A stretch of 64,000 nt of DNA from the IMG/VR virus record IMGVR_UViG_3300028886_000041, one strand, 5' to 3'. A program made the translations under genes and the position numbers. Within the stretch, counting starts at the first letter, position 1, and the number at the start of each line of letters is the position of its first letter. The DNA comes from a virus (Duplodnaviria; Caudoviricetes). Under the pieces are notes generated by a model. That model saw only the letters and a program-made list of their open reading frames with translations. It did no database searches and was not told the origin of the DNA. Positions 1-64,000 of this stretch are shown here, piece by piece.

Positions 1-54
1 ACCTGTGACCCGTACGTTATCAACATACTGCTCTAACCTACTGAGCTAATCGTC
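1..54 (-). tRNA. tRNA-Ile(GAU), 3' part outside the window
   Basis: Reverse complement GACGATTAGCTCAGTAGGTTAGAGCA GTATG TTGATAA CGTAC: D-arm and anticodon arm with GAT. Confidence 0.85.
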
Positions 55-62
55 TGTAAAAT

Positions 63-136
63 TGGGTGCAGTCGCCGGAATCGCACAATCGGTCCTTCAG
101 CTTATGGGGCTGATATGCACTTTACACCACCCTGCA
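63..136 (-). tRNA. atypical tRNA-Met(CAU) with encoded CCA
   Basis: Anticodon arm TCAGC CCCATAA GCTGA; ends CCCA; two acceptor-stem mismatches, C33 and non-standard T-loop (TGCGATT). Confidence 0.65.
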
Positions 137-152
137 ATATTAGAAAGAACAA

Positions 153-233
153 AGCCAGAAATCAGATTCGAACTGATGAAGCTTTCGCAACGGTTTACAA
201 AACCGTCCTCGTTGGCCGCTTGAGTATTCTGGC
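153..233 (-). tRNA. tRNA-Thr(UGU) with long variable arm
   Basis: Acceptor GCCAGAA/TTCTGGC; anticodon arm ACGGT TTTGTAA ACCGT; V-arm GC-GAAA-GC; T-arm ATCAG TTCGAAT CTGAT. Confidence 0.8.
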
Positions 234-243
234 GTTTATAAAT

Positions 244-335
244 TGGCTGTCCGAGTAGGGTTCGAACCTACCAAACCATTTATTTACGGTCACAGATTAA
301 CAGTCTGCTGCATCACCAATTCTGCTCGTCGGACA
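244..335 (-). tRNA. tRNA-Asn(GUU) with long variable arm
   Basis: Acceptor TGTCCGA/TCGGACA, G73, CCA; anticodon arm GCAGA CTGTTAA TCTGT; ~20-nt V-arm. Confidence 0.88.
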
Positions 336-387
336 TTCATAATTTAAATATAATTCAAAATTGTTTATTTATTGTTTTATAAATTTA

Positions 388-1146
388 TTATAACCCTCGT
401 TTTTTACCATTTTGTGGAATAAAATCTTTTACATATCTTTTACATTGATTTACAAAATTAACTTGTGTATTATTATAATTAGTAATTTCTTTTAATTTCG
501 TCCAACCGTATTTACAATATAATTTATATAAATCAGTATAATATTTTTGTTTTTGTGTAAATTTTTGATGTTTTATTTTTAATTTTTCGGCATTAAACTT
601 ATTTCTAAATTCTAAATCTTCTTTAGTTTTTAATTTTGCTTTATTATGTTTATGATTTATTTTTTTAATAAAAGAATCGAAATTTATAATTCTACCATAA
701 TTCCAACCCGGTTCTAAAGATTCATTTTTATAAATTTTCTTAGATTTTTTAAGTTGTAAATTATATATCCAAACTTTGCCAAATTGAGAATTTCTTTTTC
801 CTGATTGAGATTTAGATTGTATTTTACTAAATTGCATTCTTATCATTTCATACATTCGAGAATTGTAAATCCGCTGCTGATTAGGAGTTTTTGTAAATAT
901 CATCATAACACAAGCTTTAACCATTTTAAAATATGCTTCGTTGTTATCTTCATATATTTTCATTAACAATAAATGACATACATAATGCTCCCGTGCAGTT
1001 AAGTACACAATATTTTCTTTATCATTATTTCCTCCAAGACTTCTTGGAATGATATGATGTTTTTCTGTATAACCTGTTGGCATATTTTGTTTACGAAACG
1101 ATATTATTTTATGGTAATATAAATAATACTTACTGTTAATTTTCAT
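388..1146 (-). CDS. free-standing HNH homing endonuclease
   Basis: EKHHIIPRSLGG...NIVYLTAREHYVCH HNH motif and NUMOD-like basic region; start moved to 1146, 5 nt after TATAAATA. Confidence 0.85.
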   Translation of the reverse strand: MKINSKYYLYYHKIISFRKQNMPTGYTEKHHIIPRSLGGNNDKENIVYLTAREHYVCHLLLMKIYEDNNEAYFKMVKACVMMIFTKTPNQQRIYNSRMYEMIRMQFSKIQSKSQSGKRNSQFGKVWIYNLQLKKSKKIYKNESLEPGWNYGRIINFDSFIKKINHKHNKAKLKTKEDLEFRNKFNAEKLKIKHQKFTQKQKYYTDLYKLYCKYGWTKLKEITNYNNTQVNFVNQCKRYVKDFIPQNGKKRGL

Positions 1147-1151
1147 ATAAG

Positions 1152-1159
1152 TATTTATA
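1152..1159 (-). promoter_or_regulatory. T4-type late promoter TATAAATA
   Basis: Exact T4 late consensus directly before the HNH ATG. Confidence 0.6.
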
Positions 1160-1205
1160 TAATATAACACTTATATGTTAACAGTTATATCAAAGAACTT
1201 TAAAT

Positions 1206-1282
1206 TAGATGCAGTCGCTGGAATTACACCGGACCTTCAACTTATGAGACTAAACTGCTACTACCAACTGAGCTAAACTGGA
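1206..1282 (-). pseudogene. degenerate/chimeric tRNA(CAU)
   Basis: D-arm TAGCTCAGTTGGTAGTAGC and loop CTCATAA, but weak anticodon stem, broken T-arm and CTA end; 3' half resembles the tRNA at 63-136. Confidence 0.55.
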
Positions 1283-1341
1283 ATAAAATTATTAAAGAAC
1301 TAAAAAATATTTATAAATTCAATAGAAAAATGTAAATATAT

Positions 1342-1577
1342 GCCATTACCTGGACTTACCCTTATTACCAGATCTCCAGAGTAACATTCTGGACTCTATT
1401 TTTCTTGTGACAGGTTATTGAGCTAATAATGGACTTCAGTTACTGAGACCCGGTTAACCGTTTGTCAATAAAAGCCATGTGCTTTTATAGGCCTATTTTG
1501 ACGATAATAAGCATAGTCAACTGATGAATGGACCATCTCAATGTGGTGAAGTTGTCATCTTCTTGTTACGGGAACCT
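1342..1577 (-). ncRNA. unidentified structured RNA candidate 1
   Basis: Non-coding, higher GC than flanks, nested long-range complementarities and several hairpins, inside the tRNA array downstream of a boxA-like motif. Confidence 0.5.
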
Positions 1578-1616
1578 TAAATTTAAATAAATTATCAAAG
1601 AACCAGAAAGTAAATA

Positions 1617-1690
1617 TGGGCCCGACAGGACTCGAACCTGTAACTGGGCGATTATGAATCACCTGTTCCACCAAATTAAACTACAGGCCC
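1617..1690 (-). tRNA. tRNA(CAU), probably Ile2
   Basis: GGGCCTG acceptor and A73 (Ile-like); anticodon arm GGTGA TTCATAA TCGCC; GGTTCGAGTCC T-arm. Confidence 0.85.
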
Positions 1691-1702
1691 TAAAAATAAA
1701 CA

Positions 1703-1885
1703 CCATACTATCAATGGTTATTATACACTGATAGTATGGATTTCGCGTACAGACACCTAGTATAATAGTTCTACACAAGCTGATATAGTTGCTTGTGGAT
1801 CGAATTAGTTAGATTCGAATATTATACGCTTATGAAGACCTGTCTGTTAGGTAAGGTTACTAGCCTTTTCTTGCATCAGACGCTT
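1703..1885 (-). ncRNA. unidentified structured RNA candidate 2
   Basis: Five perfect helices (6-11 bp), four forming a nested multibranch fold, between two tRNA genes; no ORF. Confidence 0.5.
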
Positions 1886-1894
1886 ATAAATTTT

Positions 1895-1968
1895 TAGATC
1901 AACTGCGACTTGAACGCAGAACCAACGACTTAAAAGGTCGCTACTCTAACCAATTGAGTTATTGATCC
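1895..1968 (-). tRNA. tRNA-Lys(UUU)
   Basis: Anticodon arm GCGAC CTTTTAA GTCGT; complete cloverleaf; no encoded CCA. Confidence 0.9.
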
Positions 1969-1973
1969 TTAAA

Positions 1974-2047
1974 TGGTCGGGTATATCCGATTTGCACGGC
2001 GACCCATCGCCCCAAACGACGTATGTTCCTATTACACCATATACCCG
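1974..2047 (-). tRNA. tRNA-Pro(UGG)
   Basis: C1-G72 acceptor; arm CGTCG TTTGGGG CGATG; ends ACCA; T-loop TGCAAAT is atypical. Confidence 0.85.
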
Positions 2048-2064
2048 TATTTTATTTTTAAATT

Positions 2065-2149
2065 AGCTAAGTGTAGGATTCGAACCTACAATGTGCATTT
2101 CACAAACAGTTTTGCGGACTGTTGTCTTCAACCATTCGACCAACTTAGC
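2065..2149 (-). tRNA. tRNA-Cys(GCA) with long variable arm and C33
   Basis: Acceptor GCTAAGT/ACTTAGC, U73; arm ACAGT CCGCAAA ACTGT; V-arm TGTG-AAATG-CACA. Confidence 0.85.
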
Positions 2150-2154
2150 ACATT

Positions 2155-2163
2155 TCAAAGAAC
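2155..2163 (-). promoter_or_regulatory. boxA-like motif GTTCTTTGA (also 1595-1603, 1190-1198; variants 1292-1300, 142-150)
   Basis: Repeated only in tRNA-array spacers; resembles rRNA-operon boxA. Confidence 0.55.
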
Positions 2164-2179
2164 TAAAAATTTTAAATTA

Positions 2180-2196
2180 TTTATATATAAGAGTTA
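2180..2196 (-). promoter_or_regulatory. TAACTC-N5-(-10) promoter heading the main tRNA block
   Basis: TAACTC TTATA TATAAA; one of 13 copies. Confidence 0.6.
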
Positions 2197-2199
2197 AAA

Positions 2200-2451
2200 T
2201 TAATCTTTTATATCCAACAATAATTTTTTTACTTCGCGATATTTTTTAATCTTCCGATCTATGGCGCGTTTAAATCCTTCACGAGCTACTGGAAGACCCT
2301 TAAACATATGAATAATATATTCCTCTAAATTCATCCCCAGCATTTCAACCAAAATGTCTGAATTATTAATGAATGCATCGATATCAAGTTTATCAGCTAT
2401 TAACACTGCCGCATCGATTATTTTATTGTTTTCTTTTGTTTCTTTTTTCAT
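2200..2451 (-). CDS. hypothetical protein
   Basis: 83-aa ORF, co-oriented. Confidence 0.65.
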   Translation of the reverse strand: MKKETKENNKIIDAAVLIADKLDIDAFINNSDILVEMLGMNLEEYIIHMFKGLPVAREGFKRAIDRKIKKYREVKKLLLDIKD

Positions 2452-2486
2452 ATATTTTATTTTTAATTAATTGTTTTATTTTAACG

Positions 2487-2578
2487 CGGAGAAAGAGGGT
2501 CTCGAACCCCCACACCCATTTCTGAGTTAACGCATTTCAAGTGCGCCGTCATTAGGCCGAATCTTGACTTATCTCTCC
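2487..2578 (-). tRNA. tRNA-Ser(UGA)
   Basis: GGAGAGA acceptor, G73; arm GCGCA CTTGAAA TGCGT; long V-arm. Confidence 0.9.
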
Positions 2579-2808
2579 GAAGTATTAAAATCTTCATCAA
2601 AATACATATATACATTCTTAAATGCAGTCCATGAACCAAATTCGCGAATGATATCACCGTATTTCAACATATGTGACATACAATTATCTTTTATTACTTC
2701 CCTAAATTCATCTCGATTAAAAGGAAGCGAAAAAATACCATCAAGAAATGCAGTATTGATTAATATTTTAATTTGAGCATCATTTAGATTGTATTTATTT
2801 GTGTTCAT
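2569..2808 (-). CDS. hypothetical protein
   Basis: ATG 6 nt after TAACTC-N5-TATAAT; stop lies inside tRNA-Ser. Confidence 0.7.
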   Translation of the reverse strand: MNTNKYNLNDAQIKILINTAFLDGIFSLPFNRDEFREVIKDNCMSHMLKYGDIIREFGSWTAFKNVYMYFDEDFNTSER

Positions 2809-2814
2809 GGAGAT

Positions 2815-2831
2815 ATTATAAAAGAGAGTTA
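2815..2831 (-). promoter_or_regulatory. TAACTC-N5-TATAAT promoter
   Basis: TAACTC TCTTT TATAAT, 6 nt before ATG 2808. Confidence 0.75.
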
Positions 2832-3116
2832 TTTTTTAAGTTCTAATACCATTATATCATTACAGAATGTTTGATAATCGTTTTCATTTGTAAAATCTAA
2901 ATCAGTATCAAACAATAAATCACCAAAATCTTTATCTTCAAAATCAATCGATACATCATTATCAATTTTAGCTGCTGATAATATATTATTGATTGTTTGT
3001 TTAGCCTGTTCTTCTGTTTTGAATAATTTTGTATATATAGGTTGATTGATAGAATCAGTATCAACTGTTAATTCTAATCCATCTTCCTTCTTACGATATG
3101 TTATTCTTATTTTCAT
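2829..3116 (-). CDS. hypothetical protein
   Basis: 95-aa ORF in a tightly packed run. Confidence 0.7.
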   Translation of the reverse strand: MKIRITYRKKEDGLELTVDTDSINQPIYTKLFKTEEQAKQTINNILSAAKIDNDVSIDFEDKDFGDLLFDTDLDFTNENDYQTFCNDIMVLELKK

Positions 3117-3396
3117 TTAATTTGTTTATAATATCATAAACATTAACGATAGTCAAGCAATGAAATTTTATTTGTATTTGCTCGGGTTCCATATGAGTAT
3201 CAATTGAACGAACTAAATCTTTTAAAATCTGTATATTATTACTTCGTGTAATAAAAATAGGCTCCTTATCTTTTTCTTCCAAATATAACTCAAATTTTAA
3301 ATTATTTGATGTTACGTTGATTTTAAATAAAATACCTGTACCAATTTCAAACTGATAACAGCGTCGTTTATAATTAATAATCCATGGATCTCTCAT
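3091..3396 (-). CDS. hypothetical protein
   Basis: 101-aa ORF. Confidence 0.65.
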   Translation of the reverse strand: MRDPWIINYKRRCYQFEIGTGILFKINVTSNNLKFELYLEEKDKEPIFITRSNNIQILKDLVRSIDTHMEPEQIQIKFHCLTIVNVYDIINKLNENKNNIS

Positions 3397-3435
3397 TCCT
3401 ACCGCATGTTTTCCTTCCGTTAAAATATTTATTTC

Positions 3436-3690
3436 TTAAAAGTAAAAATCATCGTAAAATTCCCCATAATCATCTTCCCCGATATTTTTATTACTTTTAA
3501 ATAATTTTTGAAATATATAAGATGTGAAAATACCAATGATAATAACAATCGGGCTAGATAAAAGTAATATATAAAAATAATATGCAATATTATATGGTAT
3601 TAGTGTTAAAAGATAACTAATAGTTCCTAATATTAATAATGTTATAGTACCCACAAGATAATATTTTAAACAGTTTTTTAAACAATCCAT
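3436..3690 (-). CDS. small membrane protein
   Basis: Two hydrophobic segments and an acidic tail; start taken at MDCLKN. Confidence 0.65.
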   Translation of the reverse strand: MDCLKNCLKYYLVGTITLLILGTISYLLTLIPYNIAYYFYILLLSSPIVIIIGIFTSYIFQKLFKSNKNIGEDDYGEFYDDFYF

Positions 3691-3823
3691 AAAATTAATC
3701 TCTTGAAACGTTAATTGAAAATCTAATATCAGTAACGAATTGATATAAATATATAATAAATAAAAATTGATAAAAATCAATAAAAATTTTTCAAAAAATA
3801 AACTATTTTACATAAATAATTAT

Positions 3824-4426
3824 ATGAAAGCAAAACAGATTGTATCTATTTTAGGTATATCAAAACCAACATTAACAAAATATGTTAAAGAAGGCCTAAT
3901 AAAAATTGATAATGTTATTAATGGTAGATATTTATATAATGATGAATCTGTGTATGCACTAATAGGCAATCGAAAATGTTGTAAGAACAAATATAGTGTA
4001 ATTTATGCTAGAGTTTCAAATCCACCCAAAAAATATCTCGATGAACAAATTCAACGTATTTCTAATTTTTGCATTTCCAAAGGTATTCAAATAACTAAAG
4101 TATATTCTGATATAAAATCTGGTATGTATTTTAATAGAGAAGGATTAGATAATTTAATTTTGGATATAGTTAAAGGTAATATAGATACAATTGTTATTGA
4201 AAATAAAGATAGGTTATGTCGTTTTGGGTTTGAATTGTTTTTATCATTTTGTAAATTTTATAAAACTAAAATTTTAATTATATCTGATTTATCGGAAAAA
4301 TCTTATGAACAGGAGCTGACAGAAGATTTAATATCAATAATACATTATTTTTCTATGAAATCTTATTCCCATAGAAGAAAATTAAACAAATTACGAAAGG
4401 AAATAGAAAATAATGATAACAATTAA
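3824..4426 (+). CDS. tnpA: IS607 serine recombinase TnpA
   Basis: N-terminal MerR-type HTH, IYARVS catalytic motif, KDRLCRFGFE, EQELTEDLISIIHYFS. Confidence 0.93.
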   Translation: MKAKQIVSILGISKPTLTKYVKEGLIKIDNVINGRYLYNDESVYALIGNRKCCKNKYSVIYARVSNPPKKYLDEQIQRISNFCISKGIQITKVYSDIKSGMYFNREGLDNLILDIVKGNIDTIVIENKDRLCRFGFELFLSFCKFYKTKILIISDLSEKSYEQELTEDLISIIHYFSMKSYSHRRKLNKLRKEIENNDNN

Positions 4427-5756
4427 ATTAGATATTACAACAACAAACCCCAATAGGATTTTAGAATATCAAAAACAATATTCGAATTTATTACATATAT
4501 TTTATAATAGATATAAAGAAGGCATATCTCAAACAGAATGTAAACATCTTCAATTTAATAATATTGAATTATTAGATAGTTGGTTCAGACAAAGCTGTAT
4601 ATATGAGGCCATAGCATTATGTAAAAAATTTAAAGATAAATCAATTATATTTGGAGGAAAGAAAAATTTCTTTGATAGATTAAAGAATATTATTAGTAAA
4701 GAAGAATATAATAGAAATAGATTAAGTCCTTTATATTCAATAGGTGAGGGTTCTAATCCAGGCGTAAAAGGGAATAGGAAATTTTTTATACGAGATTTAA
4801 ATACAATAATTTTTAAACCATCTAAGAAAGAAAAAATAGAATTAAAATTTCAAATTAATTCGAAAAAATATAAACAATATTTGCAATTATTAATGTTACA
4901 TCAAGATAAAAAAGACTTATCTATTACTTACAAATTATCTCATGAAAAAATTTGGATAAGTTTTGATGAAACTATTTTAAAAACTGAATTAAAAAATTAT
5001 AATAAAATTCAAAATAGAATAATTAGTATTGATTTAAATCCAAATTATATTGGATATTCTGTTTTAGATTGGTTAGATAGTGAACATTTTAATATTATTG
5101 ATAAAGGTATTTTAAGTTTAAAATATTTAAATGATAAAGAAAATAAAACAAAATGCTCATCTAATGATAAACTGAAAATTTATTTAAATAATAAAAGAAA
5201 TTTTGAAGTATTAGAAATATCTAAATTTCTTATAAATAAAATGAAACATTTTAAATGTTCTTTATTTGCTATTGAAAATCTAAATATTAAATCAAAAGAT
5301 AATGGCAAAGGTCGTAAATTCAATAAACTTTGTAATAATCAATGGTGTCGGACAAAATTAGTTAATAATTTACAAAAATGGTGTAATATATATTCAGTAA
5401 ATTTACTAAAAGTTAATCCTGAATATTCATCATTTATCGGAAATATAGTAAACAGAGAATTGAAATTACCTGATATGATTTTAAGTTCAATAGAAATATC
5501 ACGAAGAGCTTTTGAATTTAATCATCAATATATTTTAAAAGATTGTCCTTTAAAAAAGAATATAATATGGATAGAAATGACTAATTATATTAAAAACAAA
5601 ATTATTCAGTCATTGGAAGAATTGAATATTTGTTGTGATTGGAAAAATCTGTTCGAATTATATTTACACATCAAAAAATCTAAATGTAAATATAGATTTC
5701 CACTAGAAATAGATGGTTTTAAGGCAAAATTATTAAAATATCAATTAATTTTTTAA
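4413..5756 (+). CDS. tnpB: IS607-associated TnpB-like RuvC nuclease
   Basis: RuvC-I IISIDLN, RuvC-II FAIENL, VNPEYSS, RuvC-III LPDMILSSIEI; no CxxC zinc ribbon. Confidence 0.85.
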   Translation: MITIKLDITTTNPNRILEYQKQYSNLLHIFYNRYKEGISQTECKHLQFNNIELLDSWFRQSCIYEAIALCKKFKDKSIIFGGKKNFFDRLKNIISKEEYNRNRLSPLYSIGEGSNPGVKGNRKFFIRDLNTIIFKPSKKEKIELKFQINSKKYKQYLQLLMLHQDKKDLSITYKLSHEKIWISFDETILKTELKNYNKIQNRIISIDLNPNYIGYSVLDWLDSEHFNIIDKGILSLKYLNDKENKTKCSSNDKLKIYLNNKRNFEVLEISKFLINKMKHFKCSLFAIENLNIKSKDNGKGRKFNKLCNNQWCRTKLVNNLQKWCNIYSVNLLKVNPEYSSFIGNIVNRELKLPDMILSSIEISRRAFEFNHQYILKDCPLKKNIIWIEMTNYIKNKIIQSLEELNICCDWKNLFELYLHIKKSKCKYRFPLEIDGFKAKLLKYQLIF

Positions 5757-5845
5757 TATTTTTAATTGATTTAAAATTATTTTGCTATTTAAATGTTTAA
5801 TATTTGTAATTATAGGATTATATTTTTTGTTTTGGCTAGAATTAT

Positions 5846-6208
5846 TCATTGTATTACATGCCACACGTCATATTTGGCATATATAGTTTTGATATGTTTA
5901 GTTAATTTTTCTATTTCTTCCAACATATCACTAACAAGATATCCAGATTCTAAATAACAATTTACCCACACGTTTTCTTTATTTGGATCTGCAGTTGATA
6001 TTTTAATGGACCAAATTTTGGGATCTAAGTTATTGAAAAAGTAAAATAAAATCTTGTTAATTAAACACGCACCAATATCAAACCAAATACGTATAGGTTC
6101 TTTGTCATGACCACAACAACTACATGTAGTTTTAAGAGCAGGAATAGTATTTAATGCAATAACAAGATCACGAATTTCAGAATCAATATCTTTTATTTCT
6201 TCAATCAT
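5846..6208 (-). CDS. hypothetical protein with TYW3-like N-terminus
   Basis: IDSEIRDLVIALN...KTTCSCCGH resembles the TYW3 N-terminal motif. Confidence 0.5.
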   Translation of the reverse strand: MIEEIKDIDSEIRDLVIALNTIPALKTTCSCCGHDKEPIRIWFDIGACLINKILFYFFNNLDPKIWSIKISTADPNKENVWVNCYLESGYLVSDMLEEIEKLTKHIKTIYAKYDVWHVIQ

Positions 6209-6242
6209 TTTTAGAGTTTCGTTGTGATATTATAGTGCAATT

Positions 6243-6680
6243 TCAAATATATGTTTTTAAATTAGAAATTTTTTCGTCTATTTTTGTTAATTCTTTTATA
6301 ATTTTGGATCTTTTTATATTTAGAATTTTAAGCTTTTTTGAAATTTGTTTCTTTATAATATTTTCAAAATTATCAGAATCAAATAATTGTCGAATAATCT
6401 TCCTATATGTTTTACAAGATACATAAGAATTACCTTGAACACCAACTACCGCGTTATCAAATGTTTGTATATGCCATTTAATAAATTTATCATTATCAAT
6501 GGCAATAAATTGACCCCAATAATTGTCTATCAAATTTTTAGACCACATATCAAATTGAATCCAGCCGTCACTTACATCCCAACATATATCTCTAAGATAA
6601 ATTTTGATTTTGTCTAAATTAACCGTTGCGTATATTTCGCGGGTTTCTTTATTTTCATAATACCTAATTTTAGCTTTCAT
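6243..6680 (-). CDS. hypothetical protein
   Basis: 145 aa; ATG 6 nt after promoter motif. Confidence 0.75.
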   Translation of the reverse strand: MKAKIRYYENKETREIYATVNLDKIKIYLRDICWDVSDGWIQFDMWSKNLIDNYWGQFIAIDNDKFIKWHIQTFDNAVVGVQGNSYVSCKTYRKIIRQLFDSDNFENIIKKQISKKLKILNIKRSKIIKELTKIDEKISNLKTYI

Positions 6681-6686
6681 ATGGTA

Positions 6687-6703
6687 ATTATAATAAAGAG
6701 TTA
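6687..6703 (-). promoter_or_regulatory. TAACTC-N5-TATAAT promoter
   Basis: TAACTC TTTAT TATAAT, 6 nt before ATG 6680. Confidence 0.75.
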
Positions 6704-7111
6704 AATTACTCTTAATCTATGTAACCCACATTTTGTACAATATTCTTCAACATATACAAATTTCCACCAAAGATGGCCTTCTTGATGATATTTACATATT
6801 TGCCAATCATGATCACAGTCTTCGTTTTGTTCCTTTTTTAAGTTAGTATCAAAACCCGGGGTATGTTGCAACGCAGTAAACACAGTAGAATCAATATGTT
6901 TATTCACCAATTCTTTATCCATATTTGGAAACTTATTTCTATAAAGAGAACGAGTATGAAATGCAATTTTTTCTGCTTCCGATAAATTGCTTATATGTTT
7001 TATGCCTTTATAAATATCAGCATAATGAGCAGGTAATTCAGGAAATTCATCATCTGTTATTTCCATATATCCATATTTTATTCTGAATAATTTTTCTTGG
7101 TATTTGTTCAT
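6701..7111 (-). CDS. hypothetical protein with C-terminal CxH...CxxC zinc ribbon
   Basis: CDHDW...YCTKCG. Confidence 0.7.
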   Translation of the reverse strand: MNKYQEKLFRIKYGYMEITDDEFPELPAHYADIYKGIKHISNLSEAEKIAFHTRSLYRNKFPNMDKELVNKHIDSTVFTALQHTPGFDTNLKKEQNEDCDHDWQICKYHQEGHLWWKFVYVEEYCTKCGLHRLRVI

Positions 7112-7147
7112 TTTATTTGTTTATCTTTTATTTTTAAGATGGATTGT

Positions 7148-7489
7148 TTAATATGTCCCATCGGTTGCTGGTTTAATTTCATAATCGCCCGTACTATCCA
7201 CGCGATTTTCTTCTATTGGTTTATTTTCAGAATTTTCTTCTTGCGTTTTTGATGATACAACATGAATATGATTTGGATACAAAAGATCTTCATTTATATC
7301 TTGAAAAACTAATGCATCGCATTCTACTATGTCTGCTCTTGGATTATCACGAAGCATAGACATAGCATATACTTTTAATTCATGTTCTAAAGTTTTTCTT
7401 GTAGATTCTGTATTAGGTTTATTCTTATATTTTTCACAAATATCCTCCAATGAAGATTTAAAATTTCCTAAAGTAAACATTTTTGACAT
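7148..7489 (-). CDS. hypothetical protein
   Basis: 113 aa, AGGAGA upstream. Confidence 0.7.
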   Translation of the reverse strand: MSKMFTLGNFKSSLEDICEKYKNKPNTESTRKTLEHELKVYAMSMLRDNPRADIVECDALVFQDINEDLLYPNHIHVVSSKTQEENSENKPIEENRVDSTGDYEIKPATDGTY

Positions 7490-7698
7490 GATATTCTCCT
7501 TTTTAATTTAAATGCATAATTGGTTGATTATTTATAAATCATTTCATGTTGTTTATATTTCATATCCTCGGATATTTTATCTAATTCTTTTTGTCTCTGA
7601 TTGAAATTTATATATTCATCTTCATATATTTTATTTCTCTTTCTTGTTTTTGCAAGGACAAGATTCAGCATGAATTTTCTCTTTAGCTTGTTGATAGG

Positions 7699-8088
7699 TC
7701 ATTGCAATTTTTGAAGAAAAACTTTTAGTTTATTTACCAAGTAGTTAACGCATTCTTCTAGGCTTTCCACTTGATCCTGCAGCGATTTAGCCTGTAAAGT
7801 TAGATAATTTTGTTTATTCTTAGGCAATGCTATGCAAGTGTTCTTCCAACTAGTAGAATCGAATTTTAATGATCCAATAAACCAATAGCGGTCATGTCCT
7901 TTCTTTACGCTAGGTTTCCAACAACGATCCGTGTGGTCTATAATTGGTTTACTTTCGAAAACACATACACCTCCATTGTGATCTACTGTAATATATCTCC
8001 AGTCTTCGTATTCGAAGCAGCCTTTGGGTCTACGATCATAAACCTGCATTATTTTATATTTTAATTGTTTTGTTAACTTTCTGCTCAT
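7699..8088 (-). CDS. hypothetical phage protein
   Basis: 129 aa; WRYITVDHNG...FESKP small phage-protein motif. Confidence 0.7.
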   Translation of the reverse strand: MSRKLTKQLKYKIMQVYDRRPKGCFEYEDWRYITVDHNGGVCVFESKPIIDHTDRCWKPSVKKGHDRYWFIGSLKFDSTSWKNTCIALPKNKQNYLTLQAKSLQDQVESLEECVNYLVNKLKVFLQKLQ

Positions 8089-8195
8089 GCTATTTTTATC
8101 AATTGTTGCATATTTATATTTTGAAATTTGAGTAATATGCTATGCGTTTTTAAGCATATTTAATACCATAGTTTTAAACTCTTCTTTTGATATTT

Positions 8196-8435
8196 TCATT
8201 TGTTTTTTCCTTTCTTTAATTTTTCAAGAATTCTTTCAACTGGGTAATCAGAGTATAACCATTTAAATGTTTTGCCATTCTTGAGGACAACAATTGTTGA
8301 AACTAAATCAATAGTAATTGGCCAGCTTCCAGTGCTTTCAGTTTTGCTATACACAGCAGCAACTGTAGAAGGTTTTATATGAACACCACCAATTTCAACA
8401 AACTCTTCTTCACTATCAGCTTTCAATTCACTCAT
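8196..8435 (-). CDS. hypothetical protein, single copy of the 8428-9279 repeat domain
   Basis: DSEEEFVEIGGVHIKPSTVAAVY...ILEKLKKG. Confidence 0.75.
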   Translation of the reverse strand: MSELKADSEEEFVEIGGVHIKPSTVAAVYSKTESTGSWPITIDLVSTIVVLKNGKTFKWLYSDYPVERILEKLKKGKNK

Positions 8436-9279
8436 GACAGCCTTTCTTTAATTTTTCAAGAATTTCATCAGCTGTATACCGACTTGCTGGAAATATAACT
8501 TTACCACCATATTTAAGTGTTACACATATTGCATTATGTTCATAGTTTGTATCTGCATATATAGCTACTGCATATTCTGGTCTTATATATGCTGTCATAT
8601 ATGTATTTCCAATCTTGATAAAACTTTCTTTGTTTTTCTCTAAGAAATCAAAAACATCAGCAGCAAATGCATGCTTTGTTTTAATTTCTTGGCCTCCTTT
8701 CAATAGAATTTTGATACAAGGATATTCAAAAACCTCTTCGTATATAGCAACTACAGCTGAAGGTTTTATATAATTATTGTTGATTTTAACAAATTCTTCT
8801 TCGGTGGAATCTGGTGAATATTTCACAGCTTTCTGAATTTGTTCTTCCGACAATTCAGCTCCTTCAATATCTTTCAATTCAGAAACATATTTGGTTTTAT
8901 TATTAGGTTTATAAATTTTATATGCAAATTCTAGCGCTCTTTCTTCTCTAAGCTCTTTATCTAAACGCTCAAAAATTTCTTTAGCTTCTTGTACTAACTC
9001 TTGTGCAAATTTTTGCGACGGCTGTGCCCAAACTGTTTCTACAAAGCTAATATTATATATACTATCCTTATAAGAAAATACCATTTTATAACAATTATTT
9101 ACTAGATGCTTAATGCCGAAATATGCATCTCCATTAAAATCGAAATGTTTGTAAGAATAGTCTTTTATATATGTACTTGCGGCATAAGCTTCTATTTCTT
9201 TCAAACAATCCAAAAAACCATCTATAGTGGCAAATTTAGATAATATCTTTTTTAAGTCTGTTTCGTTTTGTTTTGTCAT
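8428..9279 (-). CDS. modular hypothetical protein
   Basis: N-half paralogous to 16439-16945; C-half has two copies of the 8196-8435 domain. Confidence 0.8.
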   Translation of the reverse strand: MTKQNETDLKKILSKFATIDGFLDCLKEIEAYAASTYIKDYSYKHFDFNGDAYFGIKHLVNNCYKMVFSYKDSIYNISFVETVWAQPSQKFAQELVQEAKEIFERLDKELREERALEFAYKIYKPNNKTKYVSELKDIEGAELSEEQIQKAVKYSPDSTEEEFVKINNNYIKPSAVVAIYEEVFEYPCIKILLKGGQEIKTKHAFAADVFDFLEKNKESFIKIGNTYMTAYIRPEYAVAIYADTNYEHNAICVTLKYGGKVIFPASRYTADEILEKLKKGCHE

Positions 9280-9316
9280 TTGTAAATTATTTTTTGATTT
9301 GATATAAGAGAGTTAT

Positions 9317-9544
9317 TTATTTTAAATAAATAGCATCTGCGTAATACCATAAATCGCGTATTTTATTTTGAATATCATCAATAGTATTATTTCTATCCTC
9401 GATCTCTTCTTCTAATTCGCGAATATTTTGTTCTTTATCTTTTAATTCATTTTCCAAATTATAAATTTGATTTTCTAAATCACTAATTTGATGTTCGAGA
9501 TCATCAATTTTAGATCGCAATTCTTCTATTTCTAAATCGTTCAT
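9317..9544 (-). CDS. coiled-coil protein
   Basis: Heptad repeats IDDLEHQISDLENQIYNLENE; ATG 6 nt after promoter. Confidence 0.75.
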   Translation of the reverse strand: MNDLEIEELRSKIDDLEHQISDLENQIYNLENELKDKEQNIRELEEEIEDRNNTIDDIQNKIRDLWYYADAIYLK

Positions 9545-9550
9545 TATTGT

Positions 9551-9567
9551 ATTATAAAAGAGAGTTA
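9551..9567 (-). promoter_or_regulatory. TAACTC-N5-TATAAT promoter
   Basis: TAACTC TCTTT TATAAT, 6 nt before ATG 9544. Confidence 0.75.
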
Positions 9568-9588
9568 AAATTAATTTTAACTCTCTTT
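9557..9588. repeat. perfect 32-bp palindrome
   Basis: AAAGAGAGTTAAAATTAATTTTAACTCTCTTT equals its own reverse complement. Confidence 0.95.
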
Positions 9589-9801
9589 AAATTTGCGGAT
9601 TTTTTCAACAATGCCTTGATATACAATAATTAAAATATCTAATTCGGCATTTGTACATTTTTCTAAATCAGGAAGTGATAAATTAGCTCCTGCTATTGCT
9701 TTTAAAATATAATCAGGAAGTTCAGGTGGCCAATTATCACCTGCTCTGATTATTTGTTCGTAATTTTTTTCGCTTTTTGATTTTTGATTTTCGTTTTTCA
9801 T
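9577..9801 (-). CDS. hypothetical protein
   Basis: 74-aa ORF coupled to upstream gene. Confidence 0.65.
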   Translation of the reverse strand: MKNENQKSKSEKNYEQIIRAGDNWPPELPDYILKAIAGANLSLPDLEKCTNAELDILIIVYQGIVEKIRKFKES

Positions 9802-10274
9802 TTTTTTATTGATTTTACTATAATCATTGCACTTAAAACACTAGAGGCCAAGAAAATAGAAAAGTATAAATGAGGGAGAGGTTGCCCGGAAGGAGTATAT
9901 GGTTTATCAATAATAGTTACAGAAAAACTTATACCACCATTACCATTGCCACCTATTTTATACAATTGAATACCATTTTCTGTTTTAGAAGTAGTCATCT
10001 TTAAAACAGTACCATTCTTTTTCTGTTTAACAAATCTTACTTCGTCACCTTCTTTAAATTCTAAAGCTTTCTTTAAATCTTCTTCGGTAAGTAAAAAGAA
10101 AGTTTTATCATTATTAAGATAATATCCAAAGCCGGTGGTATCACCAGATACAGTCAATCCAACTGTTGTATCACTATCAAAAATAATAGCATGTTTACCG
10201 TTATTAAAGGTAAATGAAGCAAAACAATTAAGTGTTGCTAATAAGATAAAAATAAAAAATAGTTTGTTCTTCAT
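9798..10274 (-). CDS. exported protein with C-terminal PSGQPLP-TM-basic sorting-like signal
   Basis: Signal peptide MKNKLFFIFILLATLNCFA; C-terminus PSGQPLP, hydrophobic helix, KSIKK. Confidence 0.7.
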   Translation of the reverse strand: MKNKLFFIFILLATLNCFASFTFNNGKHAIIFDSDTTVGLTVSGDTTGFGYYLNNDKTFFLLTEEDLKKALEFKEGDEVRFVKQKKNGTVLKMTTSKTENGIQLYKIGGNGNGGISFSVTIIDKPYTPSGQPLPHLYFSIFLASSVLSAMIIVKSIKK

Positions 10275-10282
10275 GTAAAAAT

Positions 10283-10963
10283 TTATTTGTTTTTCTCTTT
10301 TATATTAAGATACAAAAGTTTAATCAACTCATCTGCAATTTTAGCGCAGCATTCATTAGCCTCAAACCATGTTTTTTCAAAATATCCTATAAAAATTTTA
10401 TTATAAATTGATTCTGTATATCCAAACCAATGCAAAAGCATTTGAAGCCGCTGCACCGCGCTATATTCCATGAGGGGCTTAAAAATTTTCCAATTAATTA
10501 GCGTATTTTTAAAGTCTTCAAAATTTTTGCTATCTTTTACCATTTTCTCTACATCTGAAAGTAAAGACAAATCTAGATTGCTTTTGTTCCATTGTTTGAT
10601 AGCTTCTTCCATAGTATCAAACATTAAATTTTTTTCAAGTTTACTTTTAAGATATACATTATTTTCTTCCTCATCATCATCCAGATAAAACGAACTAGGA
10701 CAAGTACAATAAAATTTTCCTGTTGCTTTACTTATTCTTAATTCTGGTAAACACCAGCATTCACTACAATGAATAATAGATTTATTCAATAACCCTGCCT
10801 CATAATATTCTAATTCATCTTTTTCTTCTGGATCATACCAAGAAACATGATCAATAGTCACTGGTTCATTGTTTGACATGTAAATCTTATGCTGACGTTT
10901 TGTTTCATCAACATATGACCAAATAAGTTTCCAATCTTTAGAATTTTCTGGTTTGATAAGCAT
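10283..10963 (-). CDS. hypothetical protein (Cys-rich, Lar-like EEAIKQWN motif)
   Basis: CSECWC...YCTC...TMEEAIKQWN. Confidence 0.7.
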   Translation of the reverse strand: MLIKPENSKDWKLIWSYVDETKRQHKIYMSNNEPVTIDHVSWYDPEEKDELEYYEAGLLNKSIIHCSECWCLPELRISKATGKFYCTCPSSFYLDDDEEENNVYLKSKLEKNLMFDTMEEAIKQWNKSNLDLSLLSDVEKMVKDSKNFEDFKNTLINWKIFKPLMEYSAVQRLQMLLHWFGYTESIYNKIFIGYFEKTWFEANECCAKIADELIKLLYLNIKEKNK

Positions 10964-10964
10964 T

Positions 10965-11240
10965 TTATTTTCTAATTTGTTGACATAAAGATTCTAATTT
11001 CTTTATATCTTCTAATTTAATTTCAAATTCATCATATCCACAATGAGTATATTCATTTTTAAAAATATATCTTAAAGCATTTTTAATTCGTTTCCAAAAT
11101 GAATTATACGGCTTAAGATAAACTTCAAAAGATAAACCATCTTCGCAAATATGCCATCTTAAACTATGATAAGGCGAATTACACCAACATTCTGTATATA
11201 ATACTGGCTTGGTATTTTCGGGTATTTTAATTGTTTCCAT
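10965..11240 (-). CDS. hypothetical phage protein
   Basis: ECWCNSPYH...FWKRIKNALRYIF. Confidence 0.7.
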   Translation of the reverse strand: METIKIPENTKPVLYTECWCNSPYHSLRWHICEDGLSFEVYLKPYNSFWKRIKNALRYIFKNEYTHCGYDEFEIKLEDIKKLESLCQQIRK

Positions 11241-12448
11241 TATGATGCTTTGAAATTATAAAAAGGTTTTAAATGTTTAATAATATCTGCTGTTTCTTTA
11301 ATTGATTCAGCGATAAATTCTGGATTTTTATATGCCATAGGGGATTCATCAAGAGTACTTTCTTTAACACAGCTTGACCAAACACCTTCCATACTATTTT
11401 TAAAGTCTTCCATATTTAATTCTTTTTTAGCAGAAGTGCGTGACCCGATACGGCCAGCGCCGTGAGGTGCGGAATAATTCCAATCGGGATTACCTTTACC
11501 AATACATATATATGTTCCAGCAGCCATATTCATAGGAAGTAAAAAGATTTCATTTTCTTTTGCAGAAACTGCACCTTTTCTAATGACATATTTATCACTA
11601 TCAATAATTTCTACATAGTTATGCATTGTTGAAATAGAATTTCCTTCAATACTTAAATGAGATTTATTCCATCCCATATTATCAAAAATTGTATTGAAAA
11701 TAGCATAATGGTTCCAACTAGCATACGTCTGAGCAATAGACATATAAGAAAGATAATTAGTTGCATCTACTCCATCCAAATACATATAATCTTTTTTGAT
11801 GTCTTCAATAAAAAATTGCTTTATATAAGCTTCTCGTTTAGAAGGTTCTATTGCTTCTAGTTCAGATTTTTTAACTTGCTCATTGCGTTCTTTATATCTA
11901 GCTTCTGCTAATTGTTGAAAATGTTCACATATCTTATATCCGAAATGTCTAGAACCACAATGGATAAGCAAATATTTTTCATCTTCATTGCCTTCTACTG
12001 ATATAAAGTGATTACCACCACCTAGTGTTCCTATAGAATTTTTAAAATGTTCTACTTTATCTAAACATTCATCTGGGGTAAATTCTTCAACAATATCAAA
12101 TACATCTTCCGAAATATAAGATGACTTTGTTTTTCTTATAGAATTGCCTGATGGAACATTGTTTCTTATAACATTATCTAATTTTGCATAATCGATATCA
12201 TTTACAGGAATTTTATAAGCAGATACCATACAACCAATATCTACACCGATTGTATTAGGTATAACCATGCCATTATCAACTATTGCTGTAAAACCAATAC
12301 AAGATGCTTTACCAGCATGAGCATCTGGCATAATTTTAATAATAGCATTATTTAATGCTTTTTGTGATGCAATTTCATTTGCTTGATTATATGTTTCTTC
12401 GTCAAACAAAATAGAATCACCTTTAAATTGTAAACATTTAGCTGGCAT
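11240..12448 (-). CDS. rtcB: RtcB-family RNA ligase
   Basis: MPDAHAG, GVDIGC, GTLGGGNHF, HCGSR, HNY, RKGA, SAPHGAGR, DESPMAYK. Confidence 0.96.
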   Translation of the reverse strand: MPAKCLQFKGDSILFDEETYNQANEIASQKALNNAIIKIMPDAHAGKASCIGFTAIVDNGMVIPNTIGVDIGCMVSAYKIPVNDIDYAKLDNVIRNNVPSGNSIRKTKSSYISEDVFDIVEEFTPDECLDKVEHFKNSIGTLGGGNHFISVEGNEDEKYLLIHCGSRHFGYKICEHFQQLAEARYKERNEQVKKSELEAIEPSKREAYIKQFFIEDIKKDYMYLDGVDATNYLSYMSIAQTYASWNHYAIFNTIFDNMGWNKSHLSIEGNSISTMHNYVEIIDSDKYVIRKGAVSAKENEIFLLPMNMAAGTYICIGKGNPDWNYSAPHGAGRIGSRTSAKKELNMEDFKNSMEGVWSSCVKESTLDESPMAYKNPEFIAESIKETADIIKHLKPFYNFKAS

Positions 12449-12761
12449 GTCTTTCCAATTTCTTTAGTAATGAAACTGCTTCGTTAAACGAATTTTTATA
12501 TATTTTTTTATATTCAATTAAAATTCCAATTGCACCAATTAATTCAAAAAACGAAGCTATCGCTGCTCCGATATTAACAAAAGAAACCCAAGTAACTGGG
12601 CGATTATAAATGATATTAGTCATTAATATGATTAATATCATTATCATATATCCGATTGATAAAATTGCCTTTTGTATACGAGTAGATGCATCCCTGAAAA
12701 GGGCTGATTGAGCTTCATATTGGCCTTCAATTTTAAATCGCTCTAATTCTTTTTTATTCAT
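12438..12761 (-). CDS. membrane protein
   Basis: Two TM helices; ATG 6 nt after promoter motif 12768-12784. Confidence 0.7.
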   Translation of the reverse strand: MNKKELERFKIEGQYEAQSALFRDASTRIQKAILSIGYMIMILIILMTNIIYNRPVTWVSFVNIGAAIASFFELIGAIGILIEYKKIYKNSFNEAVSLLKKLERHAS

Positions 12762-12781
12762 ATTTTAAATTTAAAGAAGAG

Positions 12782-13306
12782 TTATTTTACTCTTCTTCCT
12801 TTTACCATAACTTTTGGTAGGTAAGTTTCTGTATAATCTCCATATCCATCATAATCATAATGACATGTAGTCCATGGTATTACTTGAAAACAATTATCAT
12901 TTTTATTCCATACATAAACCTGATCACCGCAAAGATTTTTTTGACAATACTTATACCATGTTTTAAATTCATTATCATATTCTGCTAAGATCCAGGGAGA
13001 TTCAATATCGATCTTTTCACTTTTCAGATTAAAAGGAACCATTACATGTTTCTTAAAAAGATATGTATAATAAACTCCCTCTGGTTTTGTTTTATCGGGT
13101 GCAACATACACAAGAGGAATATACAATATCTCTTTGTTTGCGAATGATTTAATTTCTATCTCATTGATAGGAATAACAGTTTCAATCGGCTTGATTTGCT
13201 GATCTGAATGATCGGATTTCCTAGAAGAATCCAATACATAAATCGTGAAACATACAAAAAGAATCATGATAGTTGCATAGAGGTAATTAATTAATTTATT
13301 CATCAT
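12782..13306 (-). CDS. N-terminally anchored hypothetical protein
   Basis: N-terminal TM helix. Confidence 0.7.
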   Translation of the reverse strand: MMNKLINYLYATIMILFVCFTIYVLDSSRKSDHSDQQIKPIETVIPINEIEIKSFANKEILYIPLVYVAPDKTKPEGVYYTYLFKKHVMVPFNLKSEKIDIESPWILAEYDNEFKTWYKYCQKNLCGDQVYVWNKNDNCFQVIPWTTCHYDYDGYGDYTETYLPKVMVKGRRVK

Positions 13307-13336
13307 ATTTTTATTTTATTATTGTTTATTGAGATT

Positions 13337-13534
13337 TCAATGTTTATTAATTTTTTCGTTTAAAATTTTAAGTTGTTCGTGTATATCATCTAATGATTTC
13401 ATGATGATAGGATCATCAGAAGGTTCTATTTCATCCGAAATAACGTTTCCAATAATATCAAATGTAAGAGAAGATATCAAACCAAAAAGAGCACCAACAA
13501 CAGCCGCCCAAGATACTGTAAAGAAATGTTTCAT
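13337..13534 (-). CDS. small membrane protein
   Basis: N-terminal hydrophobic helix. Confidence 0.6.
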   Translation of the reverse strand: MKHFFTVSWAAVVGALFGLISSLTFDIIGNVISDEIEPSDDPIIMKSLDDIHEQLKILNEKINKH

Positions 13535-13827
13535 TTATTTTTATGAAAGTGTAAATTAAATTTAATATCCAAGTCCTCCAGATCTACTCCTATAACACCT
13601 TTATTTCCCTTTTCGTCGATATATTTAACATCAAAATATTTTTTACTATTACCTATAATATCTTTAATGATAATATTTTTAAGATTGATTTTATTTCCCT
13701 TATGATCAATGCCTGTGATATTTATTGTTTCATCTGCACCACAACAAAAATCAGCAGCCGCTTCGACCGAATGAAAATTACGCATTACACTATATGATAC
13801 TCTACTTACCCAATCGAATTTTCCCAT
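13531..13827 (-). CDS. hypothetical protein
   Basis: 98 aa, AAGGA upstream. Confidence 0.65.
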   Translation of the reverse strand: MGKFDWVSRVSYSVMRNFHSVEAAADFCCGADETINITGIDHKGNKINLKNIIIKDIIGNSKKYFDVKYIDEKGNKGVIGVDLEDLDIKFNLHFHKNK

Positions 13828-13869
13828 ATATTTCCTTACATTATTTGTTTATTTTTAATTTTTGTATAA

Positions 13870-14103
13870 TCATTTTTGCCTTTGTTTAAGATCTTGAATG
13901 TCTTTTTGAATATCAACCAATACCTTTTCTATATTAGTTTGGTTTTGTTGTTCTTGTTTTTCTTCTTTTATATCAAATTGAGATCCAATTAAAATTATGC
14001 CAATTATAATAGCAAAATATATACCTATTTGTACTAAAAATTCGTTATCGAGTAACCCCAAATCATCAAGATCCTCTTCTTTTGGTTTTGTATATTTGGA
14101 CAT
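13870..14103 (-). CDS. single-TM protein
   Basis: AGGAGG upstream; central TM helix. Confidence 0.7.
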   Translation of the reverse strand: MSKYTKPKEEDLDDLGLLDNEFLVQIGIYFAIIIGIILIGSQFDIKEEKQEQQNQTNIEKVLVDIQKDIQDLKQRQK

Positions 14104-14254
14104 TTTATCCTCCTATTTTTAAGTTCGTTTGATCGAAAATGCAAACACAATCCATGGCATTCTTTTTATTCAATTCAGTTCAACTTGAATCAAATAATAC
14201 TCTTTAATCGTTTTGACTGTTTTTGATAAGTACATTATCTTGTATTTTAATTAA

Positions 14255-14608
14255 TTATTTTTTACTATCATCTTTAAATAAAGATTTCAATTCATCCAAA
14301 TAATTCATTTCATCAGATGAATCATTACTGATTAAAATTTTCAATACATGATAAATATAGTAAAAACATAAGAATCCAAACAACAAAGTTGCTATCCATG
14401 CAAGACAAGGTAATGTTTCAAAAAATCCTAACTCGTATAAACAATATATACATGATGCACTAATCCAAAAAGGAGAAGCCGCAAGGGTTAAAAATATCCC
14501 AACATAAAGTAGAGATATAATTAAAACAGGAAGGACCAATAATATATTCAATAATGCTTTAGCAGTAAAATCAAATATTTTATCTATAATTTCAATTGTT
14601 TTATTCAT
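14255..14608 (-). CDS. membrane protein
   Basis: 2-3 hydrophobic helices. Confidence 0.7.
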   Translation of the reverse strand: MNKTIEIIDKIFDFTAKALLNILLVLPVLIISLLYVGIFLTLAASPFWISASCIYCLYELGFFETLPCLAWIATLLFGFLCFYYIYHVLKILISNDSSDEMNYLDELKSLFKDDSKK

Positions 14609-14930
14609 TTGTTTCTACATTAATTTTTATGTATTGTGTAATATCGATGATCGGTTCAATTCTAATTTCACAATTATAAACTAAAGTATTTCCTTCGATT
14701 TTGCTAGTAAAATTGGATATTTCCTTTCCAGTATTTATCAATTGTTTTATATTTTCTAATTTTTGAATAATTATTCCTCTTACAATTTTATCAACAAATT
14801 GTTTATCTAATTCACAAATAAATTTATCACCAACATTAAGTTTCACTCTAAAATTATTAGTATTTTTTTCAAGAGATTCTTCAAACGGCCAAGCAGTATG
14901 ATGATTAATATTATTTACTTCTTCATCCAT
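14601..14930 (-). CDS. hypothetical protein
   Basis: 109 aa, downstream of promoter motif 14959-14975. Confidence 0.65.
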   Translation of the reverse strand: MDEEVNNINHHTAWPFEESLEKNTNNFRVKLNVGDKFICELDKQFVDKIVRGIIIQKLENIKQLINTGKEISNFTSKIEGNTLVYNCEIRIEPIIDITQYIKINVETNE

Positions 14931-14986
14931 AACATTTATATTTTATTTTGTTATTTAAATTTTACAAGAGAGTTATTTAAAATATT

Positions 14987-15316
14987 TTAAATATTTAAAA
15001 TCGCTTTTTTAAAAGCATCTGCCATACTTATATATGAATACCCAAAAGATATTTCATCCATTGGTTTTTCTGTGGTGGTAATGCTACATTCAATTACTTT
15101 TTTATTGAAAGCAAAAGTGGTGTGACCGAATGATGAGGAAAAATTAAACAAATAATCTTTTAAATTATTATTTAACGATTCTCCGCGAACAGTATATGGA
15201 TGAAAGAAATCCGAATAATTTTCTAATTTTAATTGAGATAGTTCATCTTTATGTACTTCAAACCATATATCAAAATCTGTTATAGCTTCTCCGAAATTAA
15301 TTTTATTTGTGTTCAT
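14987..15316 (-). CDS. hypothetical protein
   Basis: 109-aa ORF. Confidence 0.65.
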   Translation of the reverse strand: MNTNKINFGEAITDFDIWFEVHKDELSQLKLENYSDFFHPYTVRGESLNNNLKDYLFNFSSSFGHTTFAFNKKVIECSITTTEKPMDEISFGYSYISMADAFKKAILNI

Positions 15317-15317
15317 T

Positions 15318-16430
15318 TTAATTAAATATTTGTTTTTTCTTTTCTATGAATTCTTTAAGTTCTTTTTGAATTTCTTCTTGGTTCATTACTAAAAAGTTTA
15401 AATCTTTTTTAAATTCAGTATAAGCTTTTCCTTGTTTTTCGGTAAGAGTTCGCATATCATCGCCAAAAAATTTATTAGCAAACTCTCTATCAGTATGATA
15501 AAAAGCACTAACAAATTCTGAAAAATTATAATGGTCTTGCTCTCGATCTTTAATGATACTATTTTTATAATTAAGCCAAGCTATTTCTTTTTCAATATTA
15601 TCTATTGTATAATCACCAAAGATTTTTCTCAAATATTGGTTTTGTTCATGCTTAGTTGTAGGAATATACTTAATTTCATCTTTAGATTTTTCGGGTTGGC
15701 TCTTTAGCCATTCAAAAAATCTTTTAAATACTTTGCTATCGGCTTCTCGTTTCCTATGTTTGCAATTTGCTAGGCTGCTTTTAAATACTTCGTGTGTAGC
15801 AAACGGGCAACTCCAAACAAACTTAAAAGCATCTTCTTCGGTTTTTATATTTTTATATTGATTTTCATCTAATTGGAAAAATTCAAAAACTTTATAATCA
15901 CTAAAACCATAAAGAGAATCTCTTTTAATTAAAATATCATAATTTCTAATTTTTAGACCTTCCATGCCAAAAGCTACACCCATATGTCTAGCAATAATAC
16001 CAAGTAACATTCCTATACAATATGACAAATAGAAATGTTTTATTAGCATATCATAGAAATCAGTTAAAATAAAATCTACTTGATATTTATTTTGATATAG
16101 AAAATGAACAATCGGGCCATTTGTCTTAATAATAGAATCTTCTCCAAAATATTTCTTAATACGTTCTTGGAGAGATTCACTATCGATATATAGATTTTCA
16201 GAATTTTTGCAAACAATAACATCTATGTCTCCAAAACTTTCTTTATTTGTAAATTCGTTTGGAAACATAAAATATCCTTCAGTATAGAAAATGTCATTAT
16301 CATTTTCCACTTCTCTTATCCAGTCTAAAAAGAAATCGGATATTTTTTGTCTATTATCAAAGTAAGTCTCTCTATCCATTTTTAGAGATTCTTTCCCGTT
16401 GAAATGTTCTTTAAAAACTCTACCGCCCAT
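15318..16430 (-). CDS. pol-beta-superfamily nucleotidyltransferase-like protein
   Basis: MGGRVF start, KESFGDIDVIV (GDxD), third Asp in YQVDFI. Confidence 0.7.
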   Translation of the reverse strand: MGGRVFKEHFNGKESLKMDRETYFDNRQKISDFFLDWIREVENDNDIFYTEGYFMFPNEFTNKESFGDIDVIVCKNSENLYIDSESLQERIKKYFGEDSIIKTNGPIVHFLYQNKYQVDFILTDFYDMLIKHFYLSYCIGMLLGIIARHMGVAFGMEGLKIRNYDILIKRDSLYGFSDYKVFEFFQLDENQYKNIKTEEDAFKFVWSCPFATHEVFKSSLANCKHRKREADSKVFKRFFEWLKSQPEKSKDEIKYIPTTKHEQNQYLRKIFGDYTIDNIEKEIAWLNYKNSIIKDREQDHYNFSEFVSAFYHTDREFANKFFGDDMRTLTEKQGKAYTEFKKDLNFLVMNQEEIQKELKEFIEKKKQIFN

Positions 16431-16438
16431 TATTGTTT

Positions 16439-16945
16439 TTATTTTAAGTCTTTTATAACTTTAAATATTTTAATAGCTTTTTGGATTTCTCCATCGGTTA
16501 AATCAGTATCAAATTTTACTAAATGTTTATAATCTTTGAATAATGGTTTAGTCATATCCAAAAATTCAGTTCGATTTCTTTCTTTTCTATTTTCTTCATC
16601 TAATCGTTTAAACATATCAATAGCGATTGAAATTACCATAACCTCAGTATTACATATTAATTTTCCATTTTTAACAGATGCATTTCCAAGGCATGAATTT
16701 TTATCAACTATGACATATTCTTCATTCTCATATGTAAATATTAATTTAAAATGATTATCATCCGTTCTTCGAAGTTCGAAAATTGAATTATAGGTTTCAT
16801 TAAATATAACATTTATGCCACTTCCAAAAATTAAAGGAACGTTTTTAGCATATGTTTTAATAGTATCGAGACAGGATAAGAATCCATTTATAGTAGCATA
16901 TCTAGATAATATTTCTTTTAATTCTATTTCATCTTGTTTAGTCAT
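16439..16945 (-). CDS. hypothetical protein, paralogue of the N-half of 8428-9279
   Basis: MTKQDEIELKEILSRYATINGFLSCL vs MTKQNETDLKKILSKFATIDGFLDCL. Confidence 0.75.
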   Translation of the reverse strand: MTKQDEIELKEILSRYATINGFLSCLDTIKTYAKNVPLIFGSGINVIFNETYNSIFELRRTDDNHFKLIFTYENEEYVIVDKNSCLGNASVKNGKLICNTEVMVISIAIDMFKRLDEENRKERNRTEFLDMTKPLFKDYKHLVKFDTDLTDGEIQKAIKIFKVIKDLK

Positions 16946-17008
16946 TTTGTTTTTCTTTCTTTTTTACTTTTTAATCATTTTAAAAATTATTAATTAATGT
17001 TCTCATTT

Positions 17009-17317
17009 TTATCCCGCATTATAAGAAGTACAAATCATATAAGACTGTTTTTGTTCTCTACTTTTTCCTAAAAGAATAACATCAACATTCTCTTTTCTGA
17101 AATAATAGTATTGTCGATTTTTGTCTATAATGTCTTCAAAATTAAAAGAAGAAATCTCTTTTTCATAAGTAGATTTATCTCCAAAAGCACATTGTAATGT
17201 AGAATCATAATTATGAATTGCTAATGCCTCTTCTTCATTTTTTGCATAGCAAACATATGAATCATGCTCTTCGTAATCTGGAGAATCTTTTCTTCTTACT
17301 AAATAAATATTTCTCAT
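17009..17317 (-). CDS. hypothetical phage protein
   Basis: IYLVRR..DYEEHDSYVCYAKNEEEA...ICTSYNAG. Confidence 0.7.
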   Translation of the reverse strand: MRNIYLVRRKDSPDYEEHDSYVCYAKNEEEALAIHNYDSTLQCAFGDKSTYEKEISSFNFEDIIDKNRQYYYFRKENVDVILLGKSREQKQSYMICTSYNAG

Positions 17318-17541
17318 TTTTGTTCCCTTTTGTCTTTCTTCATATACAAACGTTTAATTATACAATTATTCCAAGGCCAATCATAAAATCCAGAACTAAG
17401 CAAATCTTCCATCTCTTCTAAATTATGATGATAGATAGTTGCATCTTCAAGTTTATCTACAAAAACAACAGGAGATTTCCATAAATTGTCGCATTTTAAG
17501 TAGGTTTTATTTTTTCTATTATAAACTATTGATTTTGCCAT
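17314..17541 (-). CDS. hypothetical protein
   Basis: ATG 6 nt after promoter motif 17548-17564. Confidence 0.7.
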   Translation of the reverse strand: MAKSIVYNRKNKTYLKCDNLWKSPVVFVDKLEDATIYHHNLEEMEDLLSSGFYDWPWNNCIIKRLYMKKDKREQK

Positions 17542-17547
17542 AATGAT

Positions 17548-17564
17548 ATTTTAAAAGAGAGTTA
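17548..17564 (-). promoter_or_regulatory. TAACTC-N5-TAAAAT promoter (second copy at 17610-17626)
   Basis: TAACTC TCTTT TAAAAT; TAACTC TTAAA TATAAT. Confidence 0.7.
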
Positions 17565-17575
17565 TTTTTTAAAAA

Positions 17576-17607
17576 TAAAAAACCATAAGGAATTTTTCCT
17601 TATGGTT
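17576..17607 (-). terminator. intrinsic terminator
   Basis: AACCATAAGG/CCTTATGGTT hairpin followed by a T-tract on the minus strand. Confidence 0.75.
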
Positions 17608-17737
17608 ATATTATATTTAAGAGTTATTTTAAATTAAATTATCAATTATTTTTTACATGATTGATCACTCGTGTATTAAAAGTTTTACCTTTATCAGCTG
17701 CATTTATATTAGAAAAAGCAGCTGTTCTATTCATAGA

Positions 17738-19613
17738 TGGTGCATGACCGGCTCCGCGCTATTTCACGCGCTCGAGCAACCGAGAAACATCATGATTACC
17801 GTCACCGAAAAGATACGCCCAGTGTGTTATTCCTCTGAGCCCTCGTCGGGTTCGTCTATCGCCTTGCCGTTGTATCGGTCAGCGATAGCCTGAACGTTGG
17901 ATATGCCGAGACGCGCGACGTCGTCCGCGTTCAGGCGTATGACGCGCCCTGGTGCGACAAGTCTGCCGCCGTCTGTGTAGATGTCACCGCAAACTTCGAT
18001 GACCTCGATTTGCAGGTTTTCGTTATCGCCGATTTTTATGCGTGATTGATTTTTCATTTTACATTATGAGTTCGTCGTATGTTATCGCCGCTCGAAGATT
18101 GACGATTCCAGTTCCGGCGGCGTTGCGGAAAATGGAAATTGGAATGTTGTAATCGCCGCCGCCCCAGCAGTTGACAGACTGCCACGTGCGCGCGGCGGAG
18201 AATGTTACCGAGGAGGTGTATCCGCTCGCCGATACGCGGAGAGTTAGCGCTTTGTCGCTCCAAAGTTTGAGCGTGCAGACGCACTTGCCTGCCGCAGCCA
18301 CGACTGTCGAGCCGCCTATTCTGGCGCCCGTATTCTTGGACAAATCGAGCGAGAAATTATCGTAACAAGCCGACGCGGGATTTCGGTTTTTGTCAGCGCT
18401 GACGCCGAGCCCGACGGGAACATATCCCTCGTGAAAATTAAGGTGGTTTCCGTTTCCGGACAGGTCATGTATTTGAGGCCCTGAAAGGGCGTCGTCGGCT
18501 TCGCAGAGGACGTCATCGGCGGTCGTTATCGAAAATCCTGCGACGGATATGGCGTAGTCGCCGTATGTGGGTGAGTTTGTCGGTGAGACGAACAGCGCGG
18601 GAATGTAAAGGCCGTCCTCAATGCTGTCAGTTATGACGGCGTCGTATTCGTGCCACGAGGTGTCGGGTGCGGTCGGCGCGTTGATTTTGACGAGTTGCTG
18701 CTCGGAGATTTCGGGCCCCCATATATAGACGCCGAAGAAGACACTGTCGGTCGCGCTCGTGAGCTTATTCCACTTATACTTAAACTTTATGCGGTATTTG
18801 CGCGTCGATGTGTCCGTCTGAAAATGCCCGTAAGAGTTGCTGAGCGCAGCTTGTTCGTAGATGTTGCCGCTGCCGTTCATCGCGAGGTCTATGGCGTAGC
18901 TCTCGCCGTCGGGCAGGTCTGACGCTCTGTTTTTAAGATAAGACACAAGCGGGCCAGCTACCCAGTCGCCATTTTTAACGGACGAGTATTCCTCCGGCGG
19001 CGTGGTGATGTTCCACGCGGACGTGGACGCGCCCATTGTCGTGTCGGTCGAATATCCATATCGACTGCGCAGCGCACGCGGAACGGATTTCCCCGCGCGG
19101 TAGTCGGCGAACGTGTAAGGCGCGTTCTCGTCCAGAATATCGAAGTCAAAAACCGCAAGCCGCGAAAAGCTGCTGTCGCCATTCGCATAAGTGGAGTTGA
19201 AGCCGAACTCAGTGACGGACGTGGAGAAAGACAGGCTCGTAGCCGCGAGAGACGAATCGTTCGCGGCGATTTTTATTTTTCCGTCGGACGTCCAGACGAA
19301 CGCGACGCAGTATATCGGCGCGGCGGGAATATTGTTGAGCGTGACAGTGTCGAGCCGTTGGTCGTCCATAATTGTGAAAAACGCCGTCGCGGACGACGTG
19401 TGTCCGCCGAATGGGCAGCCGAACATTGTAAACAGCTCCGACTCGTTCATGCTGTCGGTCGTGAATACAAACGAACAAGTTGGCTGAATGTTATAATTTG
19501 CCCGATTGCAGGAGACCTTTTCGGCGCCAGCTGGCGCGTAAAATTTGCCGATGCGCTCTCGCATTAAAAATTCGCTCGAGGACTGAGCCACCTCGAGAAT
19601 TTCGTCGGAAATG
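17738..19613. other. GC-rich horizontally acquired cassette
   Basis: Sampled 60-nt lines inside have 28-40 G+C against 9 in a flanking line; abrupt edges. Confidence 0.9.
17827..18057 (-). CDS. small protein accompanying the fibre C-terminal domain
   Basis: 76 aa, starts 1 nt after the upstream stop, GC-rich codons. Confidence 0.7.
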   Translation of the reverse strand: MKNQSRIKIGDNENLQIEVIEVCGDIYTDGGRLVAPGRVIRLNADDVARLGISNVQAIADRYNGKAIDEPDEGSEE

Positions 19614-20068
19614 TCACCACTTAAAGTAGCACCATTGATAGTTGGTTTGTTTTCTAAATCGTTATAACTAACACTTAAATCAACAGTGGAAAGATCACCA
19701 CTTAAAGTAACACCATTGATAGTTGGTTTGTTTTCTAAATCGTTATAATCTGATGTTCCACCATCATTTAATAAATATACTAATTTAGCATATCTCGGAT
19801 ATAATCCTTCTTTTCCAGATAAGGGTGGTATAACAGATGAATCTATTTCAACTAACGCACAATCTTCAGCATGTGCTGGATTATACGGATTTTCCGGGTG
19901 AATATCGTTATTATTGCCGTTATTTACGTTATAAACAAATGTAGCATATCTTGGATATACCCCTTCAAGCCCTGTTAGAGGAGAAACAACCGATTGATCT
20001 ACCTCTGTTAAAGTTAAATCTTCAGCATGTGCTGGATTGTAAGGATTTTCTGGATTAATAGTTGACAT
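18059..20068 (-). CDS. chimeric tail-fibre/receptor-binding-like protein
   Basis: AT-rich repeated N-terminus (ENPYNPAHAED x2; YNDLENKPTING.TLSGD x2) fused to a GC-rich beta-rich C-terminus with LamG-associated DLSGNGNH motif; start 8 nt after TAAATA. Confidence 0.7.
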   Translation of the reverse strand: MSTINPENPYNPAHAEDLTLTEVDQSVVSPLTGLEGVYPRYATFVYNVNNGNNNDIHPENPYNPAHAEDCALVEIDSSVIPPLSGKEGLYPRYAKLVYLLNDGGTSDYNDLENKPTINGVTLSGDLSTVDLSVSYNDLENKPTINGATLSGDISDEILEVAQSSSEFLMRERIGKFYAPAGAEKVSCNRANYNIQPTCSFVFTTDSMNESELFTMFGCPFGGHTSSATAFFTIMDDQRLDTVTLNNIPAAPIYCVAFVWTSDGKIKIAANDSSLAATSLSFSTSVTEFGFNSTYANGDSSFSRLAVFDFDILDENAPYTFADYRAGKSVPRALRSRYGYSTDTTMGASTSAWNITTPPEEYSSVKNGDWVAGPLVSYLKNRASDLPDGESYAIDLAMNGSGNIYEQAALSNSYGHFQTDTSTRKYRIKFKYKWNKLTSATDSVFFGVYIWGPEISEQQLVKINAPTAPDTSWHEYDAVITDSIEDGLYIPALFVSPTNSPTYGDYAISVAGFSITTADDVLCEADDALSGPQIHDLSGNGNHLNFHEGYVPVGLGVSADKNRNPASACYDNFSLDLSKNTGARIGGSTVVAAAGKCVCTLKLWSDKALTLRVSASGYTSSVTFSAARTWQSVNCWGGGDYNIPISIFRNAAGTGIVNLRAAITYDELIM
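19614..19748. repeat. 54-bp direct repeat (19614-19667 and 19695-19748, one mismatch)
   Basis: TCACCACTTAAAGTA[G/A]CACCATTGATAGTTGGTTTGTTTTCTAAATCGTTATAA twice, 81-nt period. Confidence 0.95.
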
Positions 20069-20094
20069 TATACAAATATTTATCAAAAATTAAT

Positions 20095-20120
20095 AAAAAA
20101 GAGAAGGATAATCCTTCTCT
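20095..20120 (-). terminator. intrinsic terminator
   Basis: AGAGAAGGAT/ATCCTTCTCT hairpin plus T-tract after the paralogue triplet. Confidence 0.75.
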
Positions 20121-20145
20121 TAAAAACATAATATTTTTAGTTAAA

Positions 20146-20808
20146 TTAATTAGTGAGTTTGCGCATTGTAAGGGCCTTTTTAATAGCTTGAAGTTCTTCA
20201 AGATTTTCCTTACCCCCACTAAGTAACATTTCGTTTTCAACAAGATCTAAGACTTTAATGCCCTTATCAACTGGCATTTTTGTTAAAACATCCCTTTTAA
20301 TCATATCCCAGATATAATTAACACTGTTTCCCATCCCCGGTATTTTAGCAATAACCGTATCGTAGTCTTGCATAATCAAAGCACAAACCACAATTTTACC
20401 AAGCGGTGGTTGACAATTATTTAACTTCCAATTGTTTTTCTTTAACTTATCGTAAGCATTGGGTGTTTTACAAAATACAATAGCACTGAGTTGCAATACA
20501 ACTATATCAGAAACATTTGTTATTTCTTCATGAAACATATTGTAATAAGGACTGAACATCACGTATGCCTTAAGTGTTGAATTTCGTTGTTCAACTGAAG
20601 TAGCGGTGTTAAATAAACTCATAGCTGTTTCCGAAGATTTGAATTTATTAAACTCCTTATCAAAATCCGCTTTGTTTGCTAAAATATAATCATTTTTAGC
20701 GGAATATGTATCATTAAACGGAAATTCCGAAATGAGTTGATTAAGGTCTTTTGCAAAAACGTTAAGACCAATTAATGTTGTGATTGTTAAAATAATAAGT
20801 TTTTTCAT
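20146..20808 (-). CDS. secreted protein, tandem paralogue 3
   Basis: Signal peptide then AKDLNQLI; ends KKALTMRKLTN. Confidence 0.85.
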   Translation of the reverse strand: MKKLIILTITTLIGLNVFAKDLNQLISEFPFNDTYSAKNDYILANKADFDKEFNKFKSSETAMSLFNTATSVEQRNSTLKAYVMFSPYYNMFHEEITNVSDIVVLQLSAIVFCKTPNAYDKLKKNNWKLNNCQPPLGKIVVCALIMQDYDTVIAKIPGMGNSVNYIWDMIKRDVLTKMPVDKGIKVLDLVENEMLLSGGKENLEELQAIKKALTMRKLTN

Positions 20809-20834
20809 AGTTTTTATAAGTTGTTATTTTTGTA

Positions 20835-21497
20835 TTAGTTAGAAATTTTACGCATTGTTAATACTTTTCGAATAGTCTGACAATCTTCAAAATTAGTATT
20901 AAGATCGTTTAACAACATTTCATTTTCACAAAGATCTAAAATTTTTATAGCTTTATCATTCGGAGCATTTGTAATTACTAATTTTTTGATAGAGCCCCAT
21001 AGATAGTCTACGGTTTTACCGGAACCAGGTAAAAAAGAAATCAATAAATCAATATCTTGTGCATGAATGAGGCATGAAATAATATGGGGTTTATTAACGT
21101 AAACATTATTAATAGTCCAATTATTAGCTTTTAATTTGTTATATTTAGCTTTATTTTCGACAAATATTCGTGCACTAAGATGCAGTGCGACCAAATCATT
21201 GACATCAGTTATTTCACTATGGAACATTGAATAATATATAGTAAATAATCCATATTGTGAATCTGATGTTTTTCTTTCATCAGAAGTAGCAGTGGCGTTA
21301 TATGGAACCATAGCAAGTTCTGAAGATTTAAATGTATTAAATTCTTTGGCTATATCTGTTTTGTTTGCGCTAACATATGCGCGTTTTTCATAAAAAGTTC
21401 CATTTGTGGGAAACTCTCGAATAAGTTGATTTAAATCTTTGGCATACATAGATATACCAAAGAACAAAGTAAATAATGTAATAAGTATTTTTTTCAT
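20835..21497 (-). CDS. secreted protein, tandem paralogue 2
   Basis: Signal peptide then AKDLNQLI; ends RKVLTMRKISN. Confidence 0.85.
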   Translation of the reverse strand: MKKILITLFTLFFGISMYAKDLNQLIREFPTNGTFYEKRAYVSANKTDIAKEFNTFKSSELAMVPYNATATSDERKTSDSQYGLFTIYYSMFHSEITDVNDLVALHLSARIFVENKAKYNKLKANNWTINNVYVNKPHIISCLIHAQDIDLLISFLPGSGKTVDYLWGSIKKLVITNAPNDKAIKILDLCENEMLLNDLNTNFEDCQTIRKVLTMRKISN

Positions 21498-21511
21498 AGT
21501 ATTATAGTAAA

Positions 21512-22177
21512 TTAGTTAGCAAGTTTACGCATCGTTAATGCTTTTTTGATGTTTTGACATTCTTCAAGATTTGTCTTAAGCCCTTTCATTAGCATTTCTG
21601 TTTCGCAAAGATTAAGAATCTGAATGCCTTTATCTGTTGTAGTTTCACGAAGCACAGCCTTTTTAATCAAAGTCCAGCAGATATCAACAGCGCCTCCAGA
21701 CATAGGAATAACAGCGACAGCGGTATCAAAATCTTTAGATTCTAAAGCAGCAGAAAGAATTTGGTTCTTCTTAATTGAAACGTTACCAATTTTCCATCCA
21801 TTAGCTTTAAGCTCCGCATATTTATCAAGTTTTACACAATATACCCAAACACTAAGGCGTAAGGATACAAGATCAGGAACATCATTAGTTTCACCATAGA
21901 ATTGAATATACCAAGTATTAAAAAGACTATAAAGTTTATTAGCTTCTTCTTTTTCCGCATCGGTAGCGTTTTGTTTATAAGGAGCTAAAGCAATAGCTGA
22001 TTTTTTAAATGAATTAAAAGCAGTTGCTAAATCGTCCTTATTTGTGGCTGTATATATGTACTTTTGACCTCGTGTTCCATTTGCAGGATATTCAGACAAA
22101 AGCTGGTTAAGATCCTTAGCATACATCGATACACTAAGAATTAATATTGATATTGTTGTTAATATTTTTTTAATCAT
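21512..22177 (-). CDS. secreted protein, tandem paralogue 1
   Basis: Signal peptide then AKDLNQLL; ends KKALTMRKLAN. Confidence 0.85.
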   Translation of the reverse strand: MIKKILTTISILILSVSMYAKDLNQLLSEYPANGTRGQKYIYTATNKDDLATAFNSFKKSAIALAPYKQNATDAEKEEANKLYSLFNTWYIQFYGETNDVPDLVSLRLSVWVYCVKLDKYAELKANGWKIGNVSIKKNQILSAALESKDFDTAVAVIPMSGGAVDICWTLIKKAVLRETTTDKGIQILNLCETEMLMKGLKTNLEECQNIKKALTMRKLAN

Positions 22178-22179
22178 GT

Positions 22180-22590
22180 TTATTTAATGTTAAATTTATT
22201 TTTAATAAGATTTATTTTTTGTATATTCGAAGTGGCATTCAAATAATCAATTCTAAAATAACCAATATCTGTCGCATTATCAGCTATCGCAATAATCATA
22301 AATACATCTGGATGTTTTTGTTTTAAATAATCCATATATGTAGCACTTATTTTTATAAATTGAGATGTTTCAATTTTGAATGTATTTATTTTATTTAATT
22401 CCTTAACTATTTTAACATCATTAATAGTTTTTTTCAAATCTATTAATTGCTGGATATCATCAGTAGCAGAATAACAAATATTAGCAGTTAAGGCTGATAT
22501 TGATATTAAAATAAAATTTATAAATCGTTGTGTCATTTTTTGCATTATTCTAAAGTTCCATTTTGATAAATTATAGTCGGGGCAAACCAA
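22180..22590 (-). CDS. secreted hypothetical protein (real start probably near MTQRF)
   Basis: Signal-peptide-like MTQRFINFILISISALTANICYS. Confidence 0.6.
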   Translation of the reverse strand: MVCPDYNLSKWNFRIMQKMTQRFINFILISISALTANICYSATDDIQQLIDLKKTINDVKIVKELNKINTFKIETSQFIKISATYMDYLKQKHPDVFMIIAIADNATDIGYFRIDYLNATSNIQKINLIKNKFNIK

Positions 22591-23324
22591 ATACGTTTGC
22601 CGTTGTAATCTTTTTGATGTTCTATTCTATTTTTTATAGAAACAACTATAGTATTATTGGGATCTGAAAAAATTTCTCGTATATTTTGTGATTCGGCTGT
22701 TGAAACCCCATTAATATCTGTAGTTACTCCATCTAGGTTCGGATAAAACTCAATAGTTGTTATTGATTTATCAGTATAATAACTTAAAGAAATATCTTCT
22801 TCGGTAGCAATACTCCAATTATGACTATTCCAATTATAATTTAATCGTGTTTTTGGGGATACACATGGATTATTTGTGCTAGGTAACGAAACGTAATAAA
22901 ATATTTTACAATTTGGATCATGTACCGTTTTGTTATTATGATAAGTACTACCATCTGCTCCGACAGTTGATGCGTGATAAATTAAATAACCTTCTTTATT
23001 TAAAATTTTTAATTCCGCTTCACACCCGTAATATAATCGATATGATGAGGCGGGAATTGTTCCCCAATAAGTGTTAACCCGCACACAAATATAAGCAGAT
23101 GCGGCAGATCCTAAATTATTAGCACTTATAAATGTTGAAGTGCTCGGATTTACCAATTTACCATTACTATCAACTGTTACTATATTATTAGTAGTTGTAA
23201 ATTTAGATCCATTGGGATATGTTAATTTACCGTTACTGTCAACCATTACTGTCCTATCTGCATACAATACAGAACAATAGCACATTAAAATACATGAAAC
23301 GAATGCAATGAAGTATTTGGACAT
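22545..23324 (-). CDS. secreted/structural hypothetical protein
   Basis: Signal peptide; VDSNGKL x2; ATG 6 nt after TAAATA. Confidence 0.75.
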   Translation of the reverse strand: MSKYFIAFVSCILMCYCSVLYADRTVMVDSNGKLTYPNGSKFTTTNNIVTVDSNGKLVNPSTSTFISANNLGSAASAYICVRVNTYWGTIPASSYRLYYGCEAELKILNKEGYLIYHASTVGADGSTYHNNKTVHDPNCKIFYYVSLPSTNNPCVSPKTRLNYNWNSHNWSIATEEDISLSYYTDKSITTIEFYPNLDGVTTDINGVSTAESQNIREIFSDPNNTIVVSIKNRIEHQKDYNGKRIWFAPTIIYQNGTLE

Positions 23325-23344
23325 ATAAAATATTTATTTAATAT

Positions 23345-24160
23345 TTACACATTAATACACACATCTGGAATAAAATGCGACGTACTATCATAATTAACAT
23401 ATCCCAAACTATTCTCGCATATTACAGTATCATTTACTACAAATTGTTTAGTTTGATGGGTGTGTCCATATATCCAAACAGCTGGGGCTTTTTTTGTTAT
23501 CAATTCTGTCAAGTCTGTTGAATATGCACTATTTACTTTAGACGATCTATAACAGTCATCAATACATTTAGGATGACAACCATGATGAGTAACAAATACC
23601 ATTTTATATGGTTTTCCATTATGTTTATTTTTAATATATGGTGGTACCTTAGCATTATTTAAAAATGAATATGTATTCAAATATTCTTGGATAGAAAGAC
23701 CCGGATTAAATTTTACATTATCATCATACATAATACAATGATAATCATTCATATCTCGCGCCACATCAACGTATTCTAATGGATTAATATTGGACCATAA
23801 TGTTGCCCCGTATAACAATATATTATAATCTTCTTTTGTTGGAATATCGATAAAATTATTGTTAATCAACACTACATTATCCCTTAAATTATACTTACGG
23901 GGGGTTTCTTTAATATGAAACCCACCATAGTATTCATGGTTTCCGGGCACAATAATCGTCATTTTCCATTTTTTATTACAATAATCCAAAAAATCATTAC
24001 AATAATTTTCATATTGTAATTTGCCATCGGTTTGTTTTAGATAACCAAGGTCGCCAGCTATCACCAAATAATCAGCAATAGGCAATATAGGAGTTTCTTT
24101 AATAAATGCTTTATTATCAGGAAACTCTAAATGTAGATCAGAAACGTATTGAATTTTCAT
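23345..24160 (-). CDS. calcineurin-like metallophosphoesterase
   Basis: SDLH, AGD, GNHEYY, THH, GHTH motifs. Confidence 0.93.
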   Translation of the reverse strand: MKIQYVSDLHLEFPDNKAFIKETPILPIADYLVIAGDLGYLKQTDGKLQYENYCNDFLDYCNKKWKMTIIVPGNHEYYGGFHIKETPRKYNLRDNVVLINNNFIDIPTKEDYNILLYGATLWSNINPLEYVDVARDMNDYHCIMYDDNVKFNPGLSIQEYLNTYSFLNNAKVPPYIKNKHNGKPYKMVFVTHHGCHPKCIDDCYRSSKVNSAYSTDLTELITKKAPAVWIYGHTHQTKQFVVNDTVICENSLGYVNYDSTSHFIPDVCINV

Positions 24161-24627
24161 TGTATTTTGTAAATGTTTTCTATTCTTACTGTTTTGTATT
24201 TGTTTCTTATTTTTCTAAAAAACCATGAATTATCTTTATCTGGATAAATCCATATAGGTAATTTTAACCTACGAGCATAATTAATCACTTTAGAAAATAA
24301 CCAAGTACCTAAACCAAGTCCTCTATACAAAGGTCTAGTAAAATACATTGATTGTATTCCTATTTCATCATTTATAACACCTTTAATATAAATACACCAT
24401 CCAACAACTTTATGATTTCGAAATGTATCTTCTATATAATAAGCACCAAAATTAATAATTTTATCGAAAATTACATCCGATTTAAGTTCATTCTTTTTAA
24501 GAACTAAACTCTTATAAGTAGAAAATATCAAACCCCGAGGCCTTTTACATGTCTTTAATTGATTTAATATAAATGCGCTAGGTAATTTTCCTTTAGGTAA
24601 TTTATGTATTTTAAATCTATTTTTCAT
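24157..24627 (-). CDS. GNAT acetyltransferase-like protein
   Basis: FTRPLYRGLGLGTWL acetyl-CoA motif A. Confidence 0.75.
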   Translation of the reverse strand: MKNRFKIHKLPKGKLPSAFILNQLKTCKRPRGLIFSTYKSLVLKKNELKSDVIFDKIINFGAYYIEDTFRNHKVVGWCIYIKGVINDEIGIQSMYFTRPLYRGLGLGTWLFSKVINYARRLKLPIWIYPDKDNSWFFRKIRNKYKTVRIENIYKIQ

Positions 24628-24908
24628 TATGGATGTTCAGCGAAATAAGTTAACTCATCTATATATTCTTTGCTTTTTTCAGAAATAAATTTTTCTATAT
24701 AAACAGGTTTTATCCAACTATCAGAAGACGTAGTATTAATTTTTAATTGTTCTGCTTTATTTAAAATTAATTCAACACCCTGTAATAACGCACACCAACG
24801 AGAAAATTCTTCAATGGGCATATATTCGGTTTCATTATTTAAATCTAATCTTATTGAATTATCGTAAATAAAATCTTTAATGTTATCATTTTCATATACT
24901 TCATTCAT
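24627..24908 (-). CDS. hypothetical protein
   Basis: 93 aa; promoter motif at 24919-24935. Confidence 0.7.
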   Translation of the reverse strand: MNEVYENDNIKDFIYDNSIRLDLNNETEYMPIEEFSRWCALLQGVELILNKAEQLKINTTSSDSWIKPVYIEKFISEKSKEYIDELTYFAEHP

Positions 24909-24921
24909 ATTTCTTTAAATT

Positions 24922-25569
24922 TTATAAAAGAGTTAATTGTAATAATTTATCTGCAACTACTCTAGTCATGTATACATCGTTTTTCAAATATTCTAAAGCT
25001 TGTTGTTTAGTTTCAGGATTATTAAGTAGAATTGTAAATTCGGAACCTTTACCATTTTTACCTGATAAACCAAAATATTTCGCAATTCTATCTAATGGTG
25101 TTTTATCAGGAAGCCCACAAGACCATATAACCATCAAATCAATACACTTTGATTCTAGATATTTTCCCATAAAAATATGCGGGACATTAATACCGTTTTT
25201 CCATGAACGGCGAATCATAAAGGGAATATCAAAATAATTACTATTAAATCCTACTATATAATCATTTTCTTGATATAAGTCCCACCATTTAGTCAAAATA
25301 TCTTTTTCGTCACCGTATATAATGTTAGTTTCACTAAATTGTTTAGTAACATTATCATATATGCAATATCCTAATGCAGACACATAACCTGTTAATGCAG
25401 ACAAGGGTGCTTTTTTACCTTCGAGATATTCTTCTTTTGCTTCCTTAAGATATGCATCAATACTTTCTTGTTTTTTATAATTACCCGGGGCATTAAATTC
25501 CGGCATTACTTTTTCTAACTCTTCTTTAGAAAGAGCACCAGTTTCAATATCAAATATCAAATACTTCAT
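24922..25569 (-). CDS. DnaQ/PolB-like 3'-5' exonuclease
   Basis: ExoI FDIET, ExoII GFNSNYFDIPF, ExoIII YLKNDV. Confidence 0.9.
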   Translation of the reverse strand: MKYLIFDIETGALSKEELEKVMPEFNAPGNYKKQESIDAYLKEAKEEYLEGKKAPLSALTGYVSALGYCIYDNVTKQFSETNIIYGDEKDILTKWWDLYQENDYIVGFNSNYFDIPFMIRRSWKNGINVPHIFMGKYLESKCIDLMVIWSCGLPDKTPLDRIAKYFGLSGKNGKGSEFTILLNNPETKQQALEYLKNDVYMTRVVADKLLQLTLL

Positions 25570-25593
25570 GATTTTTCCTAATTTTACTTCGTT

Positions 25594-25833
25594 TTACTTA
25601 TCTAACAGTATATTATGTTTTACATCTAAAAACATTGTATAAGCATCTATATAATTCATTATTATATCGTCAATTTTTACTATTTTATCTTCAGGAATAG
25701 CAGATAGAAAATTTTCACATTCTTTACTATACCCTTCAGTTTCAAACGTTTCTAATTTTTCTGTTACTTCTTTGATATATTTCGTTAATTTAATAACTTG
25801 TTCGTTTATCTTTTCGAATTCAATTGTATCCAT
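25594..25833 (-). CDS. hypothetical protein
   Basis: Start taken at MDTIEF to avoid overlap. Confidence 0.6.
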   Translation of the reverse strand: MDTIEFEKINEQVIKLTKYIKEVTEKLETFETEGYSKECENFLSAIPEDKIVKIDDIIMNYIDAYTMFLDVKHNILLDK

Positions 25834-25837
25834 AATT

Positions 25838-26200
25838 TTAAAAAATATTTCTAAATAATCGTTTAAATATATCATTAATTGAAAAATCATCCGATATTAC
25901 TTTATTTGGTTTAATATCATTGATTATTTCATTATTTTCTATTTTTGTTTTATTTTCAGAAAGAGTTATTTTTTTATTTAAAAACCGTGTTTCAACTAAA
26001 TTTCCTTTATTATTATATCGATATAGAATATAATGATTTTTATCTATATCTTTATTAAACACAATAACAGCAACGCTTTCTTTGTCATCGCAAATATCAG
26101 GACCAGCTATAATATCTCCAGATACAGCAACATAAATCGTATTATAAAAAGTATCTTCAAAAACTATCGTATTATTTTCAATATCAGTATTTATTATCAT
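25838..26200 (-). CDS. hypothetical protein
   Basis: Start at MIINTD, coupled to upstream stop. Confidence 0.6.
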   Translation of the reverse strand: MIINTDIENNTIVFEDTFYNTIYVAVSGDIIAGPDICDDKESVAVIVFNKDIDKNHYILYRYNNKGNLVETRFLNKKITLSENKTKIENNEIINDIKPNKVISDDFSINDIFKRLFRNIF

Positions 26201-26853
26201 CGTATAGCACCACATTCTATTCCAGTTGTATATATAAAGCCAATAATAGTTGCAAGAATATCATAAATCATAATATATTTGTATATTCGCCGTCTAAAAT
26301 TAAACATCCCATTTTCAGAACAAACTTCATACCAAACATATGTATATACCAAACCTACAATACCAAACCAAGTTGTTCCTAAAATAGGCGTGCACGCTAT
26401 TATAATAAAAGCAAGAATACCTCCATGTATTAAATGAAATAATCTACTTAAAAAATTTCTTATTGGGCATTTACCGTATCTATAATAATCACTATCTCTA
26501 GGATCACCCCCAGCAGGTCCACCAATAAATACTTTTGGTTCAGTAGCTTTTCGCGCAGGCACTTCATATTTAAATTGAGTATATGTACTAGAAGTAGTTG
26601 GTTTCGATTCTTTTTTAATTTCTTCGGGATCTTTATACGCAACCGAATTAGAACTTACCATCTTACTATCATTATCAAATACATATGTCCACAGCGCACC
26701 ATCTTTTATAACTGAAATAGTATATGTATCACCGTTAGTTGTAAATGAATGGGGTTTGCCATATACCATGGTACCACCAATAATATTTCCATTAACATCA
26801 TATATGTTATATGTATATTGACCAACTTTTAAAACATATGCAATCTTTTTCAT
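26197..26853 (-). CDS. membrane protein
   Basis: C-terminal TM helices; promoter motif 26863-26879. Confidence 0.75.
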   Translation of the reverse strand: MKKIAYVLKVGQYTYNIYDVNGNIIGGTMVYGKPHSFTTNGDTYTISVIKDGALWTYVFDNDSKMVSSNSVAYKDPEEIKKESKPTTSSTYTQFKYEVPARKATEPKVFIGGPAGGDPRDSDYYRYGKCPIRNFLSRLFHLIHGGILAFIIIACTPILGTTWFGIVGLVYTYVWYEVCSENGMFNFRRRIYKYIMIYDILATIIGFIYTTGIECGAIR

Positions 26854-26890
26854 GATGCATATATTATAAAAAAGAGTTATTTTAAAAATA

Positions 26891-26922
26891 AAAAAATCTC
26901 TTCTAAAAATAGAAGAGATTTT
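26891..26922 (-). terminator. intrinsic terminator
   Basis: AAAATCTCTTCTA/TAGAAGAGATTTT hairpin. Confidence 0.7.
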
Positions 26923-26943
26923 AAATTATATATTTTATATATT

Positions 26944-27444
26944 TTATCCAAAAATCGCTTGATAAACCGCAGCAATTTGTTCAGGAGTTGCTTGGGCTAA
27001 TGAATTAATTATTTCTTGTTTTTGCTGCTCTGGATTGGTTTGAGCTTGCTGCTCAGCATTCTGTCCTTGAACTTGCTGATTAGGATCTTGTTGTCCTTGA
27101 TTAGGATCCTGCGCTTGTGCTTGTTGGTTTGGATCAACTTGTTGGTCATCTTCATCAAACGAACACTTCTTACATTTACACCACATTTCTTTGCCTTCCG
27201 ATTCTTTTTCTTTATAACCGGTACTTTTCATAAAATCATGAAAAGCTTGATGGTATTCATCAGAATGATCAAAAAATTCTTTTGCTTCATCTTCGGTCAT
27301 TTTAGGCTTGGGTTGCTCAAATGATTTGGTTTCGGAATCTTCATCATTAGATGATTTTTCAAAATAATCAAATCCTTCACGAATTGTTTTGTTCTTTCTA
27401 GCTACATAAGCTTCGAAAATTATATCGTCATCACATTTACTCAT
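26944..27444 (-). CDS. late protein with D..II.EAY N-terminus and DPNQ repeats
   Basis: MSKCDDDIIFEAY; Q-rich DPNQ x3; ATG 5 nt after TAAATA. Confidence 0.75.
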   Translation of the reverse strand: MSKCDDDIIFEAYVARKNKTIREGFDYFEKSSNDEDSETKSFEQPKPKMTEDEAKEFFDHSDEYHQAFHDFMKSTGYKEKESEGKEMWCKCKKCSFDEDDQQVDPNQQAQAQDPNQGQQDPNQQVQGQNAEQQAQTNPEQQKQEIINSLAQATPEQIAAVYQAIFG

Positions 27445-27463
27445 GGAAATATTTATGTTCAAA

Positions 27464-27757
27464 TCAATTAGATTTGATTTCTTTTTCTACTTCCTTTTCA
27501 GTTTGTGTAATAACATCATTTAAATAAAAACGAGCTTTCTTTAAATCTTCCAATTTCTTTTGTAGCATAGTCATTCCTTCTTCTGCTTTATAACCTGCTC
27601 TCAGAACGTATTTAATAACACTACCCAAATTGAAAGGCATTTCACGAACTATATCGATACATTCAATACCTAACTTATTTTGTTTATAATGCGAAGGATG
27701 TTCTACTCTTCCCATTTGTTCTTTATTAATTTCATCTAATGTATATTTTTTACTCAT
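27464..27757 (-). CDS. DUF3310-family protein
   Basis: VEHPSHY..IECID..FNLGSVIKYVLRAGYK..EDLKKARFYL. Confidence 0.9.
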   Translation of the reverse strand: MSKKYTLDEINKEQMGRVEHPSHYKQNKLGIECIDIVREMPFNLGSVIKYVLRAGYKAEEGMTMLQKKLEDLKKARFYLNDVITQTEKEVEKEIKSN

Positions 27758-27785
27758 CGAGTATATATTATATAAGCGTTATTTT

Positions 27786-29138
27786 TTAAATTCTACCGAA
27801 TTTATGATTTCCTATCACAAAAACATCTTTCATTGCTTTGGCCCAAGAAGGAGATGCTAATTTTGGATTGTAATAATGATTTGAATTAATAGTAGGGGTA
27901 AATTGATTATTTACTATTTGATTTGCTAGATCTTTACATTCCTCCCAAATTTGCTTATGCAATTTATTGTTCAAATCAACATTAATATATCCTTTATTCC
28001 ATCCTGAAAATTGATATTTTGCAGTGCATACTGCTGCTGGATTACCTTTATATTTTTTAGATTTTGACCTGTTAATTATAACAGAAGCAACAGCTTCTCT
28101 TCCGATTTTCTTTTCACCTTTTGCTTCATCAAAAATAGTGGCGGCAATAATATCAACATCAGAATCATTTTTCGTAATTCGTTGTGTATTAATATTTTGT
28201 TTAATTGACGTTGGATTATTAATAGTCGCTCCTTCGGTTTCTTGAGGTAACATAAAAGTAGATCCTAACATACCTAAACCAGCAATTGTTCCTTTTACAT
28301 AATCACTAAAAGATTCATTAACACATTGTTGATATATATTTTCAAAATCAATAGATTCTTTTATTTGATGTGTTTTTATGATATTAGAATTTTTAAAAGA
28401 TGATGTTACATTTTTTCGTAATTGTAAAAATTTATTAAATGGATATTCGGTGTTATATTTTTTTCTAATTTCTTGTATTTTTTGTTTAAACTCATTATCA
28501 GAAAGAATATTTTCTTTAACTATATGAAAATTTGGATAACTAATTATAGTAGATTGTAAATACCCATAATTGGTAAAATAATCATTTGGTTCTTTATAAA
28601 CAGGTGTTGTCTTTGGTGGACATATTTGATTATCTCCTTTACCGAAAGGTTCAAATATTATTTCATACTTTGTCTCTAAACTTTCAAATATTCCTTCGCG
28701 TGCATACGCTATTTCTCGTTCACTATAGAGTTCTTCGCAAGTGGTAGCTAATTTTGATTTTTCCCCTTCATCAACATCAAAAGTATTACCATAACGTTGA
28801 ACTTCTAATGCATGTGCAATTTCATGATTAAGCACATCTTTAAATATATTTTCATTGATATTGTGAATAAGAAATATTTTATTAAATCGTATTATTTTTT
28901 TAGATACATAACAACGACCAAGAGCTTCGGTATCATCTTCGTAAAACCACTGACCCCTACTCCATCCGCATTCTTTTAATGTTTTATTTTTACCTTTTAA
29001 AAATGTACTATATCTTGTATTTAATTGTTTATCTATAAGATGATTATATCTTATTAATTTTAATATATATTCTTCTCTTTTCTTTTTAAGATATTCATCA
29101 CGATAAAGAGTGGATGTACTAGACGATGTATCTGCCAT
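27786..29138 (-). CDS. SprT-like zinc protease fused to SleB/Hydrolase_2 cell-wall hydrolase
   Basis: N-terminal LGRC...HEIAH; C-terminal TIFDEAKGE..AVASVIINR..QFSGWN..HYYNP..IGNHKF. Confidence 0.85.
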   Translation of the reverse strand: MADTSSSTSTLYRDEYLKKKREEYILKLIRYNHLIDKQLNTRYSTFLKGKNKTLKECGWSRGQWFYEDDTEALGRCYVSKKIIRFNKIFLIHNINENIFKDVLNHEIAHALEVQRYGNTFDVDEGEKSKLATTCEELYSEREIAYAREGIFESLETKYEIIFEPFGKGDNQICPPKTTPVYKEPNDYFTNYGYLQSTIISYPNFHIVKENILSDNEFKQKIQEIRKKYNTEYPFNKFLQLRKNVTSSFKNSNIIKTHQIKESIDFENIYQQCVNESFSDYVKGTIAGLGMLGSTFMLPQETEGATINNPTSIKQNINTQRITKNDSDVDIIAATIFDEAKGEKKIGREAVASVIINRSKSKKYKGNPAAVCTAKYQFSGWNKGYINVDLNNKLHKQIWEECKDLANQIVNNQFTPTINSNHYYNPKLASPSWAKAMKDVFVIGNHKFGRI

Positions 29139-29142
29139 ATAA

Positions 29143-29880
29143 CTATTTATTTAATGTTTTATCAAATACATTTAACATCGCTTTTATTTCATATAACATA
29201 TAATTGCAAGGTATTTTAGTCCATTTATTTTTCTCTTTATCTAAATGTAATAAAAATAATGTACCTATTTTAAATTCTGGATACATTTGTTGTAAAATAT
29301 ACGCATATAATGATAATTGTAACGAATAATAATTATAACTACAACATTGCAGATGATCTAATGGGTATAACATAAAATCATCATATTTTGAGATAAAATC
29401 AATTTTAGCATTTGTTTTAAAATCAACAATATTAATTGTTGGGGTATTAGCATATGAGGATTTATTTCCTTTAGTAAATTGAACAACATCAGACTGGCCA
29501 GCGATTTTATATTTGTGATTCCATATTAACATTTCACTATATAATCCGTTTACACCAATTTCTTTTTTTATAATATTATAAGCATCCTCACATGTATTTT
29601 TATATTCATTGTTATATAATTCCGGTTGATTAGTTATAAATCCCTCGACACCAGCATGTATCATAGTACCAAAATCAGTACTTTGTTTTGCCTTATCTGA
29701 CCATTCTTTTAAAATTTGTTCTTTTGTGGTATTATATTTACGAGCACATAAAGTTGCCATTTTTTCTTTTTCAAATGGTTTTTTAAACTTCCCAATCAAT
29801 GTAGTACATGATATATATTCTTCATTATTATCAATATTAAAATATTGATGGGTATCTTCTTTAAATATTACATCAGCCAT
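29143..29880 (-). CDS. PD-(D/E)XK exonuclease (Cas4/RecB-like)
   Basis: THQY, SCTTLI, GTMIH, AGQSD, IVDFKT, QLSLY. Confidence 0.88.
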   Translation of the reverse strand: MADVIFKEDTHQYFNIDNNEEYISCTTLIGKFKKPFEKEKMATLCARKYNTTKEQILKEWSDKAKQSTDFGTMIHAGVEGFITNQPELYNNEYKNTCEDAYNIIKKEIGVNGLYSEMLIWNHKYKIAGQSDVVQFTKGNKSSYANTPTINIVDFKTNAKIDFISKYDDFMLYPLDHLQCCSYNYYSLQLSLYAYILQQMYPEFKIGTLFLLHLDKEKNKWTKIPCNYMLYEIKAMLNVFDKTLNK

Positions 29881-29902
29881 GTTTAATAAATAATTATATA
29901 TT

Positions 29903-30226
29903 ATGTTAAACGAAAAACAATTATATTGGATCAAATTTATAATTTACGTTGGTACCGCTATATTAACACCATGGGCTACTTTATTCTCTGGATCTTCGGC
30001 GCAAGATATTGCTAATATGGGATGGCATAACTGGATGGGGGTTGCAATTTCAGATATTATCACAGGGTTAATTGCAGCACGGGCATTTTTAGATACTACT
30101 GCCGGGCGTATTGCTGAAAATAAAGATTGGGAAGAATGGGAAAACGATGTTAAATCAGAAGTAAAAAATAGATTGAATACTACTGTTCCAGTCTCCGGTA
30201 ATAGCGAGGCTGAAAACGTGAAGTAA
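29903..30226 (+). CDS. holin-like small membrane protein
   Basis: Two hydrophobic helices, charged tail; TAAATA upstream. Confidence 0.5.
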   Translation: MLNEKQLYWIKFIIYVGTAILTPWATLFSGSSAQDIANMGWHNWMGVAISDIITGLIAARAFLDTTAGRIAENKDWEEWENDVKSEVKNRLNTTVPVSGNSEAENVK

Positions 30227-30431
30227 CTTCTCCAGAATCTTTATCTATTTCTAATTCACCTCTTCTAGTTTGTACAATCACGAAATCGCTATAGTAATAT
30301 AGTTTTCTTCCATAATCATCATACATAAGTTCACCATTTCTATTGCGAGCTTCGTGATAATACGAATTTGTAGTACATCCTTGTAAAAGGAATACAACAA
30401 ATATAGTTGAAAATATTTTAAAGTATTTCAT
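30180..30431 (-). CDS. lipoprotein
   Basis: Lipobox LLQGC after signal peptide. Confidence 0.7.
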   Translation of the reverse strand: MKYFKIFSTIFVVFLLQGCTTNSYYHEARNRNGELMYDDYGRKLYYYSDFVIVQTRRGELEIDKDSGEVTSRFQPRYYRRLEQ

Positions 30432-32379
30432 TTAGATTTGTTATAATTTTGGTTCCTAATTTAATTGCTTTTGTGTATTTCGAACCCGGATCTTTTCCAA
30501 GTAATAAATAATCAGTTTTTTTAGATACACTTCCGACTACTTTACCACCAAGATTTTCGATTTCTTGTATAAGTTCGTCTCTACTAATATCATGGGTGCC
30601 AGTAATACATATCGTTTTACCAGCTAATTTACTAAATGCAGGAATATTGGTAATTTTAAATGTTATATATTCTAAAAGATGTTTAACTTCGTTGTTATTA
30701 AAAAGACCGGTATATAATGATTGTTTTGCAACGTTACCAATTGTATTAATTGTATACAATTTAATAGGATGTTCTAATTGGCAATCATTAAATAATGCAT
30801 TAAAATCATTATCATATGCCTTTAAAACATCTTTTGCAATGGTTTTACCTATTCCTTCAATACCTATTGAATGGAGCAACCGCCAAGGCTCAATATATGT
30901 TACTTTAGAAATATTAGATATTATTTTATCCGCTAATTTATCCCCCATTCTTTCCAAAGTAAGTAATTGCTCTTTAGTTAATTTAAAGAAATCGACAAAT
31001 TCTTTTAAAAATCCCGCTTTTATAAATTTTTCAATCCAAGCTCCCGAGACATCTGTAATATCCATACAATTACGACTTACAAAATGTTCCATTTTTGCTT
31101 GTAATACACCAGGGCAATCAAAATTAGAACAATACCATTGTTTTAATCCGGGGAATTGAATTGCTTTGCTTCCACAAATAGGACATTTTTCATCAAAAAC
31201 ATATGGAACAATATCGGGAGTTCTTTCTTCTTTTATTGGCCCTAAAATGTACGGAATAATTTCACCTGATTTTTCTATCCATATATAATCACCAATACGA
31301 ATATCCCTTGCGATCATTTCGTCTATATTATGGCAAGTAGCTCTTTTTACTATACTACCAGATATTTCAACCGGTTCGAGTTCAGCAACTGGTGTAATAG
31401 TCCCCATACGTCCAACTTGGAGTGTAATATTCAAAACTTTTGTTCGAACTTTTTCTGCTTCATATTTATAAGCAATACCCCATCTTGGTGATTTAGCAGT
31501 ATTTCCTAAATATTTTTGATTTTCAATATTATCTAATTTAATAACAGCACCATCAATTGGGTATGGCAAATTTTCTCTACGGATTTCTATATTTTTAACA
31601 CCCTGATACACAGTATTTTTATTACAATATTCGGTATATACAGTATTAATTCCCCACAATTTACAATCGTAATAAAATTCTTCCAAATAAAAATAAGGTA
31701 TGTCGCTGCTTCCTAGAGTATGAGCAACAAATTTCAATTTTCTATCTTTAATTATATTTTTATCCAATAATTTTATAGTTCCCGCGGTTAAATTTCTTGG
31801 ATTTTTATATGGCTCTTCACCGTTTTTAATTAATTCATCATTAATACGATTAAATTCTTCATATTCCATATATACTTCACCGCGAATATCTATGGTTGTA
31901 TTATGTGGAATCGTATCGGGTATTCCTTCTATAATAAATTTATTACAAGTTATATCTTCGCCGATGGTACCATCACCCCTTGTAACAATTCGTTTCAATA
32001 CACCATTTTCATAAACACAAGATAAAGAACATCCATCTATCTTTTCTTGTACACAAAATATATTATCTTCATCTTTATACGTAAATTTGAAAAACGTTTT
32101 GTTAACCCAATCTAACAACTCATCTGTATTATAAGTATTAGAAAGGCTTAACATAGGTGTTTTATGTTGCTCTTTTTTAAATTCATTTGTAGTATTAAGA
32201 GTTATTCTGTTAAGTATTGAATTTTCTGGTATATTATTGTTATATAATTTTCTTAATACAACACACTGTTCATCAAATTCACGATCTGATAATCCTGAAT
32301 TTATACCTAAACAATAATCCATCTCCGCTTGTTCTAGTTTAGCTTCGAGATTTTTTATCTGATCTTCAATACTTTCCAT
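30418..32379 (-). CDS. ligA: NAD-dependent DNA ligase
   Basis: PMLSL, EKIDG, TRGDG, RGEV, DGAVIK, CPICGS zinc finger, HhH, C-terminal BRCT. Confidence 0.97.
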   Translation of the reverse strand: MESIEDQIKNLEAKLEQAEMDYCLGINSGLSDREFDEQCVVLRKLYNNNIPENSILNRITLNTTNEFKKEQHKTPMLSLSNTYNTDELLDWVNKTFFKFTYKDEDNIFCVQEKIDGCSLSCVYENGVLKRIVTRGDGTIGEDITCNKFIIEGIPDTIPHNTTIDIRGEVYMEYEEFNRINDELIKNGEEPYKNPRNLTAGTIKLLDKNIIKDRKLKFVAHTLGSSDIPYFYLEEFYYDCKLWGINTVYTEYCNKNTVYQGVKNIEIRRENLPYPIDGAVIKLDNIENQKYLGNTAKSPRWGIAYKYEAEKVRTKVLNITLQVGRMGTITPVAELEPVEISGSIVKRATCHNIDEMIARDIRIGDYIWIEKSGEIIPYILGPIKEERTPDIVPYVFDEKCPICGSKAIQFPGLKQWYCSNFDCPGVLQAKMEHFVSRNCMDITDVSGAWIEKFIKAGFLKEFVDFFKLTKEQLLTLERMGDKLADKIISNISKVTYIEPWRLLHSIGIEGIGKTIAKDVLKAYDNDFNALFNDCQLEHPIKLYTINTIGNVAKQSLYTGLFNNNEVKHLLEYITFKITNIPAFSKLAGKTICITGTHDISRDELIQEIENLGGKVVGSVSKKTDYLLLGKDPGSKYTKAIKLGTKIITNLNEIL

Positions 32380-32385
32380 ATTTTA

Positions 32386-32402
32386 AATATATTATAGAGT
32401 TA
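32386..32402 (-). promoter_or_regulatory. TAACTC-N5-TATATT promoter
   Basis: 6 nt before ligA ATG. Confidence 0.65.
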
Positions 32403-32853
32403 TTTTTTCCCATGGAAAAACAACCCACTTATTACTTTTGATGCCATAAACAATATCATGCTCATTACTGCAACATAAACAAGCAGATATAACATTATTA
32501 ACCTTACGTTTCTTTAAATTTTCATTAATGTATTCAATTGTTTTACCTGAATCTATAATATCATCAATTACCAATACATTTTTATTATTTAAAACTTTAG
32601 CAGTGGGCAAGGACTGGTATTGTTTTATTTTTCCTCTTTTTTGACCTTTATATGATGAAACACCAACAACATACATTGGTTTATCTATTATATTTGCTAA
32701 TATAGTTGCGGGAATACAACCACCTTTAGCAATTGCTATAATATAATCTATAGTATCCAATAGATTATCTTGTTTTAATTTATTAATAATTTTTTCAACT
32801 AATTGATTAATATCTAACCAACTTAAATACATGTATTTATCATCTTCTCTCAT
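32392..32853 (-). CDS. purine phosphoribosyltransferase (Gpt-like)
   Basis: IAKGG, VLVIDDIIDSGKT PRPP motif, WVVFPWE. Confidence 0.92.
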   Translation of the reverse strand: MREDDKYMYLSWLDINQLVEKIINKLKQDNLLDTIDYIIAIAKGGCIPATILANIIDKPMYVVGVSSYKGQKRGKIKQYQSLPTAKVLNNKNVLVIDDIIDSGKTIEYINENLKKRKVNNVISACLCCSNEHDIVYGIKSNKWVVFPWEKITL

Positions 32854-33566
32854 CGTAATTTCAAATTTCCTATTCCAGGTACATTTATTGTATTTTCATC
32901 AATCATATGATAATCCGAAAAATCATAGCCATTTTTATCCATATATAATTTTTTAATTCCGGTCGATCCAAAACGGTTTTTTATGATATTCATTTCTAAA
33001 TCACCATCTTTTTTATTAATAAAAAATTGTGCATCTACCATATGAGCAATTTCGGAACTCCCTTTATAACTTCCTGTTTTTGTACTATGTAATATAATAC
33101 CAATACATTTATTGTAATTTTTAGCACATTCTATTAATTTATTAACAACAAACATAGGTACTTGTGATTTAGTAAGTTTATACTTTGTTTTATTATATGT
33201 TACTGTTGGTAAAGAATCAATAATTATAATATCATAATTTGGTATAATATTAGTAATAAAATCAATATCAGTATTATCACAAATATCTAAATTAACACCT
33301 ATACGATGACATTGCATAGCAAGCATCGACAAATCTTGCTCACCAGTAATATAAAGAGGTTTAATATTATTCGTTATTTTATATTGATAACAAATTTGCA
33401 ATAAAAATGTAGTTTTTCCCACACCAGGAACCCCGGACAATACAAAAGTTTGTGGACTATACAATTGACCACCAAATATACTATCAATCAAATATATATT
33501 TGACTTATAATAATGATACTGCGAAAAATTAACAGAATCTGAATTTATAATGCATCGGTGTTCCAT
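32850..33566 (-). CDS. RadA/Sms-like ATPase core
   Basis: GVPGVGKTT, YITGEQ, IIIIDSL, KNRFG; no Zn finger or Lon-like domain. Confidence 0.85.
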   Translation of the reverse strand: MEHRCIINSDSVNFSQYHYYKSNIYLIDSIFGGQLYSPQTFVLSGVPGVGKTTFLLQICYQYKITNNIKPLYITGEQDLSMLAMQCHRIGVNLDICDNTDIDFITNIIPNYDIIIIDSLPTVTYNKTKYKLTKSQVPMFVVNKLIECAKNYNKCIGIILHSTKTGSYKGSSEIAHMVDAQFFINKKDGDLEMNIIKNRFGSTGIKKLYMDKNGYDFSDYHMIDENTINVPGIGNLKLR

Positions 33567-33573
33567 GCATTAT

Positions 33574-33590
33574 ATTTTAATAAAGAGTTA
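33574..33590 (-). promoter_or_regulatory. TAACTC-N5-TAAAAT promoter
   Basis: 7 nt before ATG 33566. Confidence 0.7.
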
Positions 33591-33598
33591 TTTTTTAA

Positions 33599-34045
33599 TT
33601 ACAAATCATAATATTCTTTATAATTTTTAGCCCAACGTTCTATTCTACCGGTAACAGGATCTATTCTATATATTCCTTCATTGCCAGTTTCTACATCTTC
33701 ATATGCGTAAGATTCAAATTCTTCTTTATTAGCATAACGATTTTTTATTTCATCAAATAATGCTTTTTCAATTACCTTATCCCCTGAAAATTCACTATTT
33801 ACCAATAAATTAGTTACTGCATTGATAATATAATTGTTAACTCGGTCATTATCTTTATCAAATTTGATATCAACTATTTCTGAACTACCAGGCTTCCATT
33901 TATCACCTTTAAAGTATTTGATTATAAAAACACCAGTTGAATACATTTTACGTTTACATTCATTGATAATATCACAAAAATAATCATCTTTTTCATCAAC
34001 AATAGAATCAACTATATCTTGTATTTGTTCTTTTGAATATTCCAT
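33599..34045 (-). CDS. hypothetical late protein
   Basis: ATG 5 nt after TAAATA. Confidence 0.7.
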   Translation of the reverse strand: MEYSKEQIQDIVDSIVDEKDDYFCDIINECKRKMYSTGVFIIKYFKGDKWKPGSSEIVDIKFDKDNDRVNNYIINAVTNLLVNSEFSGDKVIEKALFDEIKNRYANKEEFESYAYEDVETGNEGIYRIDPVTGRIERWAKNYKEYYDL

Positions 34046-34057
34046 AAAAATATTTAT

Positions 34058-34858
34058 TTAATTTTTTAAAGTAGGAATCCAAATATCAGGGCATAAATCA
34101 TACGATTTAAGATAATCTTCAATAAGGTAACCATAACCACTATCACCCCATTCTCTCCCCCAACTATTTTGAAATTCGAAATATAATTTATCTTTAATAT
34201 ACTTATACCCTGTCAAACAAATTGCGTGGTATCCTTCAAAATTTTCTTTTTTATCTTTTTCACCTATAATGCCGGTATAATCATCTATATCTTTACTATA
34301 TACCTTAAAGCATAATAATACCGGAAGTTTGTCATTTTCTAATGCATATTTTATTTGTGTGATATTATTATTACAACGATAATAATTGTAAATATGGAAA
34401 CATTTACTATAATCAGTATCAGCATCCGGTTCTGAAAATGGTGAAGACATATCACATCTATAAACACCATATTTTTGTAAAGCTTTCATTAAACTCCTCA
34501 TTGTTGCACCATTATCTAAGTTTACAGGAGAATTATCCTCCTTTCTTGCAAAATAATAAACAAACCAAGGATTTAATTTATGATCTTTTGCCTCTAAAAA
34601 TCTTGATAATATTATATTAGTAGCTGCGATACCTGAATGACCAGTACAAGAATTTGTTTGTAATTGATTTAATACGCTACAAGAATAATTTTTTAATGAG
34701 AAATATGATGAAAATCCTGCTTTAATATCAGATTTCGATATATCGGGTGAATATATATAATCCCTTTTATCATATGTATCTACAGATCTAATACCCAAAT
34801 GGCGATTTTTTCTAATCTGTCGTGTTTTAAATAATCTGAATATTTTATTGAGAAACAT
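34058..34858 (-). CDS. papain-like C1 cysteine peptidase
   Basis: NQLQTNSCTGH, GYHAICLTGY, QNSWGREWGDSGY. Confidence 0.92.
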   Translation of the reverse strand: MFLNKIFRLFKTRQIRKNRHLGIRSVDTYDKRDYIYSPDISKSDIKAGFSSYFSLKNYSCSVLNQLQTNSCTGHSGIAATNIILSRFLEAKDHKLNPWFVYYFARKEDNSPVNLDNGATMRSLMKALQKYGVYRCDMSSPFSEPDADTDYSKCFHIYNYYRCNNNITQIKYALENDKLPVLLCFKVYSKDIDDYTGIIGEKDKKENFEGYHAICLTGYKYIKDKLYFEFQNSWGREWGDSGYGYLIEDYLKSYDLCPDIWIPTLKN

Positions 34859-35075
34859 TGTATATTTGTTTTGCTTTTTGAATTTGTGATAATGTATATT
34901 GTTTGTCTAGCCAATAAGAATCTGGATAATCAATTACTGATGGATTCTCCATTAATTCCACATATATTCGCTGTATTTTATCGGCTTCATATAAATCATC
35001 ATTATTATAACTGATACATCCAGTTAAAACAATAAAAATAAAATATAAAAATATATATTTAATTTGCATGCACAT
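34845..35075 (-). CDS. lipoprotein
   Basis: Lipobox VLTGC. Confidence 0.65.
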   Translation of the reverse strand: MCMQIKYIFLYFIFIVLTGCISYNNDDLYEADKIQRIYVELMENPSVIDYPDSYWLDKQYTLSQIQKAKQIYNVSQ

Positions 35076-35088
35076 AAATATTTATACC

Positions 35089-35715
35089 ATGTCTAAAGAT
35101 GATTCTGAATTAATTTATGAAGCTTATACAAAAAGCTGCGAACAAATAAACGAAGGTATATTAGCGAGAGCAAGAGCCGGTTTAAATAATAGTGTATTGG
35201 GTAGAGCTGTTAATGCCGCTGGTAATTTGGTAACAGGCAACTGGTCAAAAATTGGCAGAGATATTGGATCGGATAGTGCTCATCATAAGTTCGATTCTCT
35301 TTGGAAATCACATCAAAAAGCATTCCAAAAAACAATAAGCAATTTTGTTAATGATTTAGTTAAATCAGAAGTTTTAAATCAAGCACAAGGTGCACAATTA
35401 ACACAAGAGATATTTAATACTATTACAACTTCTGCAAATAATATAATGGGCGCTAATAAAGGAACTGCAATAACTCAAACAGGTAATGCTATTGCTAACG
35501 CAAGTAAAGCTGTAGGTAATACAGTCGGCAATGCGGCCAAGAGTGCAGGGCAAGCAATTGGTAATGCTGGTAAAGCTGTAGGTAATGCATTAGCAAGCCC
35601 AAGTCAAACTTTAGGTAAAGCATATGGTGCGGGAAAAGCAGGTATTAAAAACTTTGGTACAGCCGCGAAACAACAAGAGAAAAAAACATTAATGAACCCC
35701 GCGCCAGTGGCATAA
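35089..35715 (+). CDS. putative internal head protein, Ala/Gly-rich
   Basis: MSKDDSELIYEAY...INE; KAVGNA-type 11-mer repeats; ATG 8 nt after CATAAATA. Confidence 0.7.
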   Translation: MSKDDSELIYEAYTKSCEQINEGILARARAGLNNSVLGRAVNAAGNLVTGNWSKIGRDIGSDSAHHKFDSLWKSHQKAFQKTISNFVNDLVKSEVLNQAQGAQLTQEIFNTITTSANNIMGANKGTAITQTGNAIANASKAVGNTVGNAAKSAGQAIGNAGKAVGNALASPSQTLGKAYGAGKAGIKNFGTAAKQQEKKTLMNPAPVA

Positions 35716-35737
35716 TATAATTTAAATAATTTAAAAC

Positions 35738-35766
35738 AAAAGAGCGGAAATATTTCCGCTCTTTTT
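35738..35766. terminator. bidirectional intrinsic terminator
   Basis: AAAAGAGCGGAAATATTTCCGCTCTTTT between convergent genes. Confidence 0.85.
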
Positions 35767-36407
35767 TAATGTGTTAAATCTATATATTTTTGAATTTCTT
35801 TTGTTATATCTTGTGGTGATTGTGTTCCATCTATTACATATGTTTCAACATTTTTAAATAGTGGATCAATTATTGATTGATCATAATATTCAACCATATT
35901 AACAAACTTTTCACGAGAAAGATTATCATAATAATCTATTTTACCTGTTATTTCAGTTTTTCTATTTGATGAATTTCGTCTGTTAATAATATCATCCGCA
36001 GATATTTTTAAATAAAATCGTTTATAATCAAAATTAGCATTCAATAACGATATTATATCATATATAATTTCTGTAAATAATCTATAATTTGTTTCTAATA
36101 ATTTATGAATACACCCTTGATATACATACATCGAAGTAATACCTCTATCCACAACATTAGAAACTTGATTTTTATCGTCTAACATTTTTTCGTATACAGA
36201 ATAAAATGAAGCTGTCAATAATCCTAGTTGAGCCCTACTAGTAATATTAGGATCATATTTAATCAATTGTCTAATCTCTTCCCCAATTTTAGTAGAACCG
36301 GGAATACGTATGTATTCCATATTATATATAGATTTCAACGCATTTGCTTGTGATGTTTTTCCCGCGTATTCAGGGCCTTCTAATTCCACTAACAAAGGTT
36401 TACTCAT
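35766..36407 (-). CDS. tmk: thymidylate kinase
   Basis: ELEGPEYAGKTSQ P-loop, RIPG..IGEEIR, DRG..S.YVYQG. Confidence 0.88.
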   Translation of the reverse strand: MSKPLLVELEGPEYAGKTSQANALKSIYNMEYIRIPGSTKIGEEIRQLIKYDPNITSRAQLGLLTASFYSVYEKMLDDKNQVSNVVDRGITSMYVYQGCIHKLLETNYRLFTEIIYDIISLLNANFDYKRFYLKISADDIINRRNSSNRKTEITGKIDYYDNLSREKFVNMVEYYDQSIIDPLFKNVETYVIDGTQSPQDITKEIQKYIDLTH

Positions 36408-36449
36408 AATTTAAATATAATTTGATTTTGTAAAAAATCAACAAATTAA

Positions 36450-36860
36450 TTATTTTACAAATATATTATGCCAATTGCTAAATATAGCAGCAGCAACGGT
36501 ACCTATAAAAGCTATCCAAGTTATTTTGGTCTTGAAATCAATTTTTGTACTATGCTTATAATTATCTTTCAAGTTTTCTAATTGCTTATTAACAGATTTA
36601 AATCCTTCATCCATCTGTTGCTGCATATTAAGCATTTTAATTTTTAATTCATTTAATTTAACTTGCGTAGATTCTTCTGCGTATTTAAATTTCATATCTA
36701 ATACTTTTTCCAAATCTATATCTAACGTTTTTTTGACATTACTCATTTCTTTATTCAAGTTAGATACCTGAATTGTGATGGGTAGTTGACCATTACCTAT
36801 ATATAAAGTATGGTTTATTTTTTCTATTTCATCATTCAAACGTTGAATAGTGGAATCCAT
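36450..36860 (-). CDS. coiled-coil protein with C-terminal TM helix
   Basis: Helical body then ITWIAFIGTVAAAIF; TAAATA upstream. Confidence 0.65.
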   Translation of the reverse strand: MDSTIQRLNDEIEKINHTLYIGNGQLPITIQVSNLNKEMSNVKKTLDIDLEKVLDMKFKYAEESTQVKLNELKIKMLNMQQQMDEGFKSVNKQLENLKDNYKHSTKIDFKTKITWIAFIGTVAAAIFSNWHNIFVK

Positions 36861-36886
36861 ATTTAATATTATTTATTAAAAAAGGG

Positions 36887-36913
36887 TGAAAAATGGGATA
36901 TACCCATTTTTCA
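36887..36913. terminator. hairpin, possible terminator
   Basis: TGAAAAATGGG/CCCATTTTTCA. Confidence 0.55.
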
Positions 36914-37111
36914 TTATCCCAATATCAATCTTAATGATTCATTATTAATATTATTATCTTTTATTTCTAGAACAATAATATTAGATTGTGAATACCATAT
37001 ACCTGATATGCATAAATCACCATTTGCTGAAACATCGGTGATTATACCTGATTGAGGCATTGAATTGGAATTTACTTTATATATTATTTGTTTTCCTATT
37101 TTGTCATTCAT
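36914..37111 (-). CDS. hypothetical protein
   Basis: 65 aa, coupled to upstream gene. Confidence 0.65.
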   Translation of the reverse strand: MNDKIGKQIIYKVNSNSMPQSGIITDVSANGDLCISGIWYSQSNIIVLEIKDNNINNESLRLILG

Positions 37112-37112
37112 T

Positions 37113-37646
37113 TTACAGATCTAATTGTAGTTGACGGTTTATTATTTCACTATTTTTGTCAATTATTATGACTTTCTTTAAATTATAAATTTTATTTTTA
37201 TCTTTCGCAACTGATATCGGAAATTTTCTAAAATAATATAAAGAATCATTATCAATAAAATATGATGGATGTTTCAAAATAAATGTTTCCACAATACGTT
37301 GAATCATCGCTTTAAACTGTCGTCGAGTAGCTAATTTTTTAGATTGTGTTGTAAAAAGAAATCTTTTAGGTATAGAAACATATACATTAATTAATCCATC
37401 ATATTTGCTATATATAGTACCAAAATCTATTAATGCATCATCTGATTTTGTTTCTTCATCTGAACTTGGAACATATTGGGTTCCTTGACCAGGGGAAGTT
37501 GGACATTTTCCCTGTTGATAATAACTATCTTTAGTAGGAGACGGAATACCACTATATTTATACGAAGTTGGAGTATCGTAATTTTGATATCCCCAGTTCG
37601 CGGTTATATAATTTTCCCATATTAATTCTGAATCAGTCTTTTCCAT
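37113..37646 (-). CDS. late protein with DSELIWENY N-terminus
   Basis: MEKTDSELIWENY; TAAATA upstream. Confidence 0.7.
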   Translation of the reverse strand: MEKTDSELIWENYITANWGYQNYDTPTSYKYSGIPSPTKDSYYQQGKCPTSPGQGTQYVPSSDEETKSDDALIDFGTIYSKYDGLINVYVSIPKRFLFTTQSKKLATRRQFKAMIQRIVETFILKHPSYFIDNDSLYYFRKFPISVAKDKNKIYNLKKVIIIDKNSEIINRQLQLDL

Positions 37647-37698
37647 TCAATATTAAATATTTATTGATTTTCATATGAAAGTACTTTAAAATAAAAAA

Positions 37699-38568
37699 AT
37701 GAAACTTTTAATTATAGATGGAAATAACTTATTACATCGAGTTTATTGGGTGGCTAAAAAGCAAGAAACTTATAACATGAATCAAGTAGTTTTAAGTTTT
37801 CTAAAAAGTATAAAATACAATATTTCAAAATTTAACCCTGATAGAGTCATATGTACTTGGGATAAAAAATTACAATCGAATGTATCTAATTTTAGAATTG
37901 ATGAATCAGATACATATAAAGCAAATAGATTAAAAAATGATGAAATTTATGAAGCAACATATATTATTGATGAATTTTTAGATACTCTTGGTATAAAAGT
38001 AATGTACCCGGGTTGTCTAGAAGCAGATGATATTATGCATTATATTTCGATAAAAAATCTTGATGAAAATATTATAATATCAACAGATAAAGATATATTA
38101 CAATTAGTTAACGAACATACTAAAATTTATAACCCTGTTAAAAAAATACTTTATAATACAAATAATTTTGAATCATTGGTAGGTAACTCTATAAAAGATT
38201 TTGTTCTTATAAAAGCTATAGTTGGGGATAATTCAGATAATATTAAAGGATTAACAGGTTATGGAATAAAAAGAGCAAAAAAATTAATCCAACACCCAGA
38301 AAAAATAACCGATGAACAAATGGTTATAATAGAACAAAACTTAAAATTGATAGATTTATCAAAAGGATGGCAAGTGAACGAGCCACAAGAAGAATATATA
38401 TATAGAGAACAATATAATAAAGAATGGCCTATTGCGGATAAAAATAAATTTTTTGAATTATGTGAAAAAAATAATATATCAGAATTTTTAAATATTAATT
38501 ATTGGAAAATATTTTTTGAACCAAAAACAAAAAAGATTAATAATTTAATAGATTTTTTATCTGATTAA
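37699..38568 (+). CDS. rnh: T4 RNase H-like 5'-3' exonuclease (flap endonuclease)
   Basis: IIDGNN, YKANR, EADD, STDKD, GDNSDNI.G..G.G.K. Confidence 0.92.
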   Translation: MKLLIIDGNNLLHRVYWVAKKQETYNMNQVVLSFLKSIKYNISKFNPDRVICTWDKKLQSNVSNFRIDESDTYKANRLKNDEIYEATYIIDEFLDTLGIKVMYPGCLEADDIMHYISIKNLDENIIISTDKDILQLVNEHTKIYNPVKKILYNTNNFESLVGNSIKDFVLIKAIVGDNSDNIKGLTGYGIKRAKKLIQHPEKITDEQMVIIEQNLKLIDLSKGWQVNEPQEEYIYREQYNKEWPIADKNKFFELCEKNNISEFLNINYWKIFFEPKTKKINNLIDFLSD

Positions 38569-38573
38569 ATAAA

Positions 38574-38876
38574 TTATTCTTCTTCAAATACATATACAGA
38601 AGAAGTAGTAGGAGTACATATTCCAGATCTAGGAGGATTTTTATATCCAAATACTGTTAAATCTAATAATCCATTTATAACTGTTAATCCTAATGGATTT
38701 CCATCAGCAATTCCACAATTTTTAATATCTTTTACATAAAACATTTCACCTTCTTTACCTGATAAACAATCAGATTTAGTATTAATTATGGGAAGTATAT
38801 GTTTTAATAACGTATTATTTGTTATTTGAAAACTATACAATCCATTTTCAGGTGTTATATGTTCATATGTATCCAT
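38574..38876 (-). CDS. hypothetical protein, tail-fibre region
   Basis: 100 aa at the end of the structural operon. Confidence 0.6.
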   Translation of the reverse strand: MDTYEHITPENGLYSFQITNNTLLKHILPIINTKSDCLSGKEGEMFYVKDIKNCGIADGNPLGLTVINGLLDLTVFGYKNPPRSGICTPTTSSVYVFEEE

Positions 38877-38878
38877 AA

Positions 38879-39190
38879 TTATAGATAATTAATTTGATAT
38901 GTATTCCAAATATCACTAATACCTGTATAAATTTTTATTTGTGAATTATTATAAACAATATCCCCTGCTATTATTCCTTCAGTGGGAAGTTCCATATTTT
39001 CTGAAGATAACACAATATTATGAATAGGATTGCCACCCATAGTTTCTCCATCACCAACATATAAACGTTTGGCATCGGTTGCATAACCTAATTCACCTTC
39101 TGATAATATACATTTCATTAATTCAGAAGTTGTTCCTTTTCTTACTATAAAACGAAAAGGAGTATTTTCATTTATTGTTGCGATTTCCAT
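38879..39190 (-). CDS. Mtd_N/hyaluronidase-N-like fibre domain protein
   Basis: RKGT...GELGYATDAKRLYVGDG. Confidence 0.8.
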   Translation of the reverse strand: MEIATINENTPFRFIVRKGTTSELMKCILSEGELGYATDAKRLYVGDGETMGGNPIHNIVLSSENMELPTEGIIAGDIVYNNSQIKIYTGISDIWNTYQINYL

Positions 39191-39194
39191 AATT

Positions 39195-40142
39195 TTATGA
39201 AGTTACCACTAATGTTGTTACAGTTCTTGGGTACCAATAACTAACTGATTCATTACCACTTAAATTATCTATCGATGTTACAGAAGATCCGAATATAGAA
39301 GTTAATGTTTGAGCGTTCATATTAGTTAAAAATGAACTATCAATTGTTGATGTTAAAGTCGATACTGCAGTAGAAGAAAGTGAACTAACAGTACCCGTAC
39401 TTAAAGCAAGACCTTGTCCTAAATATATAGTATCATACATCCAATCATGTTTCCGTTTTTCAAACTCTATCCAGCTGTTAGAAGGATATACAACTAATTT
39501 ATCTGATTCATACGAAGGACCGCTCCCATCAGCACCAGCAGCACTGAATATAGAAGATATTGTATATTTAGGTCCTATGGGCCCATATTGAGCTTCCCAA
39601 TAGTTGCCAGTTAACGGAGAATGTTCAAAATCAAAAAAAGGTATATCTAATCTATTTTCATAACATGAAAATACATCAGAAAAACGCAAATATATACCCG
39701 CATTTCCTAAAGTTGTTATAGGATTAGAATAAGTATCTAAAAGATTAAATGTAAATTGTGGATATGTGTCACCTGGAAGAACAGTTCCATCTGCGGTTGT
39801 TACTGGTTGAGAAGAAATTTCAACAGTTCTAAAAAACATTGGATCAAAATTTGTCCCTGCGCCTCCATTATCACCACCCAAAGATTTCCAATAACTTTGA
39901 TCATACCAATACATTACACCATTAACCAATGCAATATCATTAGTTATAGGGTTGGTAATTTGTTGTAACGTATTTGCCTTCCAATGAACTGGTATGGGAT
40001 TACCACCGGCAGTTTCCCCATCACCTATGTATAAACGTTTTGTATCTAAAGTATAAGCAGGTTCGCCTTCATCAAATACAACATCTTTACGTTCAGCTTC
40101 TAAACCTCTTCTAAATTTTAATTTTACTATTTCTGTTTTCAT
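39195..40142 (-). CDS. tail fibre protein with Mtd_N-like domain
   Basis: RRG...GEPAYTLDTKRLYIGDG. Confidence 0.8.
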   Translation of the reverse strand: MKTEIVKLKFRRGLEAERKDVVFDEGEPAYTLDTKRLYIGDGETAGGNPIPVHWKANTLQQITNPITNDIALVNGVMYWYDQSYWKSLGGDNGGAGTNFDPMFFRTVEISSQPVTTADGTVLPGDTYPQFTFNLLDTYSNPITTLGNAGIYLRFSDVFSCYENRLDIPFFDFEHSPLTGNYWEAQYGPIGPKYTISSIFSAAGADGSGPSYESDKLVVYPSNSWIEFEKRKHDWMYDTIYLGQGLALSTGTVSSLSSTAVSTLTSTIDSSFLTNMNAQTLTSIFGSSVTSIDNLSGNESVSYWYPRTVTTLVVTS

Positions 40143-40144
40143 TT

Positions 40145-41146
40145 TTATGATCGTGATTTATATATTGCTGCAACAACTTGTAATGAAAATCCATAATGAT
40201 CTGGATATTGTTCTTTATTTTTATATCCTCCTCTAACATATGTCCATCCTTCACCTGTCGAAGGCCTTGTTTGTAAAATTTTAAAATTTGTTGATCCTTG
40301 AACATATGGAAGAACATATATAGCATTAGAAAGTGTTTTAGGAATTGAGGGGTTTGCCTCCTTGGATTGTTTTGTTATAGGGGCATCAAATCCATCCCAT
40401 AATCCAGGATATGTTAAATATGTATCACAACCTGTTTGTGAACCATAACTATCATGACTATTATCCAACATATATGTACTAATTCGCAATACAACAGCAA
40501 TTGCTGTTGAAGCATTTGCAACATAACTAGCAAAATCCATTTCATGTGAAATAGAATTTGCCCCCCAGCCATCTTCATAATAAGTGTAACCTAGGTAACC
40601 GTACCCTTCTCTCTTACCATAAAGCATATTAGATAAAGTTTTATCAAATTCTATATCATTTTCGTTATTATTATCTTTTGGCCCCAATTTTAATATATCA
40701 CCTTCATCAGCAGCAATATAAGGCCATCGGGTTTTTCCAAATTTTGCATAATTATTATCGATAAATAATTCACTATTTTTAAACGAATATTGTGTACCTA
40801 ATTTATTATATAATAATGCTTGATGTTGTTTAAATCCATCACCTGATAAAACAAAGGATTTACCACCACTTAAAACAGTATACAATGAATGAGGATATAA
40901 ATCAACTGTATTATCATGTACAATAGAACACCCTTCAACTGAAACCATTAGATTACTTTTTACACCACTTCCATCATATATACATGAATATCCAGAATAA
41001 GCAGAATTATATGTAGAGGAATTTAATGATTCTCTAATTTTGCTTTTATCATGACTTTTTATTAAAATAGGATTACCATTAGTAAATGGATCATTTACCA
41101 TTACATTTGGATATGTTTTTGCTATATATCTATCAGTAAAATTCAT
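40145..41146 (-). CDS. putative tail fibre protein
   Basis: IAKTY...DGSG..SNL motif shared with 41150-41875. Confidence 0.6.
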   Translation of the reverse strand: MNFTDRYIAKTYPNVMVNDPFTNGNPILIKSHDKSKIRESLNSSTYNSAYSGYSCIYDGSGVKSNLMVSVEGCSIVHDNTVDLYPHSLYTVLSGGKSFVLSGDGFKQHQALLYNKLGTQYSFKNSELFIDNNYAKFGKTRWPYIAADEGDILKLGPKDNNNENDIEFDKTLSNMLYGKREGYGYLGYTYYEDGWGANSISHEMDFASYVANASTAIAVVLRISTYMLDNSHDSYGSQTGCDTYLTYPGLWDGFDAPITKQSKEANPSIPKTLSNAIYVLPYVQGSTNFKILQTRPSTGEGWTYVRGGYKNKEQYPDHYGFSLQVVAAIYKSRS

Positions 41147-41149
41147 TTA

Positions 41150-41875
41150 TTATCCTTCTATATATTCATATCTATATATTCTTATTGCTGATTCACGTTG
41201 ATTGTAATTATTTACGGCGTGCAATTGTCCCATACTAGTTAAATTATCATTAAACATGGATGCAGGAACAACCCCTGAAAAATTATATCCATATTCTGAT
41301 ATTTTTCCTCCGGTATCACCATATTCAGAAATATATATATCACCAACTGCCTCTATCCAAAGTCTTACAATTTTTCTCCCTGCTGGGGCTATATTTATGG
41401 TTGTCGGAACACCCCCAATTTTCATCCAATAATTATTCTGTGAACTAGATGCATAATCACTCACCGCATATAAAACAGGGTTATCAATTTTGTAATCTTT
41501 AAAAGTTGTACCTTGTAATACCAAAAAATTCGTGTTATTATCTGCATTGGGAATATTTAAATTAATATTTTTATATAAAATATTATTTCCACCATCTGTA
41601 GATAAAATACTGGCAGATATTCCCGTTATTGTATTATAATTATCACCTGTTACAAATATATTATTATTATATAAATTGTCATTATTTAATGTAGGATATA
41701 TAACACTATTAAGTTTAATAGAATTATTTGAACCATCACCATAATATTTATTAACATATAATTGAGATGCCGTTCCATATCCATCCATAATTGGATTTCC
41801 GGTTGATAAACTCAACTGCATTACAGATTGATATGTTAGACTTATGCTATTTCCTGATAATGAATTTTCTGTCAT
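41150..41875 (-). CDS. putative tail fibre protein
   Basis: ISLTY...DGYG..SQL motif. Confidence 0.6.
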   Translation of the reverse strand: MTENSLSGNSISLTYQSVMQLSLSTGNPIMDGYGTASQLYVNKYYGDGSNNSIKLNSVIYPTLNNDNLYNNNIFVTGDNYNTITGISASILSTDGGNNILYKNINLNIPNADNNTNFLVLQGTTFKDYKIDNPVLYAVSDYASSSQNNYWMKIGGVPTTINIAPAGRKIVRLWIEAVGDIYISEYGDTGGKISEYGYNFSGVVPASMFNDNLTSMGQLHAVNNYNQRESAIRIYRYEYIEG

Positions 41876-41898
41876 AATTATTCCTTCGTCATAACATT

Positions 41899-42681
41899 TT
41901 ATCTATAAGTGCTATCGTTTAATATCATTCCTGTTATCATAGCATTTCCAATTTTAAAATAACCACCATCAGAATTTACGAAAATGTATTGTTCTTTATT
42001 AGCCATAAGGCCATACATATTAACCCAATCGTTATTACGATTTCCGTATATAGGTGTGTTATTAATAACCACTGGAACCCTTGGGCCATTATTACTTTTT
42101 CGTATTTTTACATATGTAACTTTATTATTAAAATAACCATAAGAAGGGTGATACAAACTATTAAAATCAATTTCAGTCCCACTAACTCCTTGCCACCCAT
42201 TTGCATTAAAATTACCAACACCATCAACAAAACTAATTTCTTTATTAATATTTAATCCTATATTATCAGCACGGAAAACACCATCTCTTTTTATATAATA
42301 TGCAGAAGGCGTGTTGGTACCGGTGGTATTATTGAATGTATAAGTATTTTCACCAATTTTAATATTATTTTGTGTCGCTAATACTTTATCGGATTGAACT
42401 ATCTTGTTGACATCCAACATAAATAATCGTGTTGGTGATATTGTTGTGGGATAAAAATAATTGCCAAATTTTACACTAGTTTTCGATAATGATAATGAAG
42501 TTTGATAAATATCATATATATAAACAGGAGAAATATTGATACGACTATCACCTAAATAATATGGAACCAGTAAATGATATACATTAAAATAAGAGCCATC
42601 AGTTACTGTTGTGGTTAAATTTTTAGTTCCTTCACCACCTATAACCTGATCACGTAATCCACTAAACCCATTATCACTCAT
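41899..42681 (-). CDS. putative tail fibre/structural protein
   Basis: Beta-rich; TAAATA upstream; first gene of the fibre operon. Confidence 0.55.
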   Translation of the reverse strand: MSDNGFSGLRDQVIGGEGTKNLTTTVTDGSYFNVYHLLVPYYLGDSRINISPVYIYDIYQTSLSLSKTSVKFGNYFYPTTISPTRLFMLDVNKIVQSDKVLATQNNIKIGENTYTFNNTTGTNTPSAYYIKRDGVFRADNIGLNINKEISFVDGVGNFNANGWQGVSGTEIDFNSLYHPSYGYFNNKVTYVKIRKSNNGPRVPVVINNTPIYGNRNNDWVNMYGLMANKEQYIFVNSDGGYFKIGNAMITGMILNDSTYR

Positions 42682-42713
42682 TTTATTAAAATATTTATTA
42701 GTCTATTCATTAA

Positions 42714-44795
42714 TTACAATATTATTTCAGCGTTGAGTGATTTTTTAGTATTAAGTATTACGGATTGCATATTATCTAATATTGTTTTCTCAAAATTATA
42801 AAATCTTTCGATTATTCTATTTACAACACAAACATCAATATTTTCATTATCATATATTTTTATATCATCTAAATTTAACAATTCATTTTGTATATAATCA
42901 AAACGTTTAATAAGGATATTTGAATATTCATCATATTCCATTACTGGTTTGAATATAATTTTAGTTGCGAGATAATTTAAATTATATGCTAGTTTAAATA
43001 ATGCTTTATTATAAGTTAAAGATTGAACGTATTCATTTTTAATATAAATATCATCTAATTTATATATATCAAAATCTGAATAATAATTAACTATTTTATT
43101 ATTATCATTAGCCAATAATGTATTATATGAAATATTATCAACACAATATAATATACGGCTATTTATAACAACAAAAATATAATCATATTTACTATCCACA
43201 TGAACAATAGGCATACATTTTATATTAACAGTATAATAATCACTCGTTAAAAAAGTTGATGATTCTTCTGCTATATCATATTCGCCCCATTTATATGGAT
43301 CTGCTTCCCAATTTAAATTATTGAAATTCCATTTACTATGACCACTTCTTACTATTTGATATCTACGAAATAGGAATGAACCAATATTTTCATGTAATTT
43401 CGTCATGAATTTTTTAAAAATTCTTCTATTAGTTACTACATAACAAATATTAGAAGTATTATATGATGAATACATTTTATGGCAAAATTCGTCATTATCT
43501 AAATATATGCCAGAAAATACTTTCTCTTTAAATTGAAATTTAATATCATATTTTAAAATATATGCATCACGAGTTAAAATATAATATTCCTCTGTAATAT
43601 CGTTATAAATTATATCAACAGGTTTGTTTGCTTGGAAATTACGATTATTCATTGTTCCAAGCCAATTAAATGCTTTATCAAATATTTTTATTGAATCATC
43701 ACCCAAATCAAATACCATTAATTGATTATTGATGAATCTAACGATGGTTGGATCAATAAATTTATAATTATTTCCACCAGTTGCATCTTGATCACCAAAT
43801 ATGTTAACTAGCATAAATCTTCGTTTAAACAATTTATCTTCATTAATAATATTTGATATATCATACATATATATATTACCACTTCCTCTATCTAATACAT
43901 ATAAATATTTTTCACCATCAAATGCAATACTATCTAATTTATTATATGTTAAATTATTGATATATGTTAATGAACCTACACGGCCACCGTTTTCATCAAT
44001 CGTATCTATGTCTTGTGACGCACTATCATCGATAAATTGAGTATTTAATATTAATTTCATGTTGCTAATATTCGATTCTGATAAATTTTCAGTTTCTTCA
44101 TCGAATTTAGAACGTAAACATATTATTCTATTGGCAAACGGTGCTTCTGACAATGGGGCATCAGCATCTGTTGTTGTAATAGCAAATAGAAATGAATATT
44201 CCCCCCTATTAATGGCAACAGCTTCGCGTATGTTATTAATCAAACGCATATTAATAACATCATTTGCTAATGTTCTATAATCAAAATCAACAGGTTTTCG
44301 TTCAATATCCTCTGTACCTTGTGTACCATTGGATTCTTGCCATACAAAATATTCATTCGGATTTCCATCATCCGTTACCATCATATTTTTATACCTGCCA
44401 GCCCAATCACGAAGTTTCAATGGAACATAATTATTAGGTACAAAACTATTAGAATATATATAAATTAAATTACTATATAATTTGTTTAACGAATTATTAA
44501 ATATAGATGCTTTAACAGGTGAATTAACATCTATTCTGATATCATTTAAGGAATATGGTAAAGTTAATGTTTCGTTTGGTAAACGATCACGTAAATACGG
44601 AGAATGATTTAATTCATTCTCTATAACATTATCACATTCAACAGAATATATTTGATCGTGTTTACCCTGCCATGCGTTCCCATTATTATCAACATTATAA
44701 AACCCTTCTATAGGATTGCCTGTTATTTTGCTATAATATATATAATATTGATTTGGGTTCTTATCCCCTGATGGAATATATTCAAAATACTTCAT
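42714..44795 (-). CDS. structural protein with beta-propeller-like region
   Basis: IAFDGEKYLYVLD, LMVFDLGDDSIKIFD, PVDIIYN NHL-like blades. Confidence 0.6.
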   Translation of the reverse strand: MKYFEYIPSGDKNPNQYYIYYSKITGNPIEGFYNVDNNGNAWQGKHDQIYSVECDNVIENELNHSPYLRDRLPNETLTLPYSLNDIRIDVNSPVKASIFNNSLNKLYSNLIYIYSNSFVPNNYVPLKLRDWAGRYKNMMVTDDGNPNEYFVWQESNGTQGTEDIERKPVDFDYRTLANDVINMRLINNIREAVAINRGEYSFLFAITTTDADAPLSEAPFANRIICLRSKFDEETENLSESNISNMKLILNTQFIDDSASQDIDTIDENGGRVGSLTYINNLTYNKLDSIAFDGEKYLYVLDRGSGNIYMYDISNIINEDKLFKRRFMLVNIFGDQDATGGNNYKFIDPTIVRFINNQLMVFDLGDDSIKIFDKAFNWLGTMNNRNFQANKPVDIIYNDITEEYYILTRDAYILKYDIKFQFKEKVFSGIYLDNDEFCHKMYSSYNTSNICYVVTNRRIFKKFMTKLHENIGSFLFRRYQIVRSGHSKWNFNNLNWEADPYKWGEYDIAEESSTFLTSDYYTVNIKCMPIVHVDSKYDYIFVVINSRILYCVDNISYNTLLANDNNKIVNYYSDFDIYKLDDIYIKNEYVQSLTYNKALFKLAYNLNYLATKIIFKPVMEYDEYSNILIKRFDYIQNELLNLDDIKIYDNENIDVCVVNRIIERFYNFEKTILDNMQSVILNTKKSLNAEIIL

Positions 44796-47700
44796 GTTGT
44801 AAATCTAAAAATTATATCGTTAATATTTGTTTGAATTGGCAATTTAGATGGAATAATACTATTTATAGCTTTTTTTAATGATTTTTTATCATTTTCATTA
44901 ACATCAATATTTTTTACTACGATATTAAATTTATTTGTTTTAAATCCAGGAACAGATTGTTTAAACATTCTATTAATTGTTTCGGTTTTATTACGTTCAC
45001 CACAAGGTATATTTAAAACAATATCATCCACTTTATTATGTTGCATATTTAATATTTTAACTTCATCCTTTGTTAAAATGTTTTTATACAGTTTAAAATA
45101 TTTTATTTGTAATCCGTCAGTAAAATAATTATTTTGTTTTATATGTTTAAACAACGGAATATTATAAAATGAATCAGTGCCAATTAACATATTTTCATCA
45201 AAAATATTTTCAGAAATATACTTTCCTATTTCAAAATTATCCGTTATTATTAGTTTTCCGTTTTTATATATTTCAATATTACCATCAATACCGTTAAAAT
45301 TAATTACCATATTATTATCACCCGGCTCAAAATCAGGCAAATTAATAATACGTGTATTAATACGATTATTATATTTGTTAGTTAATTTATATTTAATATA
45401 ATAATCATTATATTGATCGTGTAATTTTTTTATCAATGAATAATTAGTTAACCGAGTTTCTCCTTGTTTCAAATTATGCCCACGATAATTTGTTTTTGTT
45501 ATTAATTCAAGATTAAAATCTTCTAATTTATATAACGAAACATAATCATAAGGATTTTTTCGTAATGTAAATTCAGAATCACCTGTTATTTCAGTAATTT
45601 CTCTACCATATTTATCATATACCTTATCAACAGTTACTACAATAAAATATTTTTTAATTTTATTATCTCTTATTTCACTAACATAATCAAATGCAAATAT
45701 TTTTTTGTTAATATCATTAAAATTATATCTAAATAATAAATCTCTATCGGTATTATAAATATCTAATTTAGATTCATCATAAGCAATACCAACATAATCA
45801 TCAAGTATTTTAAAATCTTGTATCGATTTAGCAGTAAAAAATATAGATGCTTGTTTGTTATCAATATAATTTATTTTTTTATTTACAGAATTAGGATTAA
45901 AATAATATATATGATGGATATGACGGTGATTATTATCAATGTCTTCACCATCATAAAACAATCCATATCTATAATCTTGTTCGGTAATACCAGCTGTACT
46001 ACTAGCTAAGAAATACTTATCATCTTGCTTAAATACTATATTATATGAATTAGGAGATAATAAAATTCCGGTTTCGGCAGTTATGCTTTCATTTGTTATA
46101 GTTTTTATATCTTCATCATTATAAGAAATTTCATATATATTGCCAACATTACTTATACCATATAAATTATTTTCATCATAACTCACGCTTACTATATTTT
46201 CATTTATAATATTATTCTCATTAAAATTAAAAGATAACAATTCAATACCGTTTGAATCCATTCGCATTATTTGTTGTTGATAAACAACATAATAAAAATC
46301 ATTGTGTTCTACACGAACTAATTTTAAATATGCATCATAAATAGGTAATATATCAATTAATGATAAATCGGTATTATAAACATAATTACCATTAACATCC
46401 ATATCACTACTAAATAAAAATCTATTCCAATCATACAGATATGTACTCCAAGTATCATGGTTTAGATATGAAAGACCGCCTCCTAATGTACCATTAATAG
46501 TTTCCCAATTATCATTAGTCGTACCAAATGTAACACCACCAGCAAATGTTATAATCGGTAACGGGGTAGTAACTACATTTTTCTTAAATGTAAACCCATA
46601 ACAATTTAAATTACCAAAAATTTGATCTGCAATTACTTTATTGTAATCTACACTGTTTAAACAGAAAGAAAAACTTAATTGATTGTTATACATGTAATCT
46701 TTAACCGGTACTTTAGCATATCGAGAACCGTTTAATGTATAAATATCATTTTCAACATCTTCATCGTATACATATGTATCATCAGTATTTAATAATTTAA
46801 TAGAACTTAATATTAAATTTTTATTATTATTATTAAAATTATCAATTTCTCGATTAGTAATACGTTTATAAATATACGTTGTAGATGGATTGATAGTTAA
46901 ATCGCTAACAATATCAATATATCCATCTTTAACTATTTCATTATGTTCGTAAAATATTTTATCAATATCTGTTACATTATTGATTACTTTAGCTGGATTT
47001 GTTGCAATATTTTGAACATTTGTTAATAATGGATTGTAATATCGACTTAACCATATACCTTTATCATCTAAATCAGAACAAGATAACCACGCATAAGATT
47101 TAATTAAATTATTATCATTTAATTTATAAATTTTATCAGCTAAGGATGGATTTACATATCCAAATGCACCTGAATCTTCAAATGCTATATCATTAATATT
47201 AATCGAAGACGGGAGAGGGGATAAACTTGAAGGAGTTGTAAATGTATTTACACCTGGTTTAATTTGCAAATCAGTCAAATAATAATTATAATTTAAAGTC
47301 AATAACGCATTACCTGTTTCCTGATTGGAACCTGTAAATAAACTTGTATATTCTCTAAAATTAAGATTAGGTGTTAAATCAGTTTTTGATAAATAACCAC
47401 GGGGAGTAACTTGATTTTTTAAAACTAATAAATCAACATCTATATTATCTCCATCTAAATAAGAATATTGTGAGTTCATTAATATATTATTAGATAAATC
47501 ATAAATTGATTTATAGTGATCAATATCTAACGTTTTATTTCCATAAACACCAAATCCAGTATTTATATTCACATTATTTTTAATATTTGATGGATTTGTT
47601 AAAATAAATGTTTGTGATTCATCGAAATATGACGTAGATCCCGTAATAACTTTAAATATTGATTCAATCAATGTTATTACACCATTTTGTGATCCCGAGT

Positions 47701-48238
47701 CTTCGTGATTAAATAAATATAATTTATCTTCGTCTAATATATAATTAAATTTTACTTTATTATTAATATCATCAGTAATACCTATATTCCCTGTAGGTGT
47801 AAGCATTAGATAATATATAGTACCAATATTATCCCCTTCTTCATTGACAGTATTATTTACAAATGTTTTAATATAACATTTTTCGTTTTCGAAACATATT
47901 TCAAAATAATTTGTTGGTGTATCACTTATTTGTAATCCTTGTGTTATATCACTAACCGATAAATAATATCCACTATTTTTAATATATGTAACCAAATGAT
48001 AATTATTATTATCTACTTTAGTTATATCAACATAATCACTTAACTTTTTATTATCAGTTAAATAATATATACTATAATTATTAATAGAATGATCTCGAGA
48101 ATTATGTAATATTTCGTTAAAAAATACGTTATATCCTAAATTAGTAGTTGAGTAAGAATTATTAAATTGCAATATATCATCATTTTTATAGTGCAATTTT
48201 AACGGACTTAAATACTTATTTACATTTTTAATATCCAT
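44792..48238 (-). CDS. large virion structural protein (LamG-like segments)
   Basis: 1148 aa; LNGSRY..LSFSF and IEIYKNGKL..LYKNILT LamG-like pieces. Confidence 0.6.
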   Translation of the reverse strand: MDIKNVNKYLSPLKLHYKNDDILQFNNSYSTTNLGYNVFFNEILHNSRDHSINNYSIYYLTDNKKLSDYVDITKVDNNNYHLVTYIKNSGYYLSVSDITQGLQISDTPTNYFEICFENEKCYIKTFVNNTVNEEGDNIGTIYYLMLTPTGNIGITDDINNKVKFNYILDEDKLYLFNHEDSGSQNGVITLIESIFKVITGSTSYFDESQTFILTNPSNIKNNVNINTGFGVYGNKTLDIDHYKSIYDLSNNILMNSQYSYLDGDNIDVDLLVLKNQVTPRGYLSKTDLTPNLNFREYTSLFTGSNQETGNALLTLNYNYYLTDLQIKPGVNTFTTPSSLSPLPSSININDIAFEDSGAFGYVNPSLADKIYKLNDNNLIKSYAWLSCSDLDDKGIWLSRYYNPLLTNVQNIATNPAKVINNVTDIDKIFYEHNEIVKDGYIDIVSDLTINPSTTYIYKRITNREIDNFNNNNKNLILSSIKLLNTDDTYVYDEDVENDIYTLNGSRYAKVPVKDYMYNNQLSFSFCLNSVDYNKVIADQIFGNLNCYGFTFKKNVVTTPLPIITFAGGVTFGTTNDNWETINGTLGGGLSYLNHDTWSTYLYDWNRFLFSSDMDVNGNYVYNTDLSLIDILPIYDAYLKLVRVEHNDFYYVVYQQQIMRMDSNGIELLSFNFNENNIINENIVSVSYDENNLYGISNVGNIYEISYNDEDIKTITNESITAETGILLSPNSYNIVFKQDDKYFLASSTAGITEQDYRYGLFYDGEDIDNNHRHIHHIYYFNPNSVNKKINYIDNKQASIFFTAKSIQDFKILDDYVGIAYDESKLDIYNTDRDLLFRYNFNDINKKIFAFDYVSEIRDNKIKKYFIVVTVDKVYDKYGREITEITGDSEFTLRKNPYDYVSLYKLEDFNLELITKTNYRGHNLKQGETRLTNYSLIKKLHDQYNDYYIKYKLTNKYNNRINTRIINLPDFEPGDNNMVINFNGIDGNIEIYKNGKLIITDNFEIGKYISENIFDENMLIGTDSFYNIPLFKHIKQNNYFTDGLQIKYFKLYKNILTKDEVKILNMQHNKVDDIVLNIPCGERNKTETINRMFKQSVPGFKTNKFNIVVKNIDVNENDKKSLKKAINSIIPSKLPIQTNINDIIFRFTT

Positions 48239-48519
48239 TAAGAATTATCCGAATCTGATTTCGTTACATCAAGAAAATATTGTATATTATTTTCTTCATC
48301 TCTTATTTCGTTTATTGTTAATTTATACCAAGTATTGGATATTCCACCATCAGCTTTGAATAAAATTCCACCGTCTACAAATTTAAGACCTCTAATAGGA
48401 ATACGGCGCTCATATCTTCCTGCGCTATCTCTTTGATGGCCATCATACCCAACTATATACAAATCTTCATCTGCAGCAGACGGAGTAGAAAACGAACTGA
48501 AGTTTACTTTATTAGCCAT
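48238..48519 (-). CDS. small structural protein
   Basis: VNFSSF..DLYIVGYD; ATG 5 nt after TAAATA. Confidence 0.65.
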   Translation of the reverse strand: MANKVNFSSFSTPSAADEDLYIVGYDGHQRDSAGRYERRIPIRGLKFVDGGILFKADGGISNTWYKLTINEIRDEENNIQYFLDVTKSDSDNS

Positions 48520-48527
48520 GTAAATAT

Positions 48528-49304
48528 TTAGTTATCAGGGTCAAAATTATTATACATTATTTTAGACCAGGATGATGTTGTAACAGTGGTTGCATCGTAT
48601 TGTTTGTGTGATCTTATAGCACTTAATGAATTATCACTATAATCTCGTTCATTTAACCCAGCAAAATAATTAGTATTAACTTGATAAATAAGACCACCTG
48701 CTGTATGTTCTGGTTTAAATAACCATGTTTTAATGGTAAATCCCAATGTTGCCTCATATAACATATCTGATTTGGCGTCTATACTATTTGTCGGCATTGA
48801 TAAACTTATATTTCCATCCCATTCAACCGGCGAACGAATTTCATGAAAATTAGGCAACTGAAATTCTAATGGAACAGCCCAAGAAATAACAATATATGGA
48901 TTGGGATATGGCGCAATATTTGATATCATTTGCCATAAATCGTCCTCGTTACGACTAATCATAGACATGGTTATTCCGATATCTATAGGCATAGGAGTAT
49001 TGTATTCCCCTATTTGTTTTTCCGATAAATTTATATATGTATTTGGAAGTATTTGATTAAATAAACGAGAATTATCTCTATTGATACTTTTAATTTCAAT
49101 AGCAATGACTGTTTGTTGGTAATTTTTTTGAGGATCAACAATATCCATCAACACACGCTGTTTGGGTGCATATACAAAACGAACCTTTATTCTATCTTTT
49201 TCTTGCCTATTTTTATTGTAACGTTTTACAACAACATCGTTAAAAGCGTTTTCAAATTGTTTTATAATATCTCGTATCTCAAAATGGTAATTATATTGTT
49301 TCAT
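48528..49304 (-). CDS. T4 gp15-like tail terminator
   Basis: Y.YH.EIR..I..F...FNDV.V.R, V...YAPKQR, PMP.DI...MS, QMI..IAPY.NP. Confidence 0.85.
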   Translation of the reverse strand: MKQYNYHFEIRDIIKQFENAFNDVVVKRYNKNRQEKDRIKVRFVYAPKQRVLMDIVDPQKNYQQTVIAIEIKSINRDNSRLFNQILPNTYINLSEKQIGEYNTPMPIDIGITMSMISRNEDDLWQMISNIAPYPNPYIVISWAVPLEFQLPNFHEIRSPVEWDGNISLSMPTNSIDAKSDMLYEATLGFTIKTWLFKPEHTAGGLIYQVNTNYFAGLNERDYSDNSLSAIRSHKQYDATTVTTSSWSKIMYNNFDPDN

Positions 49305-50016
49305 CTTCGTTTGTATTTAAGTCCTCAGGAGTTATTATATATATTGGATAACCATTTATAGTAGTTAAATATGTAGATGGTTTTTTTATTAATGTAATTT
49401 GCTCATAATCAACATCATCTTTGCTAACGATTTTTTTAGATGTTATTGCATTAGAACGATTAGCTTGTTGTTTTAAACAATAATTAATAATATAATTTGT
49501 TTTTGACTCAAGTGTCAAGAATACGTAATTATAATCATTAAGTATATATTGTGAATTTAAAATGGTTAAATCCCCTAAAATATCAAAAAAATCAAAACCT
49601 GTAAATAAAAATTTAATTTTTATATAATTAACTTCTCCATCCATTGTATAACATTTCATATATGTTAAATATGTCCCGCTTGATAACGACTCCCCATATT
49701 CTAATTTATATTCATGTTCAAATAATGACAATATAGGAGAATCATCGTCAGATTTAATAACATTCAACATATTCCCTCTATAATTTTTAGTATCACGATA
49801 ATCTATACTGTAATCAGTATTAAATATTATTTTTGTTGAATCATTAGGATCAGTAGTTACATTCCAATCAATATCTATTTTAATTATTTTTTTATTTTGT
49901 TCATTTTTTAACAATTCTTTAATATTGAAAACTACAATATTATTATTAAACAAATATATATTTGTTGGATCACTGGTATTATTAAATCCTGTAATGGCTA
50001 CATATGTTTTTTTCAT
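49291..50016 (-). CDS. hypothetical structural protein
   Basis: 241 aa within baseplate operon. Confidence 0.6.
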   Translation of the reverse strand: MKKTYVAITGFNNTSDPTNIYLFNNNIVVFNIKELLKNEQNKKIIKIDIDWNVTTDPNDSTKIIFNTDYSIDYRDTKNYRGNMLNVIKSDDDSPILSLFEHEYKLEYGESLSSGTYLTYMKCYTMDGEVNYIKIKFLFTGFDFFDILGDLTILNSQYILNDYNYVFLTLESKTNYIINYCLKQQANRSNAITSKKIVSKDDVDYEQITLIKKPSTYLTTINGYPIYIITPEDLNTNEDETI

Positions 50017-52814
50017 TATCTTATTTCTATATAATTACCGGTTGAACTTGACAATATATCAAATGTGTTACCATATAATACGTCAACTATATTAATGTTA
50101 TATGTTTTATTTGTTAACATATTAACATTATAAAATGTATTACTATATAATAAAATATAATCAATATTATTTATAAATGACATATTATATAAATAAGGAA
50201 TATCATTATAATTATAACATATAATACCCAAATTATATAAATTATTCATTGTATTATATATTAATTTTGGAATTGTTATTCGTCTTATGAAATTAATAGA
50301 ACTCCAATCGAAATTTTCATTTATAAACGATTCATTTGTTATTTTAATAGTTTCTATTGATAAATTATTTTTATCTATTAATTTTAAGGATGGGGCATAA
50401 AAATCACCAGTCAATGAACTAAACTCGGTTGAATAATTTATCATCTGAACATACGCAATTTTACCTATTGATTCTATATAAAAATACGTAGATGGTTTAT
50501 CAATATAACCATTACGTTTATCTATATACATTGGGGAATATGGTGATTTAATAAATTTACCATTTTCATATATTATTTTGTCATATACAATATAATTTGG
50601 TGTTGTAACTAATAAAACATCATCAATAACGTCAATATCAATAATAGCTTTATCTTCTAATAATTCTTGATATAATAACGAAGGTATGCTAGGTTGGTAA
50701 TATTTGTCAAAAATAGTTTTTAAAGCACTATCATATCGTTCTATTTTACCATCTGTTACGTTTTTAACGTAAAATTCGCCTACTTTTTCAGCGCGTTCAG
50801 TTAAAGTTGTTACATTATTATTAGAATAAGAATCGTCTTTTTTGTTTATTGACGGGTCAATATTTATTATATTAATTGTTTCAATATTTTCATCTTTATA
50901 TTCATCTTGGGTGTAAAATCTGCCACCATCATATAATACAGGCATTTGTTCAGATGCTATAAATGTATTAGTAGACGAGAAATCTATAGTTGTTAATGCA
51001 TGGGAATATAATTCATTTGTAAATTCAGGAATTGATATTGTATATTTACCTTCACTATTATTATTAACTATAGAAATCGCACCACATTCAACCAAAATAT
51101 CATAACTTATATTTTTTTCATTAGGCCAATCACTCTCAGCTGTTGAATATGAACTTAATCCTAATGGGCTGGTATCAATTACATAGCCATCAACACAAAT
51201 ATTAAATTTACGATATTTATTTGTATTATAATCAAAATTATTATTACTAAAATTACCCATCGGTAATGTATAATAAAATAAAGATGAAACATCATTATCA
51301 ATTGTTAACGGAGTATAATATGAAAAATTATCTAAATTGCTATTTAAAATTTTATTAATATTTTTATTAATATCGTATGTATTTGATTTGTTATAATTAA
51401 TATCTTTAAATAATACATATTCATTACCAAATTGATCTATCTTATTCCTTGTGATAACTCCGTTATTTATAAAATTTTCAAATCCATGAAAAACTATTTT
51501 ATCTTTATCTAAAGCATCTTGTTGTTGTTCAGCTGATGAATAACCATAAAAATATTGCAATAATGGGTCTGTTTTAGGGGTACCATAAGCATACTGTGAA
51601 GTATAATTTAATTTATTTTGATCATTGTCAACCACCCATATTAATTGTGGAATACTATATTTTGAATATTTATTAGGATCTGGATAAACATATATCGAAT
51701 TTGGAGATAATTTCGATGTGTTGACTTCATATTTCAAATTATTTGTGTTATAAAATAATAAACCAAATTTATCAGGTTTAAAATTAACACCTATATTACG
51801 AATATCATCAAAAGTATTATATTCAACTGTAGGAGTATTTAAAATATCATTATTTAAAATATTAAAAATGGCATTATCCGCTTTTACTAATAATCCAGAA
51901 ACAACTTCACTATTTGAATTTGTTGAAAGATAATAATAATCAGTGCCGGTATATCTTTCAACCATCGATTTTTGCAATGATAAAATAACATCATTAGTAT
52001 TATTTGTTTTTGCATTTTCGATAAAATCTTTTATAGGTAAATAATCAATATCTTCAGTCGTTAACGAAGGGTTAACACTAAACGCAAATATTTTATTTTC
52101 ATATAAATAAAAAGGATATTGTCTTATTGCATCAATTATTGCATTATCATAATCATAAAACGATTTGTAATTAATATCATTAGTTTGATATGCACTTAAA
52201 GAATTTTTTTCAAAATAATCATTATTATCATATAATTCTTCTATATCAACTGCTAATACTTCTTTTATATTATCAATTTCATCAATACCAATACTATAAT
52301 TAGCATTATTTGATATTAATTCATCAATTATTAAATCTTTAATTGTCGTTGCTGCATCTTTTGATGTATTAATATCTAATAATTGAGTTGTTCTTAATTT
52401 AAAATCATTTCTTTTATTTAGATAATATTCACAAATTGTATTAATTTTGCGTATGTAGAAAGGTAAAATTATATCTAATAAATTATTTAATTCAGTTGGG
52501 TTATTTAAAATATCTTCAGTAATTATTAGATTTGATAAAAATCTTTTTTCTTCTGCTGTTGAATAATCTATTGAAATTTCTTTTAATAATGCATAATATT
52601 GTTGTTGAATAATTTGTTTATACAAATTAACATCAACTTGATTGTTTTTAGCAACACACCATTGTTGTATATATTCATTATACTCATTAATAATATATTT
52701 TACATTAATAGATTGATCGTAAAATTTTAAAAATCTTATAAACGAGTATGGCTTATCATCATCATAAACCTCATTAGAATTATTAACAATAGAATTGAGA
52801 ATATCAGCCAGCAT
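50016..52814 (-). CDS. large baseplate-associated protein
   Basis: 932 aa between gp6-like and gp15-like genes. Confidence 0.6.
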   Translation of the reverse strand: MLADILNSIVNNSNEVYDDDKPYSFIRFLKFYDQSINVKYIINEYNEYIQQWCVAKNNQVDVNLYKQIIQQQYYALLKEISIDYSTAEEKRFLSNLIITEDILNNPTELNNLLDIILPFYIRKINTICEYYLNKRNDFKLRTTQLLDINTSKDAATTIKDLIIDELISNNANYSIGIDEIDNIKEVLAVDIEELYDNNDYFEKNSLSAYQTNDINYKSFYDYDNAIIDAIRQYPFYLYENKIFAFSVNPSLTTEDIDYLPIKDFIENAKTNNTNDVILSLQKSMVERYTGTDYYYLSTNSNSEVVSGLLVKADNAIFNILNNDILNTPTVEYNTFDDIRNIGVNFKPDKFGLLFYNTNNLKYEVNTSKLSPNSIYVYPDPNKYSKYSIPQLIWVVDNDQNKLNYTSQYAYGTPKTDPLLQYFYGYSSAEQQQDALDKDKIVFHGFENFINNGVITRNKIDQFGNEYVLFKDINYNKSNTYDINKNINKILNSNLDNFSYYTPLTIDNDVSSLFYYTLPMGNFSNNNFDYNTNKYRKFNICVDGYVIDTSPLGLSSYSTAESDWPNEKNISYDILVECGAISIVNNNSEGKYTISIPEFTNELYSHALTTIDFSSTNTFIASEQMPVLYDGGRFYTQDEYKDENIETINIINIDPSINKKDDSYSNNNVTTLTERAEKVGEFYVKNVTDGKIERYDSALKTIFDKYYQPSIPSLLYQELLEDKAIIDIDVIDDVLLVTTPNYIVYDKIIYENGKFIKSPYSPMYIDKRNGYIDKPSTYFYIESIGKIAYVQMINYSTEFSSLTGDFYAPSLKLIDKNNLSIETIKITNESFINENFDWSSINFIRRITIPKLIYNTMNNLYNLGIICYNYNDIPYLYNMSFINNIDYILLYSNTFYNVNMLTNKTYNINIVDVLYGNTFDILSSSTGNYIEIR

Positions 52815-52864
52815 TTTTCAAAATATGTAAATATTTAGTGACTAAATTTTATATGTACAACAAA

Positions 52865-55231
52865 TTAAGAAATAATCAAATTACTATATAATGTCTGTGA
52901 AATATATTTGGTTTTTGTTTCTGACCAATTATCTAAATTATCAATATCTGATAATTGAATGGTACTATATTTATTATCTAAATCTAATAAATTACCCAAT
53001 ATTTCCATATTTGAACTAATAGACGGAATATATTCATAAAATTCATAATAATCACTTAATTTAAATGATGGTGGTAATATTAAATTCCATCCCCATCCTA
53101 TATCAGATAATTCTTTTGTTTCGGTATTTATATTTAATTTATAATTTTTTAATGGGTATACATATTTACCATCAATAGAAGAAATACCTTGATATATTTG
53201 ATTTAAATCTGATAAGGGTAAATTATCTGTGTGATTTACTATTAAATTAGTATTTATTATCGAATAATGTTCTGAAAATTTTTCTTTAGCAAGTATATTA
53301 ACACCTGCTGTTATATTATAAGTATTAATATCTAAAAGATTTCCTTTATTTTTTCCATAAACATTGCCAATATAACCTTTTTTATCAAAATCTATATTAT
53401 AATAATTATAAAAACCTTTTAATCTACTTAAATTAATAGAAAATAAATCAATAACTCTACGGAAATTAGGTGGGTATATGTAATTTACATCAGCAATATA
53501 TAAATTCATCATATAATAACGGTCATATAATGTATCAATTGTACATGTATCTATATCAACTAAATTACTAATATAATTTGATATTCTTTCAAATGTTTTA
53601 ACCGTAAAAGAATTAGGGTCATTAACATTTCCATATAAAGTATCTACAAAATTATCTAAATTTTCATGTGAATTTAAAGTTGGTAATAAATTATTTTTAT
53701 GGTATTGTTCTGCAAGTGAAAAATCTTCATTTATTTTACGTATATCTGTATTAGTTTGATCAATTATATTAAATGAATTTGATTGTGTTATAAATGGAGG
53801 ATTTACAATTTCTTTCGTAATTACATTACACGATAAAGATATTGTTATAAAACAATTATACACATCAGAATTTTCTGTATTATAAGTTATAATACCTTTT
53901 AAATATCCTCCTTTTTCTGAATTATATGGCGACGGTTGTTGTATTTCTTCGGATATTAAATTGTATGAAGAAGTTGGAACTTTTCGTTCATTAAAATCAC
54001 TATCCAAATAATTTATTTGAATATCCCCAATCGGTGTATCACTATCATTAAATGAAATATAATATTTTTCATCATCCTTATCTTGAACTTTGAGATTCCT
54101 TATGAAAGAAATAGGATAATTATATGAATGTTCCCCAGTATCAATAGGAATTGTATTTCTAAATATAAAATTTATTGGTAATCCTTTATATTTATAAGTA
54201 AAAATATCAAATAATTCACTATCAATACCAGATGAAGTTATATATCCACTTACTTTATTATTGAGATCTTCATAACTCAATATATTATAAAATTTAAACC
54301 CATATGGTTTAGATAGCATAATAGGATAATTTATTGCATTATTGATATTATTTTCAACATCATAATTAACTCTAAATGGAGCTTCATCCAATGAAACTTC
54401 AATAATAGTTGGAAATGCGGTTATATCATCAGAAGATAAAGAAGGATTACCACTGTATCGAAAACTACATGTTGCAGAAGTTCCTATAAAGGTAGCACCA
54501 GGAGCATAATCAATATATTCCGGTAGCCCATCAGTCTTATTTCTTGTAATATAAATTGGTGTCCCTTTTATAGTTACACTATTAATTGGTTGATCTTCAT
54601 CATCAATAAATTTATCTGTAGCCGCCAAATGGGAATAAGCATGTGAATTATATACATCTGAATTTAATAAAGGATATAACGATTTATCAACATTTAAATT
54701 AACTTTATTTATACCTTTATTAATTTCATATGTTTGCCAAGATGTAAAAACATTTACACCAAATGTGATTACAGGCGATCTATCCCATAAACAAACCCAA
54801 TTAGTATCTAATCCTGATAAACCAGATAATAAAGAAGATCCTGATATTGGAGATAATCCATCAGTATCAATATATGAAATAAAATCACTATAAACATTAT
54901 ATTCATAATCAGGGGTAAAATTATATATATGAACAGTTTTCGTTATACCATTTTTATAAATTGTATATTTTTTATTTTCATCAACACCAACTAATTGTAA
55001 TGAAATTTCATATATACCAGGAGCTTTATACCAGTGGGTGGGGGATGTTTCACTAGAAAATGTTCCATCGCCAAATTGCCATATAAAATCATGGTCAGCA
55101 ATATAATCCGGAATGGAATCTTTATCAACTTCAAATCGAAATTTATAGATATCTAATGTATATCCTTTATCAGTAGGGGTATTAGTTAGATCATCTAATA
55201 TTTTGAATTGAACGATTGGATTTAAAGCCAT
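52865..55231 (-). CDS. PKD-domain baseplate wedge protein (gp7-like position)
   Basis: FIWQFGDGT..SPTHWYKAPGIYEISL PKD motif; follows gp6. Confidence 0.7.
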   Translation of the reverse strand: MALNPIVQFKILDDLTNTPTDKGYTLDIYKFRFEVDKDSIPDYIADHDFIWQFGDGTFSSETSPTHWYKAPGIYEISLQLVGVDENKKYTIYKNGITKTVHIYNFTPDYEYNVYSDFISYIDTDGLSPISGSSLLSGLSGLDTNWVCLWDRSPVITFGVNVFTSWQTYEINKGINKVNLNVDKSLYPLLNSDVYNSHAYSHLAATDKFIDDEDQPINSVTIKGTPIYITRNKTDGLPEYIDYAPGATFIGTSATCSFRYSGNPSLSSDDITAFPTIIEVSLDEAPFRVNYDVENNINNAINYPIMLSKPYGFKFYNILSYEDLNNKVSGYITSSGIDSELFDIFTYKYKGLPINFIFRNTIPIDTGEHSYNYPISFIRNLKVQDKDDEKYYISFNDSDTPIGDIQINYLDSDFNERKVPTSSYNLISEEIQQPSPYNSEKGGYLKGIITYNTENSDVYNCFITISLSCNVITKEIVNPPFITQSNSFNIIDQTNTDIRKINEDFSLAEQYHKNNLLPTLNSHENLDNFVDTLYGNVNDPNSFTVKTFERISNYISNLVDIDTCTIDTLYDRYYMMNLYIADVNYIYPPNFRRVIDLFSINLSRLKGFYNYYNIDFDKKGYIGNVYGKNKGNLLDINTYNITAGVNILAKEKFSEHYSIINTNLIVNHTDNLPLSDLNQIYQGISSIDGKYVYPLKNYKLNINTETKELSDIGWGWNLILPPSFKLSDYYEFYEYIPSISSNMEILGNLLDLDNKYSTIQLSDIDNLDNWSETKTKYISQTLYSNLIIS

Positions 55232-55235
55232 TTAT

Positions 55236-57086
55236 TTAACTTTCTATTTCAATAATAATATTATTATAAAGAGAATCTTTATTATATAAATATGGGTATT
55301 GAAAGAAATCCAATGAAATATCATTAGAAGTTGATATCAGATCAATTCCATTATATACAGGATTCCAATATAAGAAATTTAACCCGTTTATATTTACTCC
55401 ATTACGCCTTGTATGAATACTTTTTACACCACTTAACCCTAATATATAGTTAACGATATTTGTTATACTAATTGTTTGACCCAACGTATTATTAGTAAAT
55501 AATGCATTTATGGCCTCGTTTATCTCTGATTTTATTAATTCATTATTTCTTCTAGATGATTTATATTTAGTTATAACTATTTGTGTTTCATCTATTATAT
55601 CGTCAATTGTTTGAGATGTAAATTCATTTTCCTTGTTTATCAAATCATCAGAAATAAACCCAGCACCGACTGCAAAAGCCATATATACAGGGTCCATGGC
55701 TACTATATTTGAAGTAACCATTGTATTATCAGATATTTTATTAACAATATTTTGTTTTTGTGCTGGTGAAACAAATGCGAATGTTCCATCACCATTTAAT
55801 GCCCCTATAGAAGGCACCATATATACATATATATTTCCAAAATTACAAGATGTAGAAAAATTAACCTGATTAAATAATATACGAGCATCTTTATTTGCAT
55901 TAGTCAACCCCAATGAATTTTGAAAATAATTCATATGGCCATTTAAAAAGGATGTATTATTAACAACAGCAACATCAGCTAAAACATTTCTAAAATTTTG
56001 TTGTATAAAAGACTTAATACTTTCCGCTTTTAATAAATTTGTATGTGTAAATACTTTTGGTGCATTATTTCTTATTTCATCAACGGTTTCGGGTAAAACA
56101 AATGGTGTTGATTTATTTTTATTTGAAAAATGAATTTTAATTATATCGGTAGTGGATATATAAGGAACAACCGCTACATCATTCATTATTTCATTAAACT
56201 GTGTAGTATTATAAAATTTTAAAATAGCATCATTATTAACATCGTTCGCATCAATTTCACCATTTGATCCATCTGATTTTAAATAATAAATTGCAACTTC
56301 GTCACCAGCATTTAATTGTTTACCATTTATATTATTACCAAATGTAAATTCGTAATATCCATTTTCATTTAAACGTTTGGTATATTTTAATGCTGTATTA
56401 TTTTCTAAAAATAAATTTTCAGCTTCGGTATATTCTTGCCACAATTTTGTAATAGAATCTTTAACAAATACAGAAAAATTAAAATGATCCACATAAACTG
56501 CTGATTGCTCTAAACTTTTATTATTATTAGGTATGAGTGTAATTACTTCAAACGGTTCACCTAATGCAGTTTGTAAAGGATGTTCAATAATATTACCTTG
56601 ATATAAAATATTATTTTTACTAAAAGTAGTTAATGTTTCATTTTCATCCCCCGTTTTAGTAAATGAAACATCTTGTGTAAAATAATATTTTGTTCCTAAA
56701 ACATCTAAAAAAGTATACCTAGGTATATTATATATATTAGGGGATAATGATGCATCAGCAGTTGCTTCAAACGTTAATGTACAGGTGGAATATCCAATAG
56801 GTTTATAATTAATTAATTTAACAATTCTATTGATATTTTCATATAAAGACGCTTGTGTTATCAAACCTTCCGAACTAGTTTGATTCAAATAAAACATTAA
56901 CACATGGCCTAAATAAGCAAATATATCAGTAAATCCTGATATATTACTACCTTCATATACACCATCAGTAAATATTTTTGTCTGGCTTAATCTATCATTA
57001 ATGATTTGCTTCATTGATAATGCATCGAATGCAGCATAACCATTTTGATTTAAATAAAAAGAAGTATAAGCAGTATCTTGTGCCAT
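55236..57086 (-). CDS. T4 gp6-like baseplate wedge subunit
   Basis: FDALSMKQ..FTD..YEGSNIS, LINYKP, FTFGNNINGK, ETVDEIRNNAP. Confidence 0.9.
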   Translation of the reverse strand: MAQDTAYTSFYLNQNGYAAFDALSMKQIINDRLSQTKIFTDGVYEGSNISGFTDIFAYLGHVLMFYLNQTSSEGLITQASLYENINRIVKLINYKPIGYSTCTLTFEATADASLSPNIYNIPRYTFLDVLGTKYYFTQDVSFTKTGDENETLTTFSKNNILYQGNIIEHPLQTALGEPFEVITLIPNNNKSLEQSAVYVDHFNFSVFVKDSITKLWQEYTEAENLFLENNTALKYTKRLNENGYYEFTFGNNINGKQLNAGDEVAIYYLKSDGSNGEIDANDVNNDAILKFYNTTQFNEIMNDVAVVPYISTTDIIKIHFSNKNKSTPFVLPETVDEIRNNAPKVFTHTNLLKAESIKSFIQQNFRNVLADVAVVNNTSFLNGHMNYFQNSLGLTNANKDARILFNQVNFSTSCNFGNIYVYMVPSIGALNGDGTFAFVSPAQKQNIVNKISDNTMVTSNIVAMDPVYMAFAVGAGFISDDLINKENEFTSQTIDDIIDETQIVITKYKSSRRNNELIKSEINEAINALFTNNTLGQTISITNIVNYILGLSGVKSIHTRRNGVNINGLNFLYWNPVYNGIDLISTSNDISLDFFQYPYLYNKDSLYNNIIIEIES

Positions 57087-57110
57087 GATATATTAATTAT
57101 TTATCCTGCG

Positions 57111-57617
57111 TTATTCACTATAAACGAACCCTGTTTGTGTTAGTTTGCCTAAAAAACTAAATGGTTTATTAACTACTGTATCACTAAATGCAGGTAAAGT
57201 ATAATATATATTAATTTCATATTCTGACTTCTCTTCATTCGGATAAACATTAATATTAGTTACAGTAATTCTAGGTTCATATAATTGTATTGATGCTAAA
57301 ATTGTTTCACCGATACTTTGAGCATAATAATAATCAACAGGGTAAAATAAAAATTGCATTAAATTCATACCATATTCAGGATTTAATATTTTTTGACCCT
57401 GTGTAGTAGTGAACAATGTTTTTAATGAATTTTTAATTGCTTCTTCATTATAACTTAATACCAAATCCTTACGATTTAATGAATGATATAATTGATTCTG
57501 AAATGTAAATTGTGTCTTTAAATCAATATTTAAATCACTATATATGATATCAATATCTGTTTTAGATGTAACATTAAGTTGTTCATCTAATTTTTTGATA
57601 TTATTTAATCTAATCAT
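57111..57617 (-). CDS. T4 gp25-like baseplate protein
   Basis: YSDL, AIKNSL..LFTT..GQKILNPEYG, YEPRI. Confidence 0.92.
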   Translation of the reverse strand: MIRLNNIKKLDEQLNVTSKTDIDIIYSDLNIDLKTQFTFQNQLYHSLNRKDLVLSYNEEAIKNSLKTLFTTTQGQKILNPEYGMNLMQFLFYPVDYYYAQSIGETILASIQLYEPRITVTNINVYPNEEKSEYEINIYYTLPAFSDTVVNKPFSFLGKLTQTGFVYSE

Positions 57618-57658
57618 AAAAATATTTATTTCTTGCGGTTTTTTAATAAATACTTTAT

Positions 57659-58300
57659 ATGGCCAAACAATATAAATTGTTAATTGAAAATTTTTTAAAC
57701 CGTGGTAATAACGCAGGTTTTGCTATTCGTGATATCGTTAAAATAGTTGATAATTACAAATCAACCGATTTTTTCAAAAAAGCACATAAAAATATTCAAA
57801 AACTTATAGAAAAATTTGCTTCTGAAGATAAACCGTTAAGAGTTCTTGATATTAAAACATCAAAACCTATTCCAGGTAATAGTATTAATAATGCTGAAGC
57901 ACGGGGTGATGAAGTAAGTATTGAAATTGTCCAAGAATATGCACCACATAGAACTGATAATTCTCTATCTATTTTAGTGTGCCCTTGCTTATTAGAAATC
58001 GTTGAAGAAGGCTATCCAAATTTACCAAAAATTCCTGATTCTTATTATAGAAAATCCAAAGAATATATTGAAGAATTAGAAGATGAAGAAGGTGCAGTTA
58101 CTCCTATAACATTCGATAATACTAGAAAGTCAATGCAAGAAGGTAAATTAAAAAATACAGAAGCATTTTTACAGAATAAAAATATAAAAATACCAACTGT
58201 TAAAAATAAAATTCCATCAAATATAGTATCGAAAAATATAAAAATTAAAGAAAGTAAAGATACCTTAATGGATGAATATGTTAAATTATTAAGCGAGTAA
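57659..58300 (+). CDS. hypothetical late protein
   Basis: 213 aa; ATG 6 nt after AATAAATA. Confidence 0.7.
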   Translation: MAKQYKLLIENFLNRGNNAGFAIRDIVKIVDNYKSTDFFKKAHKNIQKLIEKFASEDKPLRVLDIKTSKPIPGNSINNAEARGDEVSIEIVQEYAPHRTDNSLSILVCPCLLEIVEEGYPNLPKIPDSYYRKSKEYIEELEDEEGAVTPITFDNTRKSMQEGKLKNTEAFLQNKNIKIPTVKNKIPSNIVSKNIKIKESKDTLMDEYVKLLSE

Positions 58301-59431
58301 AAATTCTTTCCAATTTTTTATATTTTCATCAACAGTTGATTGGAAATCATTAATTTTTGAATTAAGGCTGTCATTAACAGATGTTATAGCAGCCTTAAAT
58401 TTTGTATATTTATTAACTATTAATTTTGTATTTGGTGAAATATATAAAGCGTCGGATGCTTTTTGTGTTTTAACAATTTTCTTAGATAAATCTATACTTT
58501 GTAAAATTTCATTTGTAACAATTTGCTGGCTATCAATACCATTTAAAGCGCTCGTCGCTTCTTTGGTATTTTTATCATTAGTTATTTTGTTTTCTTCTTT
58601 GTCAAAAGAGTCAAAATATGCAGGAGAGTTATCTTTTTCAACATCTTCTAAACCTTCCGATGCGTAATTTTTATCATCTTTTTCATCTTTTTGTTTAAAA
58701 CTACTAGTAAACCATTTTAAAGGCCATATACCACTTAGAATAGTTACAATATCCCATGATAATATAGATTTAACATATCCTTCAATTGTTGTTATTAAAT
58801 TTTTCATTGGTTTAACAACTAAGGTGTTAAAAGCTAATGTTAACGCTTCACCTATAAAAACAATAATAAGTTTAATAATAGCAACTGTTTCATTATAAAC
58901 TTTAATTGTAAAATCTTTAATATTATCAAATACTTTTCCAAAAAATATTTTTATATGTTTAAACAAATATTTAATAGCCCATATAGCATAATCTTTAAGT
59001 TTACTTACAAATGATGAAATATATCCATATATTTTAGAAAATTTCTTTTTAACATCTGTCCAATATTTATATATAAAATATAATCCAACACCAACAATAG
59101 CTATTAACATAATATACACAAGCAATTTATTATTTTTCTTTGCTTTTTGTATTTTTGATGCTTCTCCATTAAATTTATTAATATGTTGTGAAGCAATATC
59201 GTATATTAATTTATATACTTGTTTTTTAGATAAAAAATTACTATCTTCAATATATACTGTATATATTTTTTTAGATTTTTTTAATTTATCATTAGCTTTT
59301 TTAACATTACTTAATGTTTGTTTTTTAGATTGTAATATTAAATGCTCAGGTTTATCTACTTCGACACGTGGAACATCTTTTTTGCCGAATTTTAATTTAT
59401 ATAATATACTGAATATTAAATTGATTGGCAT
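58289..59431 (-). CDS. hub/tape-measure-like protein with TM segment
   Basis: TM helix followed by amphipathic 11-mer-like W/F periodicity; downstream of gp26-like gene. Confidence 0.45.
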   Translation of the reverse strand: MPINLIFSILYKLKFGKKDVPRVEVDKPEHLILQSKKQTLSNVKKANDKLKKSKKIYTVYIEDSNFLSKKQVYKLIYDIASQHINKFNGEASKIQKAKKNNKLLVYIMLIAIVGVGLYFIYKYWTDVKKKFSKIYGYISSFVSKLKDYAIWAIKYLFKHIKIFFGKVFDNIKDFTIKVYNETVAIIKLIIVFIGEALTLAFNTLVVKPMKNLITTIEGYVKSILSWDIVTILSGIWPLKWFTSSFKQKDEKDDKNYASEGLEDVEKDNSPAYFDSFDKEENKITNDKNTKEATSALNGIDSQQIVTNEILQSIDLSKKIVKTQKASDALYISPNTKLIVNKYTKFKAAITSVNDSLNSKINDFQSTVDENIKNWKEFLLA

Positions 59432-59436
59432 TTTAA

Positions 59437-60270
59437 TTATGTTTCCTGGGAATATCTATTAGGTAAATCAATACCATTATTATTTGTACTTTTTTCGATT
59501 TCTTCCTGTTGTTCAGCTAAATCTTCATTAAAAATATCAATAATTGTATTAGCTTCATTTAAATTAATAGTATCATAATTACATATTCTTATATATTTAA
59601 ATAAAGTATACTCTTTTTTTATCAAATCTCGTTGATCATATATAAAAAGTTTTTTTACAAATTCAAAAAGCGTTATTAATTGACAATTTGCCTTCAATTG
59701 ATCATTAAAAAATGGTGTATTTTTTAAAATATTATCCCATTCGCTTATTTTAATTGATACTGCACTCAAAATGTTACTTGGTAAATTATCAATTATTATA
59801 TGTTCTAATGGAACTTCTTCATTTTCTATTACTATTTTCTTAAAATAATTATATGTATTATAATTTAATATATCTTTTTGTAATGTTTCTTCATTATAAA
59901 TAAAAAACGTATTAGGTATTCCTATAATAACATAAGAATCTTCATTTATTTTAATAGTATAATCTTTAATATTAATATTTTTAATAGTATTTAATATATT
60001 TTCAATTTTTATTGAATATTTAAATTTATCATCTTCATTTTTTAATGTAAATTCATAAACACTTCGAGTTGTTATTATTAAATTATACAATAACAATTCA
60101 AGTTGTTTGAATACATCTAAAGATTCATCAAAATTATATAATGAATTAAAATAATTTATTATCTGAGTATTATCATTTAATTGCAATAAAAGCTGTAGAT
60201 TTTTAAAATCTTTCAGTTTTATTCCATTTATAAAATAATTTTTATCATTTATTTTATAACTAAAAACCAT
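59437..60270 (-). CDS. baseplate hub assembly protein (gp26/gp51-like)
   Basis: Position and size; IDNLPS motif and C-terminal gp51-like segment. Confidence 0.5.
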   Translation of the reverse strand: MVFSYKINDKNYFINGIKLKDFKNLQLLLQLNDNTQIINYFNSLYNFDESLDVFKQLELLLYNLIITTRSVYEFTLKNEDDKFKYSIKIENILNTIKNINIKDYTIKINEDSYVIIGIPNTFFIYNEETLQKDILNYNTYNYFKKIVIENEEVPLEHIIIDNLPSNILSAVSIKISEWDNILKNTPFFNDQLKANCQLITLFEFVKKLFIYDQRDLIKKEYTLFKYIRICNYDTINLNEANTIIDIFNEDLAEQQEEIEKSTNNNGIDLPNRYSQET

Positions 60271-60271
60271 T

Positions 60272-61222
60272 TTAAATTGCTAATATATTATTCCAATTAC
60301 CACTACTAATTTTTGCTATTAAATCAGGTATTGGTAAATATAAATTATTTTTTAAATTATAACGTTGAAATACCCATTCAGTTTTATAAGTCTTAACATC
60401 GTCACTATGTCTCATAACGTTCTGTCGGGAATCAACATTTACAGGCGCACAACCATAAAAAGACCAAACTTTTCTTGGAATTTGAGATAATTTTTGATAA
60501 GATCGTGTATATTCCATTACCAATATATTAGTCTTTATATTTTTTAATTGTTCATTATCATCATCAGGATTTCTCGCTGTTAACCCATAATGTGAAGTTA
60601 AAATGGACCATGGTCTTATAACTAAATCAGCAAAAGATGTATTAGTTTCTAAAAAACTTAAAGTTAATCGGTTATTTGCATAACCATCACGATTAGATAT
60701 AGCAACACCAGGAATCAAACCACCATGATTTTCAATTATAACATCTTCTGTGCCTACACGATCCAATGCAGCGATATTAAATTCCTGTGCAAAAATACAT
60801 CCAATTATTCGTTGAAACGGATATGATGTTAATAAAGTGCCAGTGGTGTTATTCGCCCATGCATCAGTATCCCCTTGAATTGGTTCCATTTTTTGTATAG
60901 GTGAAAGATTGTATGTACCAGTATCAACACCAAATATATTACCTGCTTGTGCAATTGCATTTCCTGCGGCATCTAATAAACCAGCCATCCAATCTTTAAC
61001 GATTGCATTTGGAAAAGTTTCTATAAGGATAACAAATTGATTATTAGTAGGTATACTCGCGATCCATGTTTCCATCATTGTGAGGAAATAATCACGATAC
61101 GAAATAATAGGAATAGCGGGAATATTACCACCTAACAAATTGAGATTACCCTGTCCTAAATTGGATAAATTTCCCGCATTTCCTAGTGTGTTCGAACTGT
61201 TTATAAGACTTGAGACACCCAT
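60272..61222 (-). CDS. tail-tube initiator (gp48/gp54-like)
   Basis: Tube-fold motifs LTLSFLETN..IRPW, WSFYGCAPVNV. Confidence 0.65.
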   Translation of the reverse strand: MGVSSLINSSNTLGNAGNLSNLGQGNLNLLGGNIPAIPIISYRDYFLTMMETWIASIPTNNQFVILIETFPNAIVKDWMAGLLDAAGNAIAQAGNIFGVDTGTYNLSPIQKMEPIQGDTDAWANNTTGTLLTSYPFQRIIGCIFAQEFNIAALDRVGTEDVIIENHGGLIPGVAISNRDGYANNRLTLSFLETNTSFADLVIRPWSILTSHYGLTARNPDDDNEQLKNIKTNILVMEYTRSYQKLSQIPRKVWSFYGCAPVNVDSRQNVMRHSDDVKTYKTEWVFQRYNLKNNLYLPIPDLIAKISSGNWNNILAI

Positions 61223-61246
61223 AATATAATTATTTATTTTGAGGAT

Positions 61247-63631
61247 TTATTGATTAATAGCCTCATGATATTTATGTTGTATTTCCTTTGCTTGTTGCGG
61301 TGCAGCTGAACCATAATCACCAGGATTTAATAATCGATCTTGTTCTGATGCTTTTTCTAATGTTTCATTAGAAACATTTTCAGCTAATTTTTTAGCATGT
61401 TCACGAACAATAGCAGGGCCAGTAGTTAATGTTAAAGGAAGATTTTTGAACACATGACTATGTGGATATACTCGTATACAATTTGGCTCAGTAATATAAA
61501 TTTTATGCCAATGTTCTATAGGAGGAAATGTTCCCCAGCTGCCTAATGAAAGCTCTCGAGCTTCCCCAACTAATATATCGTTACCCAGGGTACCGGCTAA
61601 ACCTTTTTGTGATTCAGTTACTTGGTATTCACAAGGCGCGGTAACATGTTGTAAGAACGTCTCACCTTCGATATATGCACTACCACCAATAATAATATTA
61701 TTAGAAACACCTAATGTACTTTCCACCAATACCTGTTTATGATTTTTTTGACGCAATGTAAGTATTTCAGCAGCAATACTTAATCTACCACCAGATTCTA
61801 TATTAATATCATTATTAGAACCAATATTTACTTGTTCACCAGAAACATTAACAACAGTACCCGCAAGGTTCGCAGATCCATAGGATTTAATATTAACCCC
61901 TCCAGCACCAACCATTACATTAAATGCATTACATACTGTTAATGTATAAGTCCCACCAGGTAAAGGAGGAACATTTACATATTCAACTAATGGGCTTGGA
62001 ATGGCTTTTGTATATGTAGTAGTATCCCCGATTTGCATTTCAGCATTATACATTTTTCCAATACTATCGATACGAATAGATCCATAATCATTCATTACCA
62101 TACCAATAGTTTCTGATTTATCTTTTGTAATATGGATAATATCAGATCCACCAAGACCCATGTTTTTTTCAACATCAATTAATTTAACTAATTTTTTATT
62201 ATATAAATCAGCAATATTTTCTTTTAATTCTTCGGATTTAAAATCACCACCCATTGAAGATTCAGATAATTCAGGGGAATTTATAGTTTGATATTCTTTT
62301 ATAACTGATCCGACTTTATTTAAAGTTGTTGGTGGATTTGGATTAACACCATCATTCTTATAATCTTCATTTTTTAACGTATTAACTGCCTCCGTAGCTG
62401 CATTAAAATAATTTTCATCATCTTCTACTGAAGTAACAGTTTTTATATTTTTAATATTTGGATTTTTACAATGTTTTCCATCTTTTTTTTGTAATGTCGA
62501 ATTGAATTTTGCAATTACATCACCAGAAGCATTTAATAAAATATTATCAGCATTACATCTTTTTATATAAAATAATTGTTTAAGATTAGCAATTTGAGCT
62601 ATTTCTGCTTTCCATGCAACCATTGCATTATAATTTAAATTTCCAACTTTTCTATAATGATCACCGTTTACATTAATATCTTGATCACCATATACAAATA
62701 CATTATCAGAACCCCTTACTGTTGCAAATCTATTACCTTGTACTAATTTTTGATCATCATTAACAGCTAATTCTATAGTTGTGTTGTTGTTGTATTCTTT
62801 AAAAGAACCAGAATAATGAGTTAATTTAATTTTTTCATTATTATCAGTATTATTAATTTCTAAAGTTCCGCCTTTTTGATTTAAAATATACTTACTACGA
62901 TATTTATCTACATTATGATTATATTCTCCTTTGACAATTTTTTTATTTTCATATGTTCCAGGATATTCTGATTCATTATATAAACTATTCCAATCTACTT
63001 GACCATATAACACATGAGTAACAACTGGAAAATGTGGATCACCTTCTAAAAATTGCACTAAAACATGTGCCCCTACATTCGGCACACCAAATTCTCCACG
63101 AGAAGATCGTGAATATGTATTTGGTTTGTAATTTTTAGCAGACGCATTAATATTATTTACATTTTTATTACTGCCATCAAATGCATCTGATAATCTATAA
63201 TCGTTTTCTTCATAAATTGCTCCTGGTTTATCCCCATTTATGATAGTATTTCTTGTTTTTTTATCATTTTTATCAAATTCAGAAAATACAATATCGTTTC
63301 TATCAGTATTTAAAAGATTTGAATCATTAGAAGTTTTGGTAACATCAGCAAAAAAGTTATACCTACCTGTAGAACCTTCATTAGATACTGACATTGCTAA
63401 GGGAGCCCAAGGCAAAATTAGCCGTAATTCTGCAATAATATCTGCAGTTAGCCCAGATTTTTTATTAAATCCTAATAATTTTATCTTTTTATTTTTATTT
63501 AAACTATTAAAATTATCATATACAGTAGGGGATATACTGGGCACCCATACTTTTACTTGTCCTGCTCTATTTGGATCGTTATTTTGTATAACAATACCAT
63601 TATAAACACCATATTTTTTATTGTTCGTCAC
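61247..63631 (-). CDS. gp5/VgrG-like baseplate central spike
   Basis: GIVIQNNDPNRAGQVKVWVP and PNVGAHVLVQFLEGDPHFPV OB-fold; beta-helix repeats; C-terminal HWH/HSH. Confidence 0.85.
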   Translation of the reverse strand: MTNNKKYGVYNGIVIQNNDPNRAGQVKVWVPSISPTVYDNFNSLNKNKKIKLLGFNKKSGLTADIIAELRLILPWAPLAMSVSNEGSTGRYNFFADVTKTSNDSNLLNTDRNDIVFSEFDKNDKKTRNTIINGDKPGAIYEENDYRLSDAFDGSNKNVNNINASAKNYKPNTYSRSSRGEFGVPNVGAHVLVQFLEGDPHFPVVTHVLYGQVDWNSLYNESEYPGTYENKKIVKGEYNHNVDKYRSKYILNQKGGTLEINNTDNNEKIKLTHYSGSFKEYNNNTTIELAVNDDQKLVQGNRFATVRGSDNVFVYGDQDINVNGDHYRKVGNLNYNAMVAWKAEIAQIANLKQLFYIKRCNADNILLNASGDVIAKFNSTLQKKDGKHCKNPNIKNIKTVTSVEDDENYFNAATEAVNTLKNEDYKNDGVNPNPPTTLNKVGSVIKEYQTINSPELSESSMGGDFKSEELKENIADLYNKKLVKLIDVEKNMGLGGSDIIHITKDKSETIGMVMNDYGSIRIDSIGKMYNAEMQIGDTTTYTKAIPSPLVEYVNVPPLPGGTYTLTVCNAFNVMVGAGGVNIKSYGSANLAGTVVNVSGEQVNIGSNNDINIESGGRLSIAAEILTLRQKNHKQVLVESTLGVSNNIIIGGSAYIEGETFLQHVTAPCEYQVTESQKGLAGTLGNDILVGEARELSLGSWGTFPPIEHWHKIYITEPNCIRVYPHSHVFKNLPLTLTTGPAIVREHAKKLAENVSNETLEKASEQDRLLNPGDYGSAAPQQAKEIQHKYHEAINQ

Positions 63632-64000
63632 TTGTTATCACCACTTTTATTGTTTTAATATTAATACAACTATAGCCAAGATTACTCATATCAATCCCAA
63701 CATTATCATATGTATCACTATTTTCCATAAATTTTTGATCACTCATTTCAACTGCATATTTAACTAAATCTTCAGTGCATTGTTTCTTTATTTCTTGTAT
63801 TTTTTCTAATTTTTTATCAGTATATTGTGAAATATCTCGTTTATCTCTATTAGTTAAAGTTTTTGTTAAATTATTAATACTACCTAATAAACTTTTTTGT
63901 ACTGTCCCGTTTTCAGCTGTAACTTCATCTTCAACTAACGTATTATCTATATAATCATTTATGCCTAATAATTCATCTATTTCGCTATCGGTTGATAATT
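63618..64000 (-). CDS. 3' end of a gene starting beyond the window
   Basis: Open frame of 126 codons ending ...ITSDEQ-TAA, overlapping the gp5 start. Confidence 0.7.
   Translation of the reverse strand, partial: LSTDSEIDELLGINDYIDNTLVEDEVTAENGTVQKSLLGSINNLTKTLTNRDKRDISQYTDKKLEKIQEIKKQCTEDLVKYAVEMSDQKFMENSDTYDNVGIDMSNLGYSCINIKTIKVVITSDEQ

Follow-up and report, generated by a model that had tools for sequence, protein, structure and literature searches.

The DNA analysed (the window) is a 64,000 nt stretch of a 105,954 bp IMG/VR virus record, which has an estimated completeness of 48% and a GC content of about 27%. Genes for DnaK, a macro domain protein, RtcB, an NAD-dependent ligase and myovirus baseplate proteins are present in the record. 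A tRNA array occupies window positions 1–2600 and about 1.3 kb before the window start, and is wholly on the minus strand. The genes called there by ARAGORN and Rfam are tRNA-Gln, Glu, Met, Ala, Ile, Thr, Asn, Met, Lys, Pro-like and Cys, as well as a long-arm tRNA and a tmRNA. Like all tRNA genes of the array and the tmRNA, the neighbouring phage genes are without exception encoded on the minus strand; plus-strand genes occur nearby only in an IS607 insertion, about 2 kb from the element described here.

The phage-encoded tmRNA is located within the array before the window start, on the minus strand (locus L002, 6208–6536), and scores 54.9 bits in Rfam. Between tRNA-Ala and tRNA-Ile, 26 to 110 bases before the window start, there are about 85 nt (L002 7049–7133) with 81–83% identity to sequences of several related arrays and with a GUA anticodon arm; this is probably a long-arm tRNA-Tyr overlooked by both ARAGORN and Rfam. 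RtcB is encoded near the array in the present phage (window 11240–12448) and in some relatives. In other relatives a fused kinase-phosphatase-T4 Rnl1-type ligase (L114 5884–8067, L115 5600–7777) lies at nearly the same place, a few kb upstream of the array, as though this neighbourhood could be equipped with either of two tRNA-repair kits. Window 18001–20000 is a 2 kb block of 50% GC, against 27% for the genome. It coincides with a 675 aa ORF (18059–20086, minus strand) that has no PHROG family match, and may be foreign DNA.

Within the array, between a tRNA-Met and a hybrid tRNA(CAU) gene, is an ORF-free island that is here referred to as the element (Table 1). Its borders are sharp, the GC fraction being 0.40 in the element and 0.10 and 0.15 in the flanking spacers. 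The tRNA genes of the array have a comparable GC fraction of 0.42–0.51. High GC alone does not prove function, however, because a similar GC fraction (0.44) is found in the hybrid tRNA(CAU), which is unfolded, with z-scores of about 0 on both strands. An earlier reading from the sequence alone (the sequence-only reading) held that there is no ORF here, and none of at least 30 aa is found inside the element. The sole listed ORF that touches it (1555–1674, minus strand) is spurious and extends into tRNA-Met. A second copy or repeat of the element was not found within the phage record. The neighbouring tRNA genes and the upstream boxA-like motif suggest that the element is read from the minus strand.

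Table 1. Features of the element and of its surroundings (window coordinates).
Feature	Position	Strand	Remarks
Element	1342–1577	minus (from context)	236 nt ORF-free island; 40% GC; single-copy in the 106 kb record
tRNA-Met	1690→1617	minus	Flanks the element on the upstream side
boxA-like motif GTTCTTTGA	1595–1603 (1603→1595)	minus	Precedes the element
GUAACA	1564–1569	minus	5' tail; complements the hairpin loop UGUUAC (1386–1381); contains the Asn codon AAC
A>G polymorphism	1573		Sole one in the element; 5' tail, outside all proposed helices; in two near-identical contigs from other samples
Long-range helix, 5' strand CUUAUUAUC	1503–1511	minus	Partner is 1361–1369
8 bp hairpin AUAAAAGC/GCUUUUAU	1468–1488	either	5 nt loop; pair probability 0.89 on the plus strand
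RNA-V-like stretch	1417–1458	minus	About 38–45 nt resembling the invariant RNA-V 3' core; sole outside similarity
13 bp helix	1402–1414 with 1562–1574	plus only	Four G-U pairs; pair probability 0.97
Hairpin UCCAGA/UCUGGA	1375–1393	minus	7 nt loop AUGUUAC; most robust; pair probability 0.96
Long-range helix, 3' strand GGUAAUAAG	1361–1369	minus	Pairs with 1503–1511; pair probability 0.99
TATAAATA, T4-late-promoter-like	1308–1315	minus	With the next boxA-like motif (1292–1300) marks the start of the following module
Hybrid tRNA(CAU)	1280→1209	minus	Flanks the element on the downstream side
HNH endonuclease gene	1170→388	minus	After the hybrid tRNA(CAU)
tRNA-Asn	244–335		The phage's own gene

The boxA-like motif 5' of the element is followed by TA at 1594–1593, which completes GTTCTTTGATA, then by a 16 nt spacer of A and T only (1592–1577) and then by the GC-rich body. 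There are seven copies of GTTCTTTGA on the minus strand of the 106 kb record, and all except one are within the tRNA array, where they precede tRNA-Cys, the element, both hybrid tRNA(CAU) genes, the HNH gene and the tmRNA block. The sequence-only reading, which had likened the element to a tRNA gene in having a boxA-like motif before it, is upheld on this point by the array-specific distribution. The presence of the motif upstream of the element therefore points to the minus strand. Since TATAAATA and the boxA-like motif after it start the next module, the element would either end a transcription unit or adjoin a restart, on the upstream side of it.

In general boxA acts just downstream of promoters. 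In the related locus L119 there are four tandem promoter-like repeats (8766–9300), three of which are followed by a short hairpin and GTTCTTTGA, while the fourth has TTTTGAAAA in place of GTTCTTTGA. Between these repeats and the HNH cassette there are about 600 nt of non-coding sequence that is richer in GC. Their layout is consistent with a GTTCTTTGA motif that acts, like boxA, just past promoters.

The array is clearly a hot spot for recombination. The HNH cassette, which comprises the gene and its leader (window 395–1199), has 76–80% identical counterparts in other phages (L119, L121, L127, L129). It is always followed by tRNA-Asn, with tRNA-Met(CAU) soon after in three of four contexts, and in the present phage a duplicated tRNA(CAU) 3' half stands on either side of it. 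Window 78–148, which neither ARAGORN nor Rfam calls, is 80% identical to the tRNA-Met associated with HNH cassettes. The hybrid tRNA(CAU) at 1209–1280 has no Rfam call and is likely to be a pseudogene left by insertion of the cassette. With this unfolded, GC-rich gene next to the element, it is evident that such relics exist in the array. The element was considered as part of the HNH homing cassette and rejected, as the similarity in five other phage contexts covers only 395–1199. The similarity stops at the boxA-like motif, and the element is therefore outside the mobile unit.

On the other side of tRNA-Met there is a neighbouring RNA candidate (1703–1885, minus strand). It has a 73% identical homologue, window 1737–1892 corresponding to L103 1636–1791, and alignment of window 1695–1895 with L103 1595–1845 contains 15 compensatory pairs when read on the minus strand. 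Its fold z-scores are −3.5 (plus strand) and −4.1 (minus strand). This is a conserved structured RNA without an Rfam family, and the case for it is much stronger than that for the element. The compensatory pairs also indicate that genuine structured RNAs exist in this array and that the minus strand is the one that is read. A composite of the element and this RNA across tRNA-Met, in the style of GOLLD, was rejected, the pairing between the two domains being no better than in shuffles.

None of the 4227 models of Rfam 15 overlaps 1342–1577 at the gathering score, and with lax filters (E≤10, 3 kb) there is likewise no match that overlaps the element. The models covered include tRNA, tmRNA, 6S, RNase P, Y RNA, group I and II introns, ribozymes, GOLLD and ROOL. 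Novelty with respect to Rfam, which the sequence-only reading had proposed to check with cmscan, is thus not refuted at E≤10. An intron-bearing or degenerate tRNA was rejected as well, since ARAGORN, with introns allowed and at thresholds of 80% and 70%, gives no credible call inside the element.

Searches for homologues were extended to several collections. In 50,697 GenBank phage records, distant-mode blastn of 1150–1750 matched only tRNA-Met genes. There was no homologue in 80 DnaK-anchored IMG/VR loci searched with blastn and nhmmer, which gave short chance matches at most, and none in 42 whole IMG/VR records. Scans of IMG/VR for exact patterns returned nothing but GC-rich chance matches, and a 19-mer of the flanking tRNA-Met had zero matches there. 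The four matches in JGI metagenomes are all due to chance, and two 20–22-mers had zero matches in 185,579 prokaryote genomes. The neighbouring 283 aa protein has no relatives in IMG/VR, and the 83 aa ORF of the array has only identical copies among 5.8 billion proteins. Contigs carrying this ORF (samples SRR9008756, JGI 3300026539, SRR11060117 and ERZ27256887) match the window at 99.9–100% identity and differ within the element at a single SNP, and the element is known only from such near-identical copies.

Homologues of DnaK, at 82% and about 70% identity, are on ENA/Logan contigs of about 190–265 kb that have many genes in common with the present phage. The arrays of relatives were reached through a 79 aa array ORF (L103–L118) and through HNH homologues (L119–L121, L127–L130), and were read in windows of about 20 kb around the anchor proteins. 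No alignable copy of the element is present in the arrays among L103–L130, and it is absent from the array regions read in the nearest relatives reached, in which DnaK is 82% identical. Without a homologue at any distance, there is no sign of purifying selection or of covariation.

Some of these relatives, which are lake phages, contain a different cassette RNA in their tRNA arrays, for which the label RNA-V was coined here. RNA-V is 320 nt in length (L107 10516–10826; also L105, L106, L108, L110, L111 and L122), is clamped by a 21 bp helix and has 13 compensatory pairs. It is variable between strains and is cleanly missing from L109 and L113–L118. Its insertion point is directly after a resident GTTCTTTGA, with a 16 nt A/T spacer, so that the layout is that of the element: GTTCTTTGATA, 16 A/T positions and then the RNA. 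Within the element, 1417–1458 scores 34 against RNA-V by Smith-Waterman alignment, compared to 21±2.5 for shuffles, and pairwise blastn gives an E-value of 2.6e-4. With an RNA-V nhmmer profile the element is the top match genome-wide (E 0.31, or 0.031 within the array). A covariance model of the RNA-V 3' domain gives the element 4.1 bits (E 2.6, rank 43) and does not single it out. A scan of IMG/VR for the core motif returned 36 matches. Of these, 35 are chance matches, 34 having no tRNA in the locus and one having its nearest tRNA about 4 kb away; the one remaining is in L122, in an array of the RNA-V clade. Common descent of 1417–1458 and the RNA-V core is possible on the basis of this local alignment.

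The sequence-only reading had described an elaborate fold for the element. The long-range pairs that it quoted, TGACA (1408–1412) with TGTCA (1553–1557) and ATTGAG (1417–1422) with CTCAAT (1537–1542), are present at those positions. Likewise present are the hairpin of TCCAGA (1375–1380) and TCTGGA (1388–1393), its loop GTAACA (1381–1386) and the complementary TGTTAC (1564–1569). The nested multibranch fold built from them is not supported by the folding energies. The seven helices alone come to −15 to −17 kcal/mol, and the best folds that contain them reach −32.8 kcal/mol on the plus strand and −30.6 kcal/mol on the minus strand. The unconstrained folds are at −60.8 and −52.7 kcal/mol, respectively, so that enforcing the helices costs 22–28 kcal/mol. 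Two of the proposed hairpins are sterically marginal, TCAGT/ACTGA having a 1 nt loop and CGGTTAACCG having 3 bp and a 4 nt loop. Against dinucleotide shuffles the element has a z-score of −2.2 when folded as the plus strand; as the minus strand it scores only −0.75, and its fold is equalled by 47 of 200 shuffles. As for the pseudoknot, the GUAACA/UGUUAC complement exists as quoted, but a 6 nt complement to the hairpin loop elsewhere in the sequence arises in 16% of shuffles. The ornate multibranch and pseudoknot fold should not be taken forward as described. Of the claim of a novel phage ncRNA, the non-coding nature, the gene-like placement and the lack of an Rfam family stand, but the elaborate fold is not supported.

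Robust helices are predicted on both strands. On the minus strand these are the 1375–1393 hairpin, the 8 bp AUAAAAGC hairpin and a 9 bp helix between 1361–1369 and 1503–1511. The 9 bp helix, which was absent from the earlier list, is specific to the minus strand, as its one G-U pair would be a C-A mismatch on the plus strand. The better z-score of the plus strand is due to the 13 bp helix between 1402–1414 and 1562–1574, which closes a rod-like fold. The only pairs that join the ends of the element are this plus-strand helix, the 6 nt GUAACA/UGUUAC complement and a 5 bp CCAUU/AAUGG end helix in the minus-strand minimum free energy fold; none of the folds has a terminal clamp comparable to the 21 bp of RNA-V. 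With robust helices on both strands, thermodynamics leaves the strand unsettled, and it is the context that favours the minus strand.

The most robust of the hairpins is similar to the anticodon arm of the phage tRNA-Asn. Read on the minus strand, 1375–1393 contains CCAGA-AUGUUAC-UCUGG, and the corresponding arm of tRNA-Asn is GCAGA-CUGUUAA-UCUGU. The two are identical at 13 of 17 positions, with a CAGA/UCUG stem and a 7 nt xUGUUAx loop in common, and the closing pair is altered on both sides. U33, the GUU anticodon and A37 are retained. Genome-wide, this is the only match to the Asn arm of at least 13 of 17 outside the true tRNAs in which all five stem pairs are kept, although the significance of the likeness is estimated to be modest, at roughly p 0.01–0.05, and it was picked post hoc. 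Unlike tRNA-Asn, the element has no D arm, T arm or acceptor stem, and there is no tRNA call by ARAGORN (relaxed) or Rfam. The hairpin may be either a mimic or a relic.

The favoured interpretation, to which a probability of about 45% is given, is that the element is a lineage-specific non-coding cassette of the minus-strand tRNA operon. An RNA gene is favoured because the neighbour at 1703–1885 has a homologue with 15 compensatory pairs, because relatives hold other boxA-led RNA cassettes in the same array, and because the 3' hairpin copies the anticodon stem-loop of tRNA-Asn at 13 of 17 positions. Such a cassette would be co-transcribed with tRNA-Cys, Pro and Lys, the 1703–1885 RNA and tRNA-Met, and a boxA-like site upstream would probably serve in antitermination. 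It would be freed by tRNA-trimming enzymes, through 3' processing of tRNA-Met on the upstream side and cuts of the RNase P or RNase E type downstream, and may persist as a small stable RNA of about 240 nt, like T4 RNAC and RNAD. Its stable parts would be local, being the Asn anticodon-arm look-alike, the 8 bp hairpin and the 9 bp long-range helix, with no multibranch pseudoknot.

A narrower version of the lineage-specific cassette explanation is that the element is a diverged, shortened member of the RNA-V family, sharing a functional 3' core (GUUAACC...UAACUGAAGU) and the boxA-led layout. The strand, the array context and the 16 nt A/T spacer after GTTCTTTGATA are the same, there is the local similarity of about 38–45 nt with the top nhmmer match genome-wide, and by eye UUGAG/CUCAA and AGU/ACU long-range pairs flank the core in both RNAs. 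However, the genome-wide E-value of 0.31 is weak, the covariance model places the element at rank 43 with 4.1 bits, and global alignment fails. RNA-V is 320 nt with its 21 bp clamp and 13 compensatory pairs, whereas the element is 236 nt, has no such terminal helix and aligns only locally, over about 38 nt. The core motif also defines no wider family, 35 of its 36 IMG/VR matches being due to chance. Membership of the RNA-V family is therefore considered rather unlikely, although it is consistent with the module layout. A further idea is a decoy or sensor built around the U33-G34-U35-U36-A37 mimic of the tRNA-Asn anticodon arm. Anticodon nucleases of the colicin E5 type and the queuine-inserting transglycosylase recognise G34-U35 anticodon loops, and the element might soak up such a host enzyme, while the AAC-bearing GUAACA of the 5' tail could mask or unmask the loop. 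This is a very improbable role for the element, suggested by the loop sequence.

The lineage-specific cassette has two further competitors, one of which is that the element is a non-functional relic. It would then be debris of recombination and homing endonuclease activity, made of old tRNA or RNA gene fragments in which decay towards AT is incomplete, passively transcribed and discarded. This is the main rival, a plausible though tentative account that is rated somewhat below the cassette. The array is visibly mosaic, as illustrated by the recurrence of the HNH cassette and the duplicated tRNA(CAU) 3' half, and the adjoining hybrid tRNA is GC-rich yet unfolded. The element is an orphan in all homologue searches, on the transcribed strand it folds no better than expected by chance, and the RNA cassettes of relatives are gained and lost between strains. 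The Asn-like hairpin could be what is left of a tRNA-Asn gene that was replaced, but the rest of the element is not tRNA-like (ARAGORN at 70%, Rfam tRNA model at E≤10). Nor do the sharp borders with spacers of 10–15% GC and the retention of the boxA-plus-spacer layout favour a relic.

The other competitor is that the plus strand is functional, giving an antisense RNA that is either about 75 nt, ending at the 1375–1393 hairpin and T-run, or a rod of about 175 nt closed by 1402–1414 and 1562–1574. The fold is sharper and better on this strand (z-score −2.2), with helices of p>0.95 that rely on G-U pairs, but the minus strand has a G-U-dependent 9 bp helix of its own. On the plus strand, 1375–1403 is a hairpin followed by a T-run with a terminator-like score; such terminator-like sites number two per 3 kb, however, which is the level of the shuffles (1.1±1.0). 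There is also TATAAATT at 1311–1318 of the plus strand, one mismatch from the late-promoter octamer. Against this, all of the tRNA genes and neighbouring phage genes are on the minus strand, the IS607 genes being the only exception nearby, and no target or partner for a plus-strand RNA is evident. A functional plus strand is accordingly judged improbable.

The tRNA region of bacteriophage T4 also gives rise to two small RNAs of unknown role (PMC3014915). The element has the same type of placement as these, being inside a tRNA cluster, on the strand of the tRNA genes as judged from context, and without an ORF. T4 RNAC and RNAD (species 1 and 2 RNAs) are among the phage tRNA genes and are co-transcribed with them, and the biogenesis of the element is presumed to be alike. 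Both T4 RNAs are about 120–140 nt in length, and the element is longer and has no sequence similarity to them (distant blastn, GenBank phages). ROOL and GOLLD, structured RNAs likewise of unknown function, have been described near phage tRNA islands, and one GOLLD was first seen just downstream of tRNA-Met (PMC12286853). The element is a further case of phage sequence by a tRNA array, and like GOLLD it is located just downstream of tRNA-Met. It is 236 nt, however, compared to about 580–800 nt or more for ROOL and GOLLD, matches neither Rfam model at E≤10, and has no sign of a complex conserved fold. If it is real, the element is new and so far unique among the RNAs embedded in phage tRNA clusters.

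The tRNA arrays of phages have come to be viewed as counter-defence loci, and several carry RNAs such as T4 RNAC and RNAD, ROOL and GOLLD. Taken by itself, the element is an orphan and only weakly folded, and its present value is mainly as a marker to be sought in strand-specific RNA data. The stronger signal in this region is that of the boxA-led cassettes as a set, and of the 1703–1885 RNA in particular. Were the decoy interpretation true, the element would belong to an anti-defence kit aimed at tRNA, beside the RtcB ligase and the odd tRNAs, and with RNA-V might form a family of swappable boxA-led cassettes in giant phages of lakes. Should the element prove to be a stable RNA, it would add to the evidence from the same array, provided by the conserved 1703–1885 RNA and by the cassette RNA of the relatives, for interchangeable boxA-led RNA cassettes in AT-rich giant phages of lakes. 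The boxA-led cassette system would be a tractable place in which to ask what such RNAs do.

Follow-up and report, generated by a model that had tools for sequence, protein, structure and literature searches.

The closest described systems are promoters of T4-type phages and leaderless genes of Thermus phages. In T4, the MotA/AsiA middle promoters pair a sigma70-type -10 element with a phage-specific box, (a/t)(a/t)(a/t)TGCTTtA, which replaces the -35, is centred near -30 and lies 11-13 nt from the -10; the late promoters, read by gp55, consist of TATAAATA at -13 to -6 (PMC1524935). The PeSL cassettes of T4-type phages join a repeated intergenic, terminator-like stem-loop to a pre-late promoter, and those described have consensus sigma70 -35/-10 boxes followed by a Shine-Dalgarno sequence and then the ATG (PMC2839356, PMC4122927). 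Finally, in the Thermus phages phiYS40 and Lalka27a and in Deinococcus-Thermus, leaderless transcripts with the -10 adjacent to the ORF have been mapped experimentally (PMC3594737; bioRxiv 10.64898/2026.04.20.719267; PMC12340547).

The window analysed here, a 64-kb stretch of DNA, lies within a 105,954-bp contig (G000) that represents about half of the genome of a T4-like myovirus, a phage that is very AT-rich. Its sole detectable relative is a second record, G001, with a ligase identity of 64%. In the window, TAACTCTNNNNTAWWWT (TAACTCT-N4-TAWWWT) matches 11 times, always on the minus strand, which is the gene strand; dinucleotide shuffles of the window gave a mean of 0.18 matches and a maximum of 2. 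A first-pass annotation had listed 13 minus-strand copies, and all of them were recovered, 11 as exact matches and two as weaker but true variants. The hexamer is TAWAAT in 9/13, as stated there (TATAAT in five, TAAAAT in four), and the seven hexamer-to-ATG distances given, 6 nt in six cases and 7 nt in one, are those found here. The 6-nt stretches are A/T-rich and without GGAG-like sequence, which agrees with the remark that they leave no room for a Shine-Dalgarno. The features are as follows.

2180..2196, minus strand: promoter copy TAACTCT-tata-TATAAA (weaker variant), in front of tRNA-Cys (2149-2065) and of the tRNA array that follows it; the upstream ORF has its stop at 2200
2815..2831, minus strand: TAACTCT-cttt-TATAAT, 6 nt to ATG 2808 (79-aa ORF); the box TAA at 2831 is the stop of ORF 2829-3116
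6687..6703, minus strand: TAACTCT-ttat-TATAAT, 6 nt to ATG 6680 (145 aa); the box TAA ends ORF 6701-7111
9299..9315, minus strand: weak copy TAACTCT-ctta-TATCAA, 19-nt leader to ATG 9279
9551..9567, minus strand: TAACTCT-cttt-TATAAT, 6 nt to ATG 9544; a 14-bp hairpin (9588-9557) has the box as its 3' arm
12768..12784, minus strand: TAACTCT-tctt-TAAATT, 6 nt to ATG 12761 (107 aa, then RtcB); the TAA at 12784 is the stop of 12782-13306, and the box lies within a hairpin 3' arm
14959..14975, minus strand: TAACTCT-cttg-TAAAAT, 28-nt leader to ATG 14930
17548..17564, minus strand: TAACTCT-cttt-TAAAAT, 6 nt to ATG 17541, with a terminator directly before
17581..17607, minus strand: intrinsic terminator, a 12-bp stem-loop plus T-run, between two promoter copies
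17610..17626, minus strand: TAACTCT-taaa-TATAAT, predicted start inside the terminator stem
24919..24935, minus strand: TAACTCT-ttta-TAAAAT, 10 nt to ATG 24908
24922-25569, minus strand: exonuclease-subunit-like gene whose stop lies inside the hexamer of the 24919..24935 copy
26863..26879, minus strand: TAACTCT-tttt-TATAAT, 9 nt to ATG 26853, preceded by a terminator hairpin
27765..27781, minus strand: variant TAACGCT-tata-TAATAT, absent from the first-pass annotation, 7 nt to ATG 27757 (nucleotide kinase)
32386..32402, minus strand: TAACTCT-ataa-TATATT, 6 nt to ATG 32379 (NAD-dependent DNA ligase)
33574..33590, minus strand: TAACTCT-ttat-TAAAAT, 7 nt to ATG 33566 (DnaB-like ATPase)

A further six exact copies are found within 7 kb upstream of the window, and the contig holds 17 gene-strand copies in total. 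The structural module had been described as free of the motif; indeed there are zero gene-strand copies across the structural half of the contig, so that the class is confined to the non-structural, pre-late part of the genome. G001 has 39 copies, against 2 for a reversed control. A logo of 56 copies (18 from G000, 38 from G001), for which the search pattern had fixed T-12, A-11 and T-7 beforehand, opens with an A-tract, which is followed by TAACTC without variation, T at -17, a spacer rich in T, and TAWAAT. The copies occupy 20-30-nt gaps between tightly packed genes, with the box TAA serving as stop codon of the upstream gene at three sites (2831, 6703 and 12784), and they are found ahead of ORFs, tRNA-Cys and a phage tmRNA; their presence ahead of the latter two indicates that the signal is transcriptional and not translational. 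About a third of the copies follow or overlap strong stem-loops, and G001 has around a dozen occurrences of a longer repeat, AGTTAAAAAATAAAATAACTCT. In this respect the copies resemble PeSL cassettes (PMC2839356, PMC4122927): in both, a pre-late promoter accompanies a repeated intergenic stem-loop that may overlap it, the units occur at high density among small novel ORFs, and copies in tandem or left over point to recombination. The TAACTCT cassettes differ from PeSLs in having no -35, in being predicted to lack a leader in about a third of cases, and in carrying a Shine-Dalgarno in the leadered subset only. The motif is carried by two genomes only, G000 and G001, and because these are related, part of its conservation reflects shared ancestry.

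A canonical sigma70/sigma-A promoter has its -35 element, TTGACA, 16-18 nt upstream of the -10. Canonical promoters (TTGAYW-N16/17-TAWAAT) are also present in G000, some of them fused to start codons, and the two upstream elements are mutually exclusive: of the 14 genes whose ATG follows a -10 hexamer at 6-7 nt, six have the box and no TTG, while eight have a TTG at 16-18 nt and no box. Again, TTG at this spacing, for which the background rate is 6%, was seen in 0/6 (G000) and 0/11 (G001) of the start-abutting TAACTCT promoters. This supports the earlier proposal of a distinct promoter class with its upstream element, at -23 to -17, in place of the -35, and the presence of canonical promoters in the phage itself speaks against TAACTCT being the housekeeping consensus of the host. 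An extended -10 (TGn at -15/-14) does not substitute for the -35 either, G being present at -14 in 0/18 copies of G000 and 7/38 of G001. Downstream of the hexamer, among the 39 sites not abutting an ATG, base 7 is A in 34 (P 4e-6 against a background of 52%), and base 6 shows an excess of C. Sigma54 promoters have GG at -24 and GC at -12, and this candidate was rejected since only the two-block geometry is similar, the bases here being TAACTCT and TAWAAT. A T4-type late promoter is ruled out by the TAWAAT hexamer; TAAATA boxes form a class of their own in the structural half, 5-7 nt before the ATG of 24 G000 genes, and the genome encodes a homologue of the late sigma gp55 (phrog_234, E 3e-21). 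Both classes are devoid of a -35, but the TAACTCT class has an extra upstream box and is missing from the structural module. Finally, a MotA-dependent middle promoter was rejected on the box itself, which is TAACTCT at 4 nt from the hexamer and not TGCTTtA near -30.

The first-pass annotation had further proposed that the class forms a leaderless regulon, of which one part stands. In G000, 12 called genes have a TAWAAT/TATAWT that ends exactly 6 nt ahead of the ATG, whereas other distances give a mean of 1.8 (Poisson P 5e-7; gene calling was crude, an ORF being the longest ATG-started one), and TAAATA peaks at 5 nt. Each offset is specific to its class and equals the distance at which transcription is known to start from a -10 hexamer or a T4 late promoter, respectively. 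T4, run through the same script as a control, gave no hexamer-to-ATG peaks, 59% Shine-Dalgarno-like starts and, unlike G000, no late box abutting a start codon. Across the 56 copies the distance to the ATG is bimodal, with 16 at 6-7 nt (eight in each genome, all before an ATG and without a Shine-Dalgarno), four at 8-10 nt and all others at 13 nt or beyond, an AAAGGA-type Shine-Dalgarno being present in 14 of these. This geometry supports the prediction of leaderless mRNAs for about a third of the copies, whose start-site A would be the A of the ATG. It does not extend to the whole class, since more than half of the G001 copies have ordinary leaders, many carrying AAAGGA, nor is the layout special to it, since TAAATA late promoters and canonical promoters are likewise fused to start codons.

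Promoter and spacing are kept at five orthologous genes of G000 and G001 despite 34-75% protein identity. The promoter at 2815..2831 and its spacing are conserved, as is the 9-nt spacing at 26863..26879, and the variant at 27765..27781 has TAACTAT-tata-TAATAT as its counterpart. The ortholog of 33574..33590 is TAACTCA-caat-TATAAT, 6 nt from an ATG, and the N-termini of the DnaB-like proteins align from M1. At the ortholog of 24919..24935, TAACTAT-ataa-TATAAT lies 6 nt from the ATG, while that of 6687..6703 is a TAACTAT promoter with a 21-nt leader containing AAAGGA.

We put at roughly 70% the probability that TAACTCT-N4-TAWAAT serves a small clade of uncultured T4-like myoviruses as a pre-late promoter, early or middle, leaderless in about a third of its copies, and that fusion to start codons is a genome-wide habit. 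The hexamer would be a sigma70-family -10 element at -12 to -7, and the box, usually preceded by an A-tract, would substitute for the -35 element. Transcription would begin at the A seven bases past the hexamer; where this coincides with the A of the ATG a leaderless mRNA would result, and most other copies would yield leaders of 13 nt or longer, which often contain an AAAGGA Shine-Dalgarno. Canonical -35/-10 and gp55-type late promoters would be joined to start codons in the same manner. As in T4 middle promoters (PMC1524935), a phage-specific box takes the place of the -35 before a sigma70-type -10 in a pre-late class, and each is found alongside canonical early promoters and late ones of the gp55 type; at 4 nt from the -10, TAACTCT is however about one helical turn closer than the MotA box. 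As in phiYS40 and Lalka27a, the -10 is placed in many genes of a large phage such that the initiating nucleotide is, here as predicted from sequence geometry, the start-codon A. The hosts of those phages are themselves rich in leaderless mRNAs, whereas the phage studied here is T4-like and has leadered genes with canonical Shine-Dalgarno sequences. We consider the TAACTCT-box promoter to be a type not described before.

As for what reads the box, a phage-encoded specificity factor seems to us somewhat likelier than unmodified host polymerase. The searches covered the available halves of both genomes (records 48% and 54% complete), in which we found no gene with sigma70 region 2 or 4 and no match to the MotA C-terminal domain or AsiA (PF09158, PF09010). 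The first-pass annotation had also suggested that leaderless mRNAs could allow phage translation to go on during a shutoff of leadered host translation; with regard to this, a search for RegB and S21 gave no homologue. That these would be ordinary early promoters used by unmodified host RNA polymerase, with TAACTCT and the A-tract as a host-specific spacer or UP-like element or as part of a spreading PeSL-type cassette, is possible but on balance doubtful. The copies do sit where T4-type early promoters sit, at tRNA genes, small novel ORFs and terminator stem-loops (PMC1524935, PMC2839356). Their -10 is at or near consensus, gp55 is the sole phage sigma or activator found in the available halves, and the dozen-fold repeat of G001 fits the spread of a cassette. 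Against this, canonical promoters are used as well, and the mutual exclusion of the upstream elements suggests two recognition modes. Besides, the seven box positions are nearly invariant between G000 and G001, whose proteins are only 30-84% identical, which exceeds what cassette ancestry alone predicts, and no housekeeping sigma is known to use an element at -23 to -17.

Another reading accepts the promoter but has the ATG-abutting genes translated mainly from read-through polycistronic mRNA, independently of a Shine-Dalgarno (by A/U-rich leaders, S1 or reinitiation), so that the 6 nt would reflect signal packing. Many of these genes sit in unbroken same-strand arrays, so that they are present on read-through transcripts as well, from which they could be translated with no Shine-Dalgarno. 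The upstream stop codons lie 2-25 nt from the promoter-abutted ATGs, three of them inside the box, and 92/138 G000 genes without an abutting promoter also have no recognisable Shine-Dalgarno, which means that such initiation must be common in the host. We nonetheless judge this reading unlikely, since packing alone accounts neither for the sharp peaks of TAWAAT at 6 nt and of TAAATA at 5 nt, each at the start-site distance of its class, nor for the gap at 7 to 13 nt with Shine-Dalgarno sequences beyond it. The same geometry is also found after terminators (17564 and 26879), where read-through is not expected.

It is very improbable that the repeat is primarily something other than a promoter, be it a linker for recombination, a site of RNA processing or the 3' arm of terminator hairpins. 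Box and spacer do pair upstream into 6-14-bp stems at three window sites (9588-9557, 12784 and 6703), and promoter-hairpin-promoter tandems suggest recombination at the repeat; yet most copies have no complementary upstream arm, and several traits are those of promoters: the hexamer, a spacer fixed at 4 nt, an A where the start is predicted, and an orientation that strictly follows that of the genes. The motif, at 17-21 bp, is long and nearly contiguous, and it seems to bear a loose likeness to the T3 promoter core, TAACCCTCACTAAAG. Still, that it would belong to a phage single-subunit (T7/T3-like) RNA polymerase, starting right after the hexamer to give 6-nt leaders, is the least credible reading of all, because the N4 spacer varies, T-12, A-11 and T-7 are the sigma70 signature, the conserved A lies 7 nt downstream of the hexamer and not adjacent to it, gp55-bearing T4-like phages use host polymerase (PMC1524935), and neither fragment has a PF00940 match, a weak test as control genomes were also blank. 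The tandem arrangement of promoter, hairpin and promoter around the 17581..17607 terminator occurs again at contig positions 5138/5081, and the 17610..17626 copy is probably a leftover of cassette shuffling.

The window spans positions 7160-71159 of one 105,954-bp IMG/VR virus record (the whole contig, G000), with a GC content of 27.6%, a CheckV completeness of 48% and nearly all genes on the minus strand. The phage is a T4-like myovirus; it encodes the Gp23 major capsid protein (Pfam E 1.8e-86), tail sheath, baseplate wedge and hub, a helicase, Hsp70 and Mre11/Rad50-like gp47/gp46, and its gp55 late-sigma homologue adjoins gp47/gp46, the same arrangement as in T4. Size and GC content had suggested a crAss-like phage, a reading that the Gp23, sheath and baseplate genes rule out. 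When 9 kb were compared by megablast with the INPHARED phage collection, no match emerged and hence no close relative among deposited phages, while tblastn with the baseplate and RtcB proteins gave distant matches only. An IMG/VR search with the ligase yielded one relative, G001 (IMGVR_UViG_3300045988_163778; 121,793 bp, 54% complete; ligase 64% identical). The full-length Hsp70/DnaK is encoded upstream of the window (locus L001, 2308-4182, minus strand; Pfam E 3e-230) and is at most ~51-56% identical to the cellular DnaK matches found; compared with GTDB genomes, it shows 51-56% identity across many phyla, which points to no particular host. The Rad50-like gp46 homologue (locus L003, 14063-16315; contig 102962-105214) gave a weak intein splicing domain match near its N-terminus (E 4e-4, below the Pfam cut-off).

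The first-pass annotation had described 13 minus-strand copies of a TAACTC-N5-(-10) promoter, an observation that is confirmed as a whole. TAACTCTNNNNTAWWWT occurs 11 times in the window, exclusively on the minus strand, against an average of 0.18 in dinucleotide shuffles, and the two additional sites (2196-2180, TATAAA; 9315-9299, TATCAA) are genuine but weaker. Nine hexamers are indeed TATAAT or TAAAAT, and the distance from hexamer to ATG is 6 nt at six sites and 7 nt at one, as reported. A new variant with the same geometry, TAACGCT-tata-TAATAT (27781-27765), lies 7 nt upstream of the ATG at 27757, and six more copies are found within 7 kb upstream of the window. The upstream gene terminates on the TAA of the box at three sites. 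The promoter-bearing region codes for NAD ligase, RtcB, a DnaB-like ATPase, polymerase and exonuclease pieces, a nucleotide kinase, a phosphoribosyltransferase and five tRNAs, with a tmRNA gene directly upstream of the window; the structural module lacks the motif, as first noticed, with zero gene-strand copies across the contig's structural half. An A-tract followed by TAACTCT-ttct-GAAAAT (25952-25968) falls inside a conserved 125-aa ORF (25838-26215) and could drive 25594-25890 weakly from within that ORF, or have no function.

In G001, TAACTC-N5-TAnnnT is present in 39 copies, versus 2 for the reversed control pattern. The joint logo consists of an A-tract (-28 to -24), TAACTCT (-23 to -17), a T-rich N4 spacer and TAWAAT (-12 to -7). 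Promoter and spacing are both kept at orthologous genes whose proteins are just 34-75% identical.

Orthologues with promoter and spacing kept in G000 and G001 (window positions)
2808, 79-aa gene
33566, DnaB-like gene
27757, kinase gene
26853, gene with 9 nt in both genomes
24908, gene

At other genes the promoter class or the leader is swapped between the two genomes: gene 6680 has the leaderless layout in G000 and a 21-nt AAAGGA leader in G001, and the ligase gene has a box in G000 and none in G001. Scanning IMG/VR for AAAATAACTCTNNNNTAWAAT returned 61 stretches, with many copies only in those from G001; four other large IMG/VR contigs have 1-3 copies each, which is the chance level, and the helicase alignment, scanned against metagenomes, retrieved distant P-loop proteins only and no further relatives. 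Since these wider scans gave no other motif-rich genome, the clade is small, the motif being known from two related partial genomes only. A literature search with the motif string returned nothing but primer noise.

The hexamer bears a sigma70 signature. In the 39 copies not directly adjoining an ATG, base 7 after it is A 34 times (background 52%, P 4e-6). Base 6 shows an excess of C, and the pair forms a predicted pyrimidine-purine start of the usual kind. About a third of the copies come after, or overlap, strong stem-loops.

Stem-loops linked to promoter copies (examples)
17607-17581, 12-bp terminator
before 26879, hairpin

The same stem-loop and promoter architecture is found in the PeSL (promoter/stem-loop) cassettes of T4-type phages (PMC2839356, PMC4122927). 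Two promoter-hairpin-promoter tandems, 17626/17564 (window 17548-17626) and contig 5138/5081 (L001 about 5065-5138), have the predicted start of their first promoter inside the hairpin stem and look like scars of cassette recombination. A perfect 14-bp hairpin was also observed at 9557-9588, its 3' arm being the promoter's TAACTCTCTTT and its 5' arm the end of the upstream gene, with weaker forms at sites 12784 and 6703; the repeat AGTTA-N10-TAACT occurs about a dozen times in G001.

In fourteen G000 genes a -10-like hexamer stands 6-7 nt upstream of the ATG. The TAACTCT box is present in six of them, which lack a TTG at 16-18-nt spacing, while the remaining eight have no box and all display a TTG at that spacing (TTGACA, TTGATT, TTGCAA and similar; background 6%). 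In these genes the box thus excludes a TTG -35 and vice versa, which bears out the proposal of a distinct promoter class with its upstream element away from -35. Therefore the phage has three promoter classes: canonical -35/-10, TAACTCT/-10 and T4-type late boxes.

Canonical promoters, TTGAYW-N16/17-TAWAAT, 6-7 nt before the ATG of eight genes, never with a TAACTCT box
window 36407, 37699 (plus strand)
window 13306
contig 72346
contig 94478
contig 95517
contig 98605
contig 99300

The gp55 gene has the canonical type too, with an 8-nt gap. A generic sigma70 scan gave 139 hits versus 124 in shuffles, the DNA being too AT-rich for such a scan to be informative. As the canonical class argues for a host sigma reading an ordinary -35, we infer from the phage's own promoters that TAACTCT differs from the host housekeeping consensus. 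The TAACTCT class is real and conserved: a type of promoter without a -35, not described before, in a T4-like phage.

Over the 56 TAACTCT copies of G000 and G001, the distance from hexamer to ATG, counted on crude gene calls, is bimodal: 6-7 nt in 16 copies, 8-10 nt in four and 13 nt or more in the remainder, 14 of the latter with an AAAGGA-type Shine-Dalgarno ~7 nt upstream of the ATG. Shine-Dalgarno recognition by the host, leaders equipped with such a sequence and a class too tight to hold it are together what one would predict if the 6-7-nt copies initiate at the AUG. Spacing statistics agree with the early observation: a TAWAAT ending exactly 6 nt ahead of the ATG is seen in 12 genes of G000 and 14 of G001, with means of 1.8 and 2.8 at other distances. 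For TAAATA the distance is 5 nt in 12 genes (mean 1.3 at other distances), and 5-7 nt in 24 genes of the G000 contig and 16 of G001. These late boxes often read ATAAATAttt, and the late genes look leaderless too.

Start positions of TAAATA boxes in the window (others lie outside)
57628, minus
48530, minus
34056, minus
29149, minus
27455, minus
23336, minus
1157, minus
3813, plus
57647, plus

The one-base offset between the TAWAAT and TAAATA peaks matches the known start-site distances of each class (-12 to -7 for the -10 hexamer, -13 to -6 for the T4 late box; PMC1524935). In T4, the same script places no hexamer at 5-7 nt and no TAAATA at 4-8 nt, and 59% of the starts are Shine-Dalgarno-like; T4 also lacks a TAACTCT promoter. 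A leaderless early/middle regulon had been proposed; the start-abutting geometry holds, while its restriction to TAACTCT genes does not, because late and canonical promoters are fused likewise. Leaderless starts, well supported as predicted positions, would thus be a habit of the whole genome. To our knowledge, a promoter-fused start layout had been documented experimentally in Thermus phages only. These precedents for leaderless programmes are phages phiYS40 and Lalka27a (PMC3594737; bioRxiv 10.64898/2026.04.20.719267).

The factor reading the box had been sought in a phage activator or sigma, or an atypical host sigma. No sigma or MotA-like factor other than gp55 was found in the available G000 (48%) and G001 (54%): Sigma70_r2, Sigma70_r4, the MotA C-terminal domain, AsiA and T7-type polymerase have no match in either half-genome, and among about 60 proteins scanned with PHROG and Pfam gp55 is the only transcription factor, the other assignments being replication, nucleotide metabolism and structural. 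DNA at -23 to -17 faces the polymerase itself, between the regions contacting -10 and -35, so a phage sigma or sigma-remodelling protein is favoured over a classical upstream activator; we know of no described activator or sigma that uses this position. We tentatively propose, with a probability of roughly 0.3, that a novel phage-encoded factor of this kind reads the box and that, with fused starts in all three temporal classes, transcription initiation alone would set the translation start, largely independently of Shine-Dalgarno sequences. A serious rival, itself doubtful, is that unmodified host polymerase reads the box; the sigma70 hexamer and the factor search sit well with it, and the canonical class, read through an ordinary -35, speaks against it. 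A purely translational signal is excluded since copies stand before tRNA-Cys and tmRNA. Bacteroidota-type -7/-33 and sigma54 promoters were rejected as readings of the motif.

T4 middle transcription is the textbook example of host RNA polymerase re-aimed by a phage box that substitutes for the -35 contact, and MotA and AsiA are absent from most T4-like phages beyond the enterobacterial group. Compared with T4 middle promoters, the seven-base box described here lies one helical turn nearer the -10 and is mutually exclusive with a -35. The class is a variation on T4 middle promoters, PeSL cassettes and Thermus-phage leaderless transcripts, and the clade offers a clean, testable second solution to timing pre-late genes. 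One phage combines fused start codons in three promoter classes, yet its leadered genes keep a standard Shine-Dalgarno. If confirmed, this bears on gene calling and start-site prediction in uncultured phages, on the design of compact expression cassettes and on how phages tilt translation toward their own messages. S21 and RegB homologues, possible ties to translation bias, were not found; that the layout serves to favour phage messages is speculative.

Similar non-coding sequences without an ORF (atataaaaa-gaaaa-tcttaa...ctacttcaa) follow TAACTCT promoters at G001 96123 (plus) and 120695 (minus) (loci L008 and L009/L010) and may represent a duplicated small RNA gene. Within the window, a 669-aa ORF (18059-20068) has a local GC content of ~40%, versus 27% for the genome, and only its N-terminal part resembles a 330-aa G001 protein (62 aligned residues, 66% identical). 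Finally, three tandem paralogous genes at 20146-22177 encode proteins of 220-221 aa, with no function assigned, that are 26-30% identical to the product of one G001 gene.

Follow-up and report, generated by a model that had tools for sequence, protein, structure and literature searches.

Fibre-tip exchange between phages is a textbook phenomenon. The mosaicism of P2, Mu, lambda and T4 was reportedly described by Haggard-Ljungquist in 1992 and Sandmeier in 1994, who are said to have found C-terminal fibre parts and assembly genes common to unrelated phages. The fibre similarities of these four phages are old and compositionally blended. In the T-even phages, distal tail fibres and the gp38 adhesin are exchanged at motifs that are conserved (Tetart et al. 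1996, 1998, cited in PMC3157838). In the Alteromonas phages A5 (a schitovirus) and V22 (a myovirus), a common host-recognition module is composed of a tail fibre and its cognate chaperone, and the authors ascribe its sharing to horizontal transfer and recombination (PMC10579305). The base composition of a phage can also lie far from that of its host: phiKZ has 36.83% GC and Pseudomonas aeruginosa 66.6% (PMC6039544).

The locus presented here is an instance of the classical mosaic-fibre phenomenon, unusually fresh, for which the donor lineage and the donor's host can be traced. In the reading that is preferred, the native N-terminus of a fibre from a giant phage was recently fused to the tip of a prophage lineage, which brought a companion gene along. 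Taken with what it proposes for the function of the tip and for the mechanism of the join, this reading is given a probability of about 0.8.

The recipient phage and its GC-rich island

The window is a stretch of 64,000 nucleotides taken from an IMG/VR record (IMGVR_UViG_3300028886_000041; 105,954 bp, 27.6% GC, 48% complete according to CheckV). The recipient is a T4-like giant myovirus from the cattle rumen, with gp6-like and gp5-like baseplate proteins, and it also encodes an NAD ligase, RtcB and a tRNA array. The best relatives of its baseplate wedge and of its ligase are just 22-38% identical, so that no cultured relative points to its host. A tblastn search with the fibre against 50,697 phage records returned no match.

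A single island of 55% GC (17738-19610) interrupts the surrounding phage contig of 27.6% GC. Measured in 300-nt windows, the GC content is 0.53-0.59 across 17750-19550 and 0.21-0.35 in the flanks. Elsewhere in the 105,954-bp record no 300-nt window exceeds 0.47, and the island is the only GC-rich one in the window as in the entire record. The GC3 of the island is 0.68; that of the N-terminal region of the fibre gene is 0.15, and six further genes of the phage have values of 0.14-0.28. A first-pass annotation made from the sequence of the window had reported about 1.9 kb of GC-rich DNA in a very AT-rich genome, supplying in frame the C-terminal ~520 aa of a fibre-like gene and a coupled 76-aa gene. 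The GC-rich stretch amounts to 1.87 kb; the open reading frames confirm both genes, the foreign C-terminal portion comprises ~516 aa of the 669-aa fibre protein, and the frame runs uninterrupted across the join. Since the open reading frames, the repeat and the GC3 are as measured here, this early description of the island, the fibre gene and the repeat was accurate.

The same annotation had seen no integrase or transposase adjacent to the island, and indeed none was detected there when the neighbouring ORFs were scanned with Pfam and NCBIfam. The nearest mobile-element genes are tnpA and tnpB of an IS607 element at 3767-5756. Repeat analysis found neither direct nor inverted repeats flanking the island. 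The insertion of a mobile element (an IS, an integrase or a homing-endonuclease cassette) was considered and rejected, as these scans of the flanking ORFs and the repeat analysis showed no recombinase or nuclease gene and no terminal repeats.

The fibre protein consists of two anchor domains, two YNDL shaft units, a short linker and ~510 aa of GC-rich sequence (Table 1). The domain of ~52 aa presumed to be the virion-attachment anchor is doubled by an in-frame tandem repeat of 144 nt with 72% identity (D2). This N-terminal attachment part is common to the recipient's own relatives: it is 85% identical to the N-terminus of P0008 from the related phage L007 and 58-66% identical to its counterparts in L048, a phage in which two fibre genes start with the anchor domain. 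The phages sharing the anchor also have ~50% identical Metallophos neighbours. The shaft repeat (D3) extends over 61 nt at 95% identity (19607-19667 and 19688-19748), with a period of 81 nt that corresponds to one 27-aa unit. The YNDLENKPTING.TLSGD motif of this unit is common in phage fibres, as the annotation had stated: many fibre proteins that are otherwise unrelated carry between 1 and 7 copies, and their phages have 31-55% GC. Nothing relevant to YNDL was met in the literature when the letters of the motif were looked for. The motif GATAAATA, located ahead of the fibre gene, may serve as a late promoter.

Table 1. Coordinates of the features of the mosaic fibre locus (positions in the window)
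Feature	Position	Strand	Remark
Terminator-like hairpin of upstream gene	20099-20121	-	
GATAAATA late-promoter-like motif	20077-20084	-	8 nt before fibre ATG
Mosaic fibre gene, 669 aa from ATG	18059..20068	-	ORF and translation
Duplicated N-terminal domain, ~52 aa (PENPYNPAHAED...LYPRYA)	19761..20060	-	Repeat family D2, native AT-rich DNA
Two 27-aa shaft units (YNDLENKPTING.TLSGD)	19607..19748	-	Repeat family D3
5' junction zone	19589..19613	-	Composition switch just past second shaft unit
Foreign GC-rich coding part: linker and three predicted beta-sandwich (lectin/CBM-like) domains	18059..19606	-	
Co-transferred 76-aa gene	17827..18057	-	Starts one base after fibre stop
GC-rich non-coding remnant	17738..17826	-	Island 3' end, 89 nt
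Intrinsic-terminator-like hairpin and T-run	17581..17607	-	Native AT-rich DNA, closes two-gene unit

The donor lineage

Over 1744 bp, positions 19589-17846 align without gaps and at 93.3% nucleotide identity to the C-terminal fibre region and the 75-aa gene of L002 and L003, two rumen assemblies from ENA with no difference between them in the matched stretch. The identity is 90% for L004 and 67% for L005. The contigs of these relatives are 57-59% GC throughout, and overall GC is 55.0% for the island versus 56.1% for L002. Apart from the island, the 106-kb record has no DNA in common with the donor prophages; by nucleotide identity and GC3, the C-terminal fibre part has an ancestry unlike that of the rest of the genome. 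The earlier proposal that the module had been taken recently from a GC-rich prophage lineage is thus upheld by its 93.3% identity to what proved to be Opitutales prophages, and by the GC3 of 0.68 against 0.15.

The donor relatives are small HK97-type temperate siphoviruses. Their gene order is TerS, TerL, portal, S78 protease, capsid, head-tail adaptor and a 726-aa fibre, followed by genes for proteins of 75 and 155 aa, head closure, Neck1, tape measure and integrase. In L002, L055 and L058 the integrase adjoins the host gene DMT_6, and the contig L054 (110 kb, 58.9% GC) carries the DMT_6 host locus without a prophage, so that both the occupied and the empty site have been observed. Several L054 proteins (ValRS, a NadB-like protein, PurU, OPRTase and others) fall into clusters of at least 90% identity with an Opitutales MAG (IJI37_ locus tags), and one is identical to MBQ6534965.1. 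The same MAG contains L005, whose fibre is 55% identical. The metagenome that yielded L054 also contains a 337-kb contig with a third version of the cassette, L039 (39% identical). The HtrA of this contig and one neighbouring protein group with the IJI37_ MAG, and Candidatus Merdousia (Opitutales) has a MurA with 82% identity to the one encoded there. Three divergent cassette versions therefore exist within one Opitutales species or genus. From the DMT_6 site and the MAG clusters, the donor lineage is identified as a family of prophages resident in an uncultured Opitutales (59% GC) of the rumen. The donor TerL is uninformative on the host, its relatives being just 30-37% identical and mainly from Clostridia. 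A search of the GTDB species genomes and of IMG/VR with two narrow peptide patterns found no module relatives. As no sampled donor relative surpasses the 93% level of identity to the island, the direct donor and its host are not among the sampled sequences and intermediates are possible.

The direction of the transfer, from the prophage lineage to the giant phage, follows from composition, the module being at home at 57-59% GC and foreign at 27.6%. The reverse transfer, from an AT-rich phage to the prophages, was considered and is ruled out on the same ground. The transfer was recent, because the island retains the codon composition of the donor. When changes are polarised by L004, the lineage of the window shows 42 GC-to-AT versus 14 AT-to-GC changes and that of L002 shows 24 versus 12. 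The GC-to-AT excess is only modestly larger than in L002 and shows, at the very most, the beginning of amelioration.

The tip module and the 76-aa protein

Sequence searches of Pfam, PHROGs and PDB with the tip module gave no match. An AF2 model built from 21 relatives displays three beta-sandwich domains with a mean pLDDT of 65, residues 1-33 lying below 50. Foldseek matches of this model are CBM-like (Vip3 domains, CBM22, CBM4 and CBM51) and, among viral models, include LamG/ConA-like tail fibre, minor tail and neck-appendage proteins. These matches have E-values of 1e-7 to 1e-11, yet TM-scores of only 0.15-0.25, because the arrangement of the domains differs, and they were obtained with a model of medium pLDDT. 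With medium confidence, the predicted fold is best read as that of a lectin-like receptor-binding tip. The counts of synonymous and non-synonymous changes are alike in the three lineages (25:20, 13:10 and 31:38), which argues that the module is still functional and does not decay.

A small gene lies directly after the module in every relative examined. The 76-aa product is 89-92% identical to that of the 75-aa gene of L002 and L004, 79% to that of L005 and 60% to that of L039. In two further relatives, L059 and L061, its position is occupied by a 72-aa gene that bears little apparent sequence similarity to it, as compared by eye and unaligned. The AF2 model of the 76-aa protein has a pLDDT of 49, so that its fold is uncertain. 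This protein is possibly a fibre chaperone or a partner of the tip.

The junctions and the making of the graft

The first-pass annotation had placed the composition switch at the end of the second repeat copy, which is confirmed to within ~7-25 nt: this is the distance of the island start from the end of the second 27-aa YNDLENKPTING unit, as the AT-rich repeat ends at 19607 and the similarity to the GC-rich relatives begins at 19589/19592. The stretch of 21 nt that separates the repeat from this point is 52% GC, encodes SDEILEV and has no match in the sampled sequences. On the 3' side, the donor match continues past the stop of the small gene with ~25 nt similar to the first bases of the gene that follows in the donor. 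The final ~65 nt of GC-rich DNA in the remnant have no match in the sampled sequences, and AT-rich DNA resumes after them.

Such a very sharp switch of composition could also arise by chimeric assembly, if the reads of two organisms had been joined. The contig L062 (JGI 3300026539; 2,394 bp), which stems from another metagenome, covers 20050-17666 at 99.5% identity with both junctions included. It differs from the window by three SNPs and by a 9-nt insertion in the Gly-rich linker (19765), all of them in the AT-rich part, and its island sequence is identical to that of the window. L062 is a second strain with the same graft, and the chimeric assembly that would have refuted the annotation is contradicted by this independent contig. 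The exact 669-aa protein is also encoded on contigs of 112,736 bp (ENA) and 211,612 bp (JGI), so that together with the 105,954-bp record three long contigs from two sources carry it. A chimera would moreover have to account for two junctions, for a join that is in frame and at a domain boundary, and for AT-rich flanks and donor relatives that have no common sequence able to mislead an assembler. An assembly artefact is thus effectively refuted.

The annotation had gone on to interpret the repeat as a recombination socket, and in this it was not followed by the data. The nearest donor relatives, those with 93% and 90% identity, carry an Ala-rich coiled coil upstream of the module, without the motif. 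Among 35 scored module relatives, none has the YNDL motif upstream, besides the query's protein and two matches to its retained YNDL unit. The DNA of the motif from ten other phage loci has at most 13 consecutive identical bases with the recipient unit, and the switch is located ~40 nt downstream of the conserved NKPT core. A homologous crossover inside a common unit would suppose an unsampled donor with a YNDL-type unit before the module. At the protein level the sole hint in its favour is SDEILEV, which continues the pattern of the unit (compare STVDLSV in unit 1) in 52% GC codons and looks like the end of a donor unit. The motif does occur in GC-rich phages, e.g. L047 with 55.5% GC, and the recipient's relatives diverge after their own YNDL unit: the fibres of L007 and L048 keep the anchor and one YNDL unit and then continue into differing AT-rich C-termini. 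Alleles therefore vary beyond the YNDL unit, in agreement with the variation after the repeat that had been anticipated for related phages. A crossover of this kind is nevertheless improbable. A motif-mediated, homologous exchange of the T-even type was likewise rejected, since the motif would have to be present in both parents and the donor relatives are without a YNDL unit.

Within the module family, the fibres P0010 and P0011 have unrelated N-termini and are ~95% identical from ...ERGTYY onward, the counterpart of ...ERIGKFYAP in the recipient fibre. The corresponding DNA of L059 and L061 is 91% identical from a point inside the fibre gene, ahead of ERGTYY, to the contig end, a stretch that includes the small gene and the next gene. 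From these alignments, this appears to be a second, independent swap in the family, at the same module start (ER.G..Y). The absence of the motif from the donor relatives, the limit of 13 consecutive identical bases and a breakpoint that belongs to the module are the reasons why the join of the recipient fibre is read as illegitimate or microhomology-level. Under the preferred reading of a prophage tip grafted onto a native fibre, both DNAs would have been present inside one cell and joined by recombination of that type. The join may have survived because it falls in a flexible linker between the shaft and the globular tip, read as disordered from the low pLDDT of residues 1-33 of the model, so that both halves could fold. 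The 76-aa protein would be required alongside the tip, as its chaperone or partner, and the graft would have given the fibre a new target, the surface of the bacterium that hosts the donor.

The host of the giant phage

For a graft to arise, both DNAs must have come together in a single cell, and a retained tip argues for the same adsorption target as that of the donor. On this argument the giant phage of 27.6% GC would infect the 59% GC Opitutales that hosts the donor prophage, a proposal advanced tentatively and with slightly less than an even chance of being correct. The nine tRNAs of the recipient, mostly readers of A-ending codons, are weakly consistent with a GC-rich host. The module may conversely bind environmental glycans, such as plant fibre or mucus, and not a host receptor, in which case its origin says nothing on the host of the recipient. 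Structurally, the module matches generic sandwiches of the CBM, LamG and ConA-like kinds, and in the donors its gene lies in the stretch from the head-tail adaptor to head closure, the position of a neck appendage. The module family is also found in phages of 42-45% GC, which, like the possible intermediates, speaks against a shared host as well. Against the binding of environmental glycans, there is no other large tail-tip or receptor-binding gene past the donor tape measure, where just two proteins of 314 and 203 aa are encoded, and the three divergent cassette versions of one Opitutales species or genus fit a host-directed function. The glycan reading is accordingly held to be unlikely.

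Under a shared host, the implied phage-host GC gap of ~31 points would be extreme, and it is implied by the origin of the module alone. As to other sequences of the recipient, the TnpB of its IS607 has matches from metagenomes alone. A PEP-CTERM-like tail at 9798-10274 had no NCBIfam match, and no tail resembling it was found in the ~45 kb of Opitutales DNA compared.

Comparison with known systems

The freshness of this graft is rare in that both parents are recognisable and the donor lineage is tied to an integrated prophage with a known empty site. It suggests, in a form that can be tested, a host for an uncultured giant phage of the rumen without cultured relatives, and it is a case of DNA passing from a temperate siphovirus into a lytic T4-like myovirus over a distance of ~30 GC points. 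Within the module family, what is reused as a joint seems to be the point where the incoming module begins, and not YNDL, widespread as this shaft motif is. If the shared host is true, the ~31-point gap would rank with the largest GC differences recorded between a phage and its host, and the origin of a fresh fibre tip would be usable for the host assignment of uncultured giant phages. For a giant phage, phiKZ offers a precedent for a gap of ~30 points between phage and host, whereas here the gap is implied by the origin of a module.

As in A5 and V22, a fibre and the small gene behind it have moved jointly between morphotypes. The Alteromonas phages have a known common host and a similar composition; the parents of the present fibre are ~30 GC points apart and the donor is a prophage. 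In contrast to A5 and V22, only the C-terminal part of the fibre moved here, and the chaperone role of the small protein is a proposal. With the T-even phages, the locus has in common chimeric adhesins formed by exchange at or near conserved motifs, and small tandem duplications in the fibre. The T-even exchanges involve a motif present in both parents, whereas in the present case only the recipient is seen to carry it, and the breakpoint that recurs is where the incoming module starts. Unlike the fibre similarities of P2, Mu, lambda and T4, the present graft is still unameliorated, and its origin leads back to a host lineage.

Fibre genes of the AT-rich phages

The features described here are located in the table. 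In L007 and L048, AT-rich phages related to the window phage, two fibre genes start with the same anchor of about 50 aa, whereas the window fibre gene carries this anchor in two tandem copies. The tandem arrangement perhaps arose by fusion or unequal exchange between two anchor-led fibre genes. Both relatives also encode native AT-rich proteins, part of which is distantly homologous to the central portion of the type of module that forms the C-terminus of the window fibre. The tandem paralogues immediately upstream of the window fibre gene form repeat family D1, and L048 carries two genes resembling them. In L062, a contig from another metagenome representing a second strain with the same graft, an in-frame insertion lengthens the Gly-rich linker that joins the anchor to the first YNDL shaft unit (LLNGGGSGGTS in L062, LLNDGGTS in the window). 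The window phage also encodes nine tRNAs, most of which have U34 and therefore read A-ending codons.

Module-family fibres in other genomes

Another, independent swap involving the same module family was found in phages of 42-45% GC (contigs L059 and L061). Their fibre N-termini are unrelated, whereas their DNA is 91% identical from a point inside the fibre gene, upstream of the module start, through a 72-aa gene and the next gene up to the contig end. A full-length fibre and its partner are isolated within an Opitutales chromosome (L039), no further phage genes being present within about 5 kb of the pair. Its solitary state could mean that it is a remnant, or else that the fibre has been domesticated.

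The attachment site of the donor-type prophages adjoins the DMT_6 gene of the Opitutales host and was observed both empty and occupied. The donor fibre gene is in a neck-appendage position. Because only 314-aa and 203-aa proteins are encoded after the tape measure, this fibre may be the main host-recognition protein of the donor prophages.

Location of features in the window phage and in related contigs
Feature	Coordinates	Details
Anchor-led fibre genes	L007:6249-9827; L048:1-605, 8504-9871	
Module-middle homologues	L007:13623-15605; L048:1067-3277	30-32% identity
Three tandem paralogues	window 20146-22177	~220 aa; spacing 689 and 677 nt
Two similar genes	L048:17418-18823	27-30% identity
Insertion	L062:287-295; window 19765	9 nt
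tRNA genes	G000:C1:5854-9308 (partly window 153-2149)	Gln-UUG, Glu-UUC, Ala-UGC, Ile-GAU, Thr-UGU, Asn-GUU, Met-CAU, Lys-UUU, Cys-GCA
Swapped fibre regions	L059:5001-7698; L061:205-3377	
Solitary fibre and partner	L039:5203-7708	about 710 aa (from MDNQ...) and 77 aa; one side MurA, Sel1, GT2 genes; other side HtrA, ADH genes
Prophage attachment site	L054:9591-10556; L055:323-2522	empty; occupied
Donor fibre gene region	L002:2499-6692	fibre gene between head-tail adaptor and head-closure genes
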